NCBI GenBank assembly: GCA_964356705.1
Contig: CAYHIN010000002.1
Coordinates: forward strand, 1 to 39,305
Origin: an uncultured Gammaproteobacteria bacterium
GTDB lineage: Bacteria > Patescibacteriota > Microgenomatia > CAZETR01 > Amesbacteraceae
Direction of reading: 5' to 3'
Length of the DNA stretch: 39,305 nt
This document shows, piece after piece, positions 1 through 39,305 of this stretch. The notes beneath the pieces were generated by a model. That model worked only from the letters and a program-made list of their open reading frames with translations. It searched no databases and was not told the origin of the DNA. Numbering within the stretch: position 1 is the first letter of the stretch; the number at the start of each line of letters is the position of its first letter. The position numbers and the translations under genes are program-made.

Positions 1-60
1 GTTCCAGGCAATAAACCCCGGTATAATCTCGAGTATTCTCCTTTGTCTTCTAGTCATAAT

Positions 61-129
61 GTCATCCTGAACGACCCCCCGGTCATCCTGAGCGCCACCC
101 CGTCATCCTGAGTGAAGCGAAGGATCCAG
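61..129. repeat. Three tandem heads of the GTCATCCTGAGC hairpin repeat family; only the third copy is complete
   Basis: GTCATCCTG starts at 61, 82 and 102 (spacing 21 and 20 nt). The third copy continues as GTCATCCTGAGTGAAGCGAAGGATCCAG (102-129). That copy supplies the last 9 codons and the stop of tatD on the minus strand. Confidence 0.8.
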
Positions 130-837
130 CTTAAATAATTTCACTGCATTTTCTGTCGTTATCTTGTCAATTGTATCAATACTTACCCCCCTTGTTTCAG
201 CCAAAACCTTTGCCACCAGCCGTACATTAGCCGGATTGTTTACTGATCCTCGCAAGGGTTCTGGGGCCAGATATGGACTATCTGTTTCTATTAGTAGTCT
301 ATCCTCAGGCACGGCCGAGGCGACCGCTCGCAAATCATGGCTGTTTTTGAAAGTCAGTATCCCCCCAAAACTTATATAACATCCCAGCCCCACAAACTTT
401 TTAGTCCACTCTTGATCTCCTGTCCAACAATGCATTTGGATGCCCCTTAGCACTTCGCGCTTAGCACTTAGCACTGAATACACTTTTTTAAACTGGTTTC
501 GACAGTGGACAACCAGAGGCAATCCAGTTTCTTTGGCGAGTTCAATGTTTACTTTGAATAATTGAACTTCCTCTTCACTATCCGAATCCAGTCCACATTC
601 CCCAATCGCCACCACTTTAGGCTCTTTTGTCATTCTGAGCAGCAGCGAAGAATCCAGTTCTTTACTCATTTCTTCAGGGTGAACTCCCACAGTAGCCCAG
701 ACGTTTGAATGTTTTTGCGCCAGCTCAATCGCCTTCTCGCTGCTCTCAAAATCTGCTCCACAGCAGATCATCTGCAGATCTAGACCTGCCCACATCTCCT
801 CTGGCACTTCATACAAATGACAATGTGCATCAATCAT
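103..837 (-). CDS. tatD: TatD-family metal-dependent hydrolase/DNase
   Basis: 244-aa ORF with MIDAHCHL at the N-terminus. Also carries GVHPEE, AIGECGLD, VVHCR, MHCWTG and ETDSPYL motifs typical of the TatD amidohydrolase fold. TGA stop at 103-105. Confidence 0.9.
   Translation of the reverse strand: MIDAHCHLYEVPEEMWAGLDLQMICCGADFESSEKAIELAQKHSNVWATVGVHPEEMSKELDSSLLLRMTKEPKVVAIGECGLDSDSEEEVQLFKVNIELAKETGLPLVVHCRNQFKKVYSVLSAKREVLRGIQMHCWTGDQEWTKKFVGLGCYISFGGILTFKNSHDLRAVASAVPEDRLLIETDSPYLAPEPLRGSVNNPANVRLVAKVLAETRGVSIDTIDKITTENAVKLFKLDPSLHSG
445..480. repeat. Heptamer-phased cassette (CTTAGCA/CTTCGCG/CTTAGCA/CTTAGCA/CTGAATA) inside tatD
   Basis: Direct reading of 446-480. The first 32 nt (445-476) match 12617-12648 at 28 of 32 positions. 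Confidence 0.85.
629..660. repeat. Hairpin repeat copy inside the tatD CDS
   Basis: GTCATTCTGAGCAGCAGCGAAGAATCCAGTTC aligns base for base with 844-875. The stem arms are ATTCT/AGAAT here versus ATCCT/AGGAT there, a compensatory change. Confidence 0.8.
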
Positions 838-843
838 AGTTTT

Positions 844-875
844 GTCATCCTGAGCATACGCGAAGGATCCAGTTC
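844..875. repeat. Hairpin repeat copy filling most of the metG-tatD intergenic gap
   Basis: GTCATCCTGAGCATACGCGAAGGATCCAGTTC lies between the tatD start (837) and the metG stop (874-876). The proposed stem is ATCCT-GAGC, loop, GCGA-AGGAT. Confidence 0.8.
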
Positions 876-2307
876 ATTTCAATCTCGGAAACAGCGGCTC
901 GCCCGCTTTTATATTTGGTCCTTCAAACTGATTCAATATTTTTTCAGCAGTCGACGGTAGGAACGGTCTCAAATTAAGAGAAATCAGATTTATACTATCC
1001 AAAAGTACTTTCAGTGTTTGAGTGAGCTCGTCTCCTTTTTGTGACCATGGTTTAGTTTGTTCAATAAAAGCATCCGTTTTCCCAATTATCTCCCAGATGT
1101 ATTCTAGAGCTTTATCAAATCTAAATTCTTCTAAGTGTTTGACGATCGCCGGATCCACAAAATCTTTTTTTTCTTTCACAGTTGGAAATTCCTGACCACT
1201 GTTTTCGCATAGCTTTGCAATTCTAGACACCAAATTCCCAAGTCCATTAGCCAGATTGGCATTATATATTTCCTTAAATCTTTCATTTGTGAAATCTCCA
1301 TCTTCCGAGGTGGGGATCTGCGACAACATAAAGTATCTGACAGCTTCCAGCCCAAACTCGTCAGCGAGGTCTTTAGGATGAATCCCATTACCAATCGACT
1401 TACTGATCTTTAGTCCTCCCACAATTACAAAGCTGTGTACAAATACACATTTAGGTAAAGCAATTCCAGCGGATAGCAACATTGCCGGCCAATACACGGT
1501 ATGGAATCGATTGATGTCTTTGCCAATTACATGCACGTCAGCAGGCCACCACTTTTTCCAAAGTGCTTCATCCCATCCATATCCAATTCCTGTCATATAG
1601 ATATTGAGGGCGTCAAACCATACGTAGATCACTTGATTTGGGTCATTTGGCACTGGTACTCCGACGCCCCGTGCTCTTTTCACAGATCTAGATATGCTGA
1701 AGTCCTCAAGACCTGATTTTATAAATGACAGCATTTCAGATTTTTTGTTCTCTGGAGTAATCCGTAATTCTCCACTTTCAATGAGATCAATTAGTTTTTG
1801 TTGGTACTTACTTAGTTTAAAAAAATAATTCTCCTCATCCACTAGTTCTGGTTTCTTTTGGTGTTCCGGACAGATTCCGTCCACAAGCTCCTTCTCAGTC
1901 TTAAAGCTCTCGCAACCCACACAATAATATCCCTTGTAGGTTTTTTTATAGATATCTCCGTTATCAAAGCATAAGTTCCACAGTTTCTGTACCCCTGGCC
2001 AGTGCTTCTCTTGGTCAGACCCTCTCTGAAATACATCTAGAGGTACTCCCAGATCGTTATAAATGTCATGCCAGATTTTGGAATATTTATCTAGATATTC
2101 CTGGGTTGGCAGTCCTTCTTTTTCAGCCGCCTGGACATTTTTCAATGCATTTTCGTCCGCGCCCGAAAGGAGCAATGTCTCTTCGCCCAACAACTGGTGA
2201 TATCTCCGAATTGTGTCCGCCTGAAAATATTCCAAGCTATGCCCCACGTGCGGCGACCCATTCACGTACGGGATCGCAGTCGTAATATAAAACTTTTTTG
2301 TAGTCAC
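874..2307 (-). CDS. metG: Methionyl-tRNA synthetase (short form, no C-terminal tRNA-binding extension)
   Basis: 477-aa ORF with class I HIGH-type motif (PYVNGSPHVGH) and KMSKS-type motif (KISKSIGN). It has a Cys knuckle (CVGC...CPEH) and the conserved WFDAL segment. The start is GTG at 2307. Confidence 0.95.
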   Translation of the reverse strand: MTTKKFYITTAIPYVNGSPHVGHSLEYFQADTIRRYHQLLGEETLLLSGADENALKNVQAAEKEGLPTQEYLDKYSKIWHDIYNDLGVPLDVFQRGSDQEKHWPGVQKLWNLCFDNGDIYKKTYKGYYCVGCESFKTEKELVDGICPEHQKKPELVDEENYFFKLSKYQQKLIDLIESGELRITPENKKSEMLSFIKSGLEDFSISRSVKRARGVGVPVPNDPNQVIYVWFDALNIYMTGIGYGWDEALWKKWWPADVHVIGKDINRFHTVYWPAMLLSAGIALPKCVFVHSFVIVGGLKISKSIGNGIHPKDLADEFGLEAVRYFMLSQIPTSEDGDFTNERFKEIYNANLANGLGNLVSRIAKLCENSGQEFPTVKEKKDFVDPAIVKHLEEFRFDKALEYIWEIIGKTDAFIEQTKPWSQKGDELTQTLKVLLDSINLISLNLRPFLPSTAEKILNQFEGPNIKAGEPLFPRLK

Positions 2308-2334
2308 GTTTGTTTTATTTTAACTCAAAATAAC

Positions 2335-2355
2335 AAAAAAACCGCCTCTCGGCGG
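2335..2355 (-). terminator. Intrinsic terminator-like hairpin 27 nt upstream of the metG start
   Basis: The minus strand reads CCGCC-GAGA-GGCGG followed by seven T. The stem is 5 bp, all G:C pairs, with a GNRA-type loop. Confidence 0.55.
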
Positions 2356-2381
2356 ATCTCTGACAACGTCAAATACCGCCT

Positions 2382-2423
2382 TTAAGCGAGCACTTGCATC
2401 ATCATGTAACTTCTGGTGGCCAT
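2382..2423 (-). CDS. Candidate 13-codon leader peptide MATRSYMMMQVLA
   Basis: The ATG at 2423 lies 8 nt after a TATAAT box. The frame carries three consecutive ATG codons and ends at TAA, 1 nt before the first GGCGG arm. No homology support is possible for an ORF this short. Confidence 0.3.
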   Translation of the reverse strand: MATRSYMMMQVLA

Positions 2424-2430
2424 AAGATGG

Positions 2431-2459
2431 ATTATATAACTATCTAACTTAACTGGCAA
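2431..2459 (-). promoter_or_regulatory. Sigma70-like promoter TTGCCA-N17-TATAAT
   Basis: On the minus strand, -35 TTGCCA sits at 2459-2454 and -10 TATAAT at 2436-2431, separated by a 17-nt spacer. The promoter lies downstream of the TrpR-like gene stop. Confidence 0.55.
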
Positions 2460-2479
2460 ACTGGATTACTGACAACTGA

Positions 2480-2845
2480 TCAACTCTCACGTCGAAGTTT
2501 AAACATTTTTTTAATTGTCTCTTCGGCGTGAGTAGCCCATTCCTCTGCCATTATTTTTTTCAGCGCCATCTTCCACCCCTCACTTTTAAGTCCTTGTTGC
2601 ACCACAGCCACCGTAGCGGACGATACTTTCAGATTTTGTTTTATATTTTCATAGCTTCTTTTTTTAGTTAGCCAATATCCGACCGCCAGTCTCTTAGATA
2701 TTGCCGACAGTTCAGTAGTCGTCAGGATTGCCGCCATTATTTTTTCGGCTTCCTCTGGGGTTTTTATGTCAGCCAGCAATTGGTTCCACATTTGCGTCAC
2801 CTGTTTTTCCAGCAGATTATTTACTTTTCTTTTCGAGACTTGCAT
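2480..2845 (-). CDS. TrpR-related YerC/YecD-family DNA-binding protein
   Basis: 121-aa ORF. The segment ELSAISKRLAVGYWLTKKRSYENIKQNLKVSSATVAVV resembles the Trp-repressor-like helix-turn-helix of YerC/YecD proteins. Confidence 0.75.
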   Translation of the reverse strand: MQVSKRKVNNLLEKQVTQMWNQLLADIKTPEEAEKIMAAILTTTELSAISKRLAVGYWLTKKRSYENIKQNLKVSSATVAVVQQGLKSEGWKMALKKIMAEEWATHAEETIKKMFKLRRES

Positions 2846-2861
2846 TGCCGCGAAGTCTACT

Positions 2862-3182
2862 TCAATTGACTAAACTTATCAACCCCACCAAGACCAGTAG
2901 CACCCCAAAGCTTATCCAGTTCAGATACCCGATTCTATTCATGATCAGAAGATACAGTATTGCCAGAGTTACGACCCCTCCCCACTTTTTGCTTTTACAT
3001 ATCCAAGCCGAGAGAAAAAATATCCAGATGGCAACGAGTATCATCACCCCTGTCTCCACCCACATGTTTCCGGGTGGAAGTTTAAATATCAAAATCAGGC
3101 TGACCACAAAGACAACTGCGGCAATACATAGTCCCACAATTTGTCTTTTCTTCGGATCAGCGTTATATTTGTTTCTAGACAT
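2862..3182 (-). CDS. Small membrane protein (three predicted TM helices)
   Basis: This is the C-terminal 106 codons of the 206-aa ORF, starting at MSRNKYNADPKK. The upstream part of that ORF overlaps rmuC and looks non-coding. The start codon choice is uncertain. Confidence 0.45.
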   Translation of the reverse strand: MSRNKYNADPKKRQIVGLCIAAVVFVVSLILIFKLPPGNMWVETGVMILVAIWIFFLSAWICKSKKWGGVVTLAILYLLIMNRIGYLNWISFGVLLVLVGLISLVN

Positions 3183-4032
3183 GAATACTGCCCTTATTCT
3201 AGCAATTATTATCCTCGGCTTTTTAGTCAGTCTGTTTCTTATTCGCAGGTGGCTCACGCAGCCAAAGTCCTCTGATCCTGCGGTAACTTCTTGGCTCTCC
3301 TCAGTCCAGTCTTCTCTAGACAGTTCCACTCGTCTCATGGCCGATGTCCAGCGGTCACTAGGTGAGATGTCCGAGGTGGGCCGCGGCATCAAGTCTCTCC
3401 AGGACTTTCTGGCTTCACCCAAATTGCGGGGTGGTCTAGGGGAAGAGATCTTGTCCCAGATGATCGGCGAGAGTTTTCCCAAAAACGCTTTTCATCTTCA
3501 GTATTCGTTTAAGTCCGGGGTAAAAGTCGATGCGGTCCTCAAGACGGATGCTGGGTTGCTGTGCATTGACTCAAAGTTTCCCACCCAAGAGTTTGTGGTG
3601 TCAGATATCAAAAAGCATATTTCCGATATCGCCAGAAAATATATCCTGCCCGAGGAAGGCACCATGGATTTTGCCCTCATGTATATTCCCTCAGAGAGTA
3701 TTTATTACGAGGTAGTGAGCAGCCGCGAGCTCACCAAGTTTTCCCGCGATCTTAGAGTCTATCCCGTTTCCCCAAACACTCTTTACGCCCATCTTCAGGT
3801 CTTGCTTCAGTCTCTTCAAGGAAAGGAATTGGAGGCCAAGTCTCGCCAGATATTGCAGACTCTGCGCGCCGCCCAAAAAGATTACGATCACCTGACTGAA
3901 AACATGGGAGTCCTCAATCGTCATCTGACCAACGCCTTCAACCAAATGAGTAATGTTAGTAACAGCGCAAACACCCTGGGTCAAAAACTGACCCACACCC
4001 ACATGCTAGAATCTGCTCATGAACAATCTTGA
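3181..4032 (+). CDS. rmuC: DNA recombination protein RmuC (short form)
   Basis: It starts at MNTALILAIIILGF, an N-terminal TM helix as in RmuC proteins. Further RmuC-like motifs are LCIDSKFP, RKYILPEEGTMDFALMYIPSESIYYEV and VYPVSPNTLYAHL. The 5' 453 nt of the track ORF 2728..4032 are rejected as coding. Confidence 0.8.
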   Translation: MNTALILAIIILGFLVSLFLIRRWLTQPKSSDPAVTSWLSSVQSSLDSSTRLMADVQRSLGEMSEVGRGIKSLQDFLASPKLRGGLGEEILSQMIGESFPKNAFHLQYSFKSGVKVDAVLKTDAGLLCIDSKFPTQEFVVSDIKKHISDIARKYILPEEGTMDFALMYIPSESIYYEVVSSRELTKFSRDLRVYPVSPNTLYAHLQVLLQSLQGKELEAKSRQILQTLRAAQKDYDHLTENMGVLNRHLTNAFNQMSNVSNSANTLGQKLTHTHMLESAHEQS

Positions 4033-4897
4033 TCTAATTTATACAATCACCTCTGACAAACTTCGTCTCCCGGGCATTCACTTTATTCCAGAGAATCCTA
4101 CAGATATATGTCTATTAGTAATTCACGGCATGAGTGGCAACATTCTGGAAAATTATTGGGGTGATGTATTAGGGCGGTATGCAGTTTCTCAAGGCGTAGG
4201 TTGCATCTTTTCTCACAATAGAGGATTTGGTCAGATCAGCGATCCCTCGTATGTTAATTCCAGCAAAAATCTGCACGCCGGAGCTGTGTATGAGAGATTT
4301 TCAGATTGTGTTTTGGATATCGATTCTTGGGTGGGTACTACCAGGAGTTTGGGTTACTCTAGAATAATTCTTCTAGGTCACAGCCTCGGTGGTCCAAAAG
4401 TAATCAAATATATGAGTGAGAAAAATCCCACAGAGATCGTCAAGGTGATTCTCGCATCCGCAGCAGACATGGTAGGTCTATTCTATAAAGATGAACCAAA
4501 CGCGGCAGCATTAATGTCAGAGGCACAGAGTAACATTTCGTCGGATCAACCAGAAAAACTACTTTCATCAAAGATTTGGGATTGGTATTTCTTGAGTTCG
4601 CAGACTCTAGTCGACTTATTCAGTGAGCATGGTCCAGCTGATCTGCTTCCAATTATTCGAAACCCTGATGTTTACCCAGAGCTCGCATCGATAAAAGTTC
4701 CCGTGCTTGCTTTCTATGGTGAGCACGACGATTCATATGTTCTCTCTACTCCTCAAGCCGACTTAGATCGAATGAAATCCAAAGCAACAAACACACCCAC
4801 ATTTACAACCGCCATCATCCCGGGTGCAAACCACGTTTATTTGGATAAAGAAAAAGAAATGTCAGCAGTTGTACTGTCGTGGATAAAGTCGCAATGA
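4019..4897 (+). CDS. Alpha/beta-fold hydrolase
   Basis: 292-aa ORF with the nucleophile elbow GHSLGG, an LVIHG oxyanion region, and late acidic and His residues (GEHDD, ANHVY). Confidence 0.8.
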   Translation: MNNLDLIYTITSDKLRLPGIHFIPENPTDICLLVIHGMSGNILENYWGDVLGRYAVSQGVGCIFSHNRGFGQISDPSYVNSSKNLHAGAVYERFSDCVLDIDSWVGTTRSLGYSRIILLGHSLGGPKVIKYMSEKNPTEIVKVILASAADMVGLFYKDEPNAAALMSEAQSNISSDQPEKLLSSKIWDWYFLSSQTLVDLFSEHGPADLLPIIRNPDVYPELASIKVPVLAFYGEHDDSYVLSTPQADLDRMKSKATNTPTFTTAIIPGANHVYLDKEKEMSAVVLSWIKSQ

Positions 4898-5409
4898 ATC
4901 TAGATCTAACTCAATACAAAATAAGCCCACTCAGTATGGTCTTTCTGATTCAAGGCGACCAGATCCTGGTTCTCAGAAGAGCAGCAAATAAGCAAATTTT
5001 TCCAAACAAACTTTCAGGCTTTGGTGGCAAGATCGAGCCAGGTGAAGAATTATATTTAGCTGCAAACCGTGAATTTACAGAGGAAACAGGTCTCACAATC
5101 ACAGATCTAAAACTAAAAGGAAATTTCATCGTTTTTATGGGTAATGGCTTTGTGAATATTTTATATATTTTTGTCGGAACTCGATTTACAGGTGATTTAA
5201 TTACCAGTTCCGACGAAGGCACCATCTCCTGGATGGGTATTCAGGATTTTCTATCCTCACCCGACCGCGTTGATCATATTGGATACTATTTGGAAAAAGT
5301 AATCAAAGAAAACTCTGATCTGTACGTAGGAGTCGCCGTCCGTGAAGACGGAGTGATCACAAGTTACAATGACAACTCCGGCCACTTCGCAGACAGAAAT
5401 AAATCATGA
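4879..5409 (+). CDS. NUDIX hydrolase
   Basis: Nudix box GGKIEPGEELYLAANREFTEETGL, matching the pattern GX5EX7REUXEEXGU. Confidence 0.85.
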   Translation: MDKVAMNLDLTQYKISPLSMVFLIQGDQILVLRRAANKQIFPNKLSGFGGKIEPGEELYLAANREFTEETGLTITDLKLKGNFIVFMGNGFVNILYIFVGTRFTGDLITSSDEGTISWMGIQDFLSSPDRVDHIGYYLEKVIKENSDLYVGVAVREDGVITSYNDNSGHFADRNKS

Positions 5410-5876
5410 GTACTCAGTCTCTAATATCAAAATTGAAACCAGGAGTATTCATTTTGGTAAACGAAAAGAAATACGAAATTCTTCAACACATCGTTTGGTA
5501 TCAAGCCAAATGTGGAGAGAATTACGATAAGTATGTCCTAGGAGATGAGTCCGGGAACCATGAATACAGACTTTTCATTTCAGGAGACATTATTGGAATC
5601 TCAACAATATTCCATCATCCATTCCAAGAGCCAATGCCTAAAGAGTTAAATTTCGAGGGAAAGAGTTATCGACTGACTCAAGACGAATTTTGTGTTGTCA
5701 GATTGGTAGAAGGTCAAGAATTTTATAAAACAGGAGATGCAGAAATCTGGTGGGACTATGCACCAGTTGACGGTCACGGAGAAGGTCTCAGTTTAGGACG
5801 AAATTGGGATACTTGGGAACGTGAAGATCTGAGGACTCAGGAATTAAGCATCACGGACATACAAGTACAGGAATAA
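5406..5876 (+). CDS. Hypothetical protein (possibly DUF4178-like two-repeat beta protein)
   Basis: 156-aa ORF whose start and stop overlap its neighbours by 4 and 1 nt. It shows weak internal duplication (KKYEIL... / GKSYRLT...). No diagnostic motif was found. Confidence 0.55.
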   Translation: MSTQSLISKLKPGVFILVNEKKYEILQHIVWYQAKCGENYDKYVLGDESGNHEYRLFISGDIIGISTIFHHPFQEPMPKELNFEGKSYRLTQDEFCVVRLVEGQEFYKTGDAEIWWDYAPVDGHGEGLSLGRNWDTWEREDLRTQELSITDIQVQE

Positions 5877-6196
5877 TGAAATCATCCGCCTCGATTGATT
5901 ATCTTAAAGAAGAGGTATTCAGAGACATCTCAGGTCTTACGTATCGCCCAATGTTTGGCGGAGTTTGTATCTACAAAGATGGTGTTGCTTGCGGCATGCT
6001 AGCTGACGACATTTTGTATTTCAAAGTGGGGGACAACAACAGACCAGATTACGAAGCCGCCGGCAGCAAGCCATTTGAATATTCAATGAAAGGCAAGACT
6101 TACAAAATGTCATATTGGGAGGTTCCCCAGGAAGTTTTGGACGATTCTGATAAACTAAAAGTATGGCTAAAAAAGTCACTCGAGACAAAAAAGTAA
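5876..6196 (+). CDS. TfoX N-terminal domain protein
   Basis: RPMFGGVCIYKDGVACGMLADDILYFKVGD matches the TfoX_N signature (MFGG...DG..F....D..LYLK). The start overlaps the upstream stop in a TAATG junction. Confidence 0.8.
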   Translation: MKSSASIDYLKEEVFRDISGLTYRPMFGGVCIYKDGVACGMLADDILYFKVGDNNRPDYEAAGSKPFEYSMKGKTYKMSYWEVPQEVLDDSDKLKVWLKKSLETKK

Positions 6197-6438
6197 TCTG
6201 GTTCAAGGCCAAGCCTTACGGTTGGGGCTGGTACCCATCTACTTGGCAAGGCTGGGCAATCTTAGCCGGTTTCATCTTTATCTCAGTCTGTGATTATTAC
6301 CGTATTGCATCTACTTCTCAGTCCGATAGAGACATCATTGTCAACTTTATTCCCAGCATCTTTCTCTATTCCATCATTTTAATTATCATCTGTTACCTCA
6401 CCGGCGAAAAACCCAGATGGAGATGGGGAAATAAATAA
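6163..6438 (+). CDS. Small membrane protein
   Basis: 91-aa ORF with two hydrophobic helices and a W/G-rich N-terminus (KPYGWGWYPSTWQGW). The start is uncertain because it overlaps the TfoX-like gene by 34 nt. Confidence 0.55.
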   Translation: MAKKVTRDKKVIWFKAKPYGWGWYPSTWQGWAILAGFIFISVCDYYRIASTSQSDRDIIVNFIPSIFLYSIILIIICYLTGEKPRWRWGNK

Positions 6439-6926
6439 TGTTTGTTCCTCAGATTCTTTCAGACGAAGCAACAGCCAAAAAAGTAGGCGAGTTCTTGACC
6501 GGACCAAACGCATTCGATCAGACCTGGGCACCGAACGAAAAAGCCATAGTAGTTCAAGCGCCAATCGACAGTCTCACTGGCCACAACCATCGCTATTGGT
6601 TCATAGAGGACAAAGGAGAGATTATTGCAGCCATCGGTGTTCGAGAAAATAAATACGGCAGTGGAGGATATGAAATGGACTCTGATTATGTTTCTGTGCA
6701 CCGCAATTATCGCGGCCAGGGAATAGCGTCTTCGCTCATCAAAACAATGGAAGATTATGTCAAAGAACATGGTGGGAGATATATCCATGTTCTTACTTGT
6801 GATATAGATTCGTATCTCCCCGCCAGAAAGTTATATGAAAAACATGGTTATGTCCAAGTCGCCAAAATCCCAGATTATTATGTAAAAGGGGAAGGAAGAA
6901 TAGATTATTTTAAAACGATTCAATAA
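6438..6926 (+). CDS. GNAT-family N-acetyltransferase
   Basis: Acetyl-CoA motif A is present as HRNYRGQGIASSLI (R/Q-x-x-G-x-G/A). The C-terminal KLYEKHGY is typical of the family. Confidence 0.85.
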   Translation: MFVPQILSDEATAKKVGEFLTGPNAFDQTWAPNEKAIVVQAPIDSLTGHNHRYWFIEDKGEIIAAIGVRENKYGSGGYEMDSDYVSVHRNYRGQGIASSLIKTMEDYVKEHGGRYIHVLTCDIDSYLPARKLYEKHGYVQVAKIPDYYVKGEGRIDYFKTIQ

Positions 6927-6928
6927 GT

Positions 6929-6934
6929 TATAAT
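6929..6934 (+). promoter_or_regulatory. -10 box TATAAT located 7 nt before the ATG at 6942 (leaderless geometry)
   Basis: The sequence reads TATAAT-cgcacct-ATG directly. No convincing -35 box was seen. Confidence 0.45.
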
Positions 6935-6941
6935 CGCACCT

Positions 6942-8174
6942 ATGGACATCAGTTCATATTTAGAAAAAATTCATCAAGAGGAAGAAAGAGATAGAAATTT
7001 TTTGCATCTTACCGCAAACGAAGCTCAACTTTCAGAGACAGCCAGAAAGTTTTTAGGCTCAAAACTTTCCGAACGTTACTATATGGGAGCTGGTGAGGAT
7101 GGAAAGGTTGACCTGGGACCATTCACGGCCTTAGGATTTCCAGGGATTTCAGATCTAGTAACAGCCGCCGAAGAAGCAGCCAAAGAGATGCTTGGGGCCG
7201 CATCGGTAAATCTGAATTGTCTTTCAGGTGTTCATGCCATGATGTGCTCGATTCTTGCAACAACTGAACCAGGGGATACAGTTATGTCTGTTCATCATGA
7301 CCATGGCGGCCATTTTGCTACCAAGGGAATTCTTGATAGGGTAGGGAGAAAACAAATCTTTGCTTCATACAATTTTGAAACATTATCCTTTGATGTTGAA
7401 AAGATTAAACAAGACTTTCAATCCTCGGGAGCGAAAGCTTTCTACATGGATGTTTCCTATTATCTCAACCCCCATAATCTCAGAGATATTCGTAAAGCGC
7501 TTGGAGATGACGCTATTATCATTTACGACGCAAGTCACACGATGGGACTTATCATGGGTCAGCAGTTTCAAGCTCCTTTAAAAGAAGGTGCAAACGTAAT
7601 TACTGCAAATACTCACAAGACCCTTCCCGGGCCCCAAAAAGGCATGATTGCTTTTCGCGACAAAGCACTAGGAGAAAAAGCCAACTCGATAATAAATGGT
7701 TGTCTATTTTCTAGTCCTCATACTCATCATATGATTGCATTGTCTACTGCAATTCTTGAGCTTAAGGAATTTGGTCAGGAATATGCCAAGCAAGTGGTCT
7801 CAAATTCAAATGCTATTGCCGAGTCGTTAAACAAGATGGGGTACAAATTAAGGAAGGCAAATACAGATCGTTGGTCAGAGGATCACCAAGCGCACTTGTT
7901 TATCGAGTCAGTGGGAAACTACAAGACTCTATACAACAACTTATTTAATAACAATATTGCTGTAAACTTCGACAATCCACTCACTGGTGGCATGTTTATT
8001 AGGATCGGAACTCAGGAAATTACTCGTCGCGGTATGAAAGAAAAAGAAATGAATGAAATAGCTCAGTTGATGGACAAAAGCTTCAAAGGACAAGATATAA
8101 AAAATGAAGTTGTAGCGTTTAATTCAGGATTCAAAAAAATCCACTACTCATTCGACGATCAGATCTCTTCATGA
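6942..8174 (+). CDS. Divergent serine hydroxymethyltransferase-fold PLP enzyme
   Basis: LHLTANEAQLS, SERYYMG, GGHFATKG and TANTHKTLPGPQKG parallel the SHMT motifs SENF, YAEGYPG, GGHLTHG and TTTHKTLRGPRGG. The PLP-binding Lys is retained. Divergence is too great to call it glyA. Confidence 0.75.
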   Translation: MDISSYLEKIHQEEERDRNFLHLTANEAQLSETARKFLGSKLSERYYMGAGEDGKVDLGPFTALGFPGISDLVTAAEEAAKEMLGAASVNLNCLSGVHAMMCSILATTEPGDTVMSVHHDHGGHFATKGILDRVGRKQIFASYNFETLSFDVEKIKQDFQSSGAKAFYMDVSYYLNPHNLRDIRKALGDDAIIIYDASHTMGLIMGQQFQAPLKEGANVITANTHKTLPGPQKGMIAFRDKALGEKANSIINGCLFSSPHTHHMIALSTAILELKEFGQEYAKQVVSNSNAIAESLNKMGYKLRKANTDRWSEDHQAHLFIESVGNYKTLYNNLFNNNIAVNFDNPLTGGMFIRIGTQEITRRGMKEKEMNEIAQLMDKSFKGQDIKNEVVAFNSGFKKIHYSFDDQISS

Positions 8175-8791
8175 TCAAAGCCATAATTTTTGACTACTTT
8201 GGCGTGATTGGTTCAGTCAAAAACCACGGTGCAAAGAAACGTATAGCAGAAGCCTTTGGTGTGACAGAAGAAACAGTGGGACCGGTCTTGGGCAAGCTGA
8301 TTCCCGATTTTCGTACTGGAAGATTGACCGAGATCCAATTCTTTCGAGAAATTGCCGCTGTTCTCGGCAAGCCCTTGCCAGAAAACACGCATGATATTTG
8401 GCGAGCAGGATTTCAAGAAAATCTAATCACAGATAAAAAAATAATGGATTTCATAAAACAATTAAAGGCTAGGGATCTCAAGATGGGCATACTTTCCAAC
8501 ACTCTTCCTCCCTGGGCAGAAATTGTCAGAAACAACGGGGGATTTACAGACTTTGACAGCGTTGTTCTGTCGTGCGAAGTGGGTCTACAAAAGCCCGACC
8601 CCAAGGTTTATGAGCTTGCTCTAGATCGCTTAGGCGTGAGAGGAGAAGAATCACTGTTTGTAGATGACAAAGAAGAAAATCTAGAAGTGGCTAGAAGCTT
8701 GGGGATGCGGACAGTCCTGGCTGAGAGTCCAGACCAAATCATTCAAGATATAAACACTGCCATTGCCACTAGCCACAGTAGAGCCGAGTAG
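8171..8791 (+). CDS. HAD-superfamily hydrolase (subfamily IA-like)
   Basis: Motif I is IIFDYFGVI, motif II is ILSNT, and motif IV region is FVDDKEENL. Confidence 0.85.
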   Translation: MIKAIIFDYFGVIGSVKNHGAKKRIAEAFGVTEETVGPVLGKLIPDFRTGRLTEIQFFREIAAVLGKPLPENTHDIWRAGFQENLITDKKIMDFIKQLKARDLKMGILSNTLPPWAEIVRNNGGFTDFDSVVLSCEVGLQKPDPKVYELALDRLGVRGEESLFVDDKEENLEVARSLGMRTVLAESPDQIIQDINTAIATSHSRAE

Positions 8792-9297
8792 ATCACAGTC
8801 CTCTGCGCAATCCCAGTCGGGATTCCTATCTTGTATCCATACTGCCACCAAATCCAGCTAAATATTGCCACTCCCCACGACACTGCCATGACCAGAGGAT
8901 TACTCCTATATCCCCATCCGATGAGAAAATAAGCTGCTCCAATTCCTGCCATGCCAATCTGATACGCCTTGTCATGTATCTTTCCGTTTCTACTGAAAGT
9001 TTTCCCATGTGGATCTGTATCCCAGACACCAGCACTTATGGTTACAAACCCCAAGAGCGACCCCAAGTACCAACCCACCTTTATTGCTATATCGGGGGAT
9101 TGCTTTGCCAGCATCAAGCACAACCCCGTGACACACACTCCACAGAAAATAAAGTTAGCCTTTTGTATCCAACCATATTTACCCAAGGACAGTTCCGACA
9201 CATAATCAGTCTTCCAGTTATAGTTCGGTGTAACTCTTTCTAAGATCGAAACGATCACGACAAACAGCACTGGTCCGATCAAAAACACATTCTCCAT
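8743..9297 (-). CDS. Multi-pass membrane protein (DUF998-like)
   Basis: 184-aa ORF with about six hydrophobic helices. The family call is from memory only. Confidence 0.55.
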   Translation of the reverse strand: MENVFLIGPVLFVVIVSILERVTPNYNWKTDYVSELSLGKYGWIQKANFIFCGVCVTGLCLMLAKQSPDIAIKVGWYLGSLLGFVTISAGVWDTDPHGKTFSRNGKIHDKAYQIGMAGIGAAYFLIGWGYRSNPLVMAVSWGVAIFSWIWWQYGYKIGIPTGIAQRTVIYSALLWLVAMAVFIS

Positions 9298-9309
9298 CTT
9301 GTTGACTTC

Positions 9310-9318
9310 ATTATATCA
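9310..9318 (-). promoter_or_regulatory. Extended -10 promoter TGaTATAAT located 12 nt upstream of the ATG at 9297
   Basis: The minus strand reads cTGATATAATgaagtcaacaagATG. Confidence 0.45.
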
Positions 9319-9390
9319 GTGTAAATTACTGCACATGCCACAATGGGAGTTAGCAACTCGTTTCAAGCTGCCAGCCAATGCTAGGGAAAT

Positions 9391-9975
9391 TTATGAACAG
9401 ACCCTAAGACCTGAAAAAAGTTTTAAACCATTCTTTAGGGCAGTCTGCACAAACACTTCTCGATGGTATCGAATAGACCCATGATCGCGGATAGCACAGA
9501 TATGAAATTTGGTTCCATACCCTACATTAGTCACCCAGCCATACTTAGGATGTTTTTCGTGTAGCTTCTTCATCAACCTATCCCGTGTCACCTTGGCGAT
9601 GATCGATGCTGCCATCACTTCTGGATATTTGTTGTCAGCTTTTACGACGCTAGTCGCGCCCTTTATTTTCAAGTTTCCATCCACAATATATTCATCGGCC
9701 CTAACCTGTCTAATCAAACGCCTAAACACTTCCTTATTTGCCCAACCTATTCCTCGACTATTTATTTGTCTCACCGAAATCATTTCTATTTTTACAATTT
9801 CAGCCTTCTCAAAAATCTCATTATATAGTTTCTCTCTCTGTCTCGCCGTTAGTTTCTTTGAATCCTTAAGTTTAGGATTTAGAAATTCGGATTTAGAGTT
9901 TAGTATCACCGCCGCTCCAACTAGCGGGCCCGCGAATGCCCCTCTCCCCACTTCATCCATGCCACAAAACATCAT
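9391..9975 (-). CDS. rnhB: Ribonuclease HII
   Basis: GMDEVGRGAFAGPLVGAAV carries the catalytic DE motif. DSKKLT and ASIIAKVTRD are also present, as is typical of RNase HII. Confidence 0.9.
   Translation of the reverse strand: MMFCGMDEVGRGAFAGPLVGAAVILNSKSEFLNPKLKDSKKLTARQREKLYNEIFEKAEIVKIEMISVRQINSRGIGWANKEVFRRLIRQVRADEYIVDGNLKIKGATSVVKADNKYPEVMAASIIAKVTRDRLMKKLHEKHPKYGWVTNVGYGTKFHICAIRDHGSIRYHREVFVQTALKNGLKLFSGLRVCS
9871..9905. repeat. Heptamer-phased cassette TTTAGGA/TTTAGAA/ATTCGGA/TTTAGAG/TTTAGTA inside rnhB
   Basis: Direct reading of 9871-9905. Confidence 0.75.
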
Positions 9976-9981
9976 AGGTGA

Positions 9982-9990
9982 AGTATATCA
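9982..9990 (-). promoter_or_regulatory. Extended -10 TGaTATACT located 6 nt before the rnhB ATG (leaderless geometry)
   Basis: The minus strand reads aaTGATATACT-tcacct-ATG. Confidence 0.4.
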
Positions 9991-10034
9991 TTCGTATTTA
10001 CTTCGGAATAAGATAGTGATAGTCTCATTACGTT

Positions 10035-10550
10035 ATGAGTGAAGATGTGGATCAAAGTGGAAAGATAGAGAATTCAAAAACACGAACAGTCTTAGCAATC
10101 AGCGATTTGAATACAAAAGTTCTTATTGTTCCCTCTCAGGTCAAAAGATCATTAATTTTAAACCTAAGATCTAAATATCCTCCAAACCGATTTTATATTC
10201 AACTATTTTCAGCCTGTCTTTATTTACTACTTAAATCTCATCTAAACAAATCGGAAACCATAATTATAGACAAAGAATATATAGGCAAGGAAAGTCAAAT
10301 TCTAGAATGCCTGAAAATTTTATCAGGAAACAGGAAATTCGTGTGTGAAATTCGTTTTAGCCTCATTGGCAAAGAATCATTGGCTCACAAGCGTGCTCTA
10401 GCGTCCTTTCGGCTTCCGGAAACAGGATCTCAAAGGGTGACAGCTCAACAATTAACGACCTTAGTTGATAAGATCAATAAAAATAGCCGGGCCCTTGGTA
10501 CATCCTTAACAGTTACGGTAAAGAGGGCCAAGCGCGTGCCGACTACTTAA
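10035..10550 (+). CDS. Hypothetical protein
   Basis: 171-aa ORF located 18 nt upstream of the helicase-nuclease gene on the same strand. No motif was recognised. Confidence 0.5.
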   Translation: MSEDVDQSGKIENSKTRTVLAISDLNTKVLIVPSQVKRSLILNLRSKYPPNRFYIQLFSACLYLLLKSHLNKSETIIIDKEYIGKESQILECLKILSGNRKFVCEIRFSLIGKESLAHKRALASFRLPETGSQRVTAQQLTTLVDKINKNSRALGTSLTVTVKRAKRVPTT

Positions 10551-10568
10551 TCAACATTATAGCCCAAT

Positions 10569-13373
10569 ATGTCAACAGACTCAAACCAAAAAAACTTCAA
10601 TCCCCAGCAAACTGAGGCCATTCAGCACGGCTCAGGACCACTCCTGATCATCGCCGGCGCGGGCACCGGCAAGACCATGGTTATCACCCAGCGCATCAAA
10701 CATCTGATTGAGTCAGGTCAGGCCAAGTCAGAGGAGATCCTAGCTCTCACTTTTACCGAAAAAGCAGCAAACGAGATGGAGACTCGGGTCGACCAGTTGC
10801 TTCCTCTCGGCTACACCCAGTTATGGATTCTCACCTTTCATTCTTTTTGCGACCGGGTTCTCAGATCCGAAGGCTTACACATCGGCCTGCCCACCGATTA
10901 CGAACTTCTGACCGGCGTCAATTCATTGAGTTTTTTTAAAAAGCATTTCTTTAATTTTGATATCACTTACTTTCGCCCTCTGGGCAATCCCTACAAATTC
11001 ATCGAGGCCCTACTTCAGCATTTCAGCCGTCTCAAAGACGAGGACATTACTCCCGAACAATATTCACATTGGGCCCAAGACAAAGGTGATCCAGAAAAAG
11101 AATTAGCGAAAGTCTTTTCGGATTACGAATCACTGAAAATAAAAGAAGGCAAGCTAGATTTTGGAGATCTGATTACCTGGACTCTCAAGCTCTTTCGTGA
11201 CCGGCCAGAGATTCTGAAAAAATATCAGAAGCAATTTAAATATATTTTGGTCGATGAGTTTCAGGACACAAATTATTCTCAGAATATTTTGGTAAATTTA
11301 TTGGCAGGTAAAGACCAAAATCTCACCGTGGTCGCCGATGATGACCAAGCCATCTACAGATGGCGCGGAGCCGCCGTTTCCAACGTCATTCAATTCAGAA
11401 AAACCTATCCCAATTCAAAATTAGTAGTCCTCACCCAAAACTACCGCAGTACCCAGACTATTTTGGATCATGCCCATGATCTGATCCAGTTCAACAATCC
11501 TGATCGATTAGAAATAATAGAAAAGATAGACAAAAAGTTAACCTCTTCTCGAAAAGCCGTTGGGGAAGAGATCGAGCATCTCCACTTCTCTCACGCCGAG
11601 TCCGAAGCAGATGGCGTCGCGCAAAAAATTGTCTCACTTCTGCAAGAGCCCGGGGCCGAAACTACTCACAACCTACAACCCAAGGACTTTGCAGTCCTTG
11701 TGCGTGCCAACTCCCACGCCCTGCCGTTTATCAAAGCCTTGGAGGCAGCCGGCATTCCCCACCAGTTCCTAGGTCCCAGTAAGCTTCTGGACCGGCCCGA
11801 GATCCGCGATCTTACGGCTCTTCTCCATGTCTTGTCCGATCTGGGTGACGACACCTCTTTCTACCGTATTCTCTCAATGCCCATATTTTCTCATTCACCC
11901 AGGGCTATCGCAGATCTGTCCGCAACGGCCAAAAAAGAAAATCTTTCATTGTTTGTTGCTGCCGAGGAAAATCCCCAGTTCAAGCCCATCACTGATTTGG
12001 TAAATAAATATTTAGGCCTAGTTCGAGAAGCCAGTGCCGGACAAATTATCTACACTTTTTTGCAAGACACTGGTCTTTTAAAGAAAGTCGTAAATTACGA
12101 CTCAAAAGAAGAAGAACAACAAGCTCTAAATATCGTCAGGTTCTTCAACAAATTGAAGTCCGCAGACGGAAGCCTGCAAGAATCATTAGATTGGTTAGAT
12201 CTACTGGCCAGATCCGGGGATTCTCCTCAAGCAGCAGAGGTAGACTGGTCCACCGAAAACGCTGTAAATATCATGACCATCCACTCGGCCAAAGGACTGG
12301 AGTTTCCGGTCGTATTCTTGGTCAGTTTGGTCTCAGGTCGCTTCCCCTCAATTTCACGAAGCGAAACTCTGCCCATCCCAGATGATCTGGTAAAAGAGAT
12401 TTTGCCTGGAGGTGATTTTCATCTCCAAGAAGAGCGCAGGTTGTTTTACGTTGGTATGACCCGTGCCAAAGACAAGCTGTTTTTGACTAGTAGTGATTAC
12501 TACGGTGACGCCAAGCGCCTCCGCAAACCCTCACCATTCATCACTGAAACTCTAGGTAACTCTAGCCATTCAACCATTCAACCATCTAACAATTTCGTTT
12601 TCAAAAAATCAGAAACCCTTAGCACTTCGCACTTGGCGCTTAGCGCTGCTGTAACATATTTAAGTTACAGTCAAATTCAGACCTTCCTCGACTGCCCCTT
12701 GCACTACAAAGCCAAATATCTTTTGCATCTCCCGACTCCACCATCTGCTGCCAGCACTTTTGGCAACGTTATTCACCTGACCCTCAAGCAGTATTACGAG
12801 AAGTATAAGGCAGGTGACAAACCAGACATTGTCGGTCTTCTGGATAAAAACTGGTTATTAGGAGGTTTCGAAAACAAAAAACACGAAGAATTGTACAGAG
12901 CCAAAGGAAAAAAGTTCCTAACAGACTTCGCTACCCACCAGTTTGATCCCCAAAATCTCCCCCTCAAGCTAGAAGAGCCATTCGTTGTGCCATTAAACGG
13001 ATTGAAGATCGGCGGAAAGATAGATCGGGTAGATCAGCTCCCAGGCGGAAAGATAGAGATTATTGATTACAAGACTACTGCCAAGCCTTTGACCCAAAAA
13101 GAGGCAGATCAAAATCTCCAGCTCTCATTTTACGCGTTAGCGGCCACCATGCTGCCCAACTCTCCTTTTGCAAAAAAAGCAGAAGAAGTAGTCCTCAGTC
13201 TCTATTATTTTGAAACCGGCGAAAAAGTGACGACGTCTCGCACGGCAGATCAGTTAGAAGAAGCAAAAAACCAAATTTATGAATATGCCCGCCAGATTAG
13301 CCAGTCAGATTTCAAATGCAACAAATCATTTTATTGTGGAGACTGTGATTTCTTTGAGTTGTGTGACCACTAG
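10569..13373 (+). CDS. UvrD/Rep-type SF1 helicase fused to a C-terminal PD-(D/E)xK (RecB/Cas4-like) nuclease with a Cys cluster
   Basis: Walker A is AGAGTGKT. Helicase motifs include DEFQDTN, QNYRS, IHSAKGLEF and YVGMTRAK. The C-terminal part carries IDRVD, IIDYKT and CNKSFYCGDCDFFELC, an AddB/Cas4-style iron-sulfur-type Cys arrangement. Confidence 0.9.
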   Translation: MSTDSNQKNFNPQQTEAIQHGSGPLLIIAGAGTGKTMVITQRIKHLIESGQAKSEEILALTFTEKAANEMETRVDQLLPLGYTQLWILTFHSFCDRVLRSEGLHIGLPTDYELLTGVNSLSFFKKHFFNFDITYFRPLGNPYKFIEALLQHFSRLKDEDITPEQYSHWAQDKGDPEKELAKVFSDYESLKIKEGKLDFGDLITWTLKLFRDRPEILKKYQKQFKYILVDEFQDTNYSQNILVNLLAGKDQNLTVVADDDQAIYRWRGAAVSNVIQFRKTYPNSKLVVLTQNYRSTQTILDHAHDLIQFNNPDRLEIIEKIDKKLTSSRKAVGEEIEHLHFSHAESEADGVAQKIVSLLQEPGAETTHNLQPKDFAVLVRANSHALPFIKALEAAGIPHQFLGPSKLLDRPEIRDLTALLHVLSDLGDDTSFYRILSMPIFSHSPRAIADLSATAKKENLSLFVAAEENPQFKPITDLVNKYLGLVREASAGQIIYTFLQDTGLLKKVVNYDSKEEEQQALNIVRFFNKLKSADGSLQESLDWLDLLARSGDSPQAAEVDWSTENAVNIMTIHSAKGLEFPVVFLVSLVSGRFPSISRSETLPIPDDLVKEILPGGDFHLQEERRLFYVGMTRAKDKLFLTSSDYYGDAKRLRKPSPFITETLGNSSHSTIQPSNNFVFKKSETLSTSHLALSAAVTYLSYSQIQTFLDCPLHYKAKYLLHLPTPPSAASTFGNVIHLTLKQYYEKYKAGDKPDIVGLLDKNWLLGGFENKKHEELYRAKGKKFLTDFATHQFDPQNLPLKLEEPFVVPLNGLKIGGKIDRVDQLPGGKIEIIDYKTTAKPLTQKEADQNLQLSFYALAATMLPNSPFAKKAEEVVLSLYYFETGEKVTTSRTADQLEEAKNQIYEYARQISQSDFKCNKSFYCGDCDFFELCDH
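12617..12652. repeat. Heptamer-phased cassette CTTAGCA/CTTCGCA/CTTGGCG/CTTAGCG/CTGCTGT in the helicase-nuclease linker
   Basis: Direct reading. It matches the tatD copy at 445-476 at 28 of 32 positions. Confidence 0.85.
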
Positions 13374-14200
13374 ATAGGTAGTCTCCACTTCACAAAGCTG
13401 CCTGCAAACTCAATTTCTTTTCCTCCAAACCCTTTTTTAAATCTGGTAAATCCCAGCCAGCCTTTATTTGGCCATCTGTTGTCGTAAATTCCTTCAAAGT
13501 CCCAGGACTTACATCCCATTTCGCGGGCTTTTTTCATAGCTTCCCATACGACAAGATAAGGCAAGTTATTCTTATTACCTTCTTTTGTAGCCCCTGCATA
13601 ATAGTAGTAGGCGCACTTGTCATGCATTAGTACCAAAGCCCCTGCATTGTTATCAATGCAGACCGAAAACACCTTTTCTCCAAAGCATTGGATCAGAGCG
13701 TCATAATCTTTTTTACTGGGTATCCACAGACTTTTTCTTTTGGACGATTTTTTCCATATTTCATAAAAACTGTCAAACTGATTCAACTTAATTGAAAACT
13801 GTAAACTCTTACTTGAAAACTTTCTCAGCGTATATCGGCAGTCCTTACTGAACAACTGCATGATTTTTTCTTCACTCGGCCTCAAGTCTACTCGTAAAGT
13901 TTTACTAGCAAGTAGCGGCCAATTATCCTGGCGAAATCCGGTTGATTGTCCAGAAAGAGGCTCCACCTTACACATCATCACTCTATTCTTTTTCAGTATC
14001 TCACTCAGATCTGGCAGTGGCATATTCACTCTCTGGATCTTGGCAATACTCACTGGTCCTAGTGTTCTAACAAATAACTGAAAACTGTTACCTGAATCCT
14101 GAAAACTTATCGTTTTCCACCCAATCCTCTCCATATATCTCCCATACTCATCAGATTGTCTCAAGTCCTGTATTACTTCAAAATCCTTAGCATTTTCCAT
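13370..14200 (-). CDS. FemAB-family peptidoglycan aminoacyltransferase
   Basis: YYYAGATKEGNKNNLPYLVVWEAMKKAREMGCKSWDFEGI resembles the FemX/FemAB C-terminal GNAT-like core. Its stop overlaps the helicase stop through the sequence CTAG. Confidence 0.8.
   Translation of the reverse strand: MENAKDFEVIQDLRQSDEYGRYMERIGWKTISFQDSGNSFQLFVRTLGPVSIAKIQRVNMPLPDLSEILKKNRVMMCKVEPLSGQSTGFRQDNWPLLASKTLRVDLRPSEEKIMQLFSKDCRYTLRKFSSKSLQFSIKLNQFDSFYEIWKKSSKRKSLWIPSKKDYDALIQCFGEKVFSVCIDNNAGALVLMHDKCAYYYYAGATKEGNKNNLPYLVVWEAMKKAREMGCKSWDFEGIYDNRWPNKGWLGFTRFKKGFGGKEIEFAGSFVKWRLPI
13764..13826. repeat. Three-unit 21-nt periodic cassette (GAAAACT/AAACT phased) inside FemAB gene 1
   Basis: TTGAAAACT occurs at 13792 and 13813, 21 nt apart. 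AAAACTGTCAAACT (13766) resembles AAAACTGTAAACT (13795). On the minus strand the region encodes FSSKSLQ/FSIKLNQ/FDSFYEI. Confidence 0.7.
14078..14112. repeat. Heptamer-phased cassette CTGAAAA/CTGTTAC/CTGAATC/CTGAAAA/CTTATCG inside FemAB gene 1
   Basis: Direct reading. It shares the 10-mer TGAAAACTGT with 13793-13802. Confidence 0.8.
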
Positions 14201-15114
14201 CTTATCTCTTCCACAAGTCTAAATAATTTATACAGCAGGGGATTGACTGGCAAATCATAAGTCCCCACCATTTCCATAAGCTTGGGTCCAAACTGCACCT
14301 TAAATCTCGCAAACCCTTTTCCTTCTTCTGTCCCCCACAGATCCAGCGTTTCATAACCAGATTTCTTGCCCCACCTGATTATTTCCCACAATCCCAGGAC
14401 TGGCGCCATGACATTTTTGTAATCATCATCAAAAGCCCCGTAAGCGTAATAGATAAATTTATCCCAAGCAAACACCATCCACACGGCAATTATCTTGTCT
14501 TGATAAGTCGCTTTAAATAAATGAACAAAAGAAAGTTTTGCTAGCTCTCGGTGATATTTTTCAGAATGAGCATAAATCTTTTGTCTTTTGGTCGTCTTTC
14601 CAAACATGAGTAGTAAATAATCTTCAATGCAATCTTTATCTTCAGATATTTCCACACCATGTTTCTGCGACAAGCGAATGTTATACCTTGTCTTCGGGTG
14701 CATATTTTTTTGCAGCTCTTCTTCACTTTGTGTGAGATCAATCCAAAAAGTCTTAGGCTTAAACAAATGCCTCCCAGGTTTCAAAATACTTGATACTTTA
14801 TACGTGATACTTGATACATGGTTAGGTTCAAACCTAATGCCTAGGCCATTCTCCTTAATCGCTTCATTACTTAATAACTTAATGTCTTTTTGTGTTGGTA
14901 CGGGACTCATGGGGCAATATCCAAACCAAAGATTTGTCGGCTTTATCTTCGTCCACATAATCAGATATTGGTTTTCACCCTCGATCCTCGATACCTTATT
15001 CCCCATCTTCTCGCGAAACTCACCCCACTCAAGACCCTGCATCGGATGTCTGATCGCTATGTCCCAATTCCCACTCACCCCAAAATTATAACTTCCCCCA
15101 AGCCAACACGCCAT
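14173..15114 (-). CDS. FemAB-family peptidoglycan aminoacyltransferase (paralog)
   Basis: IYYAYGAFDDDYKNVMAPVLGLWEIIRWGKKSGYETLDLWG is FemAB-like. The N-terminal segment aligns with that of the neighbouring paralog. ATG start at 15114. Confidence 0.8.
   Translation of the reverse strand: MACWLGGSYNFGVSGNWDIAIRHPMQGLEWGEFREKMGNKVSRIEGENQYLIMWTKIKPTNLWFGYCPMSPVPTQKDIKLLSNEAIKENGLGIRFEPNHVSSITYKVSSILKPGRHLFKPKTFWIDLTQSEEELQKNMHPKTRYNIRLSQKHGVEISEDKDCIEDYLLLMFGKTTKRQKIYAHSEKYHRELAKLSFVHLFKATYQDKIIAVWMVFAWDKFIYYAYGAFDDDYKNVMAPVLGLWEIIRWGKKSGYETLDLWGTEEGKGFARFKVQFGPKLMEMVGTYDLPVNPLLYKLFRLVEEIRWKMLRILK
14786..14820. repeat. Heptamer-phased cassette ATACTTG/ATACTTT/ATACGTG/ATACTTG/ATACATG inside FemAB gene 2
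   Basis: Direct reading. On the minus strand it encodes VSSITYKVSSI. Confidence 0.85.
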
Positions 15115-15143
15115 TCAGCAACGTCTTGCGTCACAAGCAAGCA

Positions 15144-17225
15144 TCATCTCTGGACCACCGAAGGACTAGATTGACACACCGCTGGACCCGTCAAACTACT
15201 AGCCCACCTGGTCACGAGCGTATATGGATAAAAAGTCCCATTCACGGTCAAATCTCGCTCCCATGTAAATGCCAAAAAGTGAAACATTTGCGAAGATAGT
15301 GGAGGAAAATATCTATCTCCTCCCGAAATCCACACCGAATTATTAAAGGGCGAACTACCAAGAGACCCCGTCCAAAGTATATTAGTATCGCCATACACCC
15401 CATTTCCAAAACGAACAATACTCAGCAAACGAGAATTTGCAACAAATGCCGCTGGCCAAGACAGCCAAACGCTATGCAAATATTGATATGGACTAGGGTT
15501 CACCATATACCACTGCACATCGCTTGCTGAAGAGAATCCCGCCGGTGCCACCTCCATACCCTGACAAATTGGCAAAGTCACAGGCGGAGTTGGAGTAGCC
15601 GTGGGTGTCAACGTATTCGTTGGAACAGGTGTGCTGGTGACTACTGGAGGGGTCGGGGTATTGGTAATAATTGGACCCCCAAATATGGCAGCTATTTCAC
15701 TGTCTGTTAGAGCGCGGTTGTACATGCGGACATCATCCACTGTTCCATGAAAGGCAAAGTTGCCACTAGATCCAAGACCACTAGTGAGGGCAGACATTAC
15801 CGTAAATTGAGGAGGCTCCCAGCTGGGTAGGGTTTCATACACGAGTGGAAGAGTACTATTTACAGTACTACTTGCTACTCCGTCAACATATAATTTCATG
15901 GTTTTGGGATAAGTTGAGCCATTGTATACTGCTGCCACGTGGTGCCAGTCGGTGTTATGTGTTGTGGGGAAGGTCACCCGATTGGTCATGTCTTTTACAA
16001 AGAACCCGTAACCTACTGGCCCATTGTCAGGGTTTTTGTTGGCGTATAAACCATACCCAGTAGTAAACGCCTCGTTGGCGGAATAGATAAACTTCATGTT
16101 GGAGTATGAGGCGATATTCATGTACTTGGCCGGATCTCCCCCATTGTGTTTGACCCATGCCATGACGGTGAGCTGCTGGCCATCTGATGGTCTCAGGTAT
16201 TGCAGGGGATCAAGGGACGCATCCCTAATGTAGCGTTCGTTAGTTTGAGTTAGGTCAGTAATATTTCGGGCATTTCCACTATGCCCCGAAACAACTGTCA
16301 CACCGTTTCGGATTAGGGTGAGCGGGTATTCTGGATCGAAAGAGGGAGAACTGTTGGCAAGAGGTGAGGCCAGAGTGGATTCATCGAATTTCCAAAATCC
16401 GACGGGGTCGGTCTGAGGAGCACGATTTTGATCCAGGCACCACAATTTGCGGTAAACACTGGCTCCAAAATCGGCGGCATAAATTTTGTTTCCATTTGTA
16501 CTGACGCTGACACCCGTGACTGACCCCATGTTGGGAATAACTGAATGGAGGGAAATGCTCGGTCCGTTGTTGGTCGACAGTTTGTGAATGTCCCCCGTAC
16601 CTTTATCAGCGACGTATAGAAAGCCGGCTGAATCGATGTCGATATCTACTGGACAACTAAGAGTGCCAGTATAAGTCGACTCGACTGCCCCAGTACTGCT
16701 ATTTATGACAACGATTTTGCCGTTAGTTGCACAAGCTTGACTGGCCTGTATGTCAGGAATGTCGTTGGATACTACGTAAACGTAGCCGCTATTTGCGGCC
16801 ATACCAGTGACCCGCCGGGCTTGGGCCGATGCCGTAGTCCATTCGGTACAATTTAAACTGTCTGTATCGTGGGCAGGGGAATTGATCGACATGTCACAAC
16901 TCCAAAGACGAGACTCGGTCGTCGTTGACCCGTAGCTGGACGAGAGATACAACCTGCCCGCCGGATCGAGTGTCAGGGCCTCATTGTTGCCCACTGCATC
17001 TGGAGGGTTTACAAATCCTGAATCCCGATTCCAGTCGGCATAGTTGAGATGTTGGGGAATAAGAGATTGGTTGAACCCCGTGCGCATAATTCCAAATCGC
17101 GTGGAGCCACTCAGGATCCCCGAAAAGACTAGATACCTTTGGGAGTTTTGGGGATCTGGAAACGAAACGGCCCTACCAAAATCGTTCACCCCTTGATTCC
17201 CGGGTTGTGAGAGATCCCCAAGCAC
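15144..17225 (-). CDS. Surface protein with a beta-propeller (NHL-like) region, a LamG domain, a Pro/Thr linker and an unknown C-terminal domain; possibly the 3' part of an interrupted gene
   Basis: The LamG/Laminin_G_3 signature is present (HHVAAVYNGS...MKLYVDGV...VDDVRMYNRALTDSEIAAIF). NHL-like repeats occur (GFLYVADKGTGDIHKL). The linker reads TPTPPVVTSTPVPTNTLTPTATPTPPVT. There is no signal peptide, and the only start is a GTG without a Shine-Dalgarno sequence. Confidence 0.7.
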   Translation of the reverse strand: MLGDLSQPGNQGVNDFGRAVSFPDPQNSQRYLVFSGILSGSTRFGIMRTGFNQSLIPQHLNYADWNRDSGFVNPPDAVGNNEALTLDPAGRLYLSSSYGSTTTESRLWSCDMSINSPAHDTDSLNCTEWTTASAQARRVTGMAANSGYVYVVSNDIPDIQASQACATNGKIVVINSSTGAVESTYTGTLSCPVDIDIDSAGFLYVADKGTGDIHKLSTNNGPSISLHSVIPNMGSVTGVSVSTNGNKIYAADFGASVYRKLWCLDQNRAPQTDPVGFWKFDESTLASPLANSSPSFDPEYPLTLIRNGVTVVSGHSGNARNITDLTQTNERYIRDASLDPLQYLRPSDGQQLTVMAWVKHNGGDPAKYMNIASYSNMKFIYSANEAFTTGYGLYANKNPDNGPVGYGFFVKDMTNRVTFPTTHNTDWHHVAAVYNGSTYPKTMKLYVDGVASSTVNSTLPLVYETLPSWEPPQFTVMSALTSGLGSSGNFAFHGTVDDVRMYNRALTDSEIAAIFGGPIITNTPTPPVVTSTPVPTNTLTPTATPTPPVTLPICQGMEVAPAGFSSASDVQWYMVNPSPYQYLHSVWLSWPAAFVANSRLLSIVRFGNGVYGDTNILWTGSLGSSPFNNSVWISGGDRYFPPLSSQMFHFLAFTWERDLTVNGTFYPYTLVTRWASSLTGPAVCQSSPSVVQR

Positions 17226-17243
17226 AGTACTTTTGTGGGAGAT

Positions 17244-18110
17244 TTAGTCAGCAATTGTTGTCCGCTGACTGACAACAAGATGCTGATCGTCGGTACTTAG
17301 ATTAATACTAAAATTTTTGGTTAGTGGAGACGTAACGCCGACCTGGGGATATTGGGTACATTGGGCTGAAGGGACAGCGTTGCCCCTGGAGGGAGGTTTT
17401 GGTACTCCTCCTGTAGTGCCACAACTAATCACAAAATTATCAAACTTAGCGTTCACTTTTGTACTATTTTTAGTCACTAGTCGGAGGGTGACATTGCCCT
17501 TACCTGTGTAAACTCCAGTTACGGCAGCCAGTTGTTTCCAGCTTCCCCCTGTCGTTGACGACTGATAATAAGAAATAGCCGTCGACCCTTTTCTTGTTAT
17601 CCTTACCTTGATCCCAGTTCCCGTCACTTGTAGCTCAGATGTTTTTTTTGTCCCAGTGCTACTCGTCACCTCATTTTGCAAAAATGTCTTTCCATCTCTC
17701 ACCGTTCTCCTGATTTCATGATAAGCCAAGCTAGCACCGACCGCCTTGAATTTTAGAGACTGGTACGTCCCAGCAGTCGTCCCCGTATACACGGGCATGT
17801 CTAGGGTTATTCCAAAGTCGCCACCCAGAGCATAATCCAGTCCACCTGGAGCATATGTCACCGTCGTGGTTTTGGCAGCCGTATGGGATATCAACAAGTT
17901 CCCCCCTGAGATAGACACTGTCCCCGAATCGCTAGTTCTCCATTTAGATTTGTCATAAGTGGCAGTAGAAAAACTATCCGAAAACGCCTTACACAAAATT
18001 TCAGTCGAAGCTGCCTGAGGTAACGATATCTTGTCTTTCACCAATACCAAGCTGATAGGCAGTGCTACCAGCATCAAGACCAATCCCAAAATTCGAAATT
18101 CTTTTCTCAT
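17244..18110 (-). CDS. Secreted or anchored jelly-roll-like protein, in frame with the downstream LamG ORF
   Basis: The N-terminus MRKEFRILGLVLMLVALPISLVLV is a signal or anchor sequence. The body is beta-rich. The ORF ends at TAA (17244-17246), 6 codons before the next ORF in the same frame. Confidence 0.7.
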   Translation of the reverse strand: MRKEFRILGLVLMLVALPISLVLVKDKISLPQAASTEILCKAFSDSFSTATYDKSKWRTSDSGTVSISGGNLLISHTAAKTTTVTYAPGGLDYALGGDFGITLDMPVYTGTTAGTYQSLKFKAVGASLAYHEIRRTVRDGKTFLQNEVTSSTGTKKTSELQVTGTGIKVRITRKGSTAISYYQSSTTGGSWKQLAAVTGVYTGKGNVTLRLVTKNSTKVNAKFDNFVISCGTTGGVPKPPSRGNAVPSAQCTQYPQVGVTSPLTKNFSINLSTDDQHLVVSQRTTIAD

Positions 18111-18232
18111 CTCGCTACAACATCAAATATGAACGATCCGAATAAGAAAATCAAGATTCAAACCCTTCAGTTAATCCTCTGGGCTCCATTTCCAGTTACC
18201 AGATTCATCAAAACCACACCCGTACTCACAGC

Positions 18233-19078
18233 TTAGACTTTCTTACCAGCCAATCTTTTAGCGCTCTGTGAGACTTTCAAGTAGTTATCTTTTGAAATTA
18301 CGGACTTTCCCAATGTTTTTTCTAGATCTTTCCTCGCTCCTCCAGCTATACCTCCGCCCTTACGTGCTACTACTCTATTTTGATGAAAACTTTCCGGTTG
18401 ATCCTTTTTGGAAATCTCCACAGTGGAAGTTTCGGCCAGCATATTCAAGACTAATTCCAAATTTGTCATGTTATCTCGCAGACTCTCTTTCTTCAAACCC
18501 TTGTGTTTCTTGTACTTTTTAGTTGTCATCCCCGCCCAAGCCTGGGTAATGTCATCAGTCAGTATTCCAAACTCCCCACCCTCTTTTACTCCTCTATTCT
18601 CCCATTCATTAGTCAAATCTTTTCTAATCTCAATACTTTTCAGACGCAAGTTTATCCACTCAGGTGTATATCCTTTTCGCAAATACGTTTTCAAAGCTCT
18701 ATTTATAGCCAGCTCTGGATCATGATTTTCCTCCACTCGTTCATAACCAACTTTAGCCAACCACAGCTTCAGAGGCTCTGCTTTTGGCGATGGGATGGAT
18801 TGGATGATTCTAAATACACTCTCGGTATTAGCACAGTCGGTCTCGTATCTTTTCCCATCAGTAGCCACTAATTTCAGTTGTCGACAAAGTGTCGACAACT
18901 CACTTCCTCCCTCAAATTTTACTCTAATCTTCATCTTGAACCAGTAATCTCTAGGGTTTTCGCTCCCAGTTAATGCCTCTATTATGTCTATAACCGAAAA
19001 ATACCACTCCTCTTCGTTTTCGTCCCATACTTTTCTAATTTGCTTACCTTCAAAAACTGCCAATTCCTCTTTCTCCAT
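18233..19078 (-). CDS. BRO-N / DinD-like (DNA-damage-inducible protein D family) protein
   Basis: The N-terminus FEGKQIRKVWDENEEEWYFSVIDIIEALTGS fits the BRO-N pattern. The C-terminal half resembles DinD-type proteins; this is recalled from memory and not searched. Confidence 0.7.
   Translation of the reverse strand: MEKEELAVFEGKQIRKVWDENEEEWYFSVIDIIEALTGSENPRDYWFKMKIRVKFEGGSELSTLCRQLKLVATDGKRYETDCANTESVFRIIQSIPSPKAEPLKLWLAKVGYERVEENHDPELAINRALKTYLRKGYTPEWINLRLKSIEIRKDLTNEWENRGVKEGGEFGILTDDITQAWAGMTTKKYKKHKGLKKESLRDNMTNLELVLNMLAETSTVEISKKDQPESFHQNRVVARKGGGIAGGARKDLEKTLGKSVISKDNYLKVSQSAKRLAGKKV
18876..18900. repeat. Perfect 11-bp inverted repeat with a 3-nt loop inside the BRO/DinD-like CDS
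   Basis: The sequence is AGTTGTCGACA-aag-TGTCGACAACT. It contains two GTCGAC sites. Confidence 0.9.
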
Positions 19079-19084
19079 AACACC

Positions 19085-19113
19085 AATCTATACCTAACTT
19101 TACCCGAAGTCAA
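19085..19113 (-). promoter_or_regulatory. Promoter TTGACT-N17-TAGATT located 6 nt before the ATG at 19078
   Basis: The minus strand reads TTGACTtcgggtaaagttaggtaTAGATTggtgttATG. Confidence 0.45.
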
Positions 19114-19116
19114 CAA

Positions 19117-19731
19117 TTATTTCTTTATCTGCACAACGTAGGTTAGCCAATCGTAACCAGATTGACCGCCGTTTTTTCTACTACGCCGAACCACCTGCAT
19201 CTTAGAACTGGTAAACATCTGACTCATACCTTTGTCTGAAAAATAGTGAAAATAGTAACCAGTATTTTGGTCTATCAATTCGCCTACCCCTTCTTTAACG
19301 GTTACTACACCATAACCTCCGGATCTCGTTACTCGCTGCAATTGTTCCAACGCATCAGTGGGTCTTTCTAAATGTAATAGACAGGCAGTAGCCCAAAACC
19401 ATTCAAAGGTATCTTGAGCGAATTCTAGATCATATATATCCATCAATCTCACATCTGCATCAGGATCTGCTTGTTTAGCCAATGCCAACATTGCTTCTGA
19501 GTAGTCGACTGAGACAGGAACAAGCCCCTTTTGTCTCAGATACTTTCCATCAGTCGCCGGTCCGCACCCAACTTCTATCCCGTACACACCAGTCGGGACC
19601 AGTGCCACTAGCGCTTCTAATTCCTCTGGCCAAAACCACGCCCTGTCGATTCCTCCACTCGCCTTCATCCATTGCCCAGCCTGACTGTTATACCTCCTCT
19701 GTGTTTCCTCTTCTCGTGATGACAAGCTCAT
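19117..19731 (-). CDS. Class I SAM-dependent methyltransferase
   Basis: Motif I is GIEVGCGPATDG. The downstream acidic residue (VSVDYS) and the CLLHLE motif are present. Confidence 0.8.
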   Translation of the reverse strand: MSLSSREEETQRRYNSQAGQWMKASGGIDRAWFWPEELEALVALVPTGVYGIEVGCGPATDGKYLRQKGLVPVSVDYSEAMLALAKQADPDADVRLMDIYDLEFAQDTFEWFWATACLLHLERPTDALEQLQRVTRSGGYGVVTVKEGVGELIDQNTGYYFHYFSDKGMSQMFTSSKMQVVRRSRKNGGQSGYDWLTYVVQIKK

Positions 19732-19762
19732 AATGAGCTTTTATCATTAATCATCAAGTCCA

Positions 19763-21625
19763 TCAATCTTCAGGACTCCACTTCCAATTTCCATCAGTAT
19801 CAAATCCCCACTGTGTCTCGACGTAGCCTAAACGCAGTTTTGGCGTAGGCGGACGAGGTCCCTCTACTAACCTCTCTGGGATATCAGCGACAAACCGGGA
19901 GACCACTCCTCCAGATCTTTGCCCGTAGATCATTCTTCTTCTGGCATAGGTCACATACAGTTTTTCCATAGCCCGCGTGATCCCCACGTAAGCGAGTCTC
20001 CTCTCTTCTTCCATCTCATCGGCTTTCATAAGGGTCCTAGAGTGGGGAAATATCCCTTCTTCCATCCCGACCAGAAATACCGTGGGGAATTCCAAGCCTT
20101 TGGCTGAGTGAAGAGTCATCAGAGTTACCGCCCCCTTCGCCTCGCCGTAGTCTTGACGGAGGCGGGTGGCCTTTTTACTCTCTTTTTCGGTCAGCGTGAT
20201 ATTTTCCAACAGCTCGTTTAGGACTGGAAATTGCGTCGCCACAGACCTCAGCTCCTTGATGTTTTCCAGTCGAGCCATATCTTCTTCGTCGTTTTCATTA
20301 AACTGCTCTAGATACCCGGTTACTCTCAACACTTCATCCAGTAGTTCCAAGCTTGGGATTTGTGAATTGAGATTTGCGATTTGTAGCTTTGCTAGTCTCC
20401 CTTTCCCATTTTTCTCAGCCCGTTTCATCGCAATCTCATTTTCAGGATTGATAACTAGTTGCAGATACGCGAGAATATCTTTTACTTCTTTTCTTTCATA
20501 AAAACGCACGCCACCCACCAAAGTGTAAGGAATACTCATATGCAAAAAAACCTCTTCCAATATGCGCGACTGCGCATTTGTTCTATACAAAATCGCAAAG
20601 TCAGAATACTTATTGAATCCTGAATCTTGAATTTTGGATACTACAAACTCAGCTTCCTCTACCTCAGTATCTGTCTCGTGAACAGTAATTTTTTCGCCCG
20701 CTCCCTTATCGGTCCACAAGGCTAGTATGGGGTGGTTTTTGTTTTTCCCAATCACCTCGTTGGCCGCCATCAAAATGTTTTCCGTCGAACGATAATTTTG
20801 TTCCAGATTAATAATTTTTAGATCCGCAAAATCTTGTTTCAAAAGTAACAGGTTTCTGTAGTCCGCCCCACGCCAAGAATATATTGCCTGAGCTGCATCA
20901 CCTACGACCGTCAGATTTCTATACTTTTTTGCGAGAGTCTTTGTGATCTCATATTGCGCTTTATTTGTATCCTGATACTCATCGACCAATATGTATTTAA
21001 ATTGATCTTGCAGTTCGTCCAGCACATCTGGGTTATTTTTCAGAAGCTTTACAGTGAGCAGCAGTAGATCGTCAAAATCCACGGCTTTGTATTTGTTCAT
21101 CAGTTGGTTATAGACCAGGTATGCCCTCGCCACGTCTCGGTTCCAGTTAGATCTGGCAAAATTTGCATAATCATGCGGACTCACCAGCTCATTTTTTGCA
21201 TTCGATATCGCCCCCAAGACAGCTCCTGGCTTTATCGTCTTTACATCCAGTCCCACAGCTAGCATGGCCCGTTTTACAGTATCCAGCTGATCCGCTACAT
21301 CAAATATTACAAAATTTCTGTCCAATCCCGCGGGCCCAGCATATCTTCGCAATATTCGCGCACAAAAACTATGAAATGTCCCACCCACCACACCCTCTCT
21401 ACCAACCAGTCTCTCCACCCTTTTTATCATTTCCTGAGCACTTTTATTGGTAAAGGTCAAAAGTAGTATTTCCTCCGGTCTTGCATCGGAGTTTTCCAGT
21501 AGGTATGCTACACGGTAGGTCAAAACCCGAGTCTTGCCCGATCCTGCCCCAGCTAGCACTAGCAGGGGTCCGCCTGTATAAGTTACCGCTTTTTGTTGGT
21601 CGGGATTTAGGTCAGTCAATTGCAT
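19763..21625 (-). CDS. pcrA: UvrD/PcrA-type SF1 DNA helicase (short, 620 aa)
   Basis: LNPDQQKAV and Walker A AGAGSGKT are present. Further helicase motifs are DEYQDTN, QNYRST, LHSAKGLEF and YVGITRA. Confidence 0.9.
   Translation of the reverse strand: MQLTDLNPDQQKAVTYTGGPLLVLAGAGSGKTRVLTYRVAYLLENSDARPEEILLLTFTNKSAQEMIKRVERLVGREGVVGGTFHSFCARILRRYAGPAGLDRNFVIFDVADQLDTVKRAMLAVGLDVKTIKPGAVLGAISNAKNELVSPHDYANFARSNWNRDVARAYLVYNQLMNKYKAVDFDDLLLLTVKLLKNNPDVLDELQDQFKYILVDEYQDTNKAQYEITKTLAKKYRNLTVVGDAAQAIYSWRGADYRNLLLLKQDFADLKIINLEQNYRSTENILMAANEVIGKNKNHPILALWTDKGAGEKITVHETDTEVEEAEFVVSKIQDSGFNKYSDFAILYRTNAQSRILEEVFLHMSIPYTLVGGVRFYERKEVKDILAYLQLVINPENEIAMKRAEKNGKGRLAKLQIANLNSQIPSLELLDEVLRVTGYLEQFNENDEEDMARLENIKELRSVATQFPVLNELLENITLTEKESKKATRLRQDYGEAKGAVTLMTLHSAKGLEFPTVFLVGMEEGIFPHSRTLMKADEMEEERRLAYVGITRAMEKLYVTYARRRMIYGQRSGGVVSRFVADIPERLVEGPRPPTPKLRLGYVETQWGFDTDGNWKWSPED
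20357..20391. repeat. Heptamer-phased cassette GATTTGT/GAATTGA/GATTTGC/GATTTGT/AGCTTTG inside pcrA
   Basis: Direct reading. On the minus strand it encodes LQIANLNSQI. Confidence 0.75.
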
Positions 21626-21634
21626 AAAAGTCCA

Positions 21635-22579
21635 ATGAAGATTAACAAAGTTCCTCTACTAATTCTAGGCTTGATAATTACTGTTTTTATAGGCATTTAT
21701 TATTTCACCCAAAAAAGTCCCATCATCCCCGGATCAGGCGTCACAGACCTACCCATTACTCCCTCCCAGGCCGCCATCAATATTTTAGTTTTAGGTATCG
21801 GCGGCGGAAGCCACCAGTCACCTGACCTTACCGATACTATTATCTTCACCTCTCTTAGTATCAAGGCCAATACTATTACCACCGTCTCCATCCCTCGTGA
21901 TGTCTGGATCCCCAAGCTCTCCGCCAAGATCAACTCTGCCTATCACTCGGGAGGTCTCAGTCTGGCCAAGTCGGTAGTCGCAGAGTTTGTCGGTCAAAGC
22001 ATTCATTATGCTTTGGTCTTAGACTTCTCGACTTTTGTAAAAGCCATCGACCAACTGGGTGGTATTGATGTCGATGTGGAAAATACTTTTACGGACGGCC
22101 AATACCCAATTGCCGGCCGCGAAAACGATCTCTGCGAAGGCGATCCCACTTACGCCTGTCGTTATGAGCAGATTACTTTTACCAAAGGTGATACTCACAT
22201 GAATGGGGAGGCTGCCCTCAAGTTCGTCCGTTCCCGTCACTCGGCAGATCCAGTGGAGGGTACTGACTTTGCCAGATCAAAGCGCCAATCAAAGGTCATC
22301 ACCGCTTTTCAAAAGAAATTGTTATCCTCACCAAAATCTTTCTCCGCACTTTACAATCTCGCCTCCACTTCTATTAAAACAGATATCCCAAAAAGCCAGA
22401 TCTTGCCCCTTAGTAATTTTTTATTCCAAAACCGCCAAAACTCCATTCGCTCCTACGCAGTTAGCGAGCCAGAGCACTTGTATCACCCGCTCAACATGCG
22501 CCCATATTCCGGTCAGTGGGTACTGGTCCCAAACTCTCCGGATTCTATTACTAAGTACATAAGTAGTATCCTCAAATAA
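21635..22579 (+). CDS. LytR-CpsA-Psr (LCP) family protein
   Basis: An N-terminal TM helix is followed by INILVLGIGGG, DLTDTIIFTS, VSIPRDVWI and ALKFVRSRH motifs. ATG 21635 is preferred over the TTG at 21620. Confidence 0.85.
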   Translation: MKINKVPLLILGLIITVFIGIYYFTQKSPIIPGSGVTDLPITPSQAAINILVLGIGGGSHQSPDLTDTIIFTSLSIKANTITTVSIPRDVWIPKLSAKINSAYHSGGLSLAKSVVAEFVGQSIHYALVLDFSTFVKAIDQLGGIDVDVENTFTDGQYPIAGRENDLCEGDPTYACRYEQITFTKGDTHMNGEAALKFVRSRHSADPVEGTDFARSKRQSKVITAFQKKLLSSPKSFSALYNLASTSIKTDIPKSQILPLSNFLFQNRQNSIRSYAVSEPEHLYHPLNMRPYSGQWVLVPNSPDSITKYISSILK

Positions 22580-24668
22580 TTTCGTACACTCGAGTCTGTC
22601 CGGACTCATATATCACTCGACCCAATTTTCCAAACTTTTTTTCATCCAGAGTCGGATATTTCTGCCTTTCCCCGCTTCCCACTATGACCAGCCTTACATC
22701 GTATTTTTTTAGGATAGTTTGAGCCACGTTTACGTCTGTTGTTTCATAGACATCTCTGACTTCTTGGGTTCTTTTGGCAATCACGTCGTATCCTCTCCAT
22801 AGCCATTCATGCACCAGCCACCCGCCGACCGTCGGCGCTCCCGAAAAAGCCGAGATTCTATTTGCATCAGTATAGCTGTCTCCCGAAGCCTCGAGGATCA
22901 CTGGCATTTTTCCTGGTGGGTAATTTTTCTCAATCAGTTTTACGATTTCAAAGTCTTCCGGGTATCTGGTTTCAAACCACTCGAGTCCATACAGGCCTTG
23001 ATGATTTTTCAGTCCCCCAAAATACGATTTCACGGCAAAATATGGATAAATACCAATTAAAAAGACCAGCGGCAGTACTCCCAGTTTGTACCACTTGCTC
23101 TGAGTGGTCGCGACCACATACCCCGAGATAATGGACATAAGTATAAATACCTGATACCCCAGCTTAAACATAGTGTTGCTCCTAAAGTGCATCGGATAAA
23201 TATCCTTAAAGTAGAAAAACTCCGGGAAAATAATCAGCCCCAAACAAAACAAACTAATTACTAAAAATATCTTATTAACTGGGTTTTGTGTCTTGAGTCT
23301 TGAGTCTTGTAGCCACAATGCGGCAGCATTGTAGGCGAAGAATCCCCACAGCAACAGCATCATCCAGATGGGGGACCTTTGACATTTGTCGACCGTCTCA
23401 AAGACAATTGGTCCGATCTTTTGATTGGCCAAGAAAGCCGGTGGACAATTGACTGCTAGTCCCGATACAAATGGCTCAAAGTTCAAAACAAACGGCGATA
23501 TTGTAATCCCAAAGGAAACAAAAACAATCAACAACTTAACCATATGTCCATATAGCAATCTTCTGTCAAACAATTCGCGTCCGTATTTCCATACATATAG
23601 TAGTCCAAACAGTCCAGCATATATCAGTCCATCCAAGGCATTGGTCATAAACATGAGTCCGGTCAGTATTCCAAATACGACCATCTTCGTCTTATCTATT
23701 TTTCCCAGGGCATACATTTCGAAAATCATTGCAATCCCGAGTAGTACCAGAGGAATATCCAGTACATGCCCGTGCATATCTGAGACTACAAATGAGTAAG
23801 ACGGAAATTCATGGATTGTGTACGGGATAAATCTCGTTGCGTTTGGATACCAATATGAGTTCCAGCCCACCGAAGTAGGCTGCCAAATTTTCCAAAAAGG
23901 TGGAGGCTCGTCCCCACTATATCCAGACGTAAACGCATATATAGTCTGCAGATTTCCCGACAGTGCCACAAAAAAGATAGTCAACATCACCCCCGCCCAC
24001 TTTTTATCACCGCGCAAATGCCGCAGCAGTCTAAGTGCCATGCTTGCTACCATCGAGACTGTCAAGGCAAAAGTAGACGCCAGCATTAGGTTAAATCCAT
24101 ACGCCAGGTCTACCCCCGATATCCGGGACACAATCGCCATCATCAAATGTCCAAAGTAGTAGTAATTAATCGGCTTCCCTGTATACCACATGTCAGCCGG
24201 GGGGAAGTATTCGCTATGTAATATCGATTTGGTAAATCCATAGTCCATAAATTTCTCTAGTCCATTTATCGAGGGCTCATGTGCTTTTACCCACGCCCAT
24301 GTTAGTAGTGCTAGTCCAAAAAACACCTCACACAAAATCAGCTTTTTCCAGGCCACAGACACTTTAGTATTTCTTACATATCCCACCACTCCCACAATCC
24401 CCGCGATCGCAAGTGTTGTCACCAGACTGAACGGCACAATTCTCAATGATCCCAATACCCAAGCTACCAGTGCTACTATTCCCAGTCCAAACGCTTTTGC
24501 CAGCATATAGCCCTGATCTGGCCAATTTGAAAAAAAACGTTTACAGTACCCAAATCCCACCACCCCAAAAAACCACCACGCCACCCACCACTGCAAGGTC
24601 AACACTATATCTGACGCCATAAAGTAAATTATAATCAAAACTTGTGAAAAAGTATTTGGCATTCTCAA
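22572..24668 (-). CDS. DUF2298 'YYY' multi-pass membrane protein (GT-C-like)
   Basis: 698-aa ORF with many TM helices and the signature PINYYYFGH. The start is uncertain; alternatives are 24662 and 24620. Confidence 0.75.
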   Translation of the reverse strand: MRMPNTFSQVLIIIYFMASDIVLTLQWWVAWWFFGVVGFGYCKRFFSNWPDQGYMLAKAFGLGIVALVAWVLGSLRIVPFSLVTTLAIAGIVGVVGYVRNTKVSVAWKKLILCEVFFGLALLTWAWVKAHEPSINGLEKFMDYGFTKSILHSEYFPPADMWYTGKPINYYYFGHLMMAIVSRISGVDLAYGFNLMLASTFALTVSMVASMALRLLRHLRGDKKWAGVMLTIFFVALSGNLQTIYAFTSGYSGDEPPPFWKIWQPTSVGWNSYWYPNATRFIPYTIHEFPSYSFVVSDMHGHVLDIPLVLLGIAMIFEMYALGKIDKTKMVVFGILTGLMFMTNALDGLIYAGLFGLLYVWKYGRELFDRRLLYGHMVKLLIVFVSFGITISPFVLNFEPFVSGLAVNCPPAFLANQKIGPIVFETVDKCQRSPIWMMLLLWGFFAYNAAALWLQDSRLKTQNPVNKIFLVISLFCLGLIIFPEFFYFKDIYPMHFRSNTMFKLGYQVFILMSIISGYVVATTQSKWYKLGVLPLVFLIGIYPYFAVKSYFGGLKNHQGLYGLEWFETRYPEDFEIVKLIEKNYPPGKMPVILEASGDSYTDANRISAFSGAPTVGGWLVHEWLWRGYDVIAKRTQEVRDVYETTDVNVAQTILKKYDVRLVIVGSGERQKYPTLDEKKFGKLGRVIYESGQTRVYEII
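23284..23311. repeat. Tandem heptamer TCTTGAG x2 plus TCTTGTA (preceded by TTTTGTG) inside the DUF2298 gene
   Basis: Direct reading of 23291-23311 shows a 14-nt exact tandem duplication. Confidence 0.9.
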
Positions 24669-26167
24669 TCTTTGCCATTTGGCTCATGTTTTCCACCCTC
24701 TCTTACGTGAATGGCGAATTCCGCGTCTCATCAAAAGTTTGGAGTGACTTTGGCGCCGCCATCCCCCTCATGCGCTCCTTCTCCCAAGGGCAAAATTGGC
24801 CTCCAGAGCACCCGCTCTTCCCCGGCGAACCCATTAGATATCACTATTTGTTTTACCTAGGCGCAGGCCTGCTTGAGCGAGCGGGTCTCAGACCCGACCT
24901 CGCCCTAAATCTACTCAGCACAATTGGTTTTTTTGGCCTCATGACATTGGTTTACAAATTGGCCGGGCATCTCTTTGGCAAAAAAGCCTCCCTTATAGCC
25001 GTCGTATTTCTGATCTTCAATAGTTCATTCTCCTTCGTCGATTATTTTGCAGATCGGGGACTATCCCTCAAATCACTCATGGCTGTTCCTTTTCAGACCG
25101 AGTTTGCCTCCTTTTATCCCTGGAGGGAGTCAAAAGTCGCTGCATTCTGGAACCTAAATATCTATACCAACCAGCGCCATCTGGCCTTTTCATACGCCAT
25201 AGTTTTACTGATTATCTATATAAACTACGCTCGCCCCAGATATCTCTGGCTCACAGGTATATTGCTGGCAACTCTGGCTTCTCTAAACCAAGCCGCTTTA
25301 TTGATTGCCATAATTTATCTTTTTTTCCTATGTATCCAAAACAGGCACTTGTGGAAGACTTATTTATTCTCGGCTCTCTTAGGGCTGCCGTTTTTATACC
25401 CTTATTTATTTATGTCTCATGTTCCGCCCCAGATTTTATTTCATCCGGGGTTTATCACCCAAAACCCTCTTCGTTTCTGGTTATTCAATCTCGGTCTCCA
25501 CTTCTTTTTTATACCTATTGGTTTTCTTTTTGCCTCAAAAAAGATGTCCTCTCTCGTCTTTGGCACCATAGTCACATTTCTTCTCGCAAATCTCTACCAG
25601 TTCTCTCCCGATATGTTCAACAATCATAAGTTCATAAACTTTGCCGTCATTATAGGCTCCATGTTCACCGCAGGTCTCATCATAAAATTCAAGCCGGCAA
25701 TACGTTATACGTTATACATAATACTTATTTTGGGTGGTCTCTTTGATATCTTTCCTATTATCAACGACAGAAAAGTAATACTGTCCGACCGACACACAAA
25801 CCCGGACATTCAGTTTTACAGTACTCTTCCTCGAAAATCAGTCGTCCTCAACAGCACCTGGTTTTATCACCCAGCCAGTATCGCCGGACTGCCAATTTTT
25901 AACGGCTACTCTTACTTTACTTGGTCATATGGCTACGACCAAAGACAAAGGGAGAAAGAGGCGATGACTATATATGCCTCGCCCAACAAACCCACCGCTT
26001 GCTCATTATTGCTGGAAAACAACATCTCTTACGTCGAGCTCAATCCTCATCACGAAGGGTTCTTACAGCCAAACTACTCACTCTGGTCAAATGAATTTGC
26101 AAAAGTTTATACCAATCCTGAAACTGAAACGACAGTTTACTCCGTTGCAAAATCATGCACAAGTTAA
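24644..26167 (+). CDS. Multi-pass membrane protein, GT-C glycosyltransferase-like
   Basis: 507-aa ORF with 10 or more TM helices. A conserved loop PGEPIRYHYLFY is followed by a C-terminal soluble domain. The GTG start overlaps the divergent DUF2298 ORF. Confidence 0.6.
   Translation: MKKYLAFSIFAIWLMFSTLSYVNGEFRVSSKVWSDFGAAIPLMRSFSQGQNWPPEHPLFPGEPIRYHYLFYLGAGLLERAGLRPDLALNLLSTIGFFGLMTLVYKLAGHLFGKKASLIAVVFLIFNSSFSFVDYFADRGLSLKSLMAVPFQTEFASFYPWRESKVAAFWNLNIYTNQRHLAFSYAIVLLIIYINYARPRYLWLTGILLATLASLNQAALLIAIIYLFFLCIQNRHLWKTYLFSALLGLPFLYPYLFMSHVPPQILFHPGFITQNPLRFWLFNLGLHFFFIPIGFLFASKKMSSLVFGTIVTFLLANLYQFSPDMFNNHKFINFAVIIGSMFTAGLIIKFKPAIRYTLYIILILGGLFDIFPIINDRKVILSDRHTNPDIQFYSTLPRKSVVLNSTWFYHPASIAGLPIFNGYSYFTWSYGYDQRQREKEAMTIYASPNKPTACSLLLENNISYVELNPHHEGFLQPNYSLWSNEFAKVYTNPETETTVYSVAKSCTS
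25700..25727. repeat. Heptamer-phased cassette ATACGTT/ATACGTT/ATACATA/ATACTTA
   Basis: Direct reading. This is a weaker case because it rests on a single exact 7-nt duplication. Confidence 0.55.
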
Positions 26168-27831
26168 AAAATCACATCCCAATTATTCTTGTTCTTTTAA
26201 TTGGCTTTATGCTGCGTATTGTTGGTCTGAATTGGGACCAGGGTTATCATCTCCATCCCGACGAACGATTTTTGACTATGGTCGCCCTAGACATTCAGTG
26301 GCCACAATCAATCAGTCAATATTTTGACACTAGTATTTCTCCCCTCAATCCTCACAACAAAAGTTTTGACTTCTTTGTATACGGCCTCTGGCCGGTTTTG
26401 TTGGTCAAAGCAGTGTCTCAAGCCATTATGCTGCATGACTACTCCAGTCTAAATCTAGTCGGACGGGTTTTGTCGGCGATTGTAGATACCGCAACGGTAC
26501 TTGTTATTTACAAGACAGTCCTATATCTCGCTCGTCGCCGTCTATCGGCTTTTCTCGCCTCTGCGACATACTCGCTCTTTGTTCTGCCTCTCCAGCTATC
26601 ACACTATTTTGCCACCGACCCGTATCTCAATTTCTGCCTGGCCCTCACTCTTTATTTGTTGACGATTTTTCTCTCCGTGACGAGACCCTGGCGCCAGGCT
26701 ATCCTTATTGGCCTTACTTTTGGTCTGGCTGTCTCGGCAAAAGTTTCGGCAGTTTTGTTTGCCCCCATTATCGTCTTGGGTTTCGTGATCCATCTCTTTC
26801 GTTTCCGCGCACTCCGCCCACTTTTTTTCTCAGGTCTCATCATGTCAGTTGTGATTTTTGTCACCCTCCATCTTTTTTACCCTTATTTATTTTCTGGATT
26901 TTTTACTCCAAATCCCAAGCTATTGGCAAACTGGCAACAGCTAAAGTTTCTCGAGGTCCCCAGCCCGCATTTCCCTCCCTCCGTTCAGTGGGCAGACACC
27001 CAAAAATTTATTTTTCCTCTGCTCAACCTCTTTTTTGTAGGTCTCGGTCCGGTCTGGTCTCTAGTATTCGTAGCAGCTATAATTAGTCAAAAGTGGATCA
27101 GGAACTCCGGCCTGTGGCTAGTTCTTACATGGACACTCTTGCTCTTTTTGCTCCAGGGCTCCCAAGCCATCAAGCCCCTACGCTACCTACTCCCCATCTT
27201 TCCCGGTCTGGCTATCATGATCGGTTTCTACTTGGGCCATCTCCCCAAGCGAGTGATATTGTTCACTCTTCTTATAGGGTCAGTTTGGGGACTGGGATTC
27301 TTATCAGTGTATACACATCCCCATCCTCGGGTTGCCGCGTCCGAATGGATGTACAAAAATATTCCCGCCGGGACCACCATCTCGTGTGATCTTTGGGACG
27401 ATTGCCTCCCTCTCTCAAACAGGAGTTATACTCTCATCGAGACTCGTCCCTTCGATCCCGACAGTACTCAGTATCTGTCCAAGCTTTCCCAGATCCAATA
27501 TCTGGCCATCTCCAGCAATCGCACCTACGGTAGTGTCACTCACAAGCCGGATTTTTATCCCCAGACCTCAGTCTTTTACACAGATTTATTCTCAAGTAAG
27601 GCTGGTTTCAAAAAAATCGCTGAATTCACATCTCGTCCCGGGTTCGCCATTCCAGGTATTCACTTCTGTTTTACTCCACCCATACTCGACTATGGCCGAG
27701 TCGCCGGCATCAGCTGCGACACTCCGGGTATCTGGTTAGTCGACGACTTCGTCGATGAATCATTCACCGTCTACGATCATCCAAGAGTAACTATTTTTGA
27801 GAAGACTTCCTCTTTAGAACCCAAAATATAG
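26155..27831 (+). CDS. GT-C fold glycosyltransferase (family 39/ArnT-like)
   Basis: 558-aa multi-pass protein. The first loop WDQGYHLHPDERF carries an acidic DE pair, as in PMT/ArnT-type enzymes. Confidence 0.65.
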   Translation: MHKLKNHIPIILVLLIGFMLRIVGLNWDQGYHLHPDERFLTMVALDIQWPQSISQYFDTSISPLNPHNKSFDFFVYGLWPVLLVKAVSQAIMLHDYSSLNLVGRVLSAIVDTATVLVIYKTVLYLARRRLSAFLASATYSLFVLPLQLSHYFATDPYLNFCLALTLYLLTIFLSVTRPWRQAILIGLTFGLAVSAKVSAVLFAPIIVLGFVIHLFRFRALRPLFFSGLIMSVVIFVTLHLFYPYLFSGFFTPNPKLLANWQQLKFLEVPSPHFPPSVQWADTQKFIFPLLNLFFVGLGPVWSLVFVAAIISQKWIRNSGLWLVLTWTLLLFLLQGSQAIKPLRYLLPIFPGLAIMIGFYLGHLPKRVILFTLLIGSVWGLGFLSVYTHPHPRVAASEWMYKNIPAGTTISCDLWDDCLPLSNRSYTLIETRPFDPDSTQYLSKLSQIQYLAISSNRTYGSVTHKPDFYPQTSVFYTDLFSSKAGFKKIAEFTSRPGFAIPGIHFCFTPPILDYGRVAGISCDTPGIWLVDDFVDESFTVYDHPRVTIFEKTSSLEPKI

Positions 27832-28579
27832 CCCCTGATTTTTCAGCTGACACTGGCGTATTCATGATTTTTATAAAATAGTCCAAGGGATACCATTTTG
27901 TGAGTGTTGGCCATAGCACCCATTTACCAAAAATGGTTCTGGTAATCAGGCTTGGTACAGATATGTAGTGAGCGATGTCCATTAGTCGGCAGGCAGCGGG
28001 GGACAGGTAACCAGTTTTTTGCACCACTTCAAATCCTGCTTTTTTAAATTTTTCTTCCCACTGCGCACTAGACAGCAAATTAAAATGTACCTGTTTCTTC
28101 TTCATCCAGGTTACATAGGCGTTTCCCAAAAGGACACTTCCTACCAGATTCTTCTCCCAAGAAGCGGTCATCACTGTTGTCACAAATCGTCCTCCAGGCT
28201 TAGTCACTCTCCCGGTTTCTCGTAAAACCTGATCGATGTTTGGAATATGTTCCAATACGCAGTTAGAAACCACAGTTCCAAAACTCTTATCGTCAAACGG
28301 CAATTTTTTTCCATCATATGTAACTATCTTTCCATAAGTACCATCTTGTACCTCGGATATCCGGCTATCTTCTACATCCACTCCGACATCCAGTTTTCCA
28401 AACGCAATCTTTGCAAAAAAACCGTCTCCACATCCCAAGTCCAAGATAGGTTTTCCAAATCTGGGTAATTGGGAAAATAGCAGTACCTCTCTCGCTCTGA
28501 TCAAGGCCAAAAACAGCGGTCGCTCACGTAAGTATTTCTGCAAATAGTCTTTCATAAGGAAAGTCAATCTTTTTAACAT
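27791..28579 (-). CDS. Class I SAM-dependent methyltransferase (type 11-like)
   Basis: Motif I is ILDLGCGDGFFA. It is followed by VGVDVE, SNCVLEHI and KPGGRF. The start may be 28555. Confidence 0.8.
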   Translation of the reverse strand: MLKRLTFLMKDYLQKYLRERPLFLALIRAREVLLFSQLPRFGKPILDLGCGDGFFAKIAFGKLDVGVDVEDSRISEVQDGTYGKIVTYDGKKLPFDDKSFGTVVSNCVLEHIPNIDQVLRETGRVTKPGGRFVTTVMTASWEKNLVGSVLLGNAYVTWMKKKQVHFNLLSSAQWEEKFKKAGFEVVQKTGYLSPAACRLMDIAHYISVPSLITRTIFGKWVLWPTLTKWYPLDYFIKIMNTPVSAEKSGAIFWVLKRKSSQK

Positions 28580-29588
28580 ATCTTTTTCTGTTCTTCAAAA
28601 TTTTCTTCACTGCGACAGCTATCGCTTCACTGTTTCGCGCCGGGATTATCTCGCCCATGCCAGTTGCGCTAACTGGCACACGCACTCCTGGTAAATCAGA
28701 GGCTGCGACTGGGACTCCACACAACATTGCTTCTACTTGGACAATCCCAAAAGCTTCAGTTGAATTCACAGAAGGCAGCACTAAAACATCGATCAATTTA
28801 TAAAAACCACCCATCTGATCTGGTTTTACCGTACCCAAAAACTTCACTCGATCTTTATATTTTTCCACCAGTTTCATTATTTGATCTTTATAATTTTGTT
28901 CTCCCACTGGGTCTAATGGCCCCGCAACTACTATCATGACGTTTCTATCCAAGTGTTCAAGTGCCTGGATCAGATACTCAAATCCTTTTTCGACAGCCAG
29001 TCTGGCCGCCATCCCGACCCATACCTGTCCTTTGGGCTTCTTCACATCCAGTGAGCCACTAGGTTGTGGAACAGGAGGATATACATACACCGTCTTATCC
29101 AAAAATCCCGCCAGGAGTTTACTCGCCTTCGCATAGTCCTCAGTGTAAACAATTATTTTTCTAGCCAGTCTCAAGGTCAGCCAGTTGGCTGCCTCTACGA
29201 CCCCCTGCACAATCTTGTTTGGATAATCTATTTCACAGTGATAGATGGCGACGATCTTTTTTCCAAGCAATTTCCCAAAAAAAGCTGGGACAAATCCTTC
29301 CACTTGGGGCAGATTTATTACTAAGACGTCGCATTCGCGGACTTGGACCCACGCTTTTATGACAAAATCAAAAGACAAAAAACCCTTACTTACTTTTACA
29401 TCTGGGCGGGCCCTAATTATTTTCACCTCATCCTGTATTTGTGTTTTGAGCAGATCACTCGTGTGCCTCATGCACAAGACTCTCACATCATGTCCTCGCA
29501 AGGTCAGTTCTTTTGCGACTCTATCTATATATACAGTTACACCAGAAACATAGGGCAAAAAATATGTATTAGAAAATAATATTTTCAT
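28524..29588 (-). CDS. GT-B glycosyltransferase, family 4-like
   Basis: EAFGIVQVEAMLCGVPVAASDLPG matches the E-x7-E region of GT4 enzymes. The N-terminus GVTVYIDRVAKEL is also typical. Confidence 0.85.
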   Translation of the reverse strand: MKILFSNTYFLPYVSGVTVYIDRVAKELTLRGHDVRVLCMRHTSDLLKTQIQDEVKIIRARPDVKVSKGFLSFDFVIKAWVQVRECDVLVINLPQVEGFVPAFFGKLLGKKIVAIYHCEIDYPNKIVQGVVEAANWLTLRLARKIIVYTEDYAKASKLLAGFLDKTVYVYPPVPQPSGSLDVKKPKGQVWVGMAARLAVEKGFEYLIQALEHLDRNVMIVVAGPLDPVGEQNYKDQIMKLVEKYKDRVKFLGTVKPDQMGGFYKLIDVLVLPSVNSTEAFGIVQVEAMLCGVPVAASDLPGVRVPVSATGMGEIIPARNSEAIAVAVKKILKNRKRYVKKIDFPYERLFAEILT

Positions 29589-30202
29589 CGCGATGCTAAT
29601 AACAGGCCCAAATCAGGCACGCCTTTTCGGGTTATCAATGTACATTTAAACCCCGCGTTTTCTAATTTGTTGTATAGATTGTTTACATCTCCAGCCCACG
29701 AGTGGTACTCCATTACTATCACTCTGATTCCCTTCAGTAGTTTGTTAGTAGCACTTCTTATGATATCAAATTCACAGCCCTCGCAGTCGATCTTCAACAC
29801 ATCAATTTTCGAACCAATCATCCTGGAGACAAGTTCAAGATTGGTTGCCGCCTCTTGCAGAGCAAATACGTTTTTTACACTGTTATTTTCGCAATTTTTT
29901 TTCAACAACAAAAATCTTTTGGTATCGGGTTCAAACGACCAAATTTTCGTCCACGGATGTTCAACCGCAGTCAGGATTGCAAAATCTCCCATACCTCCAC
30001 CGATATCCACTATCACCCGGTCCTTTTTTGATATTGATCCGATTAGCTTATGATATTCACGATCGATGATTATTTCCTTTATCTCTATTAAGTCTTCCAG
30101 TCTATCGAAAACAAATTTTATCTTCGGACCTTTCAAAAAGTATTTAGTCAGCGCCCACCCAGTCTGAAGATAGTAAGTTAGTCTACTGATTCTGAATTTC
30201 AT
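29585..30202 (-). CDS. FkbM-family methyltransferase
   Basis: The motifs VIVDIGGGMGDF and DVLKIDCEGCEFDI are present. Confidence 0.8.
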   Translation of the reverse strand: MKFRISRLTYYLQTGWALTKYFLKGPKIKFVFDRLEDLIEIKEIIIDREYHKLIGSISKKDRVIVDIGGGMGDFAILTAVEHPWTKIWSFEPDTKRFLLLKKNCENNSVKNVFALQEAATNLELVSRMIGSKIDVLKIDCEGCEFDIIRSATNKLLKGIRVIVMEYHSWAGDVNNLYNKLENAGFKCTLITRKGVPDLGLLLASR

Positions 30203-30746
30203 ATAACACAGATCTTAAGTATGGATAGCTTTCTGGGTCTTTAGGGTACAAATGTCTATCCAGTATGTTGTAAATCCAAAAGATTCTCACTTGGGTAGCT
30301 TTTCTCAAATGACTCACAATATCCAAATTGTCCTCTACAAAATAATCAAGCCCGAGCTTACTCACCATGCTCTCCTTAAACAAATGTGGCTGTTCATCCA
30401 AGTCGTTAGAATTAATAGAGGTAAAAATATTCGTAAGTCCATTTTTCTTCAGCCATTTGTCCAAATCGCCTCGCAAAAAACTATATCTAGCGGTAATCAG
30501 GTGAAACTCGTATTTTGGATTCTTGGCCATCTCCTTTAATAGCCCCACCCCATCTGCTGGAAATACACTCGATTCATGGAGGATTCTCCACAATCCCTTT
30601 TGCCAATCATTCTTGGGAACAAAAAACCTCGTCCCCCTTTTCTTTAATATCTTCCTTTTAAAAAAAGTAATCGGCGCTCTGATTACTCGAAATGGGTTGT
30701 ATGCCACTACTCCGTCAAAGTCCAAACCAATCTTTATCTTTTTCAC
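30183..30746 (-). CDS. HAD-like hydrolase-fold protein
   Basis: The N-terminus KIGLDFDGVV carries the DxDG motif. Other HAD motifs are weak. Confidence 0.5.
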   Translation of the reverse strand: MKKIKIGLDFDGVVAYNPFRVIRAPITFFKRKILKKRGTRFFVPKNDWQKGLWRILHESSVFPADGVGLLKEMAKNPKYEFHLITARYSFLRGDLDKWLKKNGLTNIFTSINSNDLDEQPHLFKESMVSKLGLDYFVEDNLDIVSHLRKATQVRIFWIYNILDRHLYPKDPESYPYLRSVLYEIQNQ

Positions 30747-30782
30747 AAGCCTAATTGTAGCTGATTTTGAGCATATCAGCCA

Positions 30783-32174
30783 TCACAAAGCCATCATTGC
30801 GACCCCACCCATCAAAAACGCTCCACCTACAGCCAGCACCAGCCAGATCCAGTCTCCATCTCCAGTTACCGGCAGATCAGAGCCTGGCAGTACAGCTTCG
30901 CCAGTCGGTATTGGTGTGCCAGTAGGTATCACGGTCACAGTCGGAGTAATGGTTGTTGTCACAGCGCTCGTGGGTGTTGGGAACGATGTTACCGTGGGAG
31001 AGAGGGTCCGCGTAGTTGGCGTGGGTATGGTGGTCGTTGTAGGACTGGCCGAGGGACTTGCTGTGAGTCCCAGCTCTCCATTGAGATCAGCGGCTAGTAC
31101 CACAAAGGATCTGGTGATTTTTTTCACCACCCCGTTTATTAGGGCTGTAATAGTAACCGTGTGTTCTCCGGGTTCCAGATCCGATGGAACCTCAAAAGAA
31201 AAGTTACCCTGAGCATCAGTAAACAGTGTAGTCTTAATTTGAGTCTCCGAATTGACCTCGATAGTTATCTCGGTGTTTGCTGGTGCCTTACCCACTATTT
31301 CTGGTCTGCGGGTTGATTCCTCACCGAACTTTGGAGCCAGTAATACCATAGTTTCTCCGACCTCACCCGAAAACTTTGACCCTCCCTCTTCGTCACTCGT
31401 ATCTGGGATCGGAGTTGCCGACGGGGTAGCCGTAGCTTGGTTATTATTCTCTCCCAGCACGATTAGTGTCAGTGGGGAGTCTTCATTTGTCGTCGTCGTG
31501 ACCACGGAAACTCCTCCCTGACCATCGAGGGCAGTCAGTTCCAAAACTCCAGACTCCTTGTCATATTGAACATAGTCGTCTAGATTAATGTTTCTTGTAG
31601 TAGACAAGGGAATTACCCACGACCCTGACGATTTTACTAATGCAGATCGGGGTGCGGCTCCCAACATAGATAGATATACCAACGCTCCATCAGCCGGATT
31701 TCCGGTTGCAGTGTTTGCCTGACCATAAGCCACATCGGCCATAGGCACGGTCGAAATTCTCGGGCCAGTTTTGACTTGGTAGCTGGTTTCTCCTGCTTGA
31801 CCAAACAAACCCTTACCAGATCCTATTTTAAAATTGTACTCGGTTTCAGCTACAAGGCCTTGAATATTTACGTAATGAGTAAAATAACTATCTATGCTTC
31901 CATTTCTCAAGTCTCTCTCATCTGAGACTACTAAGTCTGGAATTTCTTGTTCCAGACCATATTGCACAAAACCAGAAGTAGCCTTGGACGTTATCCAGGA
32001 TACAGTAAATCCCGTATCGCTCACGTTTGTAATCCTAACATCGGAGGGTATTTCGCCAACTGAGGCGGATGCCAATCCTCCCAGATTCGATTTCACCAAG
32101 ACAAGACCAGCCAACAGACCAGAAAAAGCAATTAGCACCCCCAAGATAGTTGGCAATCTAAATTCTCGCCTCAT
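30783..32174 (-). CDS. Cell-surface protein with a fibronectin-III/Ig-like region, Pro/Thr/Ser linkers and a C-terminal LPXTG-type sorting signal
   Basis: The N-terminal anchor is MRREFRLPTILGVLIAFSGLLAGLVLV. An FN3-like segment follows (VRITNVSDTGFTVSWIT). The C-terminus is LPVTG followed by a hydrophobic stretch, without the usual basic tail. Confidence 0.7.
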   Translation of the reverse strand: MRREFRLPTILGVLIAFSGLLAGLVLVKSNLGGLASASVGEIPSDVRITNVSDTGFTVSWITSKATSGFVQYGLEQEIPDLVVSDERDLRNGSIDSYFTHYVNIQGLVAETEYNFKIGSGKGLFGQAGETSYQVKTGPRISTVPMADVAYGQANTATGNPADGALVYLSMLGAAPRSALVKSSGSWVIPLSTTRNINLDDYVQYDKESGVLELTALDGQGGVSVVTTTTNEDSPLTLIVLGENNNQATATPSATPIPDTSDEEGGSKFSGEVGETMVLLAPKFGEESTRRPEIVGKAPANTEITIEVNSETQIKTTLFTDAQGNFSFEVPSDLEPGEHTVTITALINGVVKKITRSFVVLAADLNGELGLTASPSASPTTTTIPTPTTRTLSPTVTSFPTPTSAVTTTITPTVTVIPTGTPIPTGEAVLPGSDLPVTGDGDWIWLVLAVGGAFLMGGVAMMAL

Positions 32175-32374
32175 TTTTTTGTAGTCAAGATTTCTAACGT
32201 TTTTTTATCTAAGGAAGGATCAAGGGGGACCAGGTGTCTTTCTACCCCCTCGGGTAGTTTCGGGGTGTTATAAGCCCGGTATACTTCAAATCCTATCCAA
32301 CAACCTATTGTTATCAAAGTCAGCACCAAAAGCAAGATCGTATCACGACCCATCTTATTTTTTTTCATATGCAA
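32171..32374 (-). CDS. Small single-pass membrane protein in the pil operon
   Basis: 67-aa ORF with the TM helix ILLLVLTLITIGCWIGF. It overlaps both neighbouring genes. The start is uncertain. Confidence 0.45.
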   Translation of the reverse strand: MHMKKNKMGRDTILLLVLTLITIGCWIGFEVYRAYNTPKLPEGVERHLVPLDPSLDKKTLEILTTKK

Positions 32375-32960
32375 TAGCCCCTTTCACATTAGCACTTAGT
32401 TGACCCTCTTGGTTTCTACTCAAGCGCAGATCTGTAACGATAGTAATTCTCAAAAAATCCTCCAACCCCGTAACAAAACTTTCCACCTGATCATAATCTC
32501 CGCTGATAGAGATAGAAAAATTGGTTTTCACCACCTCTATTTTTTCTGGCTGAATCTGTCTTCCGAATACGGTGTTTCCCAGAGACAAAGACTCCACTAC
32601 AACCCCCGATTCTATAGACAGTTGTTGCACTGATTCCACCCATTGTGACACGTTCGGGGTATTGGGCAATGCCTGATTCAGCAAGGCCAGTCGCTCCTTC
32701 TCGGTCTCCATCAAATCAGACGCGACTTGTAAGTTCTGGATCTTTTTATTGAGCTGATTAGCAATCATTTTTTGCTCACGGATTTGTCCGAACAGTGATG
32801 CAACTGTGACAAGCGTCGGTCTTAAGGCAAAAGCAGAAAGAAATATCACCAAGATCAAGGACAAGATAAGAAATGCACTATCTCTTAGCCCGGGCTTTTC
32901 TTCCATCGTCTTCAGATATCTACGATACGCAGCCAAGTTGTCTTTGTGGTCAAACGCCAT
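32355..32960 (-). CDS. pilO: PilO-like type IV pilus assembly protein
   Basis: 201 aa with one TM helix (FLILSLILVIFLSAFAL), a coiled-coil segment and a C-terminal alpha/beta domain. It lies immediately downstream of pilN. Confidence 0.55.
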   Translation of the reverse strand: MAFDHKDNLAAYRRYLKTMEEKPGLRDSAFLILSLILVIFLSAFALRPTLVTVASLFGQIREQKMIANQLNKKIQNLQVASDLMETEKERLALLNQALPNTPNVSQWVESVQQLSIESGVVVESLSLGNTVFGRQIQPEKIEVVKTNFSISISGDYDQVESFVTGLEDFLRITIVTDLRLSRNQEGQLSANVKGAIAYEKK

Positions 32961-32961
32961 A

Positions 32962-33495
32962 CTATCTTTTTATACTCAAAGTAAATTTGACACCCACATC
33001 TTTGTCCCCTGAGATCTCGGTTACCTCCACAGACCTCCACCTGGGATTTTTTGCCAGATTCGCCAAAAATCCTCCGAGCTTTGTCTCGTCTCCCGCCTGT
33101 CCAGTGAGTGTGACTAGGCTCGGCACGATGCTCAGGCTTGATAGTGTTGTTCGGCCTCCATTGTCCGAGATCAGATTGTCCAAAATGACCTTTGTCTGCA
33201 TCTGGTCTCCTAAGAGTTTCCCCACGGTAACCACTCTACTTTGAGATGATCGGAAATCTTGTTCTAGTTGCTCATTCGCCTCTAGTATATTCACCTGACC
33301 CTGGATCTCGTCGGTCAGAAGGGACACGTCTCGATCTAACTTAAATCTCGAAAAAAAGGCTACAATCACGACCAGTTCGGTTAAAATAATGATATATCTC
33401 CCCGTACTGACCGCCCATTTCAACAATTTCCCCCCAAACGATTCCTCAAATTCCGATGGTTGCAGCAGATTAATCTCTTTTACCCGGGCAGGCAT
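32962..33495 (-). CDS. pilN: PilN-like type IV pilus assembly protein
   Basis: The N-terminal KEINLLQP corresponds to the INLLP PilM-binding motif. It is followed by a TM helix and a coiled coil. Confidence 0.7.
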   Translation of the reverse strand: MPARVKEINLLQPSEFEESFGGKLLKWAVSTGRYIIILTELVVIVAFFSRFKLDRDVSLLTDEIQGQVNILEANEQLEQDFRSSQSRVVTVGKLLGDQMQTKVILDNLISDNGGRTTLSSLSIVPSLVTLTGQAGDETKLGGFLANLAKNPRWRSVEVTEISGDKDVGVKFTLSIKR

Positions 33496-33513
33496 AAAAC
33501 CAGTATATCAACT

Positions 33514-33753
33514 TCACTTACCAGCTACCAGAGCCGAAAGTCTGGACTTGAGTCTCGAAGCTTTGTTTTTGTGGATGACACTTTTTTTAGCTGCTCGATC
33601 CAAAAGAGAAAAGGCCTTAGCGATCATCTCTTTAGTAGGTTTTTTTCGTGCAGAAACTAGAGCCTGTTTAAAAGCCGATCTCACTCTCACGTTCACTTTT
33701 TGCTTTTTTTTGTCTGCTCGCAGCTTGCGAATAGCCCCTGTCGTTATCGGCAT
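33514..33753 (-). CDS. rpsT: 30S ribosomal protein S20
   Basis: MPITTGAIRKLRADKKKQ...LDRAAKKSVIHKNKASRLKSRL is S20-like. ATG 33753 is preferred over 33762 because of the -10 element at 33763-33768. Confidence 0.85.
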   Translation of the reverse strand: MPITTGAIRKLRADKKKQKVNVRVRSAFKQALVSARKKPTKEMIAKAFSLLDRAAKKSVIHKNKASRLKSRLSALVAGK

Positions 33754-33761
33754 AGCCCGCA

Positions 33762-33768
33762 TATAATA
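33762..33768. promoter_or_regulatory. Shared, overlapping -10 elements for divergent rpsT and murJ
   Basis: On the plus strand TATAAT (33762-33767) is followed by 7 nt and the murJ ATG at 33775. On the minus strand TATTAT (33768-33763) is followed by 9 nt and the rpsT ATG at 33753. Confidence 0.45.
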
Positions 33769-33774
33769 TCACAG

Positions 33775-35454
33775 ATGCGTGATCTACTCAAAAATGGCTC
33801 GGCCTTTTTCACTCGCAAGCAAAACAATATTCTCTCCGCCGCCTTCGTCATTATGGTCACTTATGGGCTCTCAAATATCGTCGGTTTGCTCAAAACGCGC
33901 CTCCTGATTAGCTACTTTTTTGATACCGCAGGTCTTCTGGATGTCTACTACGCCGCTTTTGTCATCCCGGACACTATTTTTCAGCTATTGGTAATTGGGT
34001 CACTGTCTGCCGCCTTTATCCCTGTTTTTTCCCGTCTCCTAGTAAAAAAAGAGTCCGAGGCTTGGTACGTGGCCTCAGTCTCTCTCAATCTGGTAGTTTT
34101 TCTTCTGGCCGGCATCAGCCTGCTTATTTTTTGGCAGGCCCCTTCACTCAGTCGCCTCATCGCCCCCGGGTTCACGGGCGAGCAGATCACGATCATGTCC
34201 ACCCTGCTCAGGATCCTTCTTATCTCTCAGATTTTTTTCTCCGTCTCTGGTTTCTTGACCGGTATTATCCAGTCTCATCAGCGTTTTTTGATTCCCGCCC
34301 TCGCCCCACTTTTTTATAACTTTGGCATTGTCCTCGGCACCATTATTCTTACCCCCTCGCTTGGCATCTATGCGCCAGCCATCGGTGTCGTCATCGGTTC
34401 CGTCCTCCACGTCGCCATTCAGTTGCCTTTAGCTCGCCACTTGGGCTTCAAGTTTACTTTCAAGCTGGACATTTCTCACACCAGTGTAAAAGAGATTGTA
34501 AAGCTCGTCCCTCCCCGGGCTCTGGCCCTAGGCATCGACCAGATCGAACAGTTTGTCTCAGTAGTTCTGGCCTCACTACTCTCCGCCGGTTCTCTATCGC
34601 TTCTCAATGTCTCCCGCCTGCTCTATACCATCCCCTCTACTCTTTTTGGTGTATCCATCGGCCAGGCTGCTCTGCCTGCCTTGTCCCGTGAGTCCAGCTT
34701 GGAGGACAAGGACAAGTTCTATCACACTTTTTCCTCTGCTCTTATCCAGGTAGCCTTTTTGGCCCTCCCGGTCAGCACCTTATTTATAGTCTTGCGTATT
34801 CCCATTGTCCGCCTTGTCTTTGGCTCTAGTAGTTTTCCCTGGACCGCGACTCTACTTACCGCCAAAGCGCTGGCCATCTTGGCTCTGTCTTCCACTTTTG
34901 CGGCCATCATGCACCTCGTCATTCGCGGTTTTTACGCTCTGCACAATACCAAGACACCCTTGATCGTAGGTTTCGCCGCCGCCATCTTTGACACCATTTT
35001 GAGTGTCTTGCTAGTGAGTTACACCGATATGGGCATACTTGGTCTAGCTCTGGCTATTTCGATAACGACCATTGGTGAGAGCGCAGTTCTCTTTGTTCTC
35101 CTACACAAAAAGTTAGAGCTGACCGCAGCCCAAGCCAAGACTACCACCGTCTCGCTTGTAAAGATTATTTTTGTCAGCCTCGTCACTGGGATTTTCCTCT
35201 GGATTCCAATGCGCATTCTAGACAAGTTTGTCTTTGACACGACTCACACCATTCCCTTGCTAGCCCTCGCCATCGTCACCTCTGCCATCGGTTTCACAGT
35301 TTATTTGTTGCTCTGTATGATATTCAAAGTCCCCGGACTCCAGTCCTTCTTTGATTTAATAAAGCGGGTCACAAATCTCAAATCCCAGCTTCTTCCCCAG
35401 CCACCCACAAAGATCACCGAACCCGTCATTCTCCCCGCCTCAGACCAGAACTAA
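33775..35454 (+). CDS. murJ: Lipid II flippase MurJ
   Basis: It starts at MRDLLKNG and has 12 or more TM helices. The N-terminal region SAAFVIMVTYGLSNIVGLLKTRLLISYFF...LDVYYAAFVIPD is typical of MurJ/MviN. Confidence 0.85.
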   Translation: MRDLLKNGSAFFTRKQNNILSAAFVIMVTYGLSNIVGLLKTRLLISYFFDTAGLLDVYYAAFVIPDTIFQLLVIGSLSAAFIPVFSRLLVKKESEAWYVASVSLNLVVFLLAGISLLIFWQAPSLSRLIAPGFTGEQITIMSTLLRILLISQIFFSVSGFLTGIIQSHQRFLIPALAPLFYNFGIVLGTIILTPSLGIYAPAIGVVIGSVLHVAIQLPLARHLGFKFTFKLDISHTSVKEIVKLVPPRALALGIDQIEQFVSVVLASLLSAGSLSLLNVSRLLYTIPSTLFGVSIGQAALPALSRESSLEDKDKFYHTFSSALIQVAFLALPVSTLFIVLRIPIVRLVFGSSSFPWTATLLTAKALAILALSSTFAAIMHLVIRGFYALHNTKTPLIVGFAAAIFDTILSVLLVSYTDMGILGLALAISITTIGESAVLFVLLHKKLELTAAQAKTTTVSLVKIIFVSLVTGIFLWIPMRILDKFVFDTTHTIPLLALAIVTSAIGFTVYLLLCMIFKVPGLQSFFDLIKRVTNLKSQLLPQPPTKITEPVILPASDQN

Positions 35455-36155
35455 AACTTCTCACTCCAGTGATCTATCTCAACAAAACTTATTTTCCCCG
35501 AAAACTTGTCTGCCTCTTCTACATACTTCATGAACTCTTCTATATCCTCAAACGGTTTTGTAATATATTTTCTCACGTCTTCAGTCCATGCAAATTCTCC
35601 CTCCTCCGTATTGTGCAATTCCCCTTCGGGGTTAATAACTTTCAATAAATACATAAACTTATCTTCCAAAAGTTGATTTGTTTTTTTATCAAATACTCGG
35701 AAGTGTTTGACGCCTACCATCACGGGGTCTCCAGTCAGATTAGCCTCTTCTTTTAGCTCTCTTTTTGCGGCTTCAATTATTTTTTCTCCATATCTAACTT
35801 TGCATGTCATAAACCCCTGACATCCAAAGAAGGGGTGTTTTAGGCGAGTCCCAATCAAAAATTCTTTCTTTCCATCTTGTTCCCTTATTCCGCAGATCCA
35901 AGCCGAGATTTTAGATTGTTTGGTTATCTCGATCTTTTCTGAATCTATCTCATTTGCATAGCCTTTCCCAAGTGGTGTCAAAGAATATGTCTTGTCATTT
36001 TTTATGACATACCCCAGTTTGATTAATTGATCCAGGTGAAAATCATATTTATTATTTTCCATTTCAGAGTTAGGTTTCATTTCCGCATACCTAGCAGACG
36101 GGGTAAATAGCAGTTTCTTCAAGATTTGTAGTTGAGTCTCATGCATTTGCTTCAT
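35451..36155 (-). CDS. Winged-helix DNA-binding domain fused to a NUDIX hydrolase
   Basis: The N-terminus LQILKKLLFTPSARYAEM is wHTH-like. The Nudix box is GKVRYGEKIIEAAKRELKEEANL. Confidence 0.8.
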   Translation of the reverse strand: MKQMHETQLQILKKLLFTPSARYAEMKPNSEMENNKYDFHLDQLIKLGYVIKNDKTYSLTPLGKGYANEIDSEKIEITKQSKISAWICGIREQDGKKEFLIGTRLKHPFFGCQGFMTCKVRYGEKIIEAAKRELKEEANLTGDPVMVGVKHFRVFDKKTNQLLEDKFMYLLKVINPEGELHNTEEGEFAWTEDVRKYITKPFEDIEEFMKYVEEADKFSGKISFVEIDHWSEKF

Positions 36156-36219
36156 ATCCTCATATTACCGCCCAAAATTTTCAAAACAAGTCAATTCCAC
36201 TTGACTCAGCCATGCCTGT

Positions 36220-36225
36220 TAAAAT
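36220..36225 (+). promoter_or_regulatory. -10 box TAAAAT located 6 nt before the lepA ATG (leaderless geometry)
   Basis: The sequence reads TAAAAT-agcttc-ATG directly. Confidence 0.4.
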
Positions 36226-36231
36226 AGCTTC

Positions 36232-38022
36232 ATGCAGAATATCCGTAACTTCGCCATTATTGCCCACGTGGATCATGGCAAATCGACACTGGCCGATCGA
36301 TTGTTAGAGATTACTGGAACGGTTCAAATGCGCGATATGCAAGCCCAGCTTCTAGATAGCAATCCCATCGAAAGAGAGCGGGGGATCACGATCAAGCTGG
36401 CCCCTGTTCGTATGCATTATCAGGGATATATCTTAAATCTTATCGATACCCCAGGTCACGTCGATTTTGCTTATGAAGTGAGCAGATCTCTGGCCGCCTG
36501 TGAAGGCGCCATTCTTTTGGTGGACGCCACCCAGGGAGTCCAGGCCCAGACTCTGGCCCACTACAACCAAGCCAAAAAACTAAATCTCACGATTATCCCC
36601 GTCATCAACAAAATCGATATCACGATAGCCGACGTCGAAAGTTCACTAGCCCAGATGCAGGACATCCTGGGTTTCTCCGAAGATGAAATTCTCAAAATCT
36701 CAGGAAAAACGGGCGAGGGCGTTATCGAATTGTTACAAGTAGTCATCGACCGCATCCCTCCGCCCACACTACCTATCTCACTACCCACTACTCACGACGC
36801 ACCCTTACAAGCATTGGTTTTCAATTCCAATTACGATTCTCATCTTGGCGTCATCGCCTGGGTCAGGCTTTATTCCGGTACTCTGAAAAAACAAGACAAG
36901 TTGTATCTTCTGGCTACTCGAGCAACTACAACCGCCATCGAAATCGGAGTCTTTTCTCCCACCAAAAAACCCATAGATAGAATAAACGCTGGCGAAGTCG
37001 GCTACGTCGTCACCGGCCTGCGTGATCTATCCGAACTTACAACTGGAGATACACTTACAACCGAAAACTCACAACTTACAACTGCATTACCGGGTTACAT
37101 CCCAGCCAAGCCCGTGGTCTTCGTAAGTTTCTATCCCACCGATGGCGCCGATATTCACTTGTTGCATCAGGCTTTAGATAAGCTCAAGCTCCAGGATAGT
37201 GCTCTTATCTATACTCCCGAGTTTTCACCAGCTCTTGGCAACGGTTTTCGCGTAGGTTTACTGGGCCTCTTGCACGCCGATGTCGTCCAAGAGCGTCTCG
37301 AGAGGGAATTCAATCTGAGTCTTATAGCAGCCGCCCCCTCAGTCAGTTATGAGATCGAGATGGCAAATGGCGCAACAATTGAGATTTCCAAAGCCATGGA
37401 TTTACCAGACCCGTCTGAGATCAATCAGATCAAAGAGCCAATTATCGCTTTATCGATTTTCGTTCCCGACAATTTCACCGGTCCGGTCATGCAGCTGTGC
37501 CAAAATCACCGGGGGACTCTCCAAAATATGGATTACAAAGGCCAGATCGTAAATTTGCACTATCTCATGCCTTTGTCCGAGCTCATCAAGCAGTTTTACG
37601 ACACACTGAAGAGTGTATCGCAGGGCTTTGCCACTCTAGATTATGAATTGATAGGTTACGAGCCAGCCGATCTTGTTCGTTTAGACATCTTAATAGCGGG
37701 AGACAAGATTGACGCCCTGTCTCAGATTCTTCCTCGGGCCCAAGTCGACCATCTCGCCAAGGGTTTAGTCGAAAAACTAAAAGATATTATCCCCAGGCAA
37801 AATTTTGAAGTGGCTATCCAAGCCGCCATCGGTGGAAAAATTCTAGCCAGAGCCGATATCAAATCTTTTAGAAAGGACGTCCTGGCCAAGATGTCCGGTG
37901 GCGATCAGACTCGAAAAGACAAGTTGCTGAAAAAACAAAAAAAAGGCAAATCCCGCATGAAGCACGTGGGTCGTATCGACATCCCCCAAGAAGCATTCCT
38001 AAGTATCTTGAAGATCGATTAA
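36232..38022 (+). CDS. lepA: Translation elongation factor 4 (LepA)
   Basis: IRNFAIIAHVDHGKSTL (G1), DTPGH, NKID and the LepA-specific C-terminal domain are present. Length is 596 aa. Confidence 0.97.
   Translation: MQNIRNFAIIAHVDHGKSTLADRLLEITGTVQMRDMQAQLLDSNPIERERGITIKLAPVRMHYQGYILNLIDTPGHVDFAYEVSRSLAACEGAILLVDATQGVQAQTLAHYNQAKKLNLTIIPVINKIDITIADVESSLAQMQDILGFSEDEILKISGKTGEGVIELLQVVIDRIPPPTLPISLPTTHDAPLQALVFNSNYDSHLGVIAWVRLYSGTLKKQDKLYLLATRATTTAIEIGVFSPTKKPIDRINAGEVGYVVTGLRDLSELTTGDTLTTENSQLTTALPGYIPAKPVVFVSFYPTDGADIHLLHQALDKLKLQDSALIYTPEFSPALGNGFRVGLLGLLHADVVQERLEREFNLSLIAAAPSVSYEIEMANGATIEISKAMDLPDPSEINQIKEPIIALSIFVPDNFTGPVMQLCQNHRGTLQNMDYKGQIVNLHYLMPLSELIKQFYDTLKSVSQGFATLDYELIGYEPADLVRLDILIAGDKIDALSQILPRAQVDHLAKGLVEKLKDIIPRQNFEVAIQAAIGGKILARADIKSFRKDVLAKMSGGDQTRKDKLLKKQKKGKSRMKHVGRIDIPQEAFLSILKID
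37035..37089. repeat. Phased cassette with ACTTACAAC x3 (offsets 18 and 21 nt) inside lepA
   Basis: Copies start at 37035, 37053 and 37074. The region encodes LTTGDT/LTTENSQ/LTTALPG. Confidence 0.85.
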
Positions 38023-39275
38023 CGGGGTTGCAACTCGATCAGTACTACAGAATTTGCGGTCATTGAGATCTCTGTTTGCAATATCGCCTCAGTGGTCGCA
38101 ACCTGGATATCAGGCAGTGCTCCGTGTCCCAGCAAAAATCTCTTCAAAGTGAAATTTTGGTCTCTCAGGTTCATAAAAGTCACCGGCACATTTTCAGCAT
38201 GCGTCCCCTTGGGGTCATAATTGGCCAGTAAGACCTGATAATTGTTTCCATCCTGGGCTCCAATTGCCCGCACCCAAGTCCCATCTCCGAACACTCCCAA
38301 GCGGTTATTTCCCAGTCTCGACAATAGCTGTAGAGCCTGATATCGGGGTGACTGGTTATCCACGATTCCCCATCCGCCAGTGACCGAGAATGAAAATCCA
38401 TATTTGACCTTACCCATCAGCTCTCGCATGACCGCCACCAGATGTGCGGCCCCCGTTTTTGTGTTGTTTTCATTTCCAGCCTCGCTATTTGGCCCCATCT
38501 CGGTCACGATCTTTTCTACTCCGGCAAAATATGGATGCGATTCGATCCATGCCTCTACACTATCCACATCTTCAGAATACTTAAACACATCCAGGTCATA
38601 TCTGTGCCATGTAAAACAATCAAACTTCAAATTGTTTCCCAATACATAAGGAAAAAACTTATCCATCCAATTCTTATACAATCCAGTAGTTGCAGGTCCA
38701 CAGAGTTTAAATGGTCTAGTTCCGGTCGCTTGCCTTGCTCCAATCGCCGCATGTTTGTATAAATTCAAATAATCTTTTCCTCGACCAATCTTCCATTTAC
38801 CAAACAGATCTGGCTCATTCCACACCTCGTAATACATATCCTGAATCCCCCGGGTGGCACTATATCTTTCAATAATTGCTCGCACGATTGCCGACCACTC
38901 GTTCCAATTTTTGGGTTCCCCCACCTCATCTGAGGCGGTCATGACCGACGGCATATAAGACAAAGAGATAAAAGGCGTGGCTCCGACAGTTTGGATCTTA
39001 TTGACCAGATTATCCAATCGCGTCCAGTCGTAAGTCAGCTGTCCAGAGTTATTTCTACCAACCACTCCCAACAGATCAAACACATGATCAATTCTGATAT
39101 ATTTAGTCCCTACACTTCGGATTCTATTTTGGATTGCCGGATCATCCAAAAATGTTTCTAGATTTTCTCCTCCTTGTGCCAAAGCTTCCCATGGTCTAGG
39201 TAGTGCTCCGAGAGGCCTGTCGGTTTCGACCGATATCGCAGCCAGTCGCCCTTCTGCTCCTACAAAAAACTCCAC
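38019..39275 (-). CDS. Glycoside hydrolase, TIM-barrel clan GH-A-like (GH39/GH5-type)
   Basis: YYEVWNEPD looks like the acid/base NEP motif, and IVTEMGP like the candidate nucleophile. The start is GTG at 39275. The family assignment is tentative. Confidence 0.6.
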   Translation of the reverse strand: MEFFVGAEGRLAAISVETDRPLGALPRPWEALAQGGENLETFLDDPAIQNRIRSVGTKYIRIDHVFDLLGVVGRNNSGQLTYDWTRLDNLVNKIQTVGATPFISLSYMPSVMTASDEVGEPKNWNEWSAIVRAIIERYSATRGIQDMYYEVWNEPDLFGKWKIGRGKDYLNLYKHAAIGARQATGTRPFKLCGPATTGLYKNWMDKFFPYVLGNNLKFDCFTWHRYDLDVFKYSEDVDSVEAWIESHPYFAGVEKIVTEMGPNSEAGNENNTKTGAAHLVAVMRELMGKVKYGFSFSVTGGWGIVDNQSPRYQALQLLSRLGNNRLGVFGDGTWVRAIGAQDGNNYQVLLANYDPKGTHAENVPVTFMNLRDQNFTLKRFLLGHGALPDIQVATTEAILQTEISMTANSVVLIELQPR

Positions 39276-39305
39276 GATGTTATTTGTTAATTTTAGAATG
39301 GGTGG

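Follow-up and report, generated by a model that had tools for sequence, protein, structure and literature searches.

Why should short, imperfect 7-base tandem repeats recur inside unrelated genes of a single bacterial contig? The window analyzed here, a stretch of 39,305 nucleotides, is one contig from an uncultured groundwater bacterium, Candidatus Amesbacteria (Microgenomates, CPR), and carries about a dozen such repeats, roughly 30 times the chance number. An initial annotation described them as cassettes dispersed in frame through unrelated genes on both strands, and this description holds, with each listed sequence found where it was placed. An error of local DNA replication copying is the most likely origin, rather than a functional element. 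We lean toward reading the cassettes as degenerate heptanucleotide microsatellites that local copying, slipped or templated, produced in a 7-nt register and that selection then filtered.

The periodicity is well above codon-shuffled controls. A lag-7 window statistic, requiring 70% identity or more over 4 units, finds 10 period-7 clusters. The expectation is 0.26 under within-gene codon permutation and 0.44 under synonymous-codon shuffling, and 10 clusters were reached in 0 of 500 shuffles. A consensus statistic (5 units, at least 27/35 matches) also gives 10 clusters where 0.12 are expected, and no shuffle (n = 300) exceeds 2. As the excess persists under synonymous shuffling, codon usage is not its source, in agreement with the annotation. 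TRF assigns period 7 to 9 of the 18 tandem repeats in the window. Exact 7-mer recurrence is in excess at lags 7, 14, and 21 only (6 versus ~2.6 at lag 7 and 14 versus ~4.3 at lag 21), and periods 5, 6, and 9 to 14 show no excess over shuffles in the window statistic. This confinement to period 7 and the first few multiples of 7 supports local copying. The lag-7 z-score is 3.1 for the whole window and 1.4 with 12 cassettes masked, so the signal is confined to discrete cassettes, none of which exceeds 2.9 perfect units. Period 8 gives 2 clusters against 0.07 expected, and there is a weak tetramer excess relative to shuffles. Octamer arrays adjoin heptamer cassettes in the linker of a UvrD-helicase/PD-(D/E)XK nuclease gene (12559-12598, + strand; CCATTCAA, 2.5 perfect copies) and in FemAB gene 2 (14852-14897, - strand; CTTAATAA, 3.8 copies). 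These arrays and the tetramer excess suggest that short tandem duplication is a general tendency with its peak at 7, which again favors local copying.

The repeats are not an assembly artefact, since positions 17190-23927 match L085, a contig assembled independently from Hainich groundwater, at 99.96% identity and without any indel. L085 carries identical cassettes, and all 3 mismatches fall outside them. The same comparison weighs against local copying: L085, the one independent assembly of this population, shows no polymorphism in copy number or sequence across three cassettes.

The heptamer differs from locus to locus, as local copying would have it, and units compared across loci have no common motif beyond base composition. 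The tatD cassette (441-484, - strand; unit CTTAGCA on the + strand, ~4.3 copies, score 30/35) encodes YSVLSAKREVLR and lines up, with no gap, on the weakly conserved helix and loop that follow the HxR motif in solved TatD structures. Its near-copy in the helicase-nuclease gene (12613-12652, + strand; CTTAGCA, 3.9 copies, encoding LSTSHLALSAAV), immediately downstream of the octamer array and at the 1st percentile of conservation, forms with 444-491 the longest dispersed direct repeat of the window. FemAB gene 1 has a cassette at 14076-14112 (- strand; CTGAAAA, encoding ISFQDSGNSFQ), which is a 4- to 8-residue insertion relative to orthologs, and a second at 13789-13826 (- strand; encoding FSSKSLQFSIKLNQ) that shares 76% identity over 34 nt with 14075-14108 in a different reading frame. 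The latter had been listed as 13764-13826; a cassette is present there, but it is mainly a 21-nt echo, TTGAAAACT...TTGAAAACT, and the weakest of the set (26/35). Two cassette pairs are near-identical though they lie at separate loci, which is difficult to attribute to purely local copying.

Among the remaining cassettes, the strongest is in FemAB gene 2 (14782-14823, - strand; ATACTTG, 4.6 copies, 32/35, encoding HVSSITYKVSSI); its orthologous site in L083 lacks periodicity (lag-7 identity 0.16) and is shorter by 2 to 3 residues. That in rnhB, the RNase HII gene (9869-9905, - strand; TTTAGNA, 5 units, 29/35, encoding ILNSKSEFLNPK), occupies a variable loop 2 to 4 residues longer than in orthologs L082-L084. 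In pcrA, the cassette at 20352-20391 (- strand; sense unit CAAATCN x4, encoding LQIANLNSQIPS) lies in a hypervariable loop that is also periodic in L083, and it is missing in the closest relative, L081 (87% amino acid identity, equal loop length). The DUF2298 membrane-protein cassette (TCTTGAG in 2.9 perfect copies, flanked by degenerate units, - strand) is also in a variable loop and is identical in L085; it had been placed at 23291-23311, and its true extent is 23277-23315. A 507-aa membrane protein gene, called a GT-C gene in the annotation and without a Pfam match, contains ATACGTT in 4.3 copies (25695-25731, + strand; encoding AIRYTLYIILIL), whose unit ACGTTAT is also found in lepA of L006 and twice in L083. 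Two further heptamer cassettes had escaped the initial list. One is at 20609-20643 in pcrA (- strand; sense unit CARRATT x4, encoding SKIQDSGFNK), in a variable-length loop and missing in L081, and the other is at 36775-36804 in lepA, within the linker that joins the G domain to domain II (+ strand; CNCACNA x4, encoding ISLPTTHDAP).

A reading-frame and stop-codon filter acts on the cassettes. In three of them the unit contains a stop triplet, and in 3 of 3 the deviant unit is exactly the one in which that triplet would be in frame; in tatD, this is CTTCGCG, where TAA would otherwise be read. The frequent identity of first and fourth heptamers follows because units three apart share the same codon phase and because a unit with an in-frame TAA or TAG must deviate. 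The reported 7-residue echoes (VSSITYK-VSSI, LTTENSQ-LTTAL, and FSSKSLQ-FSIKLNQ) are all seen. Plain expansion of a perfect array is disfavored, as stop-triplet units are not depleted (19/56 observed versus ~16 expected). Perfect arrays of at least three units are therefore not the usual birth state, which favors stepwise templated patches.

The cassettes sit in intrinsically variable, indel-prone segments of their host proteins, a point in favor of local copying. At cassette columns, identity among the other orthologs ranks between the 1st and 18th percentiles (Fisher p = 1.7e-7), and cassette segments are enriched opposite alignment gaps. Turnover between close relatives is fast, another point for local copying: most cassettes are missing at the equivalent site in the closest relatives and are in this sense lineage-specific, as are both pcrA cassettes relative to L081, lepA 37056 relative to L001, and the FemAB gene 2 cassette relative to L083. 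Cassettes are also less identical than their flanks and show indels. Alternatively, the annotation had offered selection for a phased DNA or RNA binding array as a possible origin. This finds no support, as there is no common unit, turnover is fast, and the host segments are the least constrained. Some shared cassettes do exceed their flanks in conservation, contrary to what local copying would suggest; that at lepA 36775 is common to L001 and L166, with 97% identity against 75% in the flanks.

It had also been suggested, from lepA, that the cassette overwrites sequence rather than lengthening the gene. This is true of lepA 37035-37089, between GDT and ALPG (+ strand; CTTACAAC x3, spaced 21 nt apart and with a sub-period of 7 nt, encoding LTTGDTLTTENSQLTTAL), which has the same length as L001, L007, L009, L014, and L048; the cassettes of rnhB, FemAB gene 1, FemAB gene 2, and lepA 36775 (+5 residues) coincide with small net insertions. 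The 37035-37089 cassette is present in L166 and missing in L001. Its LTT codons are uniformly CTT ACA ACY in the window, compared with CTA ACG ACC, CTG ACT ACT, and GTG ACA GTC at this site in L001, and this synonymous homogenization is a DNA-level process of the kind that local copying would produce. At the linker site, L003, L008, and the window have (CNCACNA)n, and L004 and L005 have (CAAATCC)5 at equal length. A lepA beta-hairpin of normal length reads as 4 to 5 heptamers in L019, L022, L026, L029, and L059; these co-vary within each genome, with four perfect ACTTTAC units in L026. The linker and hairpin patterns are overwriting at constant length, as templated copying would allow.

Slippage or template switching thus fits best among the origins first raised. 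In the course of replication, or of synthesis during repair, a nascent strand may re-pair off register by 7, 14, or 21 nt, upon which units would be added or a short patch would be copied from a neighboring unit before realignment. This misaligned synthesis, and the cause of its 7-nt register, we infer. Only frame-preserving changes would persist, favoring 21-nt spacing; a unit with a would-be in-frame TAA or TAG would have to be substituted, and products would be tolerated only in the least constrained surface segments. Arrays would later decay or be rewritten, leaving most confined to one lineage. There is precedent in Mrázek et al. (2007), as cited in PMC4679880 and PMC4692102, where heptanucleotide simple repeats are described as over-represented in prokaryotes and, among classes of long simple repeats, as the most abundant in most of them, and polymerase slippage is proposed as the reason. 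On the present reading, the cassettes are a coding-sequence variant of this known over-representation. In-frame heptamer arrays within ORFs have also been described (TAACTGA/LSVISYQ), and the earlier statement that no equivalent is known was too strong. The present evidence does not account for the choice of period 7, for which the published proposal is that the polymerase holds 7 nt of DNA. Also against local copying, the net insertions (+2 to +8 residues) are not multiples of 7 residues. Nor does neutral slippage predict a G-poor coding strand: cassettes at Microgenomates loci contain 11% G versus 22% in flanks, with C exceeding G in 41 and G exceeding C in 13 (p = 2e-4) in either gene orientation. 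In the host genes of the window, cassettes have 13.8% G versus 22.9% in other variable segments, and the stop-free filter does not lower G content. On balance, local slipped or templated copying with a frame and stop filter remains the moderately favored source.

The period-7 excess is a trait of the wider lineage, which supports local copying. When clusters were compared with codon-shuffle expectation per locus set, most Microgenomates loci sampled showed an excess: 10 against 0.35 in the window, 2 against 0.2 in L001, 6 against 0.23 in L083, 4 against 0.12 in L084, 10 against 0.5 in Amesbacteria-like L003-L008, and 33 against at most 7 in other Microgenomates. One Amesbacteria genome (L002 plus L082, 44 kb) has zero clusters, counter to this pattern. 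No excess was found in Saccharibacteria (1 versus 0.2), Chloroflexota (2 versus 1.5), Actinomycetota (5 versus 4), Elusimicrobiota (15 versus 10.8), or Spiroplasma (11 versus 8.9), and mixed metagenome controls totaling 837 kb gave 31 period-7 and 14 period-8 clusters, the chance ratio. The period-7 process is a heritable trait of Microgenomates genomes that is not tied to these host genes. Exact tandem 7-mer duplications number 46 versus 14.7 in Microgenomates and 41 versus 49 in Elusimicrobiota.

All of the sequences quoted in the initial annotation, which had listed at least ten heptamer cassettes between 446 and 37089, are present in the window at the positions claimed, and the feature is real, with very strong statistical support. 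G+C content is 44% in the window, of which 96% is coding. With a cluster defined as four successive units matching at 70% or better at a given lag, 10 period-7 clusters were counted, compared with 0.26 expected when codons were permuted inside each gene and 0.44 when synonymous codons were shuffled with every protein kept. Such a codon-shuffle control had been proposed along with the cassettes themselves; when run, 0 of 500 shuffles of either kind reached the count of 10. A second statistic, based on matches to the column consensus across five units with a threshold of at least 27 of 35, returned 10 clusters versus 0.12 expected, a count reached by 0 of 300 shuffles, and it recovered the rnhB cassette at 9871 that the lag statistic had missed. 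By the lag statistic, periods 5, 6, and 9 to 14 show no excess in the window, and period 8 gives 2 clusters versus 0.07 expected. An independent run of Tandem Repeats Finder on the window assigned period 7 to 9 of 18 arrays, with 2.7 to 4.6 copies and 70 to 94% matches at these nine loci, and only at lags 7, 14, and 21 is there an excess of recurring exact 7-mers. With 12 cassettes masked (about 2% of the window), the global lag-7 z-score is 1.4 instead of 3.1, so the signal comes from discrete cassettes and not from diffuse periodicity. The longest perfect lag-7 run in the window is 2.9 units. Heptamer cassettes at 20609-20643 and 36775-36804 had been absent from the original list. Octamer tandem arrays at 12559-12598 and 14852-14897 (CCATTCAA, CTTAATAA) lie directly beside heptamer cassettes, and short tetramer repeats are in weak excess in the window (25 versus about 10 expected).

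Matches chosen by eye, or errors of assembly, could give the appearance of such a set, and a few individual loci do resemble chance: the sub-threshold hits at 14979-15006 and 22807-22840 lie in conserved sequence and were dropped, and the 7-nt periodicity of the cassette at 13764-13826 is weak. For the cassettes as a whole, this explanation has already been refuted and retains practically no probability. The observed counts were never reached by shuffling, reading frames are intact, and many independent MAGs of the lineage show the same excess. Identical cassettes are also found in an independent assembly, L085, a 6.7-kb contig from Hainich groundwater that is 99.96% identical to window positions 17190-23927. 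Because this match contains no indel, and its three mismatches all fall outside cassettes, an assembly artefact is excluded.

All cassettes of the window are located in frame inside the ORFs of ordinary chromosomal genes. The host proteins are TatD, RNase HII, a UvrD-type helicase-nuclease, two FemAB paralogs, PcrA, a DUF2298 protein, a membrane protein with no Pfam assignment, and LepA, and the cassettes occupy relative gene positions from 0.11 to 0.73. In ortholog alignments they fall within the least conserved 1 to 17% of each protein and are enriched opposite gaps. This placement in variable segments is not circular, because the other orthologs, compared only among themselves, show low identity at the same columns (1st to 18th percentile; Fisher p = 1.7e-7). 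In solved TatD structures, the segment that matches the TatD cassette, with no gap in the alignment, is a helix and loop of weak conservation. The proposal that the lepA cassette overwrites sequence rather than lengthens the gene holds at 37035-37089, where length is constant, and the pcrA cassette at 20352-20391 also replaces sequence at constant length; some other cassettes coincide with a small net insertion of 2 to 8 amino acids. Between pcrA and the FemAB pair, which are adjacent in the comparison loci L082-L084 from other genomes, the window has four genes (15144-19731) encoding a LamG/NHL-repeat protein, an unknown protein, a Bro-N domain protein, and a methyltransferase. This segment is likely an island of about 4.6 kb, the pcrA-proximal part of which (17190-19731) is covered by L085. 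No cassettes were detected within it.

The recurrence of the first heptamer as the fourth, put forward as part of a shared architecture, is real, but it arises because units three apart share codon phase, and the 7-residue echoes in the peptides have the same origin. In the tatD, rnhB, and helicase-nuclease cassettes, whose units contain a stop triplet, the deviant unit is in all three cases exactly the one that would place TAA or TAG in frame. Units with a stop triplet show no depletion (19 of 56, versus about 16 expected), from which it follows that the arrays were probably built stepwise and did not begin as perfect tracts. Simple growth of perfect arrays by three units at a time is disfavored for this reason, and because the insertions are not 7 amino acids long.

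It is conceivable that selection acts on the protein, favoring 7-residue repeats such as structural heptads or low-complexity linkers, and that biased codons then produce the periodicity as a by-product. The peptide echoes would agree with this, as would the abundance of S, T, N, Q, and I in cassette peptides, and the conserved LepA peptide LYTLNLI alone gives about three quasi-heptamers in AT-rich codons. However, the synonymous shuffle preserves every protein and still yields 0.44 clusters where 10 are observed, which comes close to refuting this explanation outright. In addition, the 7-nt unit is read in three frames with different residues in each, synonymous sites are homogenized, the hosts are unrelated enzymes and membrane proteins, and orthologous loops in relatives have neither echo nor periodicity. 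A protein-level origin is thus very improbable.

Judged by its LepA and PcrA, the window belongs to Candidatus Amesbacteria (Microgenomates, CPR), and the named hits are Amesbacteria. Among the comparison loci, the window LepA is 93% identical to that of L001 over residues 19-596 (upstream stretch masked), 87% (BLASTP) or 92% (multiple alignment) identical to that of L166, and 73% identical to that of L002; PcrA is 87% identical to that of L081, and the gene order of the pcrA neighborhood is kept in L082-L084. The same codon-shuffle statistic was run on all fetched loci. Observed and expected period-7 clusters were 2 and 0.2 in L001, 6 and 0.23 in L083, 4 and 0.12 in L084, 10 and 0.5 in the Amesbacteria-like loci L003-L008, and 33 and at most 7 in other Microgenomates (Daviesbacteria, Levyibacteriota, Cerribacteria, and others). 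No excess was seen in the controls, namely Saccharibacteria (1 and 0.2), Dehalococcoidia/Chloroflexota (2 and 1.5), Actinomycetota (5 and 4), Elusimicrobiota (15 and 10.8), and Spiroplasma (11 and 8.9). A further control came from a metagenome scan with a Microgenomates LepA alignment, which through universal GTPase motifs retrieved unrelated bacteria at about 50% identity; these 837 kb of mixed loci hold 31 period-7 versus 14 period-8 clusters, the chance ratio. Exact tandem 7-mer duplications number 46 versus 14.7 in Microgenomates and 41 versus 49 in Elusimicrobiota. With an excess across Microgenomates and none in the controls, the trait belongs to the lineage and not to the host genes. 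About 86% of the arrays lie wholly inside coding sequence, where about 93 to 96% of the genome is coding.

The trait is not uniform within the lineage. L002 and L082, which come from one Amesbacteria genome (CAZFGX010000001.1), contain zero period-7 clusters in the 44 kb sampled. Relatives of this genome carry 2 to 3 period-7 clusters per 10 kb, and it offers a natural negative control for locating the responsible gene. A literature search for heptamer repeats in CPR or Patescibacteria found no report.

Individual cassettes also differ among relatives. L081 lacks both pcrA cassettes, L083 lacks the FemAB-2 cassette, and the lepA cassette at 37056 is found in L166 but not in L001. For Microgenomates cassettes with an alignable ortholog, many of the orthologs are non-periodic (lag-7 identity 0.16 to 0.36), with below-flank identity and indels, and other cassettes are shared at roughly flank identity. 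Relatives differ from the cassettes by replacement and small indels, not by whole units, and no copy-number variation was seen in L085, one independent assembly of the same population. In lepA, all three LTT tripeptides of the window are encoded by CTT ACA ACY, while the same positions in L001 read CTA ACG ACC, CTG ACT ACT, and GTG ACA GTC, and the codons of L166 are intermediate between the two. The change acts at the DNA level, with synonymous sites homogenized. The lepA linker is built of (CAAATCC)5 in L004 and L005 and of (CNCACNA)n in L003, L008, L001, and the window, with length equal throughout. The β-hairpin before YxLNLIDTPGH is of usual length in L019, L022, L026, L029, and L059, and reads as 4 to 5 heptamers that continue from the conserved TLNLI seed (ACTTTAA ACTTAAT) and vary together within each genome; that of L026 has four perfect ACTTTAC units. 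This pattern looks like in-place rewriting with homogenization.

The cassettes best fit a description as degenerate heptanucleotide microsatellites, which would result from local out-of-register copying. Copying displaced by 7, 14, or 21 nt would generate the arrays, and the products would be tolerated in unconstrained segments only, provided that frame and stops allow. The mechanism is probably ordinary, and the cassettes are the coding-sequence face of a known prokaryotic heptanucleotide bias. According to papers that cite the survey (PMC4679880, PMC4692102), Mrázek, Guo and Shah (2007) reported that heptanucleotide units form the commonest class of long simple repeats in most prokaryotes, and suggested that the polymerase holds a stretch of 7 nt. 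As these papers describe them, the published repeats share with the cassettes tandem 7-nt units, many unit sequences, and a period of 7 that is distinct from periods 5 to 11, and they are explained by polymerase slippage with 7 nt as the contact length. They are also described as long, mostly perfect, and mostly intergenic, with coding repeats favoring unit lengths that are multiples of three, whereas the cassettes have 3 to 5 units with at most 2.9 perfect copies, are degenerate, and lie in conserved housekeeping genes. The cassettes are simple sequence repeats in that their 7-nt units run head to tail and period 7 stands above both chance and neighboring periods, but a perfect run of 2.9 units falls short of the long class as the citing papers report it. 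The CPR lineage of the window was outside the coverage of the 2007 survey, again as represented in those papers.

Several other heptamer systems invite comparison. Contingency loci are phase-variable simple repeats, including heptanucleotide repeats in Haemophilus (PMC2651432, PMC8262952), that like the cassettes are found in or beside genes and arise or change by slipped-strand mispairing. Phase variation requires long perfect tracts whose copy number switches frame or promoter spacing, typically in surface or virulence genes; the cassettes, in contrast, are degenerate, frame-locked, located in housekeeping genes (such as tatD, rnhB, pcrA, and lepA), and without variation in L085. STRR elements and the G-rich heptamers of Nostoc and Xanthomonas (GGGGAYT, GGGAATC; PMC4692102) are likewise heptanucleotide tandem arrays, and at times they form inverted pairs; L018 has such a pair at 3037-3151, and the lepA insertions of L004, L018, and L166 are further examples. 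These families use one or a few fixed units per genome and are long, intergenic, and G-rich with G-quadruplex potential (PMC4692102), whereas the cassettes have diverse units and a G-poor coding strand and sit inside the genes of a Candidatus Amesbacteria-like host, not between those of a cyanobacterium or xanthomonad. Tandem pairs of CCCCAGT, TTGGTCA, CAACAGT, GGGGAYT, and GGGAATC number 0 in the window on both strands. The TAACTGA repeats of Beggiatoaceae, cyanobacteria, and Bacteroidetes (MacGregor 2015, PMC4679880) also form short heptamer sets of 2 to 6 copies and have been noted as in-frame arrays in some ORFs, where the reverse orientation encodes the 7-residue repeat LSVISYQ at the protein periphery. 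They consist of a single fixed unit, lie mostly just upstream of start codons, and are proposed to be regulatory (PMC4679880), unlike the cassettes with their many units in internal loops; the window has 5 single occurrences of TAACTGA and 0 tandem pairs. Diversity-generating retroelements combine a reverse transcriptase with a template/variable repeat pair that differs specifically at adenines; the window ORFs include no RT domain, and a long repeat pair was not found in the window.

The density of the cassettes, their siting inside essential genes, their restriction to a lineage, and their coding-strand composition bias are unusual. Five points reach beyond a slippage account, namely the G-poor coding strand, the near-identical pairs, the conservation above flanks, the apparently cassette-free L002/L082 genome, and the period of 7, and on their account two further readings, a functional array and the spread of mobile patches, are kept at low probability.

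G makes up 11% of Microgenomates cassettes and 22% of their flanks, and C exceeds G in 41 cassettes while G exceeds C in 13 (p = 2e-4), in genes of either orientation. General loop composition was rejected as the cause, as in the window host genes the cassettes have 13.8% G versus 22.9% in other variable segments of the same genes. Stop-codon avoidance was rejected as well, since a stop-free filter raises C and leaves G at 22%. A common plus-strand 'CTTnnnn' motif, as might mark a replication-strand or primase signal, was rejected because the bias tracks the coding strand and not the chromosome strand, and no motif beyond base composition emerged across cassettes. Over the whole window, the plus strand contains 10035 C versus 7361 G (GC skew about -0.15), with T exceeding A, a skew larger than the 56/44 split in gene orientation would explain.

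Alternatively, the cassettes may be selected phased arrays on mRNA or DNA, each unit being bound by a protein with a footprint of about 7 nt and the sites being placed where the protein sequence can accommodate them. Candidate binders would be cold-shock-domain or S1-type proteins, acting on unstructured RNA poor in G, or a ribbon-helix-helix protein, acting on 7-bp heptads that directly adjoin one another. Heptad arrays serve as binding sites for the omega-repressor. TAACTGA repeats, a second precedent, have been proposed as S1, Csp, or CsrA sites (PMC4679880). Binding of this kind would accommodate a G-poor bias that tracks gene orientation and that neither loop composition nor stop avoidance explains. 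It would also suit the few cassettes conserved above their flanks, such as the one at 36775, which in the window, L001, and L166 is 97% identical versus 75% in the flanks, and a CTATGAA cassette with third codon positions conserved in four genomes; the lepA hairpin cassette, too, persists in several Microgenomates classes. Yet the units vary among cassettes, so that one factor cannot read all of them, for the majority the nearest relatives have no cassette at the orthologous site and conservation is below that of the flanks, their locations are the least constrained protein segments with no consistent gene position, and one related genome has none. Omega-type operators are contiguous 7-bp heptads of one consensus (WATCACW) in promoters, whereas the window has 0 tandem WATCACW pairs, units that differ, and cassettes that are all intragenic. 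A role as binding arrays is therefore quite unlikely. A search for nucleotide-level purifying selection on shared cassettes gave no general signal, identity being about that of the flanks, with ascertainment bias.

Two pairs of cassettes make up the longest dispersed direct repeats of the window. Positions 444-491 (tatD) and 12616-12663 (helicase-nuclease) are 77% identical over 48 nt in opposite gene orientations, and the first 27 nt of each fit one 27-nt pattern with three free (N) positions that has no other match in the window and 0.00 in shuffles. Positions 13789-13822 and 14075-14108 are 76% identical over 34 nt and lie in one gene in different reading frames. These pairs hint at unit preference or occasional ectopic short-patch copying. 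Taken further, copies of about 30 to 50 nt may have spread between loci, in which case the heptamer periodicity would be that of the donor; the route could be short-patch illegitimate recombination of stray ssDNA at forks, or an in-frame miniature selfish element like the Rickettsia palindromic elements. Besides the two pairs, the unit ACGTTAT is found in the window, in L006, and twice in L083, and near-identical unit pairs number 54 versus 31.8 +/- 5.7 in composition-matched shuffles, although orthology accounts for part of this excess similarity. In-frame elements are inserted patchily in the lepA hairpin of relatives, and uptake of DNA would be compatible with the TfoX and PilN/PilO-type proteins that the window encodes. 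Against such spread, the window holds no partner for the majority of its cassettes, a search of 84 fetched loci did not find the CTTAGCA pattern, and no transposase, integrase, or reverse transcriptase is found among the window ORFs. Many cassettes replace sequence at constant length, and the lepA hairpin heptamers extend the conserved flanking TLNLI seed, indicating local origin. We regard the spread of patches as unlikely.

The Rickettsia palindromic elements, said to have been described by Ogata et al. in Science in 2000, reportedly place repetitive DNA in frame within essential genes while leaving the fold undisturbed, and are said to be palindromic, 100 to 150 bp long, of one sequence family, and true insertions. 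The lepA hairpin insertions of L166, L004, L018, L038, and L010 fit this picture well. The window cassettes differ in being 28- to 55-nt direct repeats with no inverted partner in the window, mostly mutually unrelated (two pairs only share sequence), and often replacing sequence. In L166 (about 3400-3500), L004 (4287-4392), and L018 (10187-10290), the lepA β-hairpin contains an in-frame insertion of about 32 to 37 amino acids composed of two inverted heptamer arrays, (AAATYCG)n and its complement, with the peptide KIRNSKHEI...EFRNSD.EF.DS. It is present in L166, which is among the closest relatives, and in distant Microgenomates, and absent from the window and L001, a patchy distribution that resembles that of the Rickettsia elements. 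The RNA of the L004 insertion folds as a long hairpin that is not significant versus shuffles (z = -1.7). Palindromic elements are inserted in frame in the lepA hairpin of L038 and L010. The L010 gene (3178-5166) also has an in-frame insertion reading ...VIPAKAGIQ..., the translation of a common GC-rich hairpin repeat, in the linker between GDT and (A)LPG/LEG, and a separate insertion in the β-hairpin with two heptamer arrays (3363-3396, 3414-3452). In this lineage, insertions of repeats in frame seem to concentrate in the loops of LepA.

It is possible, though doubtful, that Microgenomates possess an active, lineage-specific copying process beyond slippage, marked by a 7-nt register, coding-strand bias, in-place rewriting, and occasional ectopic patches of about 30 nt. 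If so, it would be a distinct mutational mechanism and a source of protein-loop novelty without a reverse transcriptase, and its on/off distribution among related genomes (CAZFGX01, L002 and L082) should indicate the responsible replication or repair gene. If the mutational reading is true, the cassettes are a footprint of replication or repair failure in an uncultured, genome-reduced lineage. The prokaryotic 7-nt repeat bias has been known since 2007 and never explained mechanistically; in this lineage it reaches about 20 to 30 times expectation inside essential genes, with at least one related genome apparently free of it. The contrast between cassette-rich genomes and an apparently cassette-free one makes the question testable by comparative gene content and population sequencing. 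The cassettes also show a route by which surface loops of LepA, PcrA, and RNase HII gain new sequence in CPR, and carry a warning, as segments of this kind, low in complexity and lineage-specific, can distort the alignment and phylogeny of lepA and other marker genes.

Other repeats were observed in and around these genes. At window positions 61-130, three tandem copies of about 20 to 21 nt, starting GTCATCCTGA(A/G)... and with GTCATCCTGAGTGAAGCGAAGGATCC as the last copy, lie at the tatD 3' end and run into the last tatD codons. This repeat is a widespread palindromic 'GTCATTCTGAGCGAAGCGAAGAATC'-type element, a copy of which is in frame in the LepA hairpin of L038 (peptide VILSEAKN). In L018, inverted heptamer arrays (TGAGAAG)n and (TTCTCAC)n at 3037-3073 and 3120-3151 are separated by about 50 nt, the first being intergenic and the second overlapping the start or end of an ORF, an arrangement like that of the inverted GGGAATC arrays known from Xanthomonas. 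Finally, a methyltransferase gene of L166 contains a near-perfect five-unit heptamer array at 10944-10984 (AACTGAC GACTGAC CACTGAC AACTGAC AACT...).

What the first reader, a model, noticed from the sequence alone, without database searches (positions are those of the whole stretch)
445..476. The same 32-nt element sits in tatD and in the helicase-nuclease gene but is translated from opposite strands
CCTTAGCACTTCGCGCTTAGCACTTAGCACTG (445-476) and CCTTAGCACTTCGCACTTGGCGCTTAGCGCTG (12617-12648) are identical at 28 of 32 positions in the same plus-strand orientation. The first 14 nt match exactly.

tatD is on the minus strand and reads the element as SVLSAKREVLRG. The helicase-nuclease gene is on the plus strand and reads it as TLSTSHLALSAA, in the linker between its helicase and nuclease domains.

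A nucleotide element shared by two unrelated CDSs in opposite coding senses must be maintained or spread at the DNA or RNA level, not by protein homology. All four differences are G/A transitions at the same phase of the heptamer.
Basis: seen in the sequence. Interest (0 to 1): 0.65.

Follow-up and report, generated by a model that had tools for sequence, protein, structure and literature searches.

The report
In-frame heptamer mini-repeats in Amesbacteria genes
A roughly 32-base DNA element made of four 7-base repeats sits in frame inside unrelated housekeeping genes of an uncultured groundwater bacterium and is read from either strand. It is one of many such 7-base arrays that this lineage, unlike other bacteria, carries inside its genes, so it is a DNA-level repeat and not a shared protein motif.

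Summary
Window 445-476 and 12617-12648 share 28 of 32 nt. Each is about 4.3 tandem copies of CTTAGCA after a CC(C) prefix. One lies in tatD (minus strand, SVLSAKREVLRG), the other in the linker of a UvrD-PD-(D/E)XK helicase-nuclease (plus strand, TLSTSHLALSAA).

The pair is not isolated. The window comes from a Candidatus Amesbacteria (CPR) groundwater genome. It holds 10 period-7 arrays against 0.2 expected, and no other period is enriched. In Amesbacteria loci, 32 of 34 arrays lie inside long ORFs, against 25% in heptamer-rich loci of other phyla.

The shared CTTCGC unit is where a perfect array would give an in-frame TAG (plus) or TAA (minus). The element is open in only one frame per strand, and those are the frames used.

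At least five further copies with unrelated, in-frame flanks occur in the source-site metagenomes. The same element lies at the same helicase site in two more distant Amesbacteria but not in the closest relative, and inside FemAB in another genome.

Five TatD orthologs carry different 4-unit heptamer arrays at the same loop. Substitutions are shared by all units of an array, which indicates DNA-level concerted evolution.

Best reading: a cyanobacterial-STRR-like heptanucleotide repeat class that has colonised tolerant coding loops. It spreads or is homogenised by templated copying and is filtered for frame and stop codons. The mechanism is inferred, not shown.

The parts
443..476 (+). Copy A of the element: CC(C) prefix, then CTTAGCA CTTCGCG CTTAGCA CTTAGCA CTG. 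It lies inside tatD and is read from the minus strand as SVLSAKREVLRG (residues 121-132).
   Evidence: In the AF2 model it maps to the C-terminal end of helix 116-124 and the loop before strand 133-136.
12615..12648 (+). Copy B of the element: CC prefix, then CTTAGCA CTTCGCA CTTGGCG CTTAGCG CTG. It lies in the helicase-nuclease linker and is read from the plus strand as TLSTSHLALSAA (residues 683-694).
   Evidence: The same element sits at the same site in L003 and, partly decayed, in L213.
103..837 (-). tatD (TatD-family hydrolase), host gene of copy A.
   Evidence: Pfam PF01026, E = 4e-68; ortholog alignment A1.
10569..13373 (+). UvrD-like helicase fused to a PD-(D/E)XK nuclease, host gene of copy B.
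   Evidence: Pfam PF00580, PF13361 and PF12705; ortholog alignment of the linker.
14782..14823 (+). Heptamer array ATACTTG x4.6 inside FemAB-family gene 14173-15114 (minus strand). It is conserved as an array in relative L006 and has about 4 extra copies in the source metagenomes.
14076..14103 (+). Weak heptamer array (CTGAAnn) inside FemAB-family gene 13370-14200 (minus strand). L003 has a different heptamer insert at the orthologous site.
20352..20385 (+). Heptamer array (nTTGnGA x4.4) inside the second UvrD helicase gene 19763-21625 (minus strand). It replaces a variable segment of the same length in L006.
20609..20643 (+). Heptamer array (CyTGAAT) inside the second UvrD helicase gene.
23277..23315 (+). 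Heptamer array CTTGAGT x3.4 inside the DUF2298 membrane-protein gene 22572-24668 (minus strand). No extra copies were found in runs X1 and X4.
25695..25731 (+). Heptamer array ATACGTT x4.3 inside ORF 24644-26167 (plus strand).
36775..36804 (+). Weak heptamer array (CACTACn) inside lepA.
37056..37084 (+). Heptamer array ACTTACA x4.4 inside lepA 36232-38022 (plus strand). It lies between the GDT and LPG motifs.
12566..12585 (+). 8-mer array CCATTCAA x2.5 in the same helicase linker (HSTIQPS), also present in L213.

Best explanation
The two 32-mers are two copies of a small dispersed repeat. It consists of a CC(C) prefix followed by about 4.3 tandem CTTAGCA heptamers. It belongs to a class of short heptanucleotide arrays that is strongly over-represented in this Candidatus Amesbacteria (CPR) lineage. 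Unlike heptamer repeats in other bacteria, these arrays sit inside protein-coding genes.

**Shown**
1. Period-7 arrays of about 30 nt are common. They lie almost exclusively in ORFs, in variable loops and linkers.
2. A perfect (CTTAGCA)n array has stop codons in all six frames. The single A-to-C change in unit 2 opens exactly one frame on each strand, and those are the frames tatD and the helicase use. This explains how one DNA element can be translated in opposite senses.
3. Near-identical copies occur at several unrelated in-frame sites and in different genes in different Amesbacteria.
4. Arrays at an orthologous site keep their position and their four units while every unit changes together.

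**Inferred**
1. Arrays arise by polymerase slippage or reiterative copying, which favours 7-nt units. This is the explanation proposed for heptanucleotide repeats in general.
2. They are copied or homogenised between and within arrays by short-patch templated repair, meaning ectopic conversion or template switching.
3. Selection keeps only copies that preserve the frame, lack stop codons and fall in structurally tolerant segments.

On this reading the element has no role in TatD or helicase function. It is a tolerated product of a lineage-specific mutational or recombinational process.
For: **Period-7 excess**
- The window has 10 arrays against 0.2 in triplet shuffles. Other periods give 0-2.
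- Amesbacteria loci have 29 per 100 kb, against 3.3 per 100 kb in 515 kb of diverse TatD loci. The diverse loci show the usual excess at periods 6, 9 and 12.

**Coding location**
- 32 of 34 arrays lie in ORFs of at least 150 aa, where such ORFs cover 91.5% of the sequence.
- In heptamer-rich loci of other phyla the figure is 81 of 321, with 86% ORF cover.
- 75 of 122 CTTAGYR arrays elsewhere have no open frame at all.

**Stop-codon logic**
- Six-frame reading of the element and of five further copies shows only the LSTS..LALS frame and the VLSAKREVLR frame are open.

**Dispersed copies**
- Contigs in runs X1, X4 and X7 carry the element with unrelated flanks. They differ from copy A at 1, 1, 2 and 4 positions, and from copy B at 2-3 positions.
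- Their depth is 4.6-7.4, close to the window's 4.7-8.1.

**Same element elsewhere in Amesbacteria**
- It sits at the same helicase site in L003 (57% aa identity, 19 nt identical in a row). A decayed version is in L213. The closest relative L006 (77%) lacks it.
- In L003 FemAB the element is +18 nt relative to orthologs.
- The non-periodic CC prefix is shared.

**Concerted evolution at the TatD loop**
- GTGCTAA, GTACTAA, GTGCTCA, ATGCTCA and GAATTAK arrays, each of four units, occupy the same loop. Fixed differences are present in all units of an array.

**Restricted unit vocabulary**
- 8-13% of non-orthologous array pairs differ by at most 1 mismatch, against 2-3% for random heptamers.

**Tolerant position**
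- The TatD segment is the end of a helix and a loop before a strand, in an AF2 model with pLDDT 90.9.
- The helicase linker is hypervariable.

**Literature**
- Heptanucleotide repeats are the commonest long SSR class in many bacteria. A polymerase-slippage explanation has been proposed (PMC4679880 and PMC4692102, both citing Mrazek 2007).
Against: - No copying event was observed.
- The extra copies are assigned to the same genome only by similar depth.
- Array copy number does not vary in contigs of the four runs laid on each copy (six runs in all), from 2021 and 2025. Contigs do hide rare variants.
- Units are not significantly more alike within a genome than between genomes (12.8% against 8.2%, permutation p = 0.11).
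- Simple slippage cannot build or homogenise a 4-unit array in an essential gene without frameshifted intermediates of +/-7 nt.
- Slippage alone does not explain the uniform length of about 30 nt or the CC prefix.
- Some arrays have no extra copies, for example 23277.
- Two Amesbacteria loci, L213 and L214, have few arrays.
Confidence: 0.55

Rival explanations
1. The element is a true non-autonomous mobile mini-element. It would be comparable to cyanobacterial small dispersed repeats or to in-frame Rickettsia palindromic elements. A trans-acting enzyme encoded elsewhere in the genome inserts it as a discrete unit of about 32 nt, and the array structure is simply its sequence.
For: - The copies have a discrete, uniform size and a shared non-periodic CC prefix.
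- Copies differ by only 1-2 mismatches while their flanks are unrelated.
- In L003 FemAB the element is a net insertion of +18 nt.
- It is present at the helicase site in the window, L003 and L213 but absent in the closer relative L006.
Against: - There are no terminal inverted repeats and no hairpin (fold z-scores -0.8 to +0.9).
- No target-site duplication can be recognised.
- The window encodes no transposase, reverse transcriptase or integrase.
- Many arrays replace a segment of equal length rather than adding sequence.
- Dozens of different heptamer units behave in the same way, which argues against one element with one recognition sequence.
- Orthologous TatD arrays differ by changes shared across all units, not by presence or absence.
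Confidence: 0.17
2. The arrays arose independently where they are, with no spread. Each arose by local slippage. The two arrays share a unit because a few heptamers of the CTTRGYR type are intrinsically favoured. They share the CTTCGC unit because it is needed to remove stop codons.
For: - CTTAGYR arrays occur in many unrelated phyla.
- The variant unit coincides with the in-frame stop position in both genes.
- In the L003 arrays the CTTCG unit sits at a different unit position in each array, as the reading frame dictates.
- The probability that some two of the 10 arrays share a unit by chance is about 0.04 under a uniform vocabulary. It is higher under a restricted vocabulary.
Against: - Several copies match the imperfect 31-mer with a single mismatch and have the same ends.
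- The CC prefix is shared across genes and genomes but is absent from arrays of other phyla.
- A-to-C is the fix in five of six arrays, although about eight single changes would remove the stop.
- Growth of an array by slippage inside an essential gene requires frameshifted intermediates.
Confidence: 0.15
3. The arrays are functional DNA signals kept by selection or by a molecular drive. They could be binding arrays for a DNA-binding protein. They could also be uptake or recombination signals that accumulate in tolerant coding positions, as USS and DUS do in naturally competent bacteria.
For: - Arrays persist as arrays at the same site across orthologs with about 50% aa identity.
- The helicase element is retained in three lineages within an otherwise hypervariable linker.
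- Arrays often replace sequence without changing its length.
- The window encodes TfoX_N, PilN and PilO.
- From my own knowledge: USS lie largely in coding regions, in both orientations, in weakly constrained protein segments.
Against: - Many different units coexist, so there is no single motif.
- The CTTAGCA element has low density, 2 copies in 39 kb.
- No uptake or binding data exist.
- L213 and L214 have few arrays.
- The decayed copy in L213 suggests neutrality.
Confidence: 0.1
4. The similarity reflects protein-level homology or convergent selection on the encoded peptides.
For: - Similar peptides recur at the TatD loop (VLSAKREVLRGI against VLSTKYKVLRGI).
- Similar peptides recur in the helicase linker (LSTSHLAL in P0136).
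Against: - The two window peptides are translations of opposite strands and are unrelated.
- The substitutions shared by all units fall at different codon positions. They are synonymous in some units and non-synonymous in others.
- The same DNA yields SAKYEVLSAKG in FemAB.
Confidence: 0.02

Closest known systems
Heptanucleotide simple sequence repeats of bacteria. Examples are cyanobacterial STRR (Mazel 1990, from my own knowledge), TAACTGA repeats of Beggiatoaceae and cyanobacteria (PMC4679880) and GGGAATC / GGGGAYT repeats of Xanthomonas and Nostoc (PMC4692102). The general excess of period 7 was noted by Mrazek 2007, as cited in both papers.
   Same: - Head-to-tail 7-nt units.
- Strong excess of period 7 specifically.
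- Short arrays of 3-6 units.
- Many loci per genome.
- Lineage-specific abundance.
- The very unit CTTAGYR forms arrays in many phyla.
   Different: - Those repeats are overwhelmingly intergenic and often perfect.
- Here 94% of arrays are inside ORFs and in frame. They are imperfect exactly where stop codons would arise, about 30 nt long, and conserved in position between distant orthologs.
Small dispersed repeats (SDR) of Nostocales, 'very small mobile repeated elements' (Elhai et al. 2008, Genome Res 18:1484). The paper is not held in the library, so the comparison rests on my own knowledge.
   Same: - Elements of a few tens of nucleotides.
- Too small to encode anything.
- Dispersed in many copies.
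- Found in genomes rich in heptamer repeats.
- Mechanism of spread unknown.
   Different: SDRs are not themselves heptamer arrays. Their defining sequence features could not be checked here, so membership was not tested.
Rickettsia palindromic elements (RPE), which are selfish DNA inserted in frame into protein-coding genes (Ogata et al. 2000, from my own knowledge; mentioned in PMC1779305 and PMC10969869).
   Same: - A repeated DNA element sits in frame inside unrelated housekeeping genes of a reduced genome.
- It is translated into extra or replaced peptide segments at tolerant positions.
   Different: - RPEs are 100-150 bp and palindromic, forming hairpins.
- This element is about 32 nt, a direct tandem repeat without significant secondary structure. 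It is read in both orientations.
DNA uptake sequences (USS of Pasteurellaceae, DUS of Neisseriaceae), from my own knowledge.
   Same: - Short DNA motifs that accumulate inside coding regions, in both orientations, in weakly constrained protein segments.
- They do so without changing length.
- Lineages have their own dialects.
   Different: - USS and DUS are single motifs of 9-12 bp at about 1 per kb, with demonstrated uptake bias.
- Here there are many different tandem heptamers, the density of any one unit is low, and no uptake data exist.
Phase-variable contingency loci with heptanucleotide repeats, for example the hmw1A/hmw2A promoters of Haemophilus influenzae (PMC8262952).
   Same: Tandem 7-nt units whose gain or loss would shift a reading frame or change promoter spacing.
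   Different: - Contingency loci have many units and vary between cells.
- Here there are only about 4 units, in housekeeping genes. No copy-number variation was seen in the contigs of four runs laid on each copy.

Membership tests
Heptanucleotide SSR (long simple sequence repeat) | At least 3 head-to-tail copies of a 7-nt unit | tested here: met
   TRF reports period 7 with 4.3 and 3.9 copies at 80-82% matches. Own self-match scan.
Heptanucleotide SSR (long simple sequence repeat) | Period 7 over-represented relative to other periods and to shuffled sequence | tested here: met
   10 arrays against 0.2 expected, with other periods at 0-2. 29 per 100 kb in Amesbacteria loci against 3.3 per 100 kb in unrelated loci.
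Heptanucleotide SSR (long simple sequence repeat) | Predominantly intergenic location | tested here: not met
   32 of 34 arrays lie inside ORFs of at least 150 aa, against 81 of 321 in other phyla.
Heptanucleotide SSR (long simple sequence repeat) | Copy-number polymorphism between strains or samples | tested here: inconclusive
   Contigs of four runs laid on each copy show no indel in either array. Contigs drop rare variants.
MITE / REP / RPE-type palindromic mini-elements | Terminal inverted repeats or a stable hairpin | tested here: not met
   Fold z-scores run from -0.78 to +0.86 on both strands of both copies. The element is a direct repeat.
MITE / REP / RPE-type palindromic mini-elements | Multiple dispersed copies with unrelated flanks | tested here: met
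   At least five further contigs in runs X1, X4 and X7. Copies in L003 FemAB and helicase.
MITE / REP / RPE-type palindromic mini-elements | Target-site duplication and a cognate transposase (or RAYT) | not testable with these tools
   No clean empty site is available. The window encodes no transposase. The rest of the genome could not be read.
Rickettsia-palindromic-element-like in-frame coding insertion | The element lies in frame within conserved genes and adds residues relative to orthologs | tested here: inconclusive
   - +18 nt in L003 FemAB.
- About +15 nt in TatD relative to most orthologs.
- No length change in the helicase linker or at several other arrays.
Phase-variable contingency locus | A long, variable repeat tract in a surface or regulatory gene, with frame-shifting alleles in the population | tested here: not met
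   Only about 4 units, in housekeeping genes (tatD, helicase, lepA, femAB). No frame-shifted alleles appear in contigs.
Diversity-generating retroelement variable repeat | A template repeat and a reverse transcriptase nearby, with differences confined to template adenines | tested here: not met
   The window has no reverse transcriptase. A-to-G differences between copies A and B run in both directions. The element is only 32 nt long.
Known RNA family | A match to an Rfam covariance model | tested here: not met
   No match at gathering score anywhere in the window.
DNA uptake sequence (USS/DUS) | A single motif at about 1 per kb, with preferential uptake of DNA that carries it | not testable with these tools
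   The density of the CTTAGCA element is 2 in 39 kb, and many different units coexist. Uptake bias needs an experiment.

The most novel reading that the evidence does not exclude
Amesbacteria may possess a dedicated, largely length-preserving patch-writing process. It would repeatedly overwrite about 30-nt stretches of tolerant coding sequence with four copies of a heptamer taken from a small shared vocabulary.

The agent could be a templated polymerase or reverse-transcriptase activity. It could also be an uptake- and recombination-driven molecular drive.

Under this reading the arrays are the footprint of an undescribed genome-editing or DNA-signal system in CPR bacteria, and not a slippage by-product.
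Probability: 0.1. Interest if true: 0.85.

Novelty: new variant of a known kind. Interest (0 to 1): 0.55.

Why it matters
- **A repeat class inside genes.** Heptanucleotide repeats are a long-noted and unexplained feature of some bacterial genomes, and they are treated as intergenic. Here a CPR lineage with almost no intergenic space carries them at similar density inside essential genes, repaired for stop codons and translated from either strand.
- **A natural experiment.** These arrays show how much non-protein-driven sequence a compact proteome tolerates. They also give a source of lineage-specific loop and linker peptides.
- **A handle on the mechanism behind period 7.** Orthologous arrays evolving in concert inside conserved genes offer phylogenetically anchored sites. 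Array birth, homogenisation and decay can be timed at those sites.
- **A practical warning.** Such segments can mislead protein alignments, homology searches and selection tests in CPR genomes.

Tried and rejected
1. **RNA or DNA structure.** Folding both strands of both copies gave nothing significant. Rfam found nothing.
2. **Replication-strand polarity.** Arrays look co-oriented on the window's plus strand (19 sites against 5). The bias is confined to minus-strand genes (20:2), while plus-strand genes give 4:4. Stop-codon filtering and sense-strand composition explain this. All loci are syntenic, so polarity is not established.
3. **Genome-specific unit families.** The pattern is suggestive in L211 (ATACTCA in rnhB, metS and tatD), in L003 (CTTAGYA in helicase and femAB) and in the window. 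The permutation test gives p = 0.11.
4. **Genome contigs pattern scan.** It showed that the unit is pan-bacterial but could not census the source genome.
5. **Metagenome-contig scan with the TatD alignment.** It returned mostly distant TatD genes (33-54% identity). These were usable only as background.
6. **Searching the big protein database with the element-encoded peptides.** This was not possible because a 10-12-aa match cannot reach the allowed E-value ceiling.
7. **Elhai 2008 (SDR).** The paper could not be read.
8. **DGR, contingency-locus and protein-homology readings.** All were rejected on tested features; see the membership table.
9. **Assembly artefact.** Rejected, because the arrays are identical in independent assemblies and runs from two studies. 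They also recur at orthologous sites in MAGs from other projects.
Full report
**1. Observation**

- They agree at 28 of 32 positions, and 15 nt in a row are identical once the preceding C is counted.
- Tandem Repeats Finder reports both as period-7 arrays of CTTAGCA.
- ORF 103-837 (minus strand) is a TatD-family hydrolase. It reads the element as SVLSAKREVLRG, residues 121-132.
- ORF 10569-13373 (plus strand) is a UvrD-type helicase fused to a PD-(D/E)XK nuclease. It reads the element as TLSTSHLALSAA, residues 683-694. That is between the UvrD_C domain (to 642) and the nuclease domain (from 698).
- About 5e-4 such pairs are expected by chance in the window.
- All four differences are G/A transitions.

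**2. Source and setting**

- Exact-protein look-ups place the window in groundwater metagenome assemblies (ENA ERZ1292624 and ERZ1292625, contigs named Hain_H41_01um).
- The best homologues are Candidatus Amesbacteria, in the Microgenomates group of Patescibacteria/CPR.
- The window is ordinary chromosome: metS, tatD, rmuC, glyA, rnhB, two UvrD helicases, FemAB-family genes, DUF2298, PMT-type glycosyltransferases, murJ, lepA and pilN/pilO. It encodes no transposase, integrase or reverse transcriptase.

**3. The pair belongs to a pervasive class**

- *Count in the window.* I counted 28-nt windows with at least 15 of 21 self-matches at offset p. The window has 10 period-7 arrays against 0.2 in triplet-block shuffles. 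Every other period from 4 to 15 gives 0-2.
- *Density.* Across 116 kb of Amesbacteria loci the density is 29 per 100 kb for period 7. In 515 kb around TatD genes of diverse other organisms it is 3.3 per 100 kb. Those other loci show the usual excess at periods 6, 9 and 12 expected of coding DNA.
- *Location.* 32 of 34 Amesbacteria arrays lie inside ORFs of at least 150 aa. That matches the 91.5% of sequence such ORFs cover, so coding sequence is not avoided.
- *The unit elsewhere.* The unit is not specific to Amesbacteria.
- *Contrast with other phyla.* There, 75 of 122 arrays have no open frame through them. Only 25% of all heptamer arrays in those loci lie in long ORFs. Those genomes are also heptamer-rich, with 24 further arrays per 100 kb.
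- *Literature.* This fits the reports that heptanucleotide repeats are the commonest long simple-sequence repeat in many bacteria and are mostly intergenic (PMC4679880, PMC4692102).
- *What is unusual.* In Amesbacteria the arrays sit in genes, are short (about 4-4.6 units) and are imperfect.

**4. Why one DNA element can be read in both senses**

- A perfect (CTTAGCA)n array carries TAG in every plus-strand frame and TAA in every minus-strand frame, once per 21 nt.
- The A-to-C change in unit 2 (CTTCGC) removes the TAG that would fall in the helicase frame. The same change removes the TAA that would fall in the tatD frame.
- The element is then open in exactly one frame per strand, and those are the frames used.
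- So part of the shared imperfection is forced by selection. It is not by itself evidence of common descent.
- In another Amesbacterium (L003) the CTTCG unit sits at unit 1, 2 or 3 of three arrays, as each reading frame requires.

**5. Evidence that the element is nevertheless a dispersed DNA repeat**

- *Further copies in the source metagenomes.* I laid contigs of the source-site runs on the element.
  - Four further contigs match copy A over 31-35 nt with 1, 1, 2 and 4 differences.
  - Two contigs match copy B with 2-3 differences, and one of these is also among the four that match copy A.
  - All have unrelated flanks, and their depth is 4.6-7.4, like the window's own contigs at 4.7-8.1.
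  - The same flanks recur in runs X4 and X7.
- *Same helicase site in distant relatives.*
  - L003 (57% aa identity) has CCC CTTAGCA CTTCGCA CTTAGCA CTTAATA at the same linker site.
  - L213 (61%) has a partly decayed version.
  - The closest relatives (77-78%) have an unrelated linker of the same length.
- *A third gene family.* In L003 the element also lies in a FemAB-family gene, as AGTGCTAAGTACGAAGTACTAAGTGCTAAGGG encoding SAKYEVLSAKG. It is +18 nt relative to the window and L006 orthologs.
- *Shared non-periodic prefix.* A CC(C) prefix precedes the first unit in copies A and B, in both L003 copies and in L213. It is absent from arrays of other phyla.
- *Another multi-copy array.* The FemAB array at 14785-14817 also has about four extra copies in the metagenome. 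The DUF2298 array has none.

**6. Concerted evolution at an orthologous site**

Five Amesbacteria TatD genes (48-72% aa identity to the window) all carry a four-unit heptamer array at the same loop.

| Source | Array |
|---|---|
| window | GTGCTAA GTGCTAA GCGCGAA GTGCTAA |
| L005 | GTACTAA GTACTAA GTACAAA GTGCTAA |
| L209 | GTGCTCA GTACTCA GAACTCA GTGCTCA |
| L211 | ATACTCA ATGCTCA AGACTCA ATGCTCA |
| L207 | GAATTAT GAATTAG GAATTCG GAATTAT |

- Diagnostic changes are present in all units of an array: CTAAG, CTCAG or CTCAA, and a leading G or A.
- These changes fall at different codon positions. They are synonymous in some units and non-synonymous in others.
- That pattern indicates homogenisation at the DNA level. 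It is not what protein-level constraint or independent point mutation would produce.
- A comparison with the close relative L006 gives the same picture at other arrays. The FemAB array is conserved as an array. Others are same-length replacements of variable segments, or sit where the relative has a different or decayed heptamer pattern.
- The helicase linker of L211 is likewise built of heptamer arrays, including an inverted pair.

**7. Structural tolerance**

- An AlphaFold2 model of the TatD (mean pLDDT 90.9) places residues 121-132 at the C-terminal end of helix 116-124 and in the loop leading to strand 133-136.
- From general knowledge of TIM barrels, this is the side away from the catalytic face.
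- In the helicase the element lies in a linker of about 45 residues. That linker is hypervariable in 60 orthologs, and in many of them it reads like translated heptamers.

**8. Mechanism**

- *Shown:* the period-7 excess, the coding location, the stop-codon logic, the dispersed copies and the concerted change.
- *Inferred:*
  1. Arrays originate by the slippage or reiterative-copying process proposed for heptanucleotide repeats generally.
  2. Templated short-patch copying, either ectopic conversion or template switching, spreads and homogenises them.
  3. Selection keeps only copies that are in frame, free of stop codons and in tolerant positions.
- *Weak points:*
  - No event was observed.
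  - No copy-number polymorphism appears in the contigs of four runs laid on each copy.
  - Within-genome unit similarity (12.8% of non-orthologous pairs within one mismatch) is not significantly above between-genome similarity (8.2%, p = 0.11). Both exceed the 2-3% expected for random heptamers.
  - Simple slippage cannot explain the uniform length of about 30 nt, the CC prefix, or homogenisation inside essential genes without frameshifted intermediates.
- *Rivals:* a true mobile mini-element, independent origin in place, and a functional DNA signal. Protein-level homology is excluded.

**9. Comparison with known systems**

- The class is closest to bacterial heptanucleotide SSRs and cyanobacterial STRR. 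It fails their usual intergenic location.
- It works like Rickettsia palindromic elements in being translated in frame within housekeeping genes. It is not palindromic and is four to five times shorter.
- It resembles cyanobacterial small dispersed repeats in size. I could not read that paper.
- It shares with USS/DUS the accumulation in tolerant coding segments in both orientations. It is not a single dense motif.
- Full-text searches found no report of heptanucleotide arrays in CPR/Patescibacteria coding regions.

**10. Verdict**

- I rate it a new variant of a known kind, namely heptanucleotide repeats that have moved into coding sequence as in-frame elements of about 30 nt evolving in concert.
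- Interest is moderate. The mechanism is unresolved.

Noticed in passing
window 61-125, 629-656, 844-870: A second small repeat family, GTCATYCTGAGC...GAAGRATCC, is present.
- It has a 5-bp stem, ATCCT/AGGAT, with a compensatory ATTCT/AGAAT in the copy at 629-656.
- Three partial tandem copies supply the last codons and the stop codon of tatD.
- One copy lies in frame inside tatD (LDSSLLLRMT, also present in ortholog P0001).
- One copy fills the tatD-metS spacer.
- Metagenome depth over it reaches 157-174x against about 4x for the flanks, so it is very abundant in the community.
   Followed up: partly
window 12566-12585: An 8-mer tandem array, CCATTCAA x2.5, lies in the same helicase linker and encodes HSTIQPS. 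It is conserved at the same site in L213. Extra matching contigs occur in runs X6, X8 and X9.
   Followed up: partly
L211 559-603 and adjacent linker (helicase gene, minus strand of the locus): The helicase linker of this relative holds two heptamer arrays that are reverse complements of each other: GGTTCAT x4 and ATGAACC x2. Together they could form a hairpin in DNA or mRNA.
   Followed up: no
window 15144-19731: Four genes lie between FemAB and the second UvrD helicase: a 693-aa Laminin_G_3/NHL protein, an ORF with no family match, a Bro-N domain protein and a methyltransferase. The close relative L006 has only a 53-aa ORF there. This appears to be a variable island.
   Followed up: no
window 1-39305: GC skew is negative across almost the whole window regardless of gene orientation, with a cumulative value of -2.9. 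This suggests a single replichore strand.
   Followed up: no
window 5876-6196 and 32355-33495: The window encodes a TfoX_N-domain protein and PilN/PilO homologues. These are related to competence and type IV pili, and they bear on the uptake-signal rival.
   Followed up: no
helicase orthologs P0131, P0177, P0202: Some Amesbacteria orthologs of the helicase-nuclease are about 350 aa longer and carry an intein domain (PF14890).
   Followed up: no
window 12467-12693 (run X1): One 2980-nt contig in the source run matches the conserved helicase sequence on both sides of the linker. It has 240 unrelated letters in place of the window's 225. This is a co-occurring relative with a wholly different linker of similar length.
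   Followed up: no

Follow-up and report, generated by a model that had tools for sequence, protein, structure and literature searches.

What controls metG, an essential gene for methionyl-tRNA synthetase (MetRS), in a genome where a short open reading frame with a run of Met codons and a terminator-like hairpin lie directly in front of it? The stretch of DNA analysed here (39,305 nt, the window) belongs to an uncultured ultra-small bacterium of Microgenomates (Patescibacteria/CPR), a strain that is present in Hainich groundwater samples (ERZ1292624). To our knowledge, very little is known about gene regulation in CPR/Patescibacteria. In the sources consulted, the amino acids with a classical attenuator, whether described or predicted, are Trp, His, Phe, Leu, Thr, Ile/Val and Cys. 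A sequence-only reading of the window had proposed leader-peptide attenuation, and the comparative data presented below (conservation, covariation, energies and geometry) support this proposal. We consider it quite likely that the metG leader is a ribosome-mediated (leader-peptide) transcription attenuator sensing charged elongator Met-tRNA(Met).

Leader architecture in the window

A rereading of the minus strand returned all element coordinates of the sequence-only reading exactly (Table 1), including both promoter hexamers, the mini-ORF with ATG at codons 7-9, the two GGCGG copies, the CCGCC-GAGA-GGCGG hairpin and its T7 tract. The same holds for the 172-nt gap between the TrpR-like gene, a member of the Trp_repressor family (PF01371), and the GTG start of metG at 2307. 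The TTGCCA/TATAAT pair tops the sigma-70-like matches in the first 6 kb (11/12 positions), and the position of the mini-ORF ATG, 7 nt past TATAAT, implies a leaderless or near-leaderless transcript. Element 2 is a G-rich copy of the terminator 3' arm and constitutes the 5' strand of the antiterminator. The earlier description of this antiterminator as a stem of only 5 bp does not hold: its 20-nt "loop" contains an inner helix, which yields a two-tier hairpin with a computed energy of -15.1 kcal/mol, more stable than the terminator state. The 1:2 hairpin formed by region 1 and element 2 is predicted to be weak in the window (-4.3 kcal/mol). The element, about 90 nt in length, ends in the sole canonical T7 terminator within the 39-kb window.

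Table 1. Positions of the leader elements and neighbouring genes in the window
Feature	Position	Strand	Remarks
YerC/TrpR-like gene	2480..2845	-	PF01371; upstream neighbour, outside the switch
-35 hexamer TTGCCA of the leader promoter	2454..2459	-	
-10 hexamer TATAAT	2431..2436	-	17-nt spacer from TTGCCA
Leader mini-ORF MATRSYMMMQVLA (then stop)	2382..2423	-	13 codons + TAA (2384-2382); homologues in 12 other lineages
Regulatory codons 7-9, AUG AUG AUG = ATGATGATG	2397..2405	-	
Region 1, UCGCU	2385..2389	-	Codons 12-13; can pair with element 2 (folding)
Region 2 / element 2, GGCGG	2376..2380	-	1 nt past the stop codon
Antiterminator inner helix UUUGAC-GUU-GUCAGA	2359..2373	-	Folding
Region 3, CCGCC	2351..2355	-	Common to antiterminator and terminator
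Terminator loop GAGA, region 4 and T7	2335..2350	-	Region 4 GGCGG (2346-2342); T7 (2341-2335)
Relic of the deleted SAM_HAT gene 3' end, TTATTTTGAGTTAAAAT	2317..2333	-	Contains TAAAAT
metG, methionyl-tRNA synthetase	874..2307	-	477 aa, GTG start; putative regulated gene

Taken in isolation, the window provides weak evidence, with an observation not clearly above chance: ATGATGATG is seen once vs. 0.63 copies expected (at least one copy in 47/100 shuffles), and a 5-nt stretch complementary to the terminator arm has a shuffle P of 0.02 beside the stop codon and of 0.13 anywhere in the spacer. These window statistics, not significant alone, would also suit a simpler account, in which the hairpin is the intrinsic terminator of the YerC/TrpR-like gene, metG is expressed as a near-leaderless transcript from the TAAAAT box at 2322-2317, and the mini-ORF and second GGCGG are due to chance. 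The distance of 124 nt between the YerC stop codon and the terminator speaks against such an account, and the comparison with relatives bears on it more broadly.

Conservation among relatives

Relatives were gathered by protein searches followed by retrieval of the encoding contigs, which provided 13 distinct leader variants (including the window) in Microgenomates genomes. The mini-ORF and the alternative pairing, on whose conservation the sequence-only reading had staked its case, are both kept in these variants, and promoter, ORF frame, in-frame Met cluster and terminator are all retained in 13/13. A TAnnnT box is located 6-10 nt before the ATG in every variant, with TTGNNN 17-18 nt before the -10 box in 10 of the 12 variants other than the window (sequences read by eye); four variants (L052, L069, L070 and L071) have a TGn-extended -10, two of them (L052 and L069) without a clear -35. 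Leaderless translation, which is usual in this clade, accounts for the lack of a Shine-Dalgarno sequence in the leader.

The mini-ORFs extend over 13-22 codons and carry clustered in-frame internal Met codons in all 13 variants (2-4 per variant within a 5-codon span, with two only in L072). Over the entire set, all 45 internal ATGs keep the frame of their ORF (0 out of frame), and the Met share of leader residues reaches 14-33% vs. a background of 1.9%. Spacer codons within the cluster vary, giving the patterns MMM, MMMAM, MSMM, MGMMM, MMAMM, MMQM, MSMQM and MMDMM, and the leader peptide is otherwise unconserved, except for the final codons that code for RNA structure. This lack of conservation, together with the strict association with Met-related genes, makes it extremely improbable that the product of the mini-ORF is a Met-rich micropeptide with a function of its own, or that the mini-ORF acts as an ermC-like general translation sensor with an incidental link to metG, even though the peptide length stays at 13-22 residues throughout and leader peptides can work in trans (peTrpL; PMC7298713).

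A leader was found before every SAM hydrolase (SAM_HAT) gene whose upstream sequence was covered, and among 51 species-level metG loci it occurs only in the two with an adjoining SAM_HAT. A detector blind to Met codons (a -10 box, an ATG-ORF of 8-30 codons and a stop codon at most 60 nt before a terminator) returned 24 hits in 959 kb, 23 of which are the leaders, all Met-rich; leaders for other amino acids were not detected by it in the window or in any of the loci.

With respect to the hairpin as the end of the upstream gene, a YerC/TrpR-like gene does recur beside the leader in relatives (near it in most variants). Some support also comes from L010, where a YerC-like gene, a terminator, a TACAAT box and the metG ATG follow one another without a mini-ORF, and from a -10 box found 5-10 nt before metG in most relatives (13/25 among relatives' metG genes without a leader). 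On the other side, the full device is present in 12 other lineages, a near-consensus promoter of its own accompanies it in 13/13 variants, and canonical terminators are otherwise nearly absent from the genome. In five variants (L054, L066, L068, L064 and L072) the called gene immediately upstream is on the opposite strand, and therefore the terminator is not the end of the upstream gene there; on the strength of these divergent arrangements we rejected this assignment, which we regard as very unlikely. Terminators are GC-rich with a T6-8 tract in all 13 variants, and the downstream start codon is positioned 0-10 nt past the T-tract in six of them (abutting it in L068; 4-10 nt away in L052, L054, L064, L069 and L013), which leaves no space for a separate promoter.

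The same proximity of hairpin and start codon in these six variants is compatible with a leader ORF acting mainly on translation, whereby the 3:4 hairpin would block ribosome access and stalling on the Met codons would open it; a precedent is provided by mycobacterial leaderless Cys sORFs, which are reported to control access to a ribosome-binding site (10.1101/834739). We view this as unlikely, given that U6-8 directly follows the GC-rich stem in every variant, a signature of intrinsic termination that occlusion does not need. In addition, hairpin and start codon are separated by 27 to about 80 nt in further arrangements (the window, L001, L066, L071, L072 and L073), and there is no Shine-Dalgarno sequence present to sequester.

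Alternative pairing, energies and ribosome geometry

The proposal that two mutually exclusive hairpins compete for the CCGCC arm is supported by the relatives, where element 2 pairs with the terminator 5' arm in 13/13 variants and the pairing covaries. For 12/13 variants, the sequence that best matches the 5' arm by Watson-Crick pairing begins between -3 and +2 nt relative to the stop codon (shuffle P between 0.0004 and 0.027 per variant); likewise, element 2 is located at the stop codon in 12/13, the exception being L013, in which it lies within the ORF. The variants fall into four sequence classes, over which a three-way covariation links element 2 with both terminator arms; because the variants share descent, this perhaps represents only 3-4 independent arm switches.

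In MAFFT alignments of the leaders the stems were 1-2 columns out of register and unusable for pair counting, and therefore a structure-anchored, N-padded alignment was used instead. All core antiterminator cells (65/65) are paired in this alignment, a count biased towards the proposed structure on which it is anchored, and two antiterminator columns, subject to the same anchoring, show covariation with each of their two partners (GC/CG and GC/AU/CG). Within the same structure-anchored frame, covariation scores amounted to 0.364 for the antiterminator (vs. at most 0.118 in slid controls) and to 0.443 for the terminator (vs. at most 0.092), and neither value was reached in any of 500 shuffles.

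Predicted energies range from -14.5 to -21.6 kcal/mol for the antiterminator vs. -10.1 to -15.8 kcal/mol for the terminator state, the former being more stable in 13/13 variants. In three of them (L052, L001 and L068), the ribosome-free RNA has an extended antiterminator, and not the terminator, as its minimum-energy fold, which weighs against the model. A 1:2 hairpin involving element 2 is also predicted in 13/13, with weak energies (-2.6 to -7.0 kcal/mol; shuffle P 0.01-0.40). This weakness, the two Met codons of L072 and the intra-ORF element 2 of L013 are further points against the model. The last Met codon precedes element 2 by 8-16 nt, and element 2 is within 12 nt of the stop codon. When the front edge of the ribosome is assumed to lie 12 nt downstream of the position at which the A-site codon begins, this computed geometry fits the trpL model.

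Proposed mechanism

According to the attenuation model, transcription would start about 7 nt past TATAAT, so as to place the RNA 5' end at or beside the AUG of the 13-codon leader, which would be translated without a Shine-Dalgarno sequence. With ample Met-tRNA, the ribosome would reach the UAA and mask region 2, 1 nt past the stop codon, in which case regions 3 and 4 would form the CCGCC/GGCGG hairpin and, together with U7, terminate transcription before metG. With scarce Met-tRNA, the ribosome would presumably stall when codon 7, 8 or 9 occupies its A site, leaving its front edge 4-10 nt short of region 2; regions 2 and 3 could then form the two-tier antiterminator (-15.1 kcal/mol), the terminator would be blocked, and RNA polymerase would enter metG. 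The transcription start, the stalling, the efficiency of termination and any methionine response belong to the inferred part of this model. In relatives, the switch would govern a SAM hydrolase coupled to metG, and both products may be expected to increase the Met-tRNA supply. This functional logic, with MetRS and a methionine-yielding enzyme as targets that match a Met sensor, counts for the proposed model.

Methionine constitutes a special case among sensed amino acids because the same amino acid and synthetase charge the initiator tRNA needed for translation of the leader. A shortage of Met lowers fMet-tRNA, and fewer ribosomes would consequently load on the leader, an effect favouring termination and opposing induction. 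Furthermore, the placement of an essential metG behind a terminator, with a GTG start and without a Shine-Dalgarno sequence, means that basal read-through or a relic promoter (TAAAAT at 2322-2317) must supply its expression.

SAM hydrolase and the origin of the window arrangement

A SAM hydrolase gene (DUF62/SAM_HAT) is found downstream of the switch in 12/13 lineages, usually with metG next, and the two genes appear to be translationally coupled in relatives. A trace of SAM_HAT persists in the window as a 17-nt relic (Table 1) that matches the SAM_HAT codons D-Y-F-G-L-K-L, with 16/17 identical nucleotides in L001 and 15/16 in L052, a match equalled by 0/2000 shuffles. As judged from these sequence comparisons, the ancestral device is the leader of a SAM_HAT(-metG) operon from which the window lost SAM_HAT by deletion, and the direct leader-metG junction in the window would result from this deletion. 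The TAAAAT box noted earlier at 2322-2317 is indeed present; however, it resides inside the relic and corresponds to its Leu-Lys codons. Its status as an evolved metG promoter was downgraded for this reason, although it may still fire. The derivation from Leu-Lys codons, along with the absence (by eye) of a TTGNNN -35 hexamer 17 nt upstream, further weakens the account of metG expression from TAAAAT behind a terminator of the YerC/TrpR-like gene.

DUF62/SAM_HAT converts SAM to Met and adenosine. Its physiological role has been described as an open question, with methionine as a product (PMC12120602). The putative co-transcription with metG under a Met-codon sensor ties this enzyme to methionine supply, and predicts that SAM_HAT frees methionine from SAM or (R,S)-SAM when methionine is limiting. 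On balance we favour the view that a Microgenomates clade possesses an undescribed Met-specific leaderless leader-peptide attenuator, which turns on the DUF62 SAM hydrolase and MetRS at low Met-tRNA. If true, DUF62 would be a starvation-induced SAM-to-methionine salvage enzyme in hosts presumed unable to make methionine, and the leader would give the candidate phyla radiation its first defined regulatory RNA device for amino-acid sensing. As a compact and sequence-defined switch of about 115 nt, it is testable in a heterologous host.

Relation to known regulatory systems

Comparison with Rfam yielded no hit at the gathering score for the window and 12 related loci, and no hit at E <= 10 within positions 2200-2600. 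The amino-acid leader families of Rfam (Trp, His, Leu, Thr and Phe) have no match in the window or its relatives, as would be anticipated with another amino acid and another phylum; the lack of a match disfavours homology and says nothing against a shared mechanism. The statement of the sequence-only reading that no Met-codon leader for metG had been described stands to this extent: none was found in Rfam or in the literature searched, the coverage of the latter being partial. The Met leader very probably represents the classical mechanism of ribosome-mediated attenuation with methionine as a new sensed amino acid.

Met T-box leaders and SAM riboswitches (S-box etc.) are known controls of metG/metS and of Met/SAM genes in Firmicutes and others. 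They share with the present device the kinds of genes controlled and the choice between terminator and antiterminator, and differ by their tRNA- or ligand-binding architecture and their length (100-300 nt vs. about 90 nt here), the sensor here probably being the translating ribosome. Two candidates of this type were rejected: a T-box leader (RF00230; Stem I specifier, T-box and tRNA-binding antiterminator), with no Rfam hit and only about 90 nt available, and a SAM/SAH/Met riboswitch, with no Rfam hit and with unconserved sequence outside the stems. A ligand-binding RNA in general, such as a small SAM or methionine riboswitch, or an attenuator controlled by a protein such as the YerC/TrpR-like one, with the AUGs conserved as RNA, would be in line with the frequent riboswitch control of SAM and Met genes and with the YerC-like gene near most of the leaders. 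It is nevertheless highly improbable in view of the missing Rfam match even at E = 10 and a distance of 13-23 nt from element 2 to the terminator, too short for an aptamer. Moreover, the AUGs stay in frame with the 5' AUG and a fixed stop as intervening nucleotides vary (45 vs. 0), and outside the Met cluster strict conservation is confined to structural features.

The closest parallels to a leader peptide read by the ribosome are offered by attenuators of aminoacyl-tRNA synthetase genes, classically pheM-pheST of E. coli. Leaders have further been predicted for trpS and leuS in Streptomyces (PMC1262725), and hisS paralogues of bacilli are preceded by a His leader (PMC2965389). Common to these systems and the one described here are a short ORF with a cluster of cognate codons, a stop codon beside region 2, mutually exclusive antiterminator and terminator, and the cognate synthetase as a target. 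What sets the present leader apart is the sensing of Met, a leaderless rather than Shine-Dalgarno-led ORF, a CPR/Patescibacteria host and, as the ancestral first target, a SAM hydrolase instead of a synthetase.

The resemblance to E. coli trpL begins with the length of the leader (13-15 codons vs. 14 in trpL). The sensed amino acid is rare, has a single codon and is represented by only a few regulatory codons (2-4); region 2 follows closely on the stop codon, the predicted layout is 1:2 / 2:3 / 3:4, and a U-tract terminator is located shortly before the first structural gene. Unlike in trpL, the regions are far shorter, with cores of 5-9 nt, the predicted 1:2 hairpin has little stability, a Shine-Dalgarno sequence is missing and the regulated genes are not biosynthetic.

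A likeness of a different sort connects this leader with the mycobacterial polycysteine sORFs, which, as reported by Canestrari et al. (10.1101/834739), are leaderless first-cistron sORFs with a codon run for a single amino acid. By analogy, stalling would in both cases remodel the downstream RNA and control an operon devoted to that amino acid. The polycysteine sORFs are reported to expose a sequestered ribosome-binding site and to act on translation, whereas an intrinsic terminator with a U-tract takes this place here. Leaderless sensory sORFs have recently been recognised as a class, to which this leader would add a transcription-terminating example.

Leader Elements and Their Conservation in Relatives

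All elements of the candidate Met-sensing leader-peptide attenuator that a sequence-only reading had placed in front of metG are present on the minus strand exactly as described (Table), within the 172-nt gap between the PF01371 gene and metG, and the TTGCCA/TATAAT pair scores 11/12 as the top sigma-70-like site of the first 6 kb of the window. The window by itself does not lift these elements clearly above chance; ATGATGATG occurs once vs. 0.63 expected, and the 5-nt complement of the terminator arm has a shuffle P of 0.02 beside the stop codon and 0.13 anywhere in the spacer. No Rfam match was found in the window, nor any homology to Rfam leader families in the window and the related loci.

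Table. Features of the leader region in the window and in related Microgenomates/Patescibacteria loci (L numbers).
Locus	Feature	Position	Strand	Sequence or remark
Window	Trp_repressor-family (YerC/TrpR-like) gene	2480-2845	minus	PF01371, E = 7e-12
Window	-35 TTGCCA	2459-2454	minus	17 nt before -10
Window	-10 TATAAT	2436-2431	minus	7 nt before mini-ORF ATG
Window	Mini-ORF, leader peptide	ATG 2423 to TAA 2382	minus	MATRSYMMMQVLA; sequence reading
Window	GGCGG, element 2	2380-2376	minus	sequence reading
Window	Terminator hairpin CCGCC-GAGA-GGCGG	2355-2342	minus	sequence reading
Window	T7 tract	2341-2335	minus	27 nt before metG GTG
Window	SAM_HAT relic	2333-2317	minus	TTATTTTGAGTTAAAAT; within 27-nt spacer before metG
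Window	metG, GTG start	874-2307	minus	PF09334
L052	Leader peptide			MNTRSYMMMAMASA, then stop
L001	Leader peptide			MTNKSYMMMAMTSA
L054	Leader peptide			MKITRDMMMAMESA
L068	Leader peptide			MKVTLFMMMSMSV
L071	Leader peptide			MKFEFVSMMSMQTV
L070	Leader peptide			MNKSISIMMQMASA
L069	Leader peptide			MKLSVYMMAMMTD
L066	Leader peptide			MDKNVVAMGMMMTC
L064	Leader peptide			MNFAFVSMSMMAPD
L013	Leader peptide			MNSVIVLTMSMQMRNSSKGGTI
L072	Leader peptide			MKQTLKTSTMAMVAV
L073	Leader peptide			MTIQSSVMMDMMLAS
L052	YerC-like gene	1070-1429		
L001	YerC-like gene	27-233		
L070	YerC-like gene	1329-1682		
L054	YerC-like gene	165-527		
L066	YerC-like gene	36-401		
L068	YerC-like gene	160-522		
L070	Cupin_2 gene	2499-2834		
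L073	Cupin_2 gene	2578-2892		
L066	Second inverted repeat	~1760-1795		TCCCCCTCTTAAC-TTAAGAGGGGGA
L071	Second inverted repeat	~1765-1795		TCCCTCTCTTAAT-CTAAGAGAGGGA
L001	Insert with long inverted repeat	~345-418		ATATGAAAGGAT...GGATCCTTTCATAT

The nearest MetRS relatives all belong to the Microgenomates group (Levy-, Davies- and Gottesmanbacteria) of the Patescibacteria (CPR), and Hainich groundwater assemblies contain the same strain with an identical leader. Protein searches and twelve look-ups of the encoding contigs yielded related loci with, window included, 13 distinct leader variants. In each, a TAnnnT box lies 6-10 nt ahead of the leader ATG (most, read by eye, add a TTGNNN -35 hexamer 17-18 nt ahead of the box or a TGn extension), 2-4 internal Met codons fall inside five codons, and a GC-rich hairpin is followed by T6-8. 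In the related locus L052, which encodes a YerC-like protein with 85% identity to that of the window, the leader ATG overlaps the YerC TGA stop (ATGA), and the terminator differs (CCCCGC-TAG-GCGGGG-T7, with GCGGG at the mini-ORF stop). Peptide conservation is limited to the Met cluster and to the last, structure-coding codons; over the 13 leaders, 45 internal ATGs lie in frame vs. 0 out of frame (in long ORFs of the window, Met accounts for 1.9% of residues), which points to selection on the Met cluster at the level of codons rather than of an RNA motif. Many MAGs with Microgenomates/Patescibacteria MetRS and gene context are titled "uncultured Gammaproteobacteria" or "Pseudomonadales bacterium" (L001-L003, L005, L008, L010, L016, L019, L021, L022, L050), and these labels are apparently wrong.

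Alternative Pairing, Folding Energies and Ribosome Geometry

The mini-ORF and the alternative pairing, whose conservation in relatives had been put forward as a check, recur in all 13 variants with covarying arms. In 12/13, the top Watson-Crick partner of the terminator 5' arm begins at -3 to +2 nt relative to the stop-codon end, the exception being L013, where it falls within the ORF. The arms form four sequence classes (CCGCC, CCCCGC, GCCTCC and CCTCCG), and in every variant element 2, the copy of the terminator 3' arm, agrees with the class to which that variant belongs. In an alignment (A3) anchored on, and hence fitted to, the proposed structure, the five core antiterminator pairs are formed in 65/65 cells; at two of these pairs both partners vary (GC/CG and GC/AU/CG). 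Covariation scores are 0.364 for the antiterminator (<=0.118 with a slid partner) and 0.443 for the terminator (<=0.092), each reached by 0/500 shuffles, in variants that share ancestry and may reflect perhaps three or four independent arm switches. The two 5'-arm columns concerned are shared by antiterminator and terminator and covary with their partner in each, so that the covariation is three-way.

With the ribosome front edge assumed to reach 12 nt past the A-site codon's first base, a stall on the Met codons (the last being 8-16 nt before element 2) before the 3' arm is transcribed leaves RNA that folds as the 2:3 antiterminator in 13/13 variants (-14.5 to -21.6 kcal/mol). A ribosome at the stop codon masks element 2, and the terminator state alone forms (-10.1 to -15.8 kcal/mol across the 13). 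For the window, the two alternatives, whose energies the earlier reading had proposed to compute, come to -15.1 and -13.5 kcal/mol, respectively. Its caveat that both stems are only 5 bp holds for the outer antiterminator tier, but not for the antiterminator as a whole, in which GGCGG:CCGCC is stacked on an inner helix, UUUGAC:GUCAGA. Comparative evidence (conserved variants, covariation, energies and geometry) thus supports the attenuator interpretation, and Met-sensing ribosome-mediated leader-peptide attenuation is very probably the mechanism.

Element 2 can also pair with the last sense codons (region 1; UCGCU in the window and CCGC in most other variants), in a 1:2 hairpin predicted in 13/13 variants, but weak. 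An extended antiterminator, not the terminator, is the minimum-energy fold without a ribosome in L052, L001 and L068, so that co-transcriptional kinetics would matter. All 13 leaders carry a U-rich stretch just 3' of element 2 (window 2375-2368; L073, CGGAGGTTTTTT; L064, GGAGGCTTTTT), making element 2 and its tail a direct repeat of the terminator 3' arm and U-tract; together with the weak hairpin, these could form a pause site or, without a ribosome, an early terminator.

Terminator Usage and Predicted Target Genes

A Met-blind detector (-10-like box, ATG-ORF of 8-30 codons, stop <=60 nt before a GC-rich terminator), applied to both strands of 959 kb of related loci and window, returned 24 matches, 23 being the leaders and one unrelated (L043); it found no leaders for other amino acids in these 959 kb. 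Loose terminator-like sites number only four in the 39-kb window, and a perfect T7 occurs solely in that of the leader, which is not a routine end-of-gene signal; most genes of this genome presumably end transcription by means other than canonical intrinsic terminators. Service to the upstream gene is ruled out in five variants (L054, L066, L068, L064, L072), where the called gene just upstream lies on the opposite strand. In six (L052, L054, L064, L068, L069, L013), the downstream start codon is 0-10 nt past the U-tract, leaving no space for a separate promoter.

In 12/13 lineages, the first gene past the terminator encodes a SAM hydroxide adenosyltransferase (SAM_HAT, DUF62; PF01887 and PF20257); metG usually comes after it, with the two genes overlapping or a Cupin_2 gene between them. 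The leader occurs in only 2/51 species-level metG loci, the two with adjacent SAM_HAT, and at every SAM_HAT gene with upstream sequence available. Small Cupin_2 genes intervene in two lineages, an unannotated 390-aa protein takes the place of metG in L064/L065, and SAM_HAT stands alone in L072; the leader thus tracks SAM_HAT rather than metG. Hydrolysis of SAM by DUF62 enzymes gives methionine and adenosine; the physiological role of these enzymes is described as unresolved (PMC12120602). Both regulated products, SAM_HAT and MetRS, would raise Met-tRNA supply.

Loss of SAM_HAT in the Window and Probable Leaderless Translation

The relic in the spacer before metG matches the SAM_HAT codons D-Y-F-G-L-K-L at 16/17 nt (L001) and 15/16 nt (L052), a score equalled by 0/2000 shuffles; by this sequence match, the window is evidently a deletion derivative that has lost SAM_HAT. 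The TAAAAT box noted earlier as a possible metG promoter is present, and the same 16/17-nt match makes it a remnant of coding sequence. Even so, it may serve as a weak promoter of metG, an essential gene with a GTG start and no Shine-Dalgarno sequence. TAnnAT boxes cluster 5-10 nt before the metG start in 13/25 related loci without a leader and are almost absent elsewhere, which points to leaderless or near-leaderless mRNAs as the usual form in this clade. The mini-ORF, with its predicted 5'-terminal AUG and no Shine-Dalgarno sequence, fits this pattern.

Comparison With Known Attenuators

Layout and logic are those of classical ribosome-mediated attenuation at trpL and pheM-pheST, of the predicted trpS and leuS leaders of Streptomyces (PMC1262725) and of the His leaders before hisS paralogues (PMC2965389). 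Mycobacterial polycysteine sORFs are likewise leaderless but act on translation (10.1101/834739). A full-text literature search for a Met-codon leader found none, and for methionine operons of Actinobacteria one study explicitly reports no RNA element (PMC1262725). The mechanism itself is known; new are the sensed amino acid, the targets, the phylum and the leaderless initiation. Met limitation would also lower fMet-tRNA and hence ribosome loading on the leader, favouring termination, an intrinsic tension of any Met-sensing leader.

Adjacent Features

A YerC/TrpR-like gene (PF01371) adjoins the leader in most variants, directly upstream or parted from it by a divergent Peptidase_M29 aminopeptidase gene; its product may serve as an additional regulator of the leader promoter, or the arrangement may be plain synteny. 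A second inverted repeat without a U-tract, conserved in two separate lineages (L066 and L071), lies between terminator and SAM_HAT start and is a candidate operator, RNA stabiliser or small mobile repeat; at this position, different GC-rich hairpins occur in L072 and L073. In L001, ~75 nt carrying a long inverted repeat are inserted between terminator and SAM_HAT, with none in its close relative L052. Downstream of metG, an assembly with identical MetRS (L062:3971-4701) is called as a 153-aa ORF and a 96-aa TatD fragment, and its counterpart in the window (103-837, minus strand) is a single intact 244-aa TatD ORF, which may be an assembly or frameshift difference.
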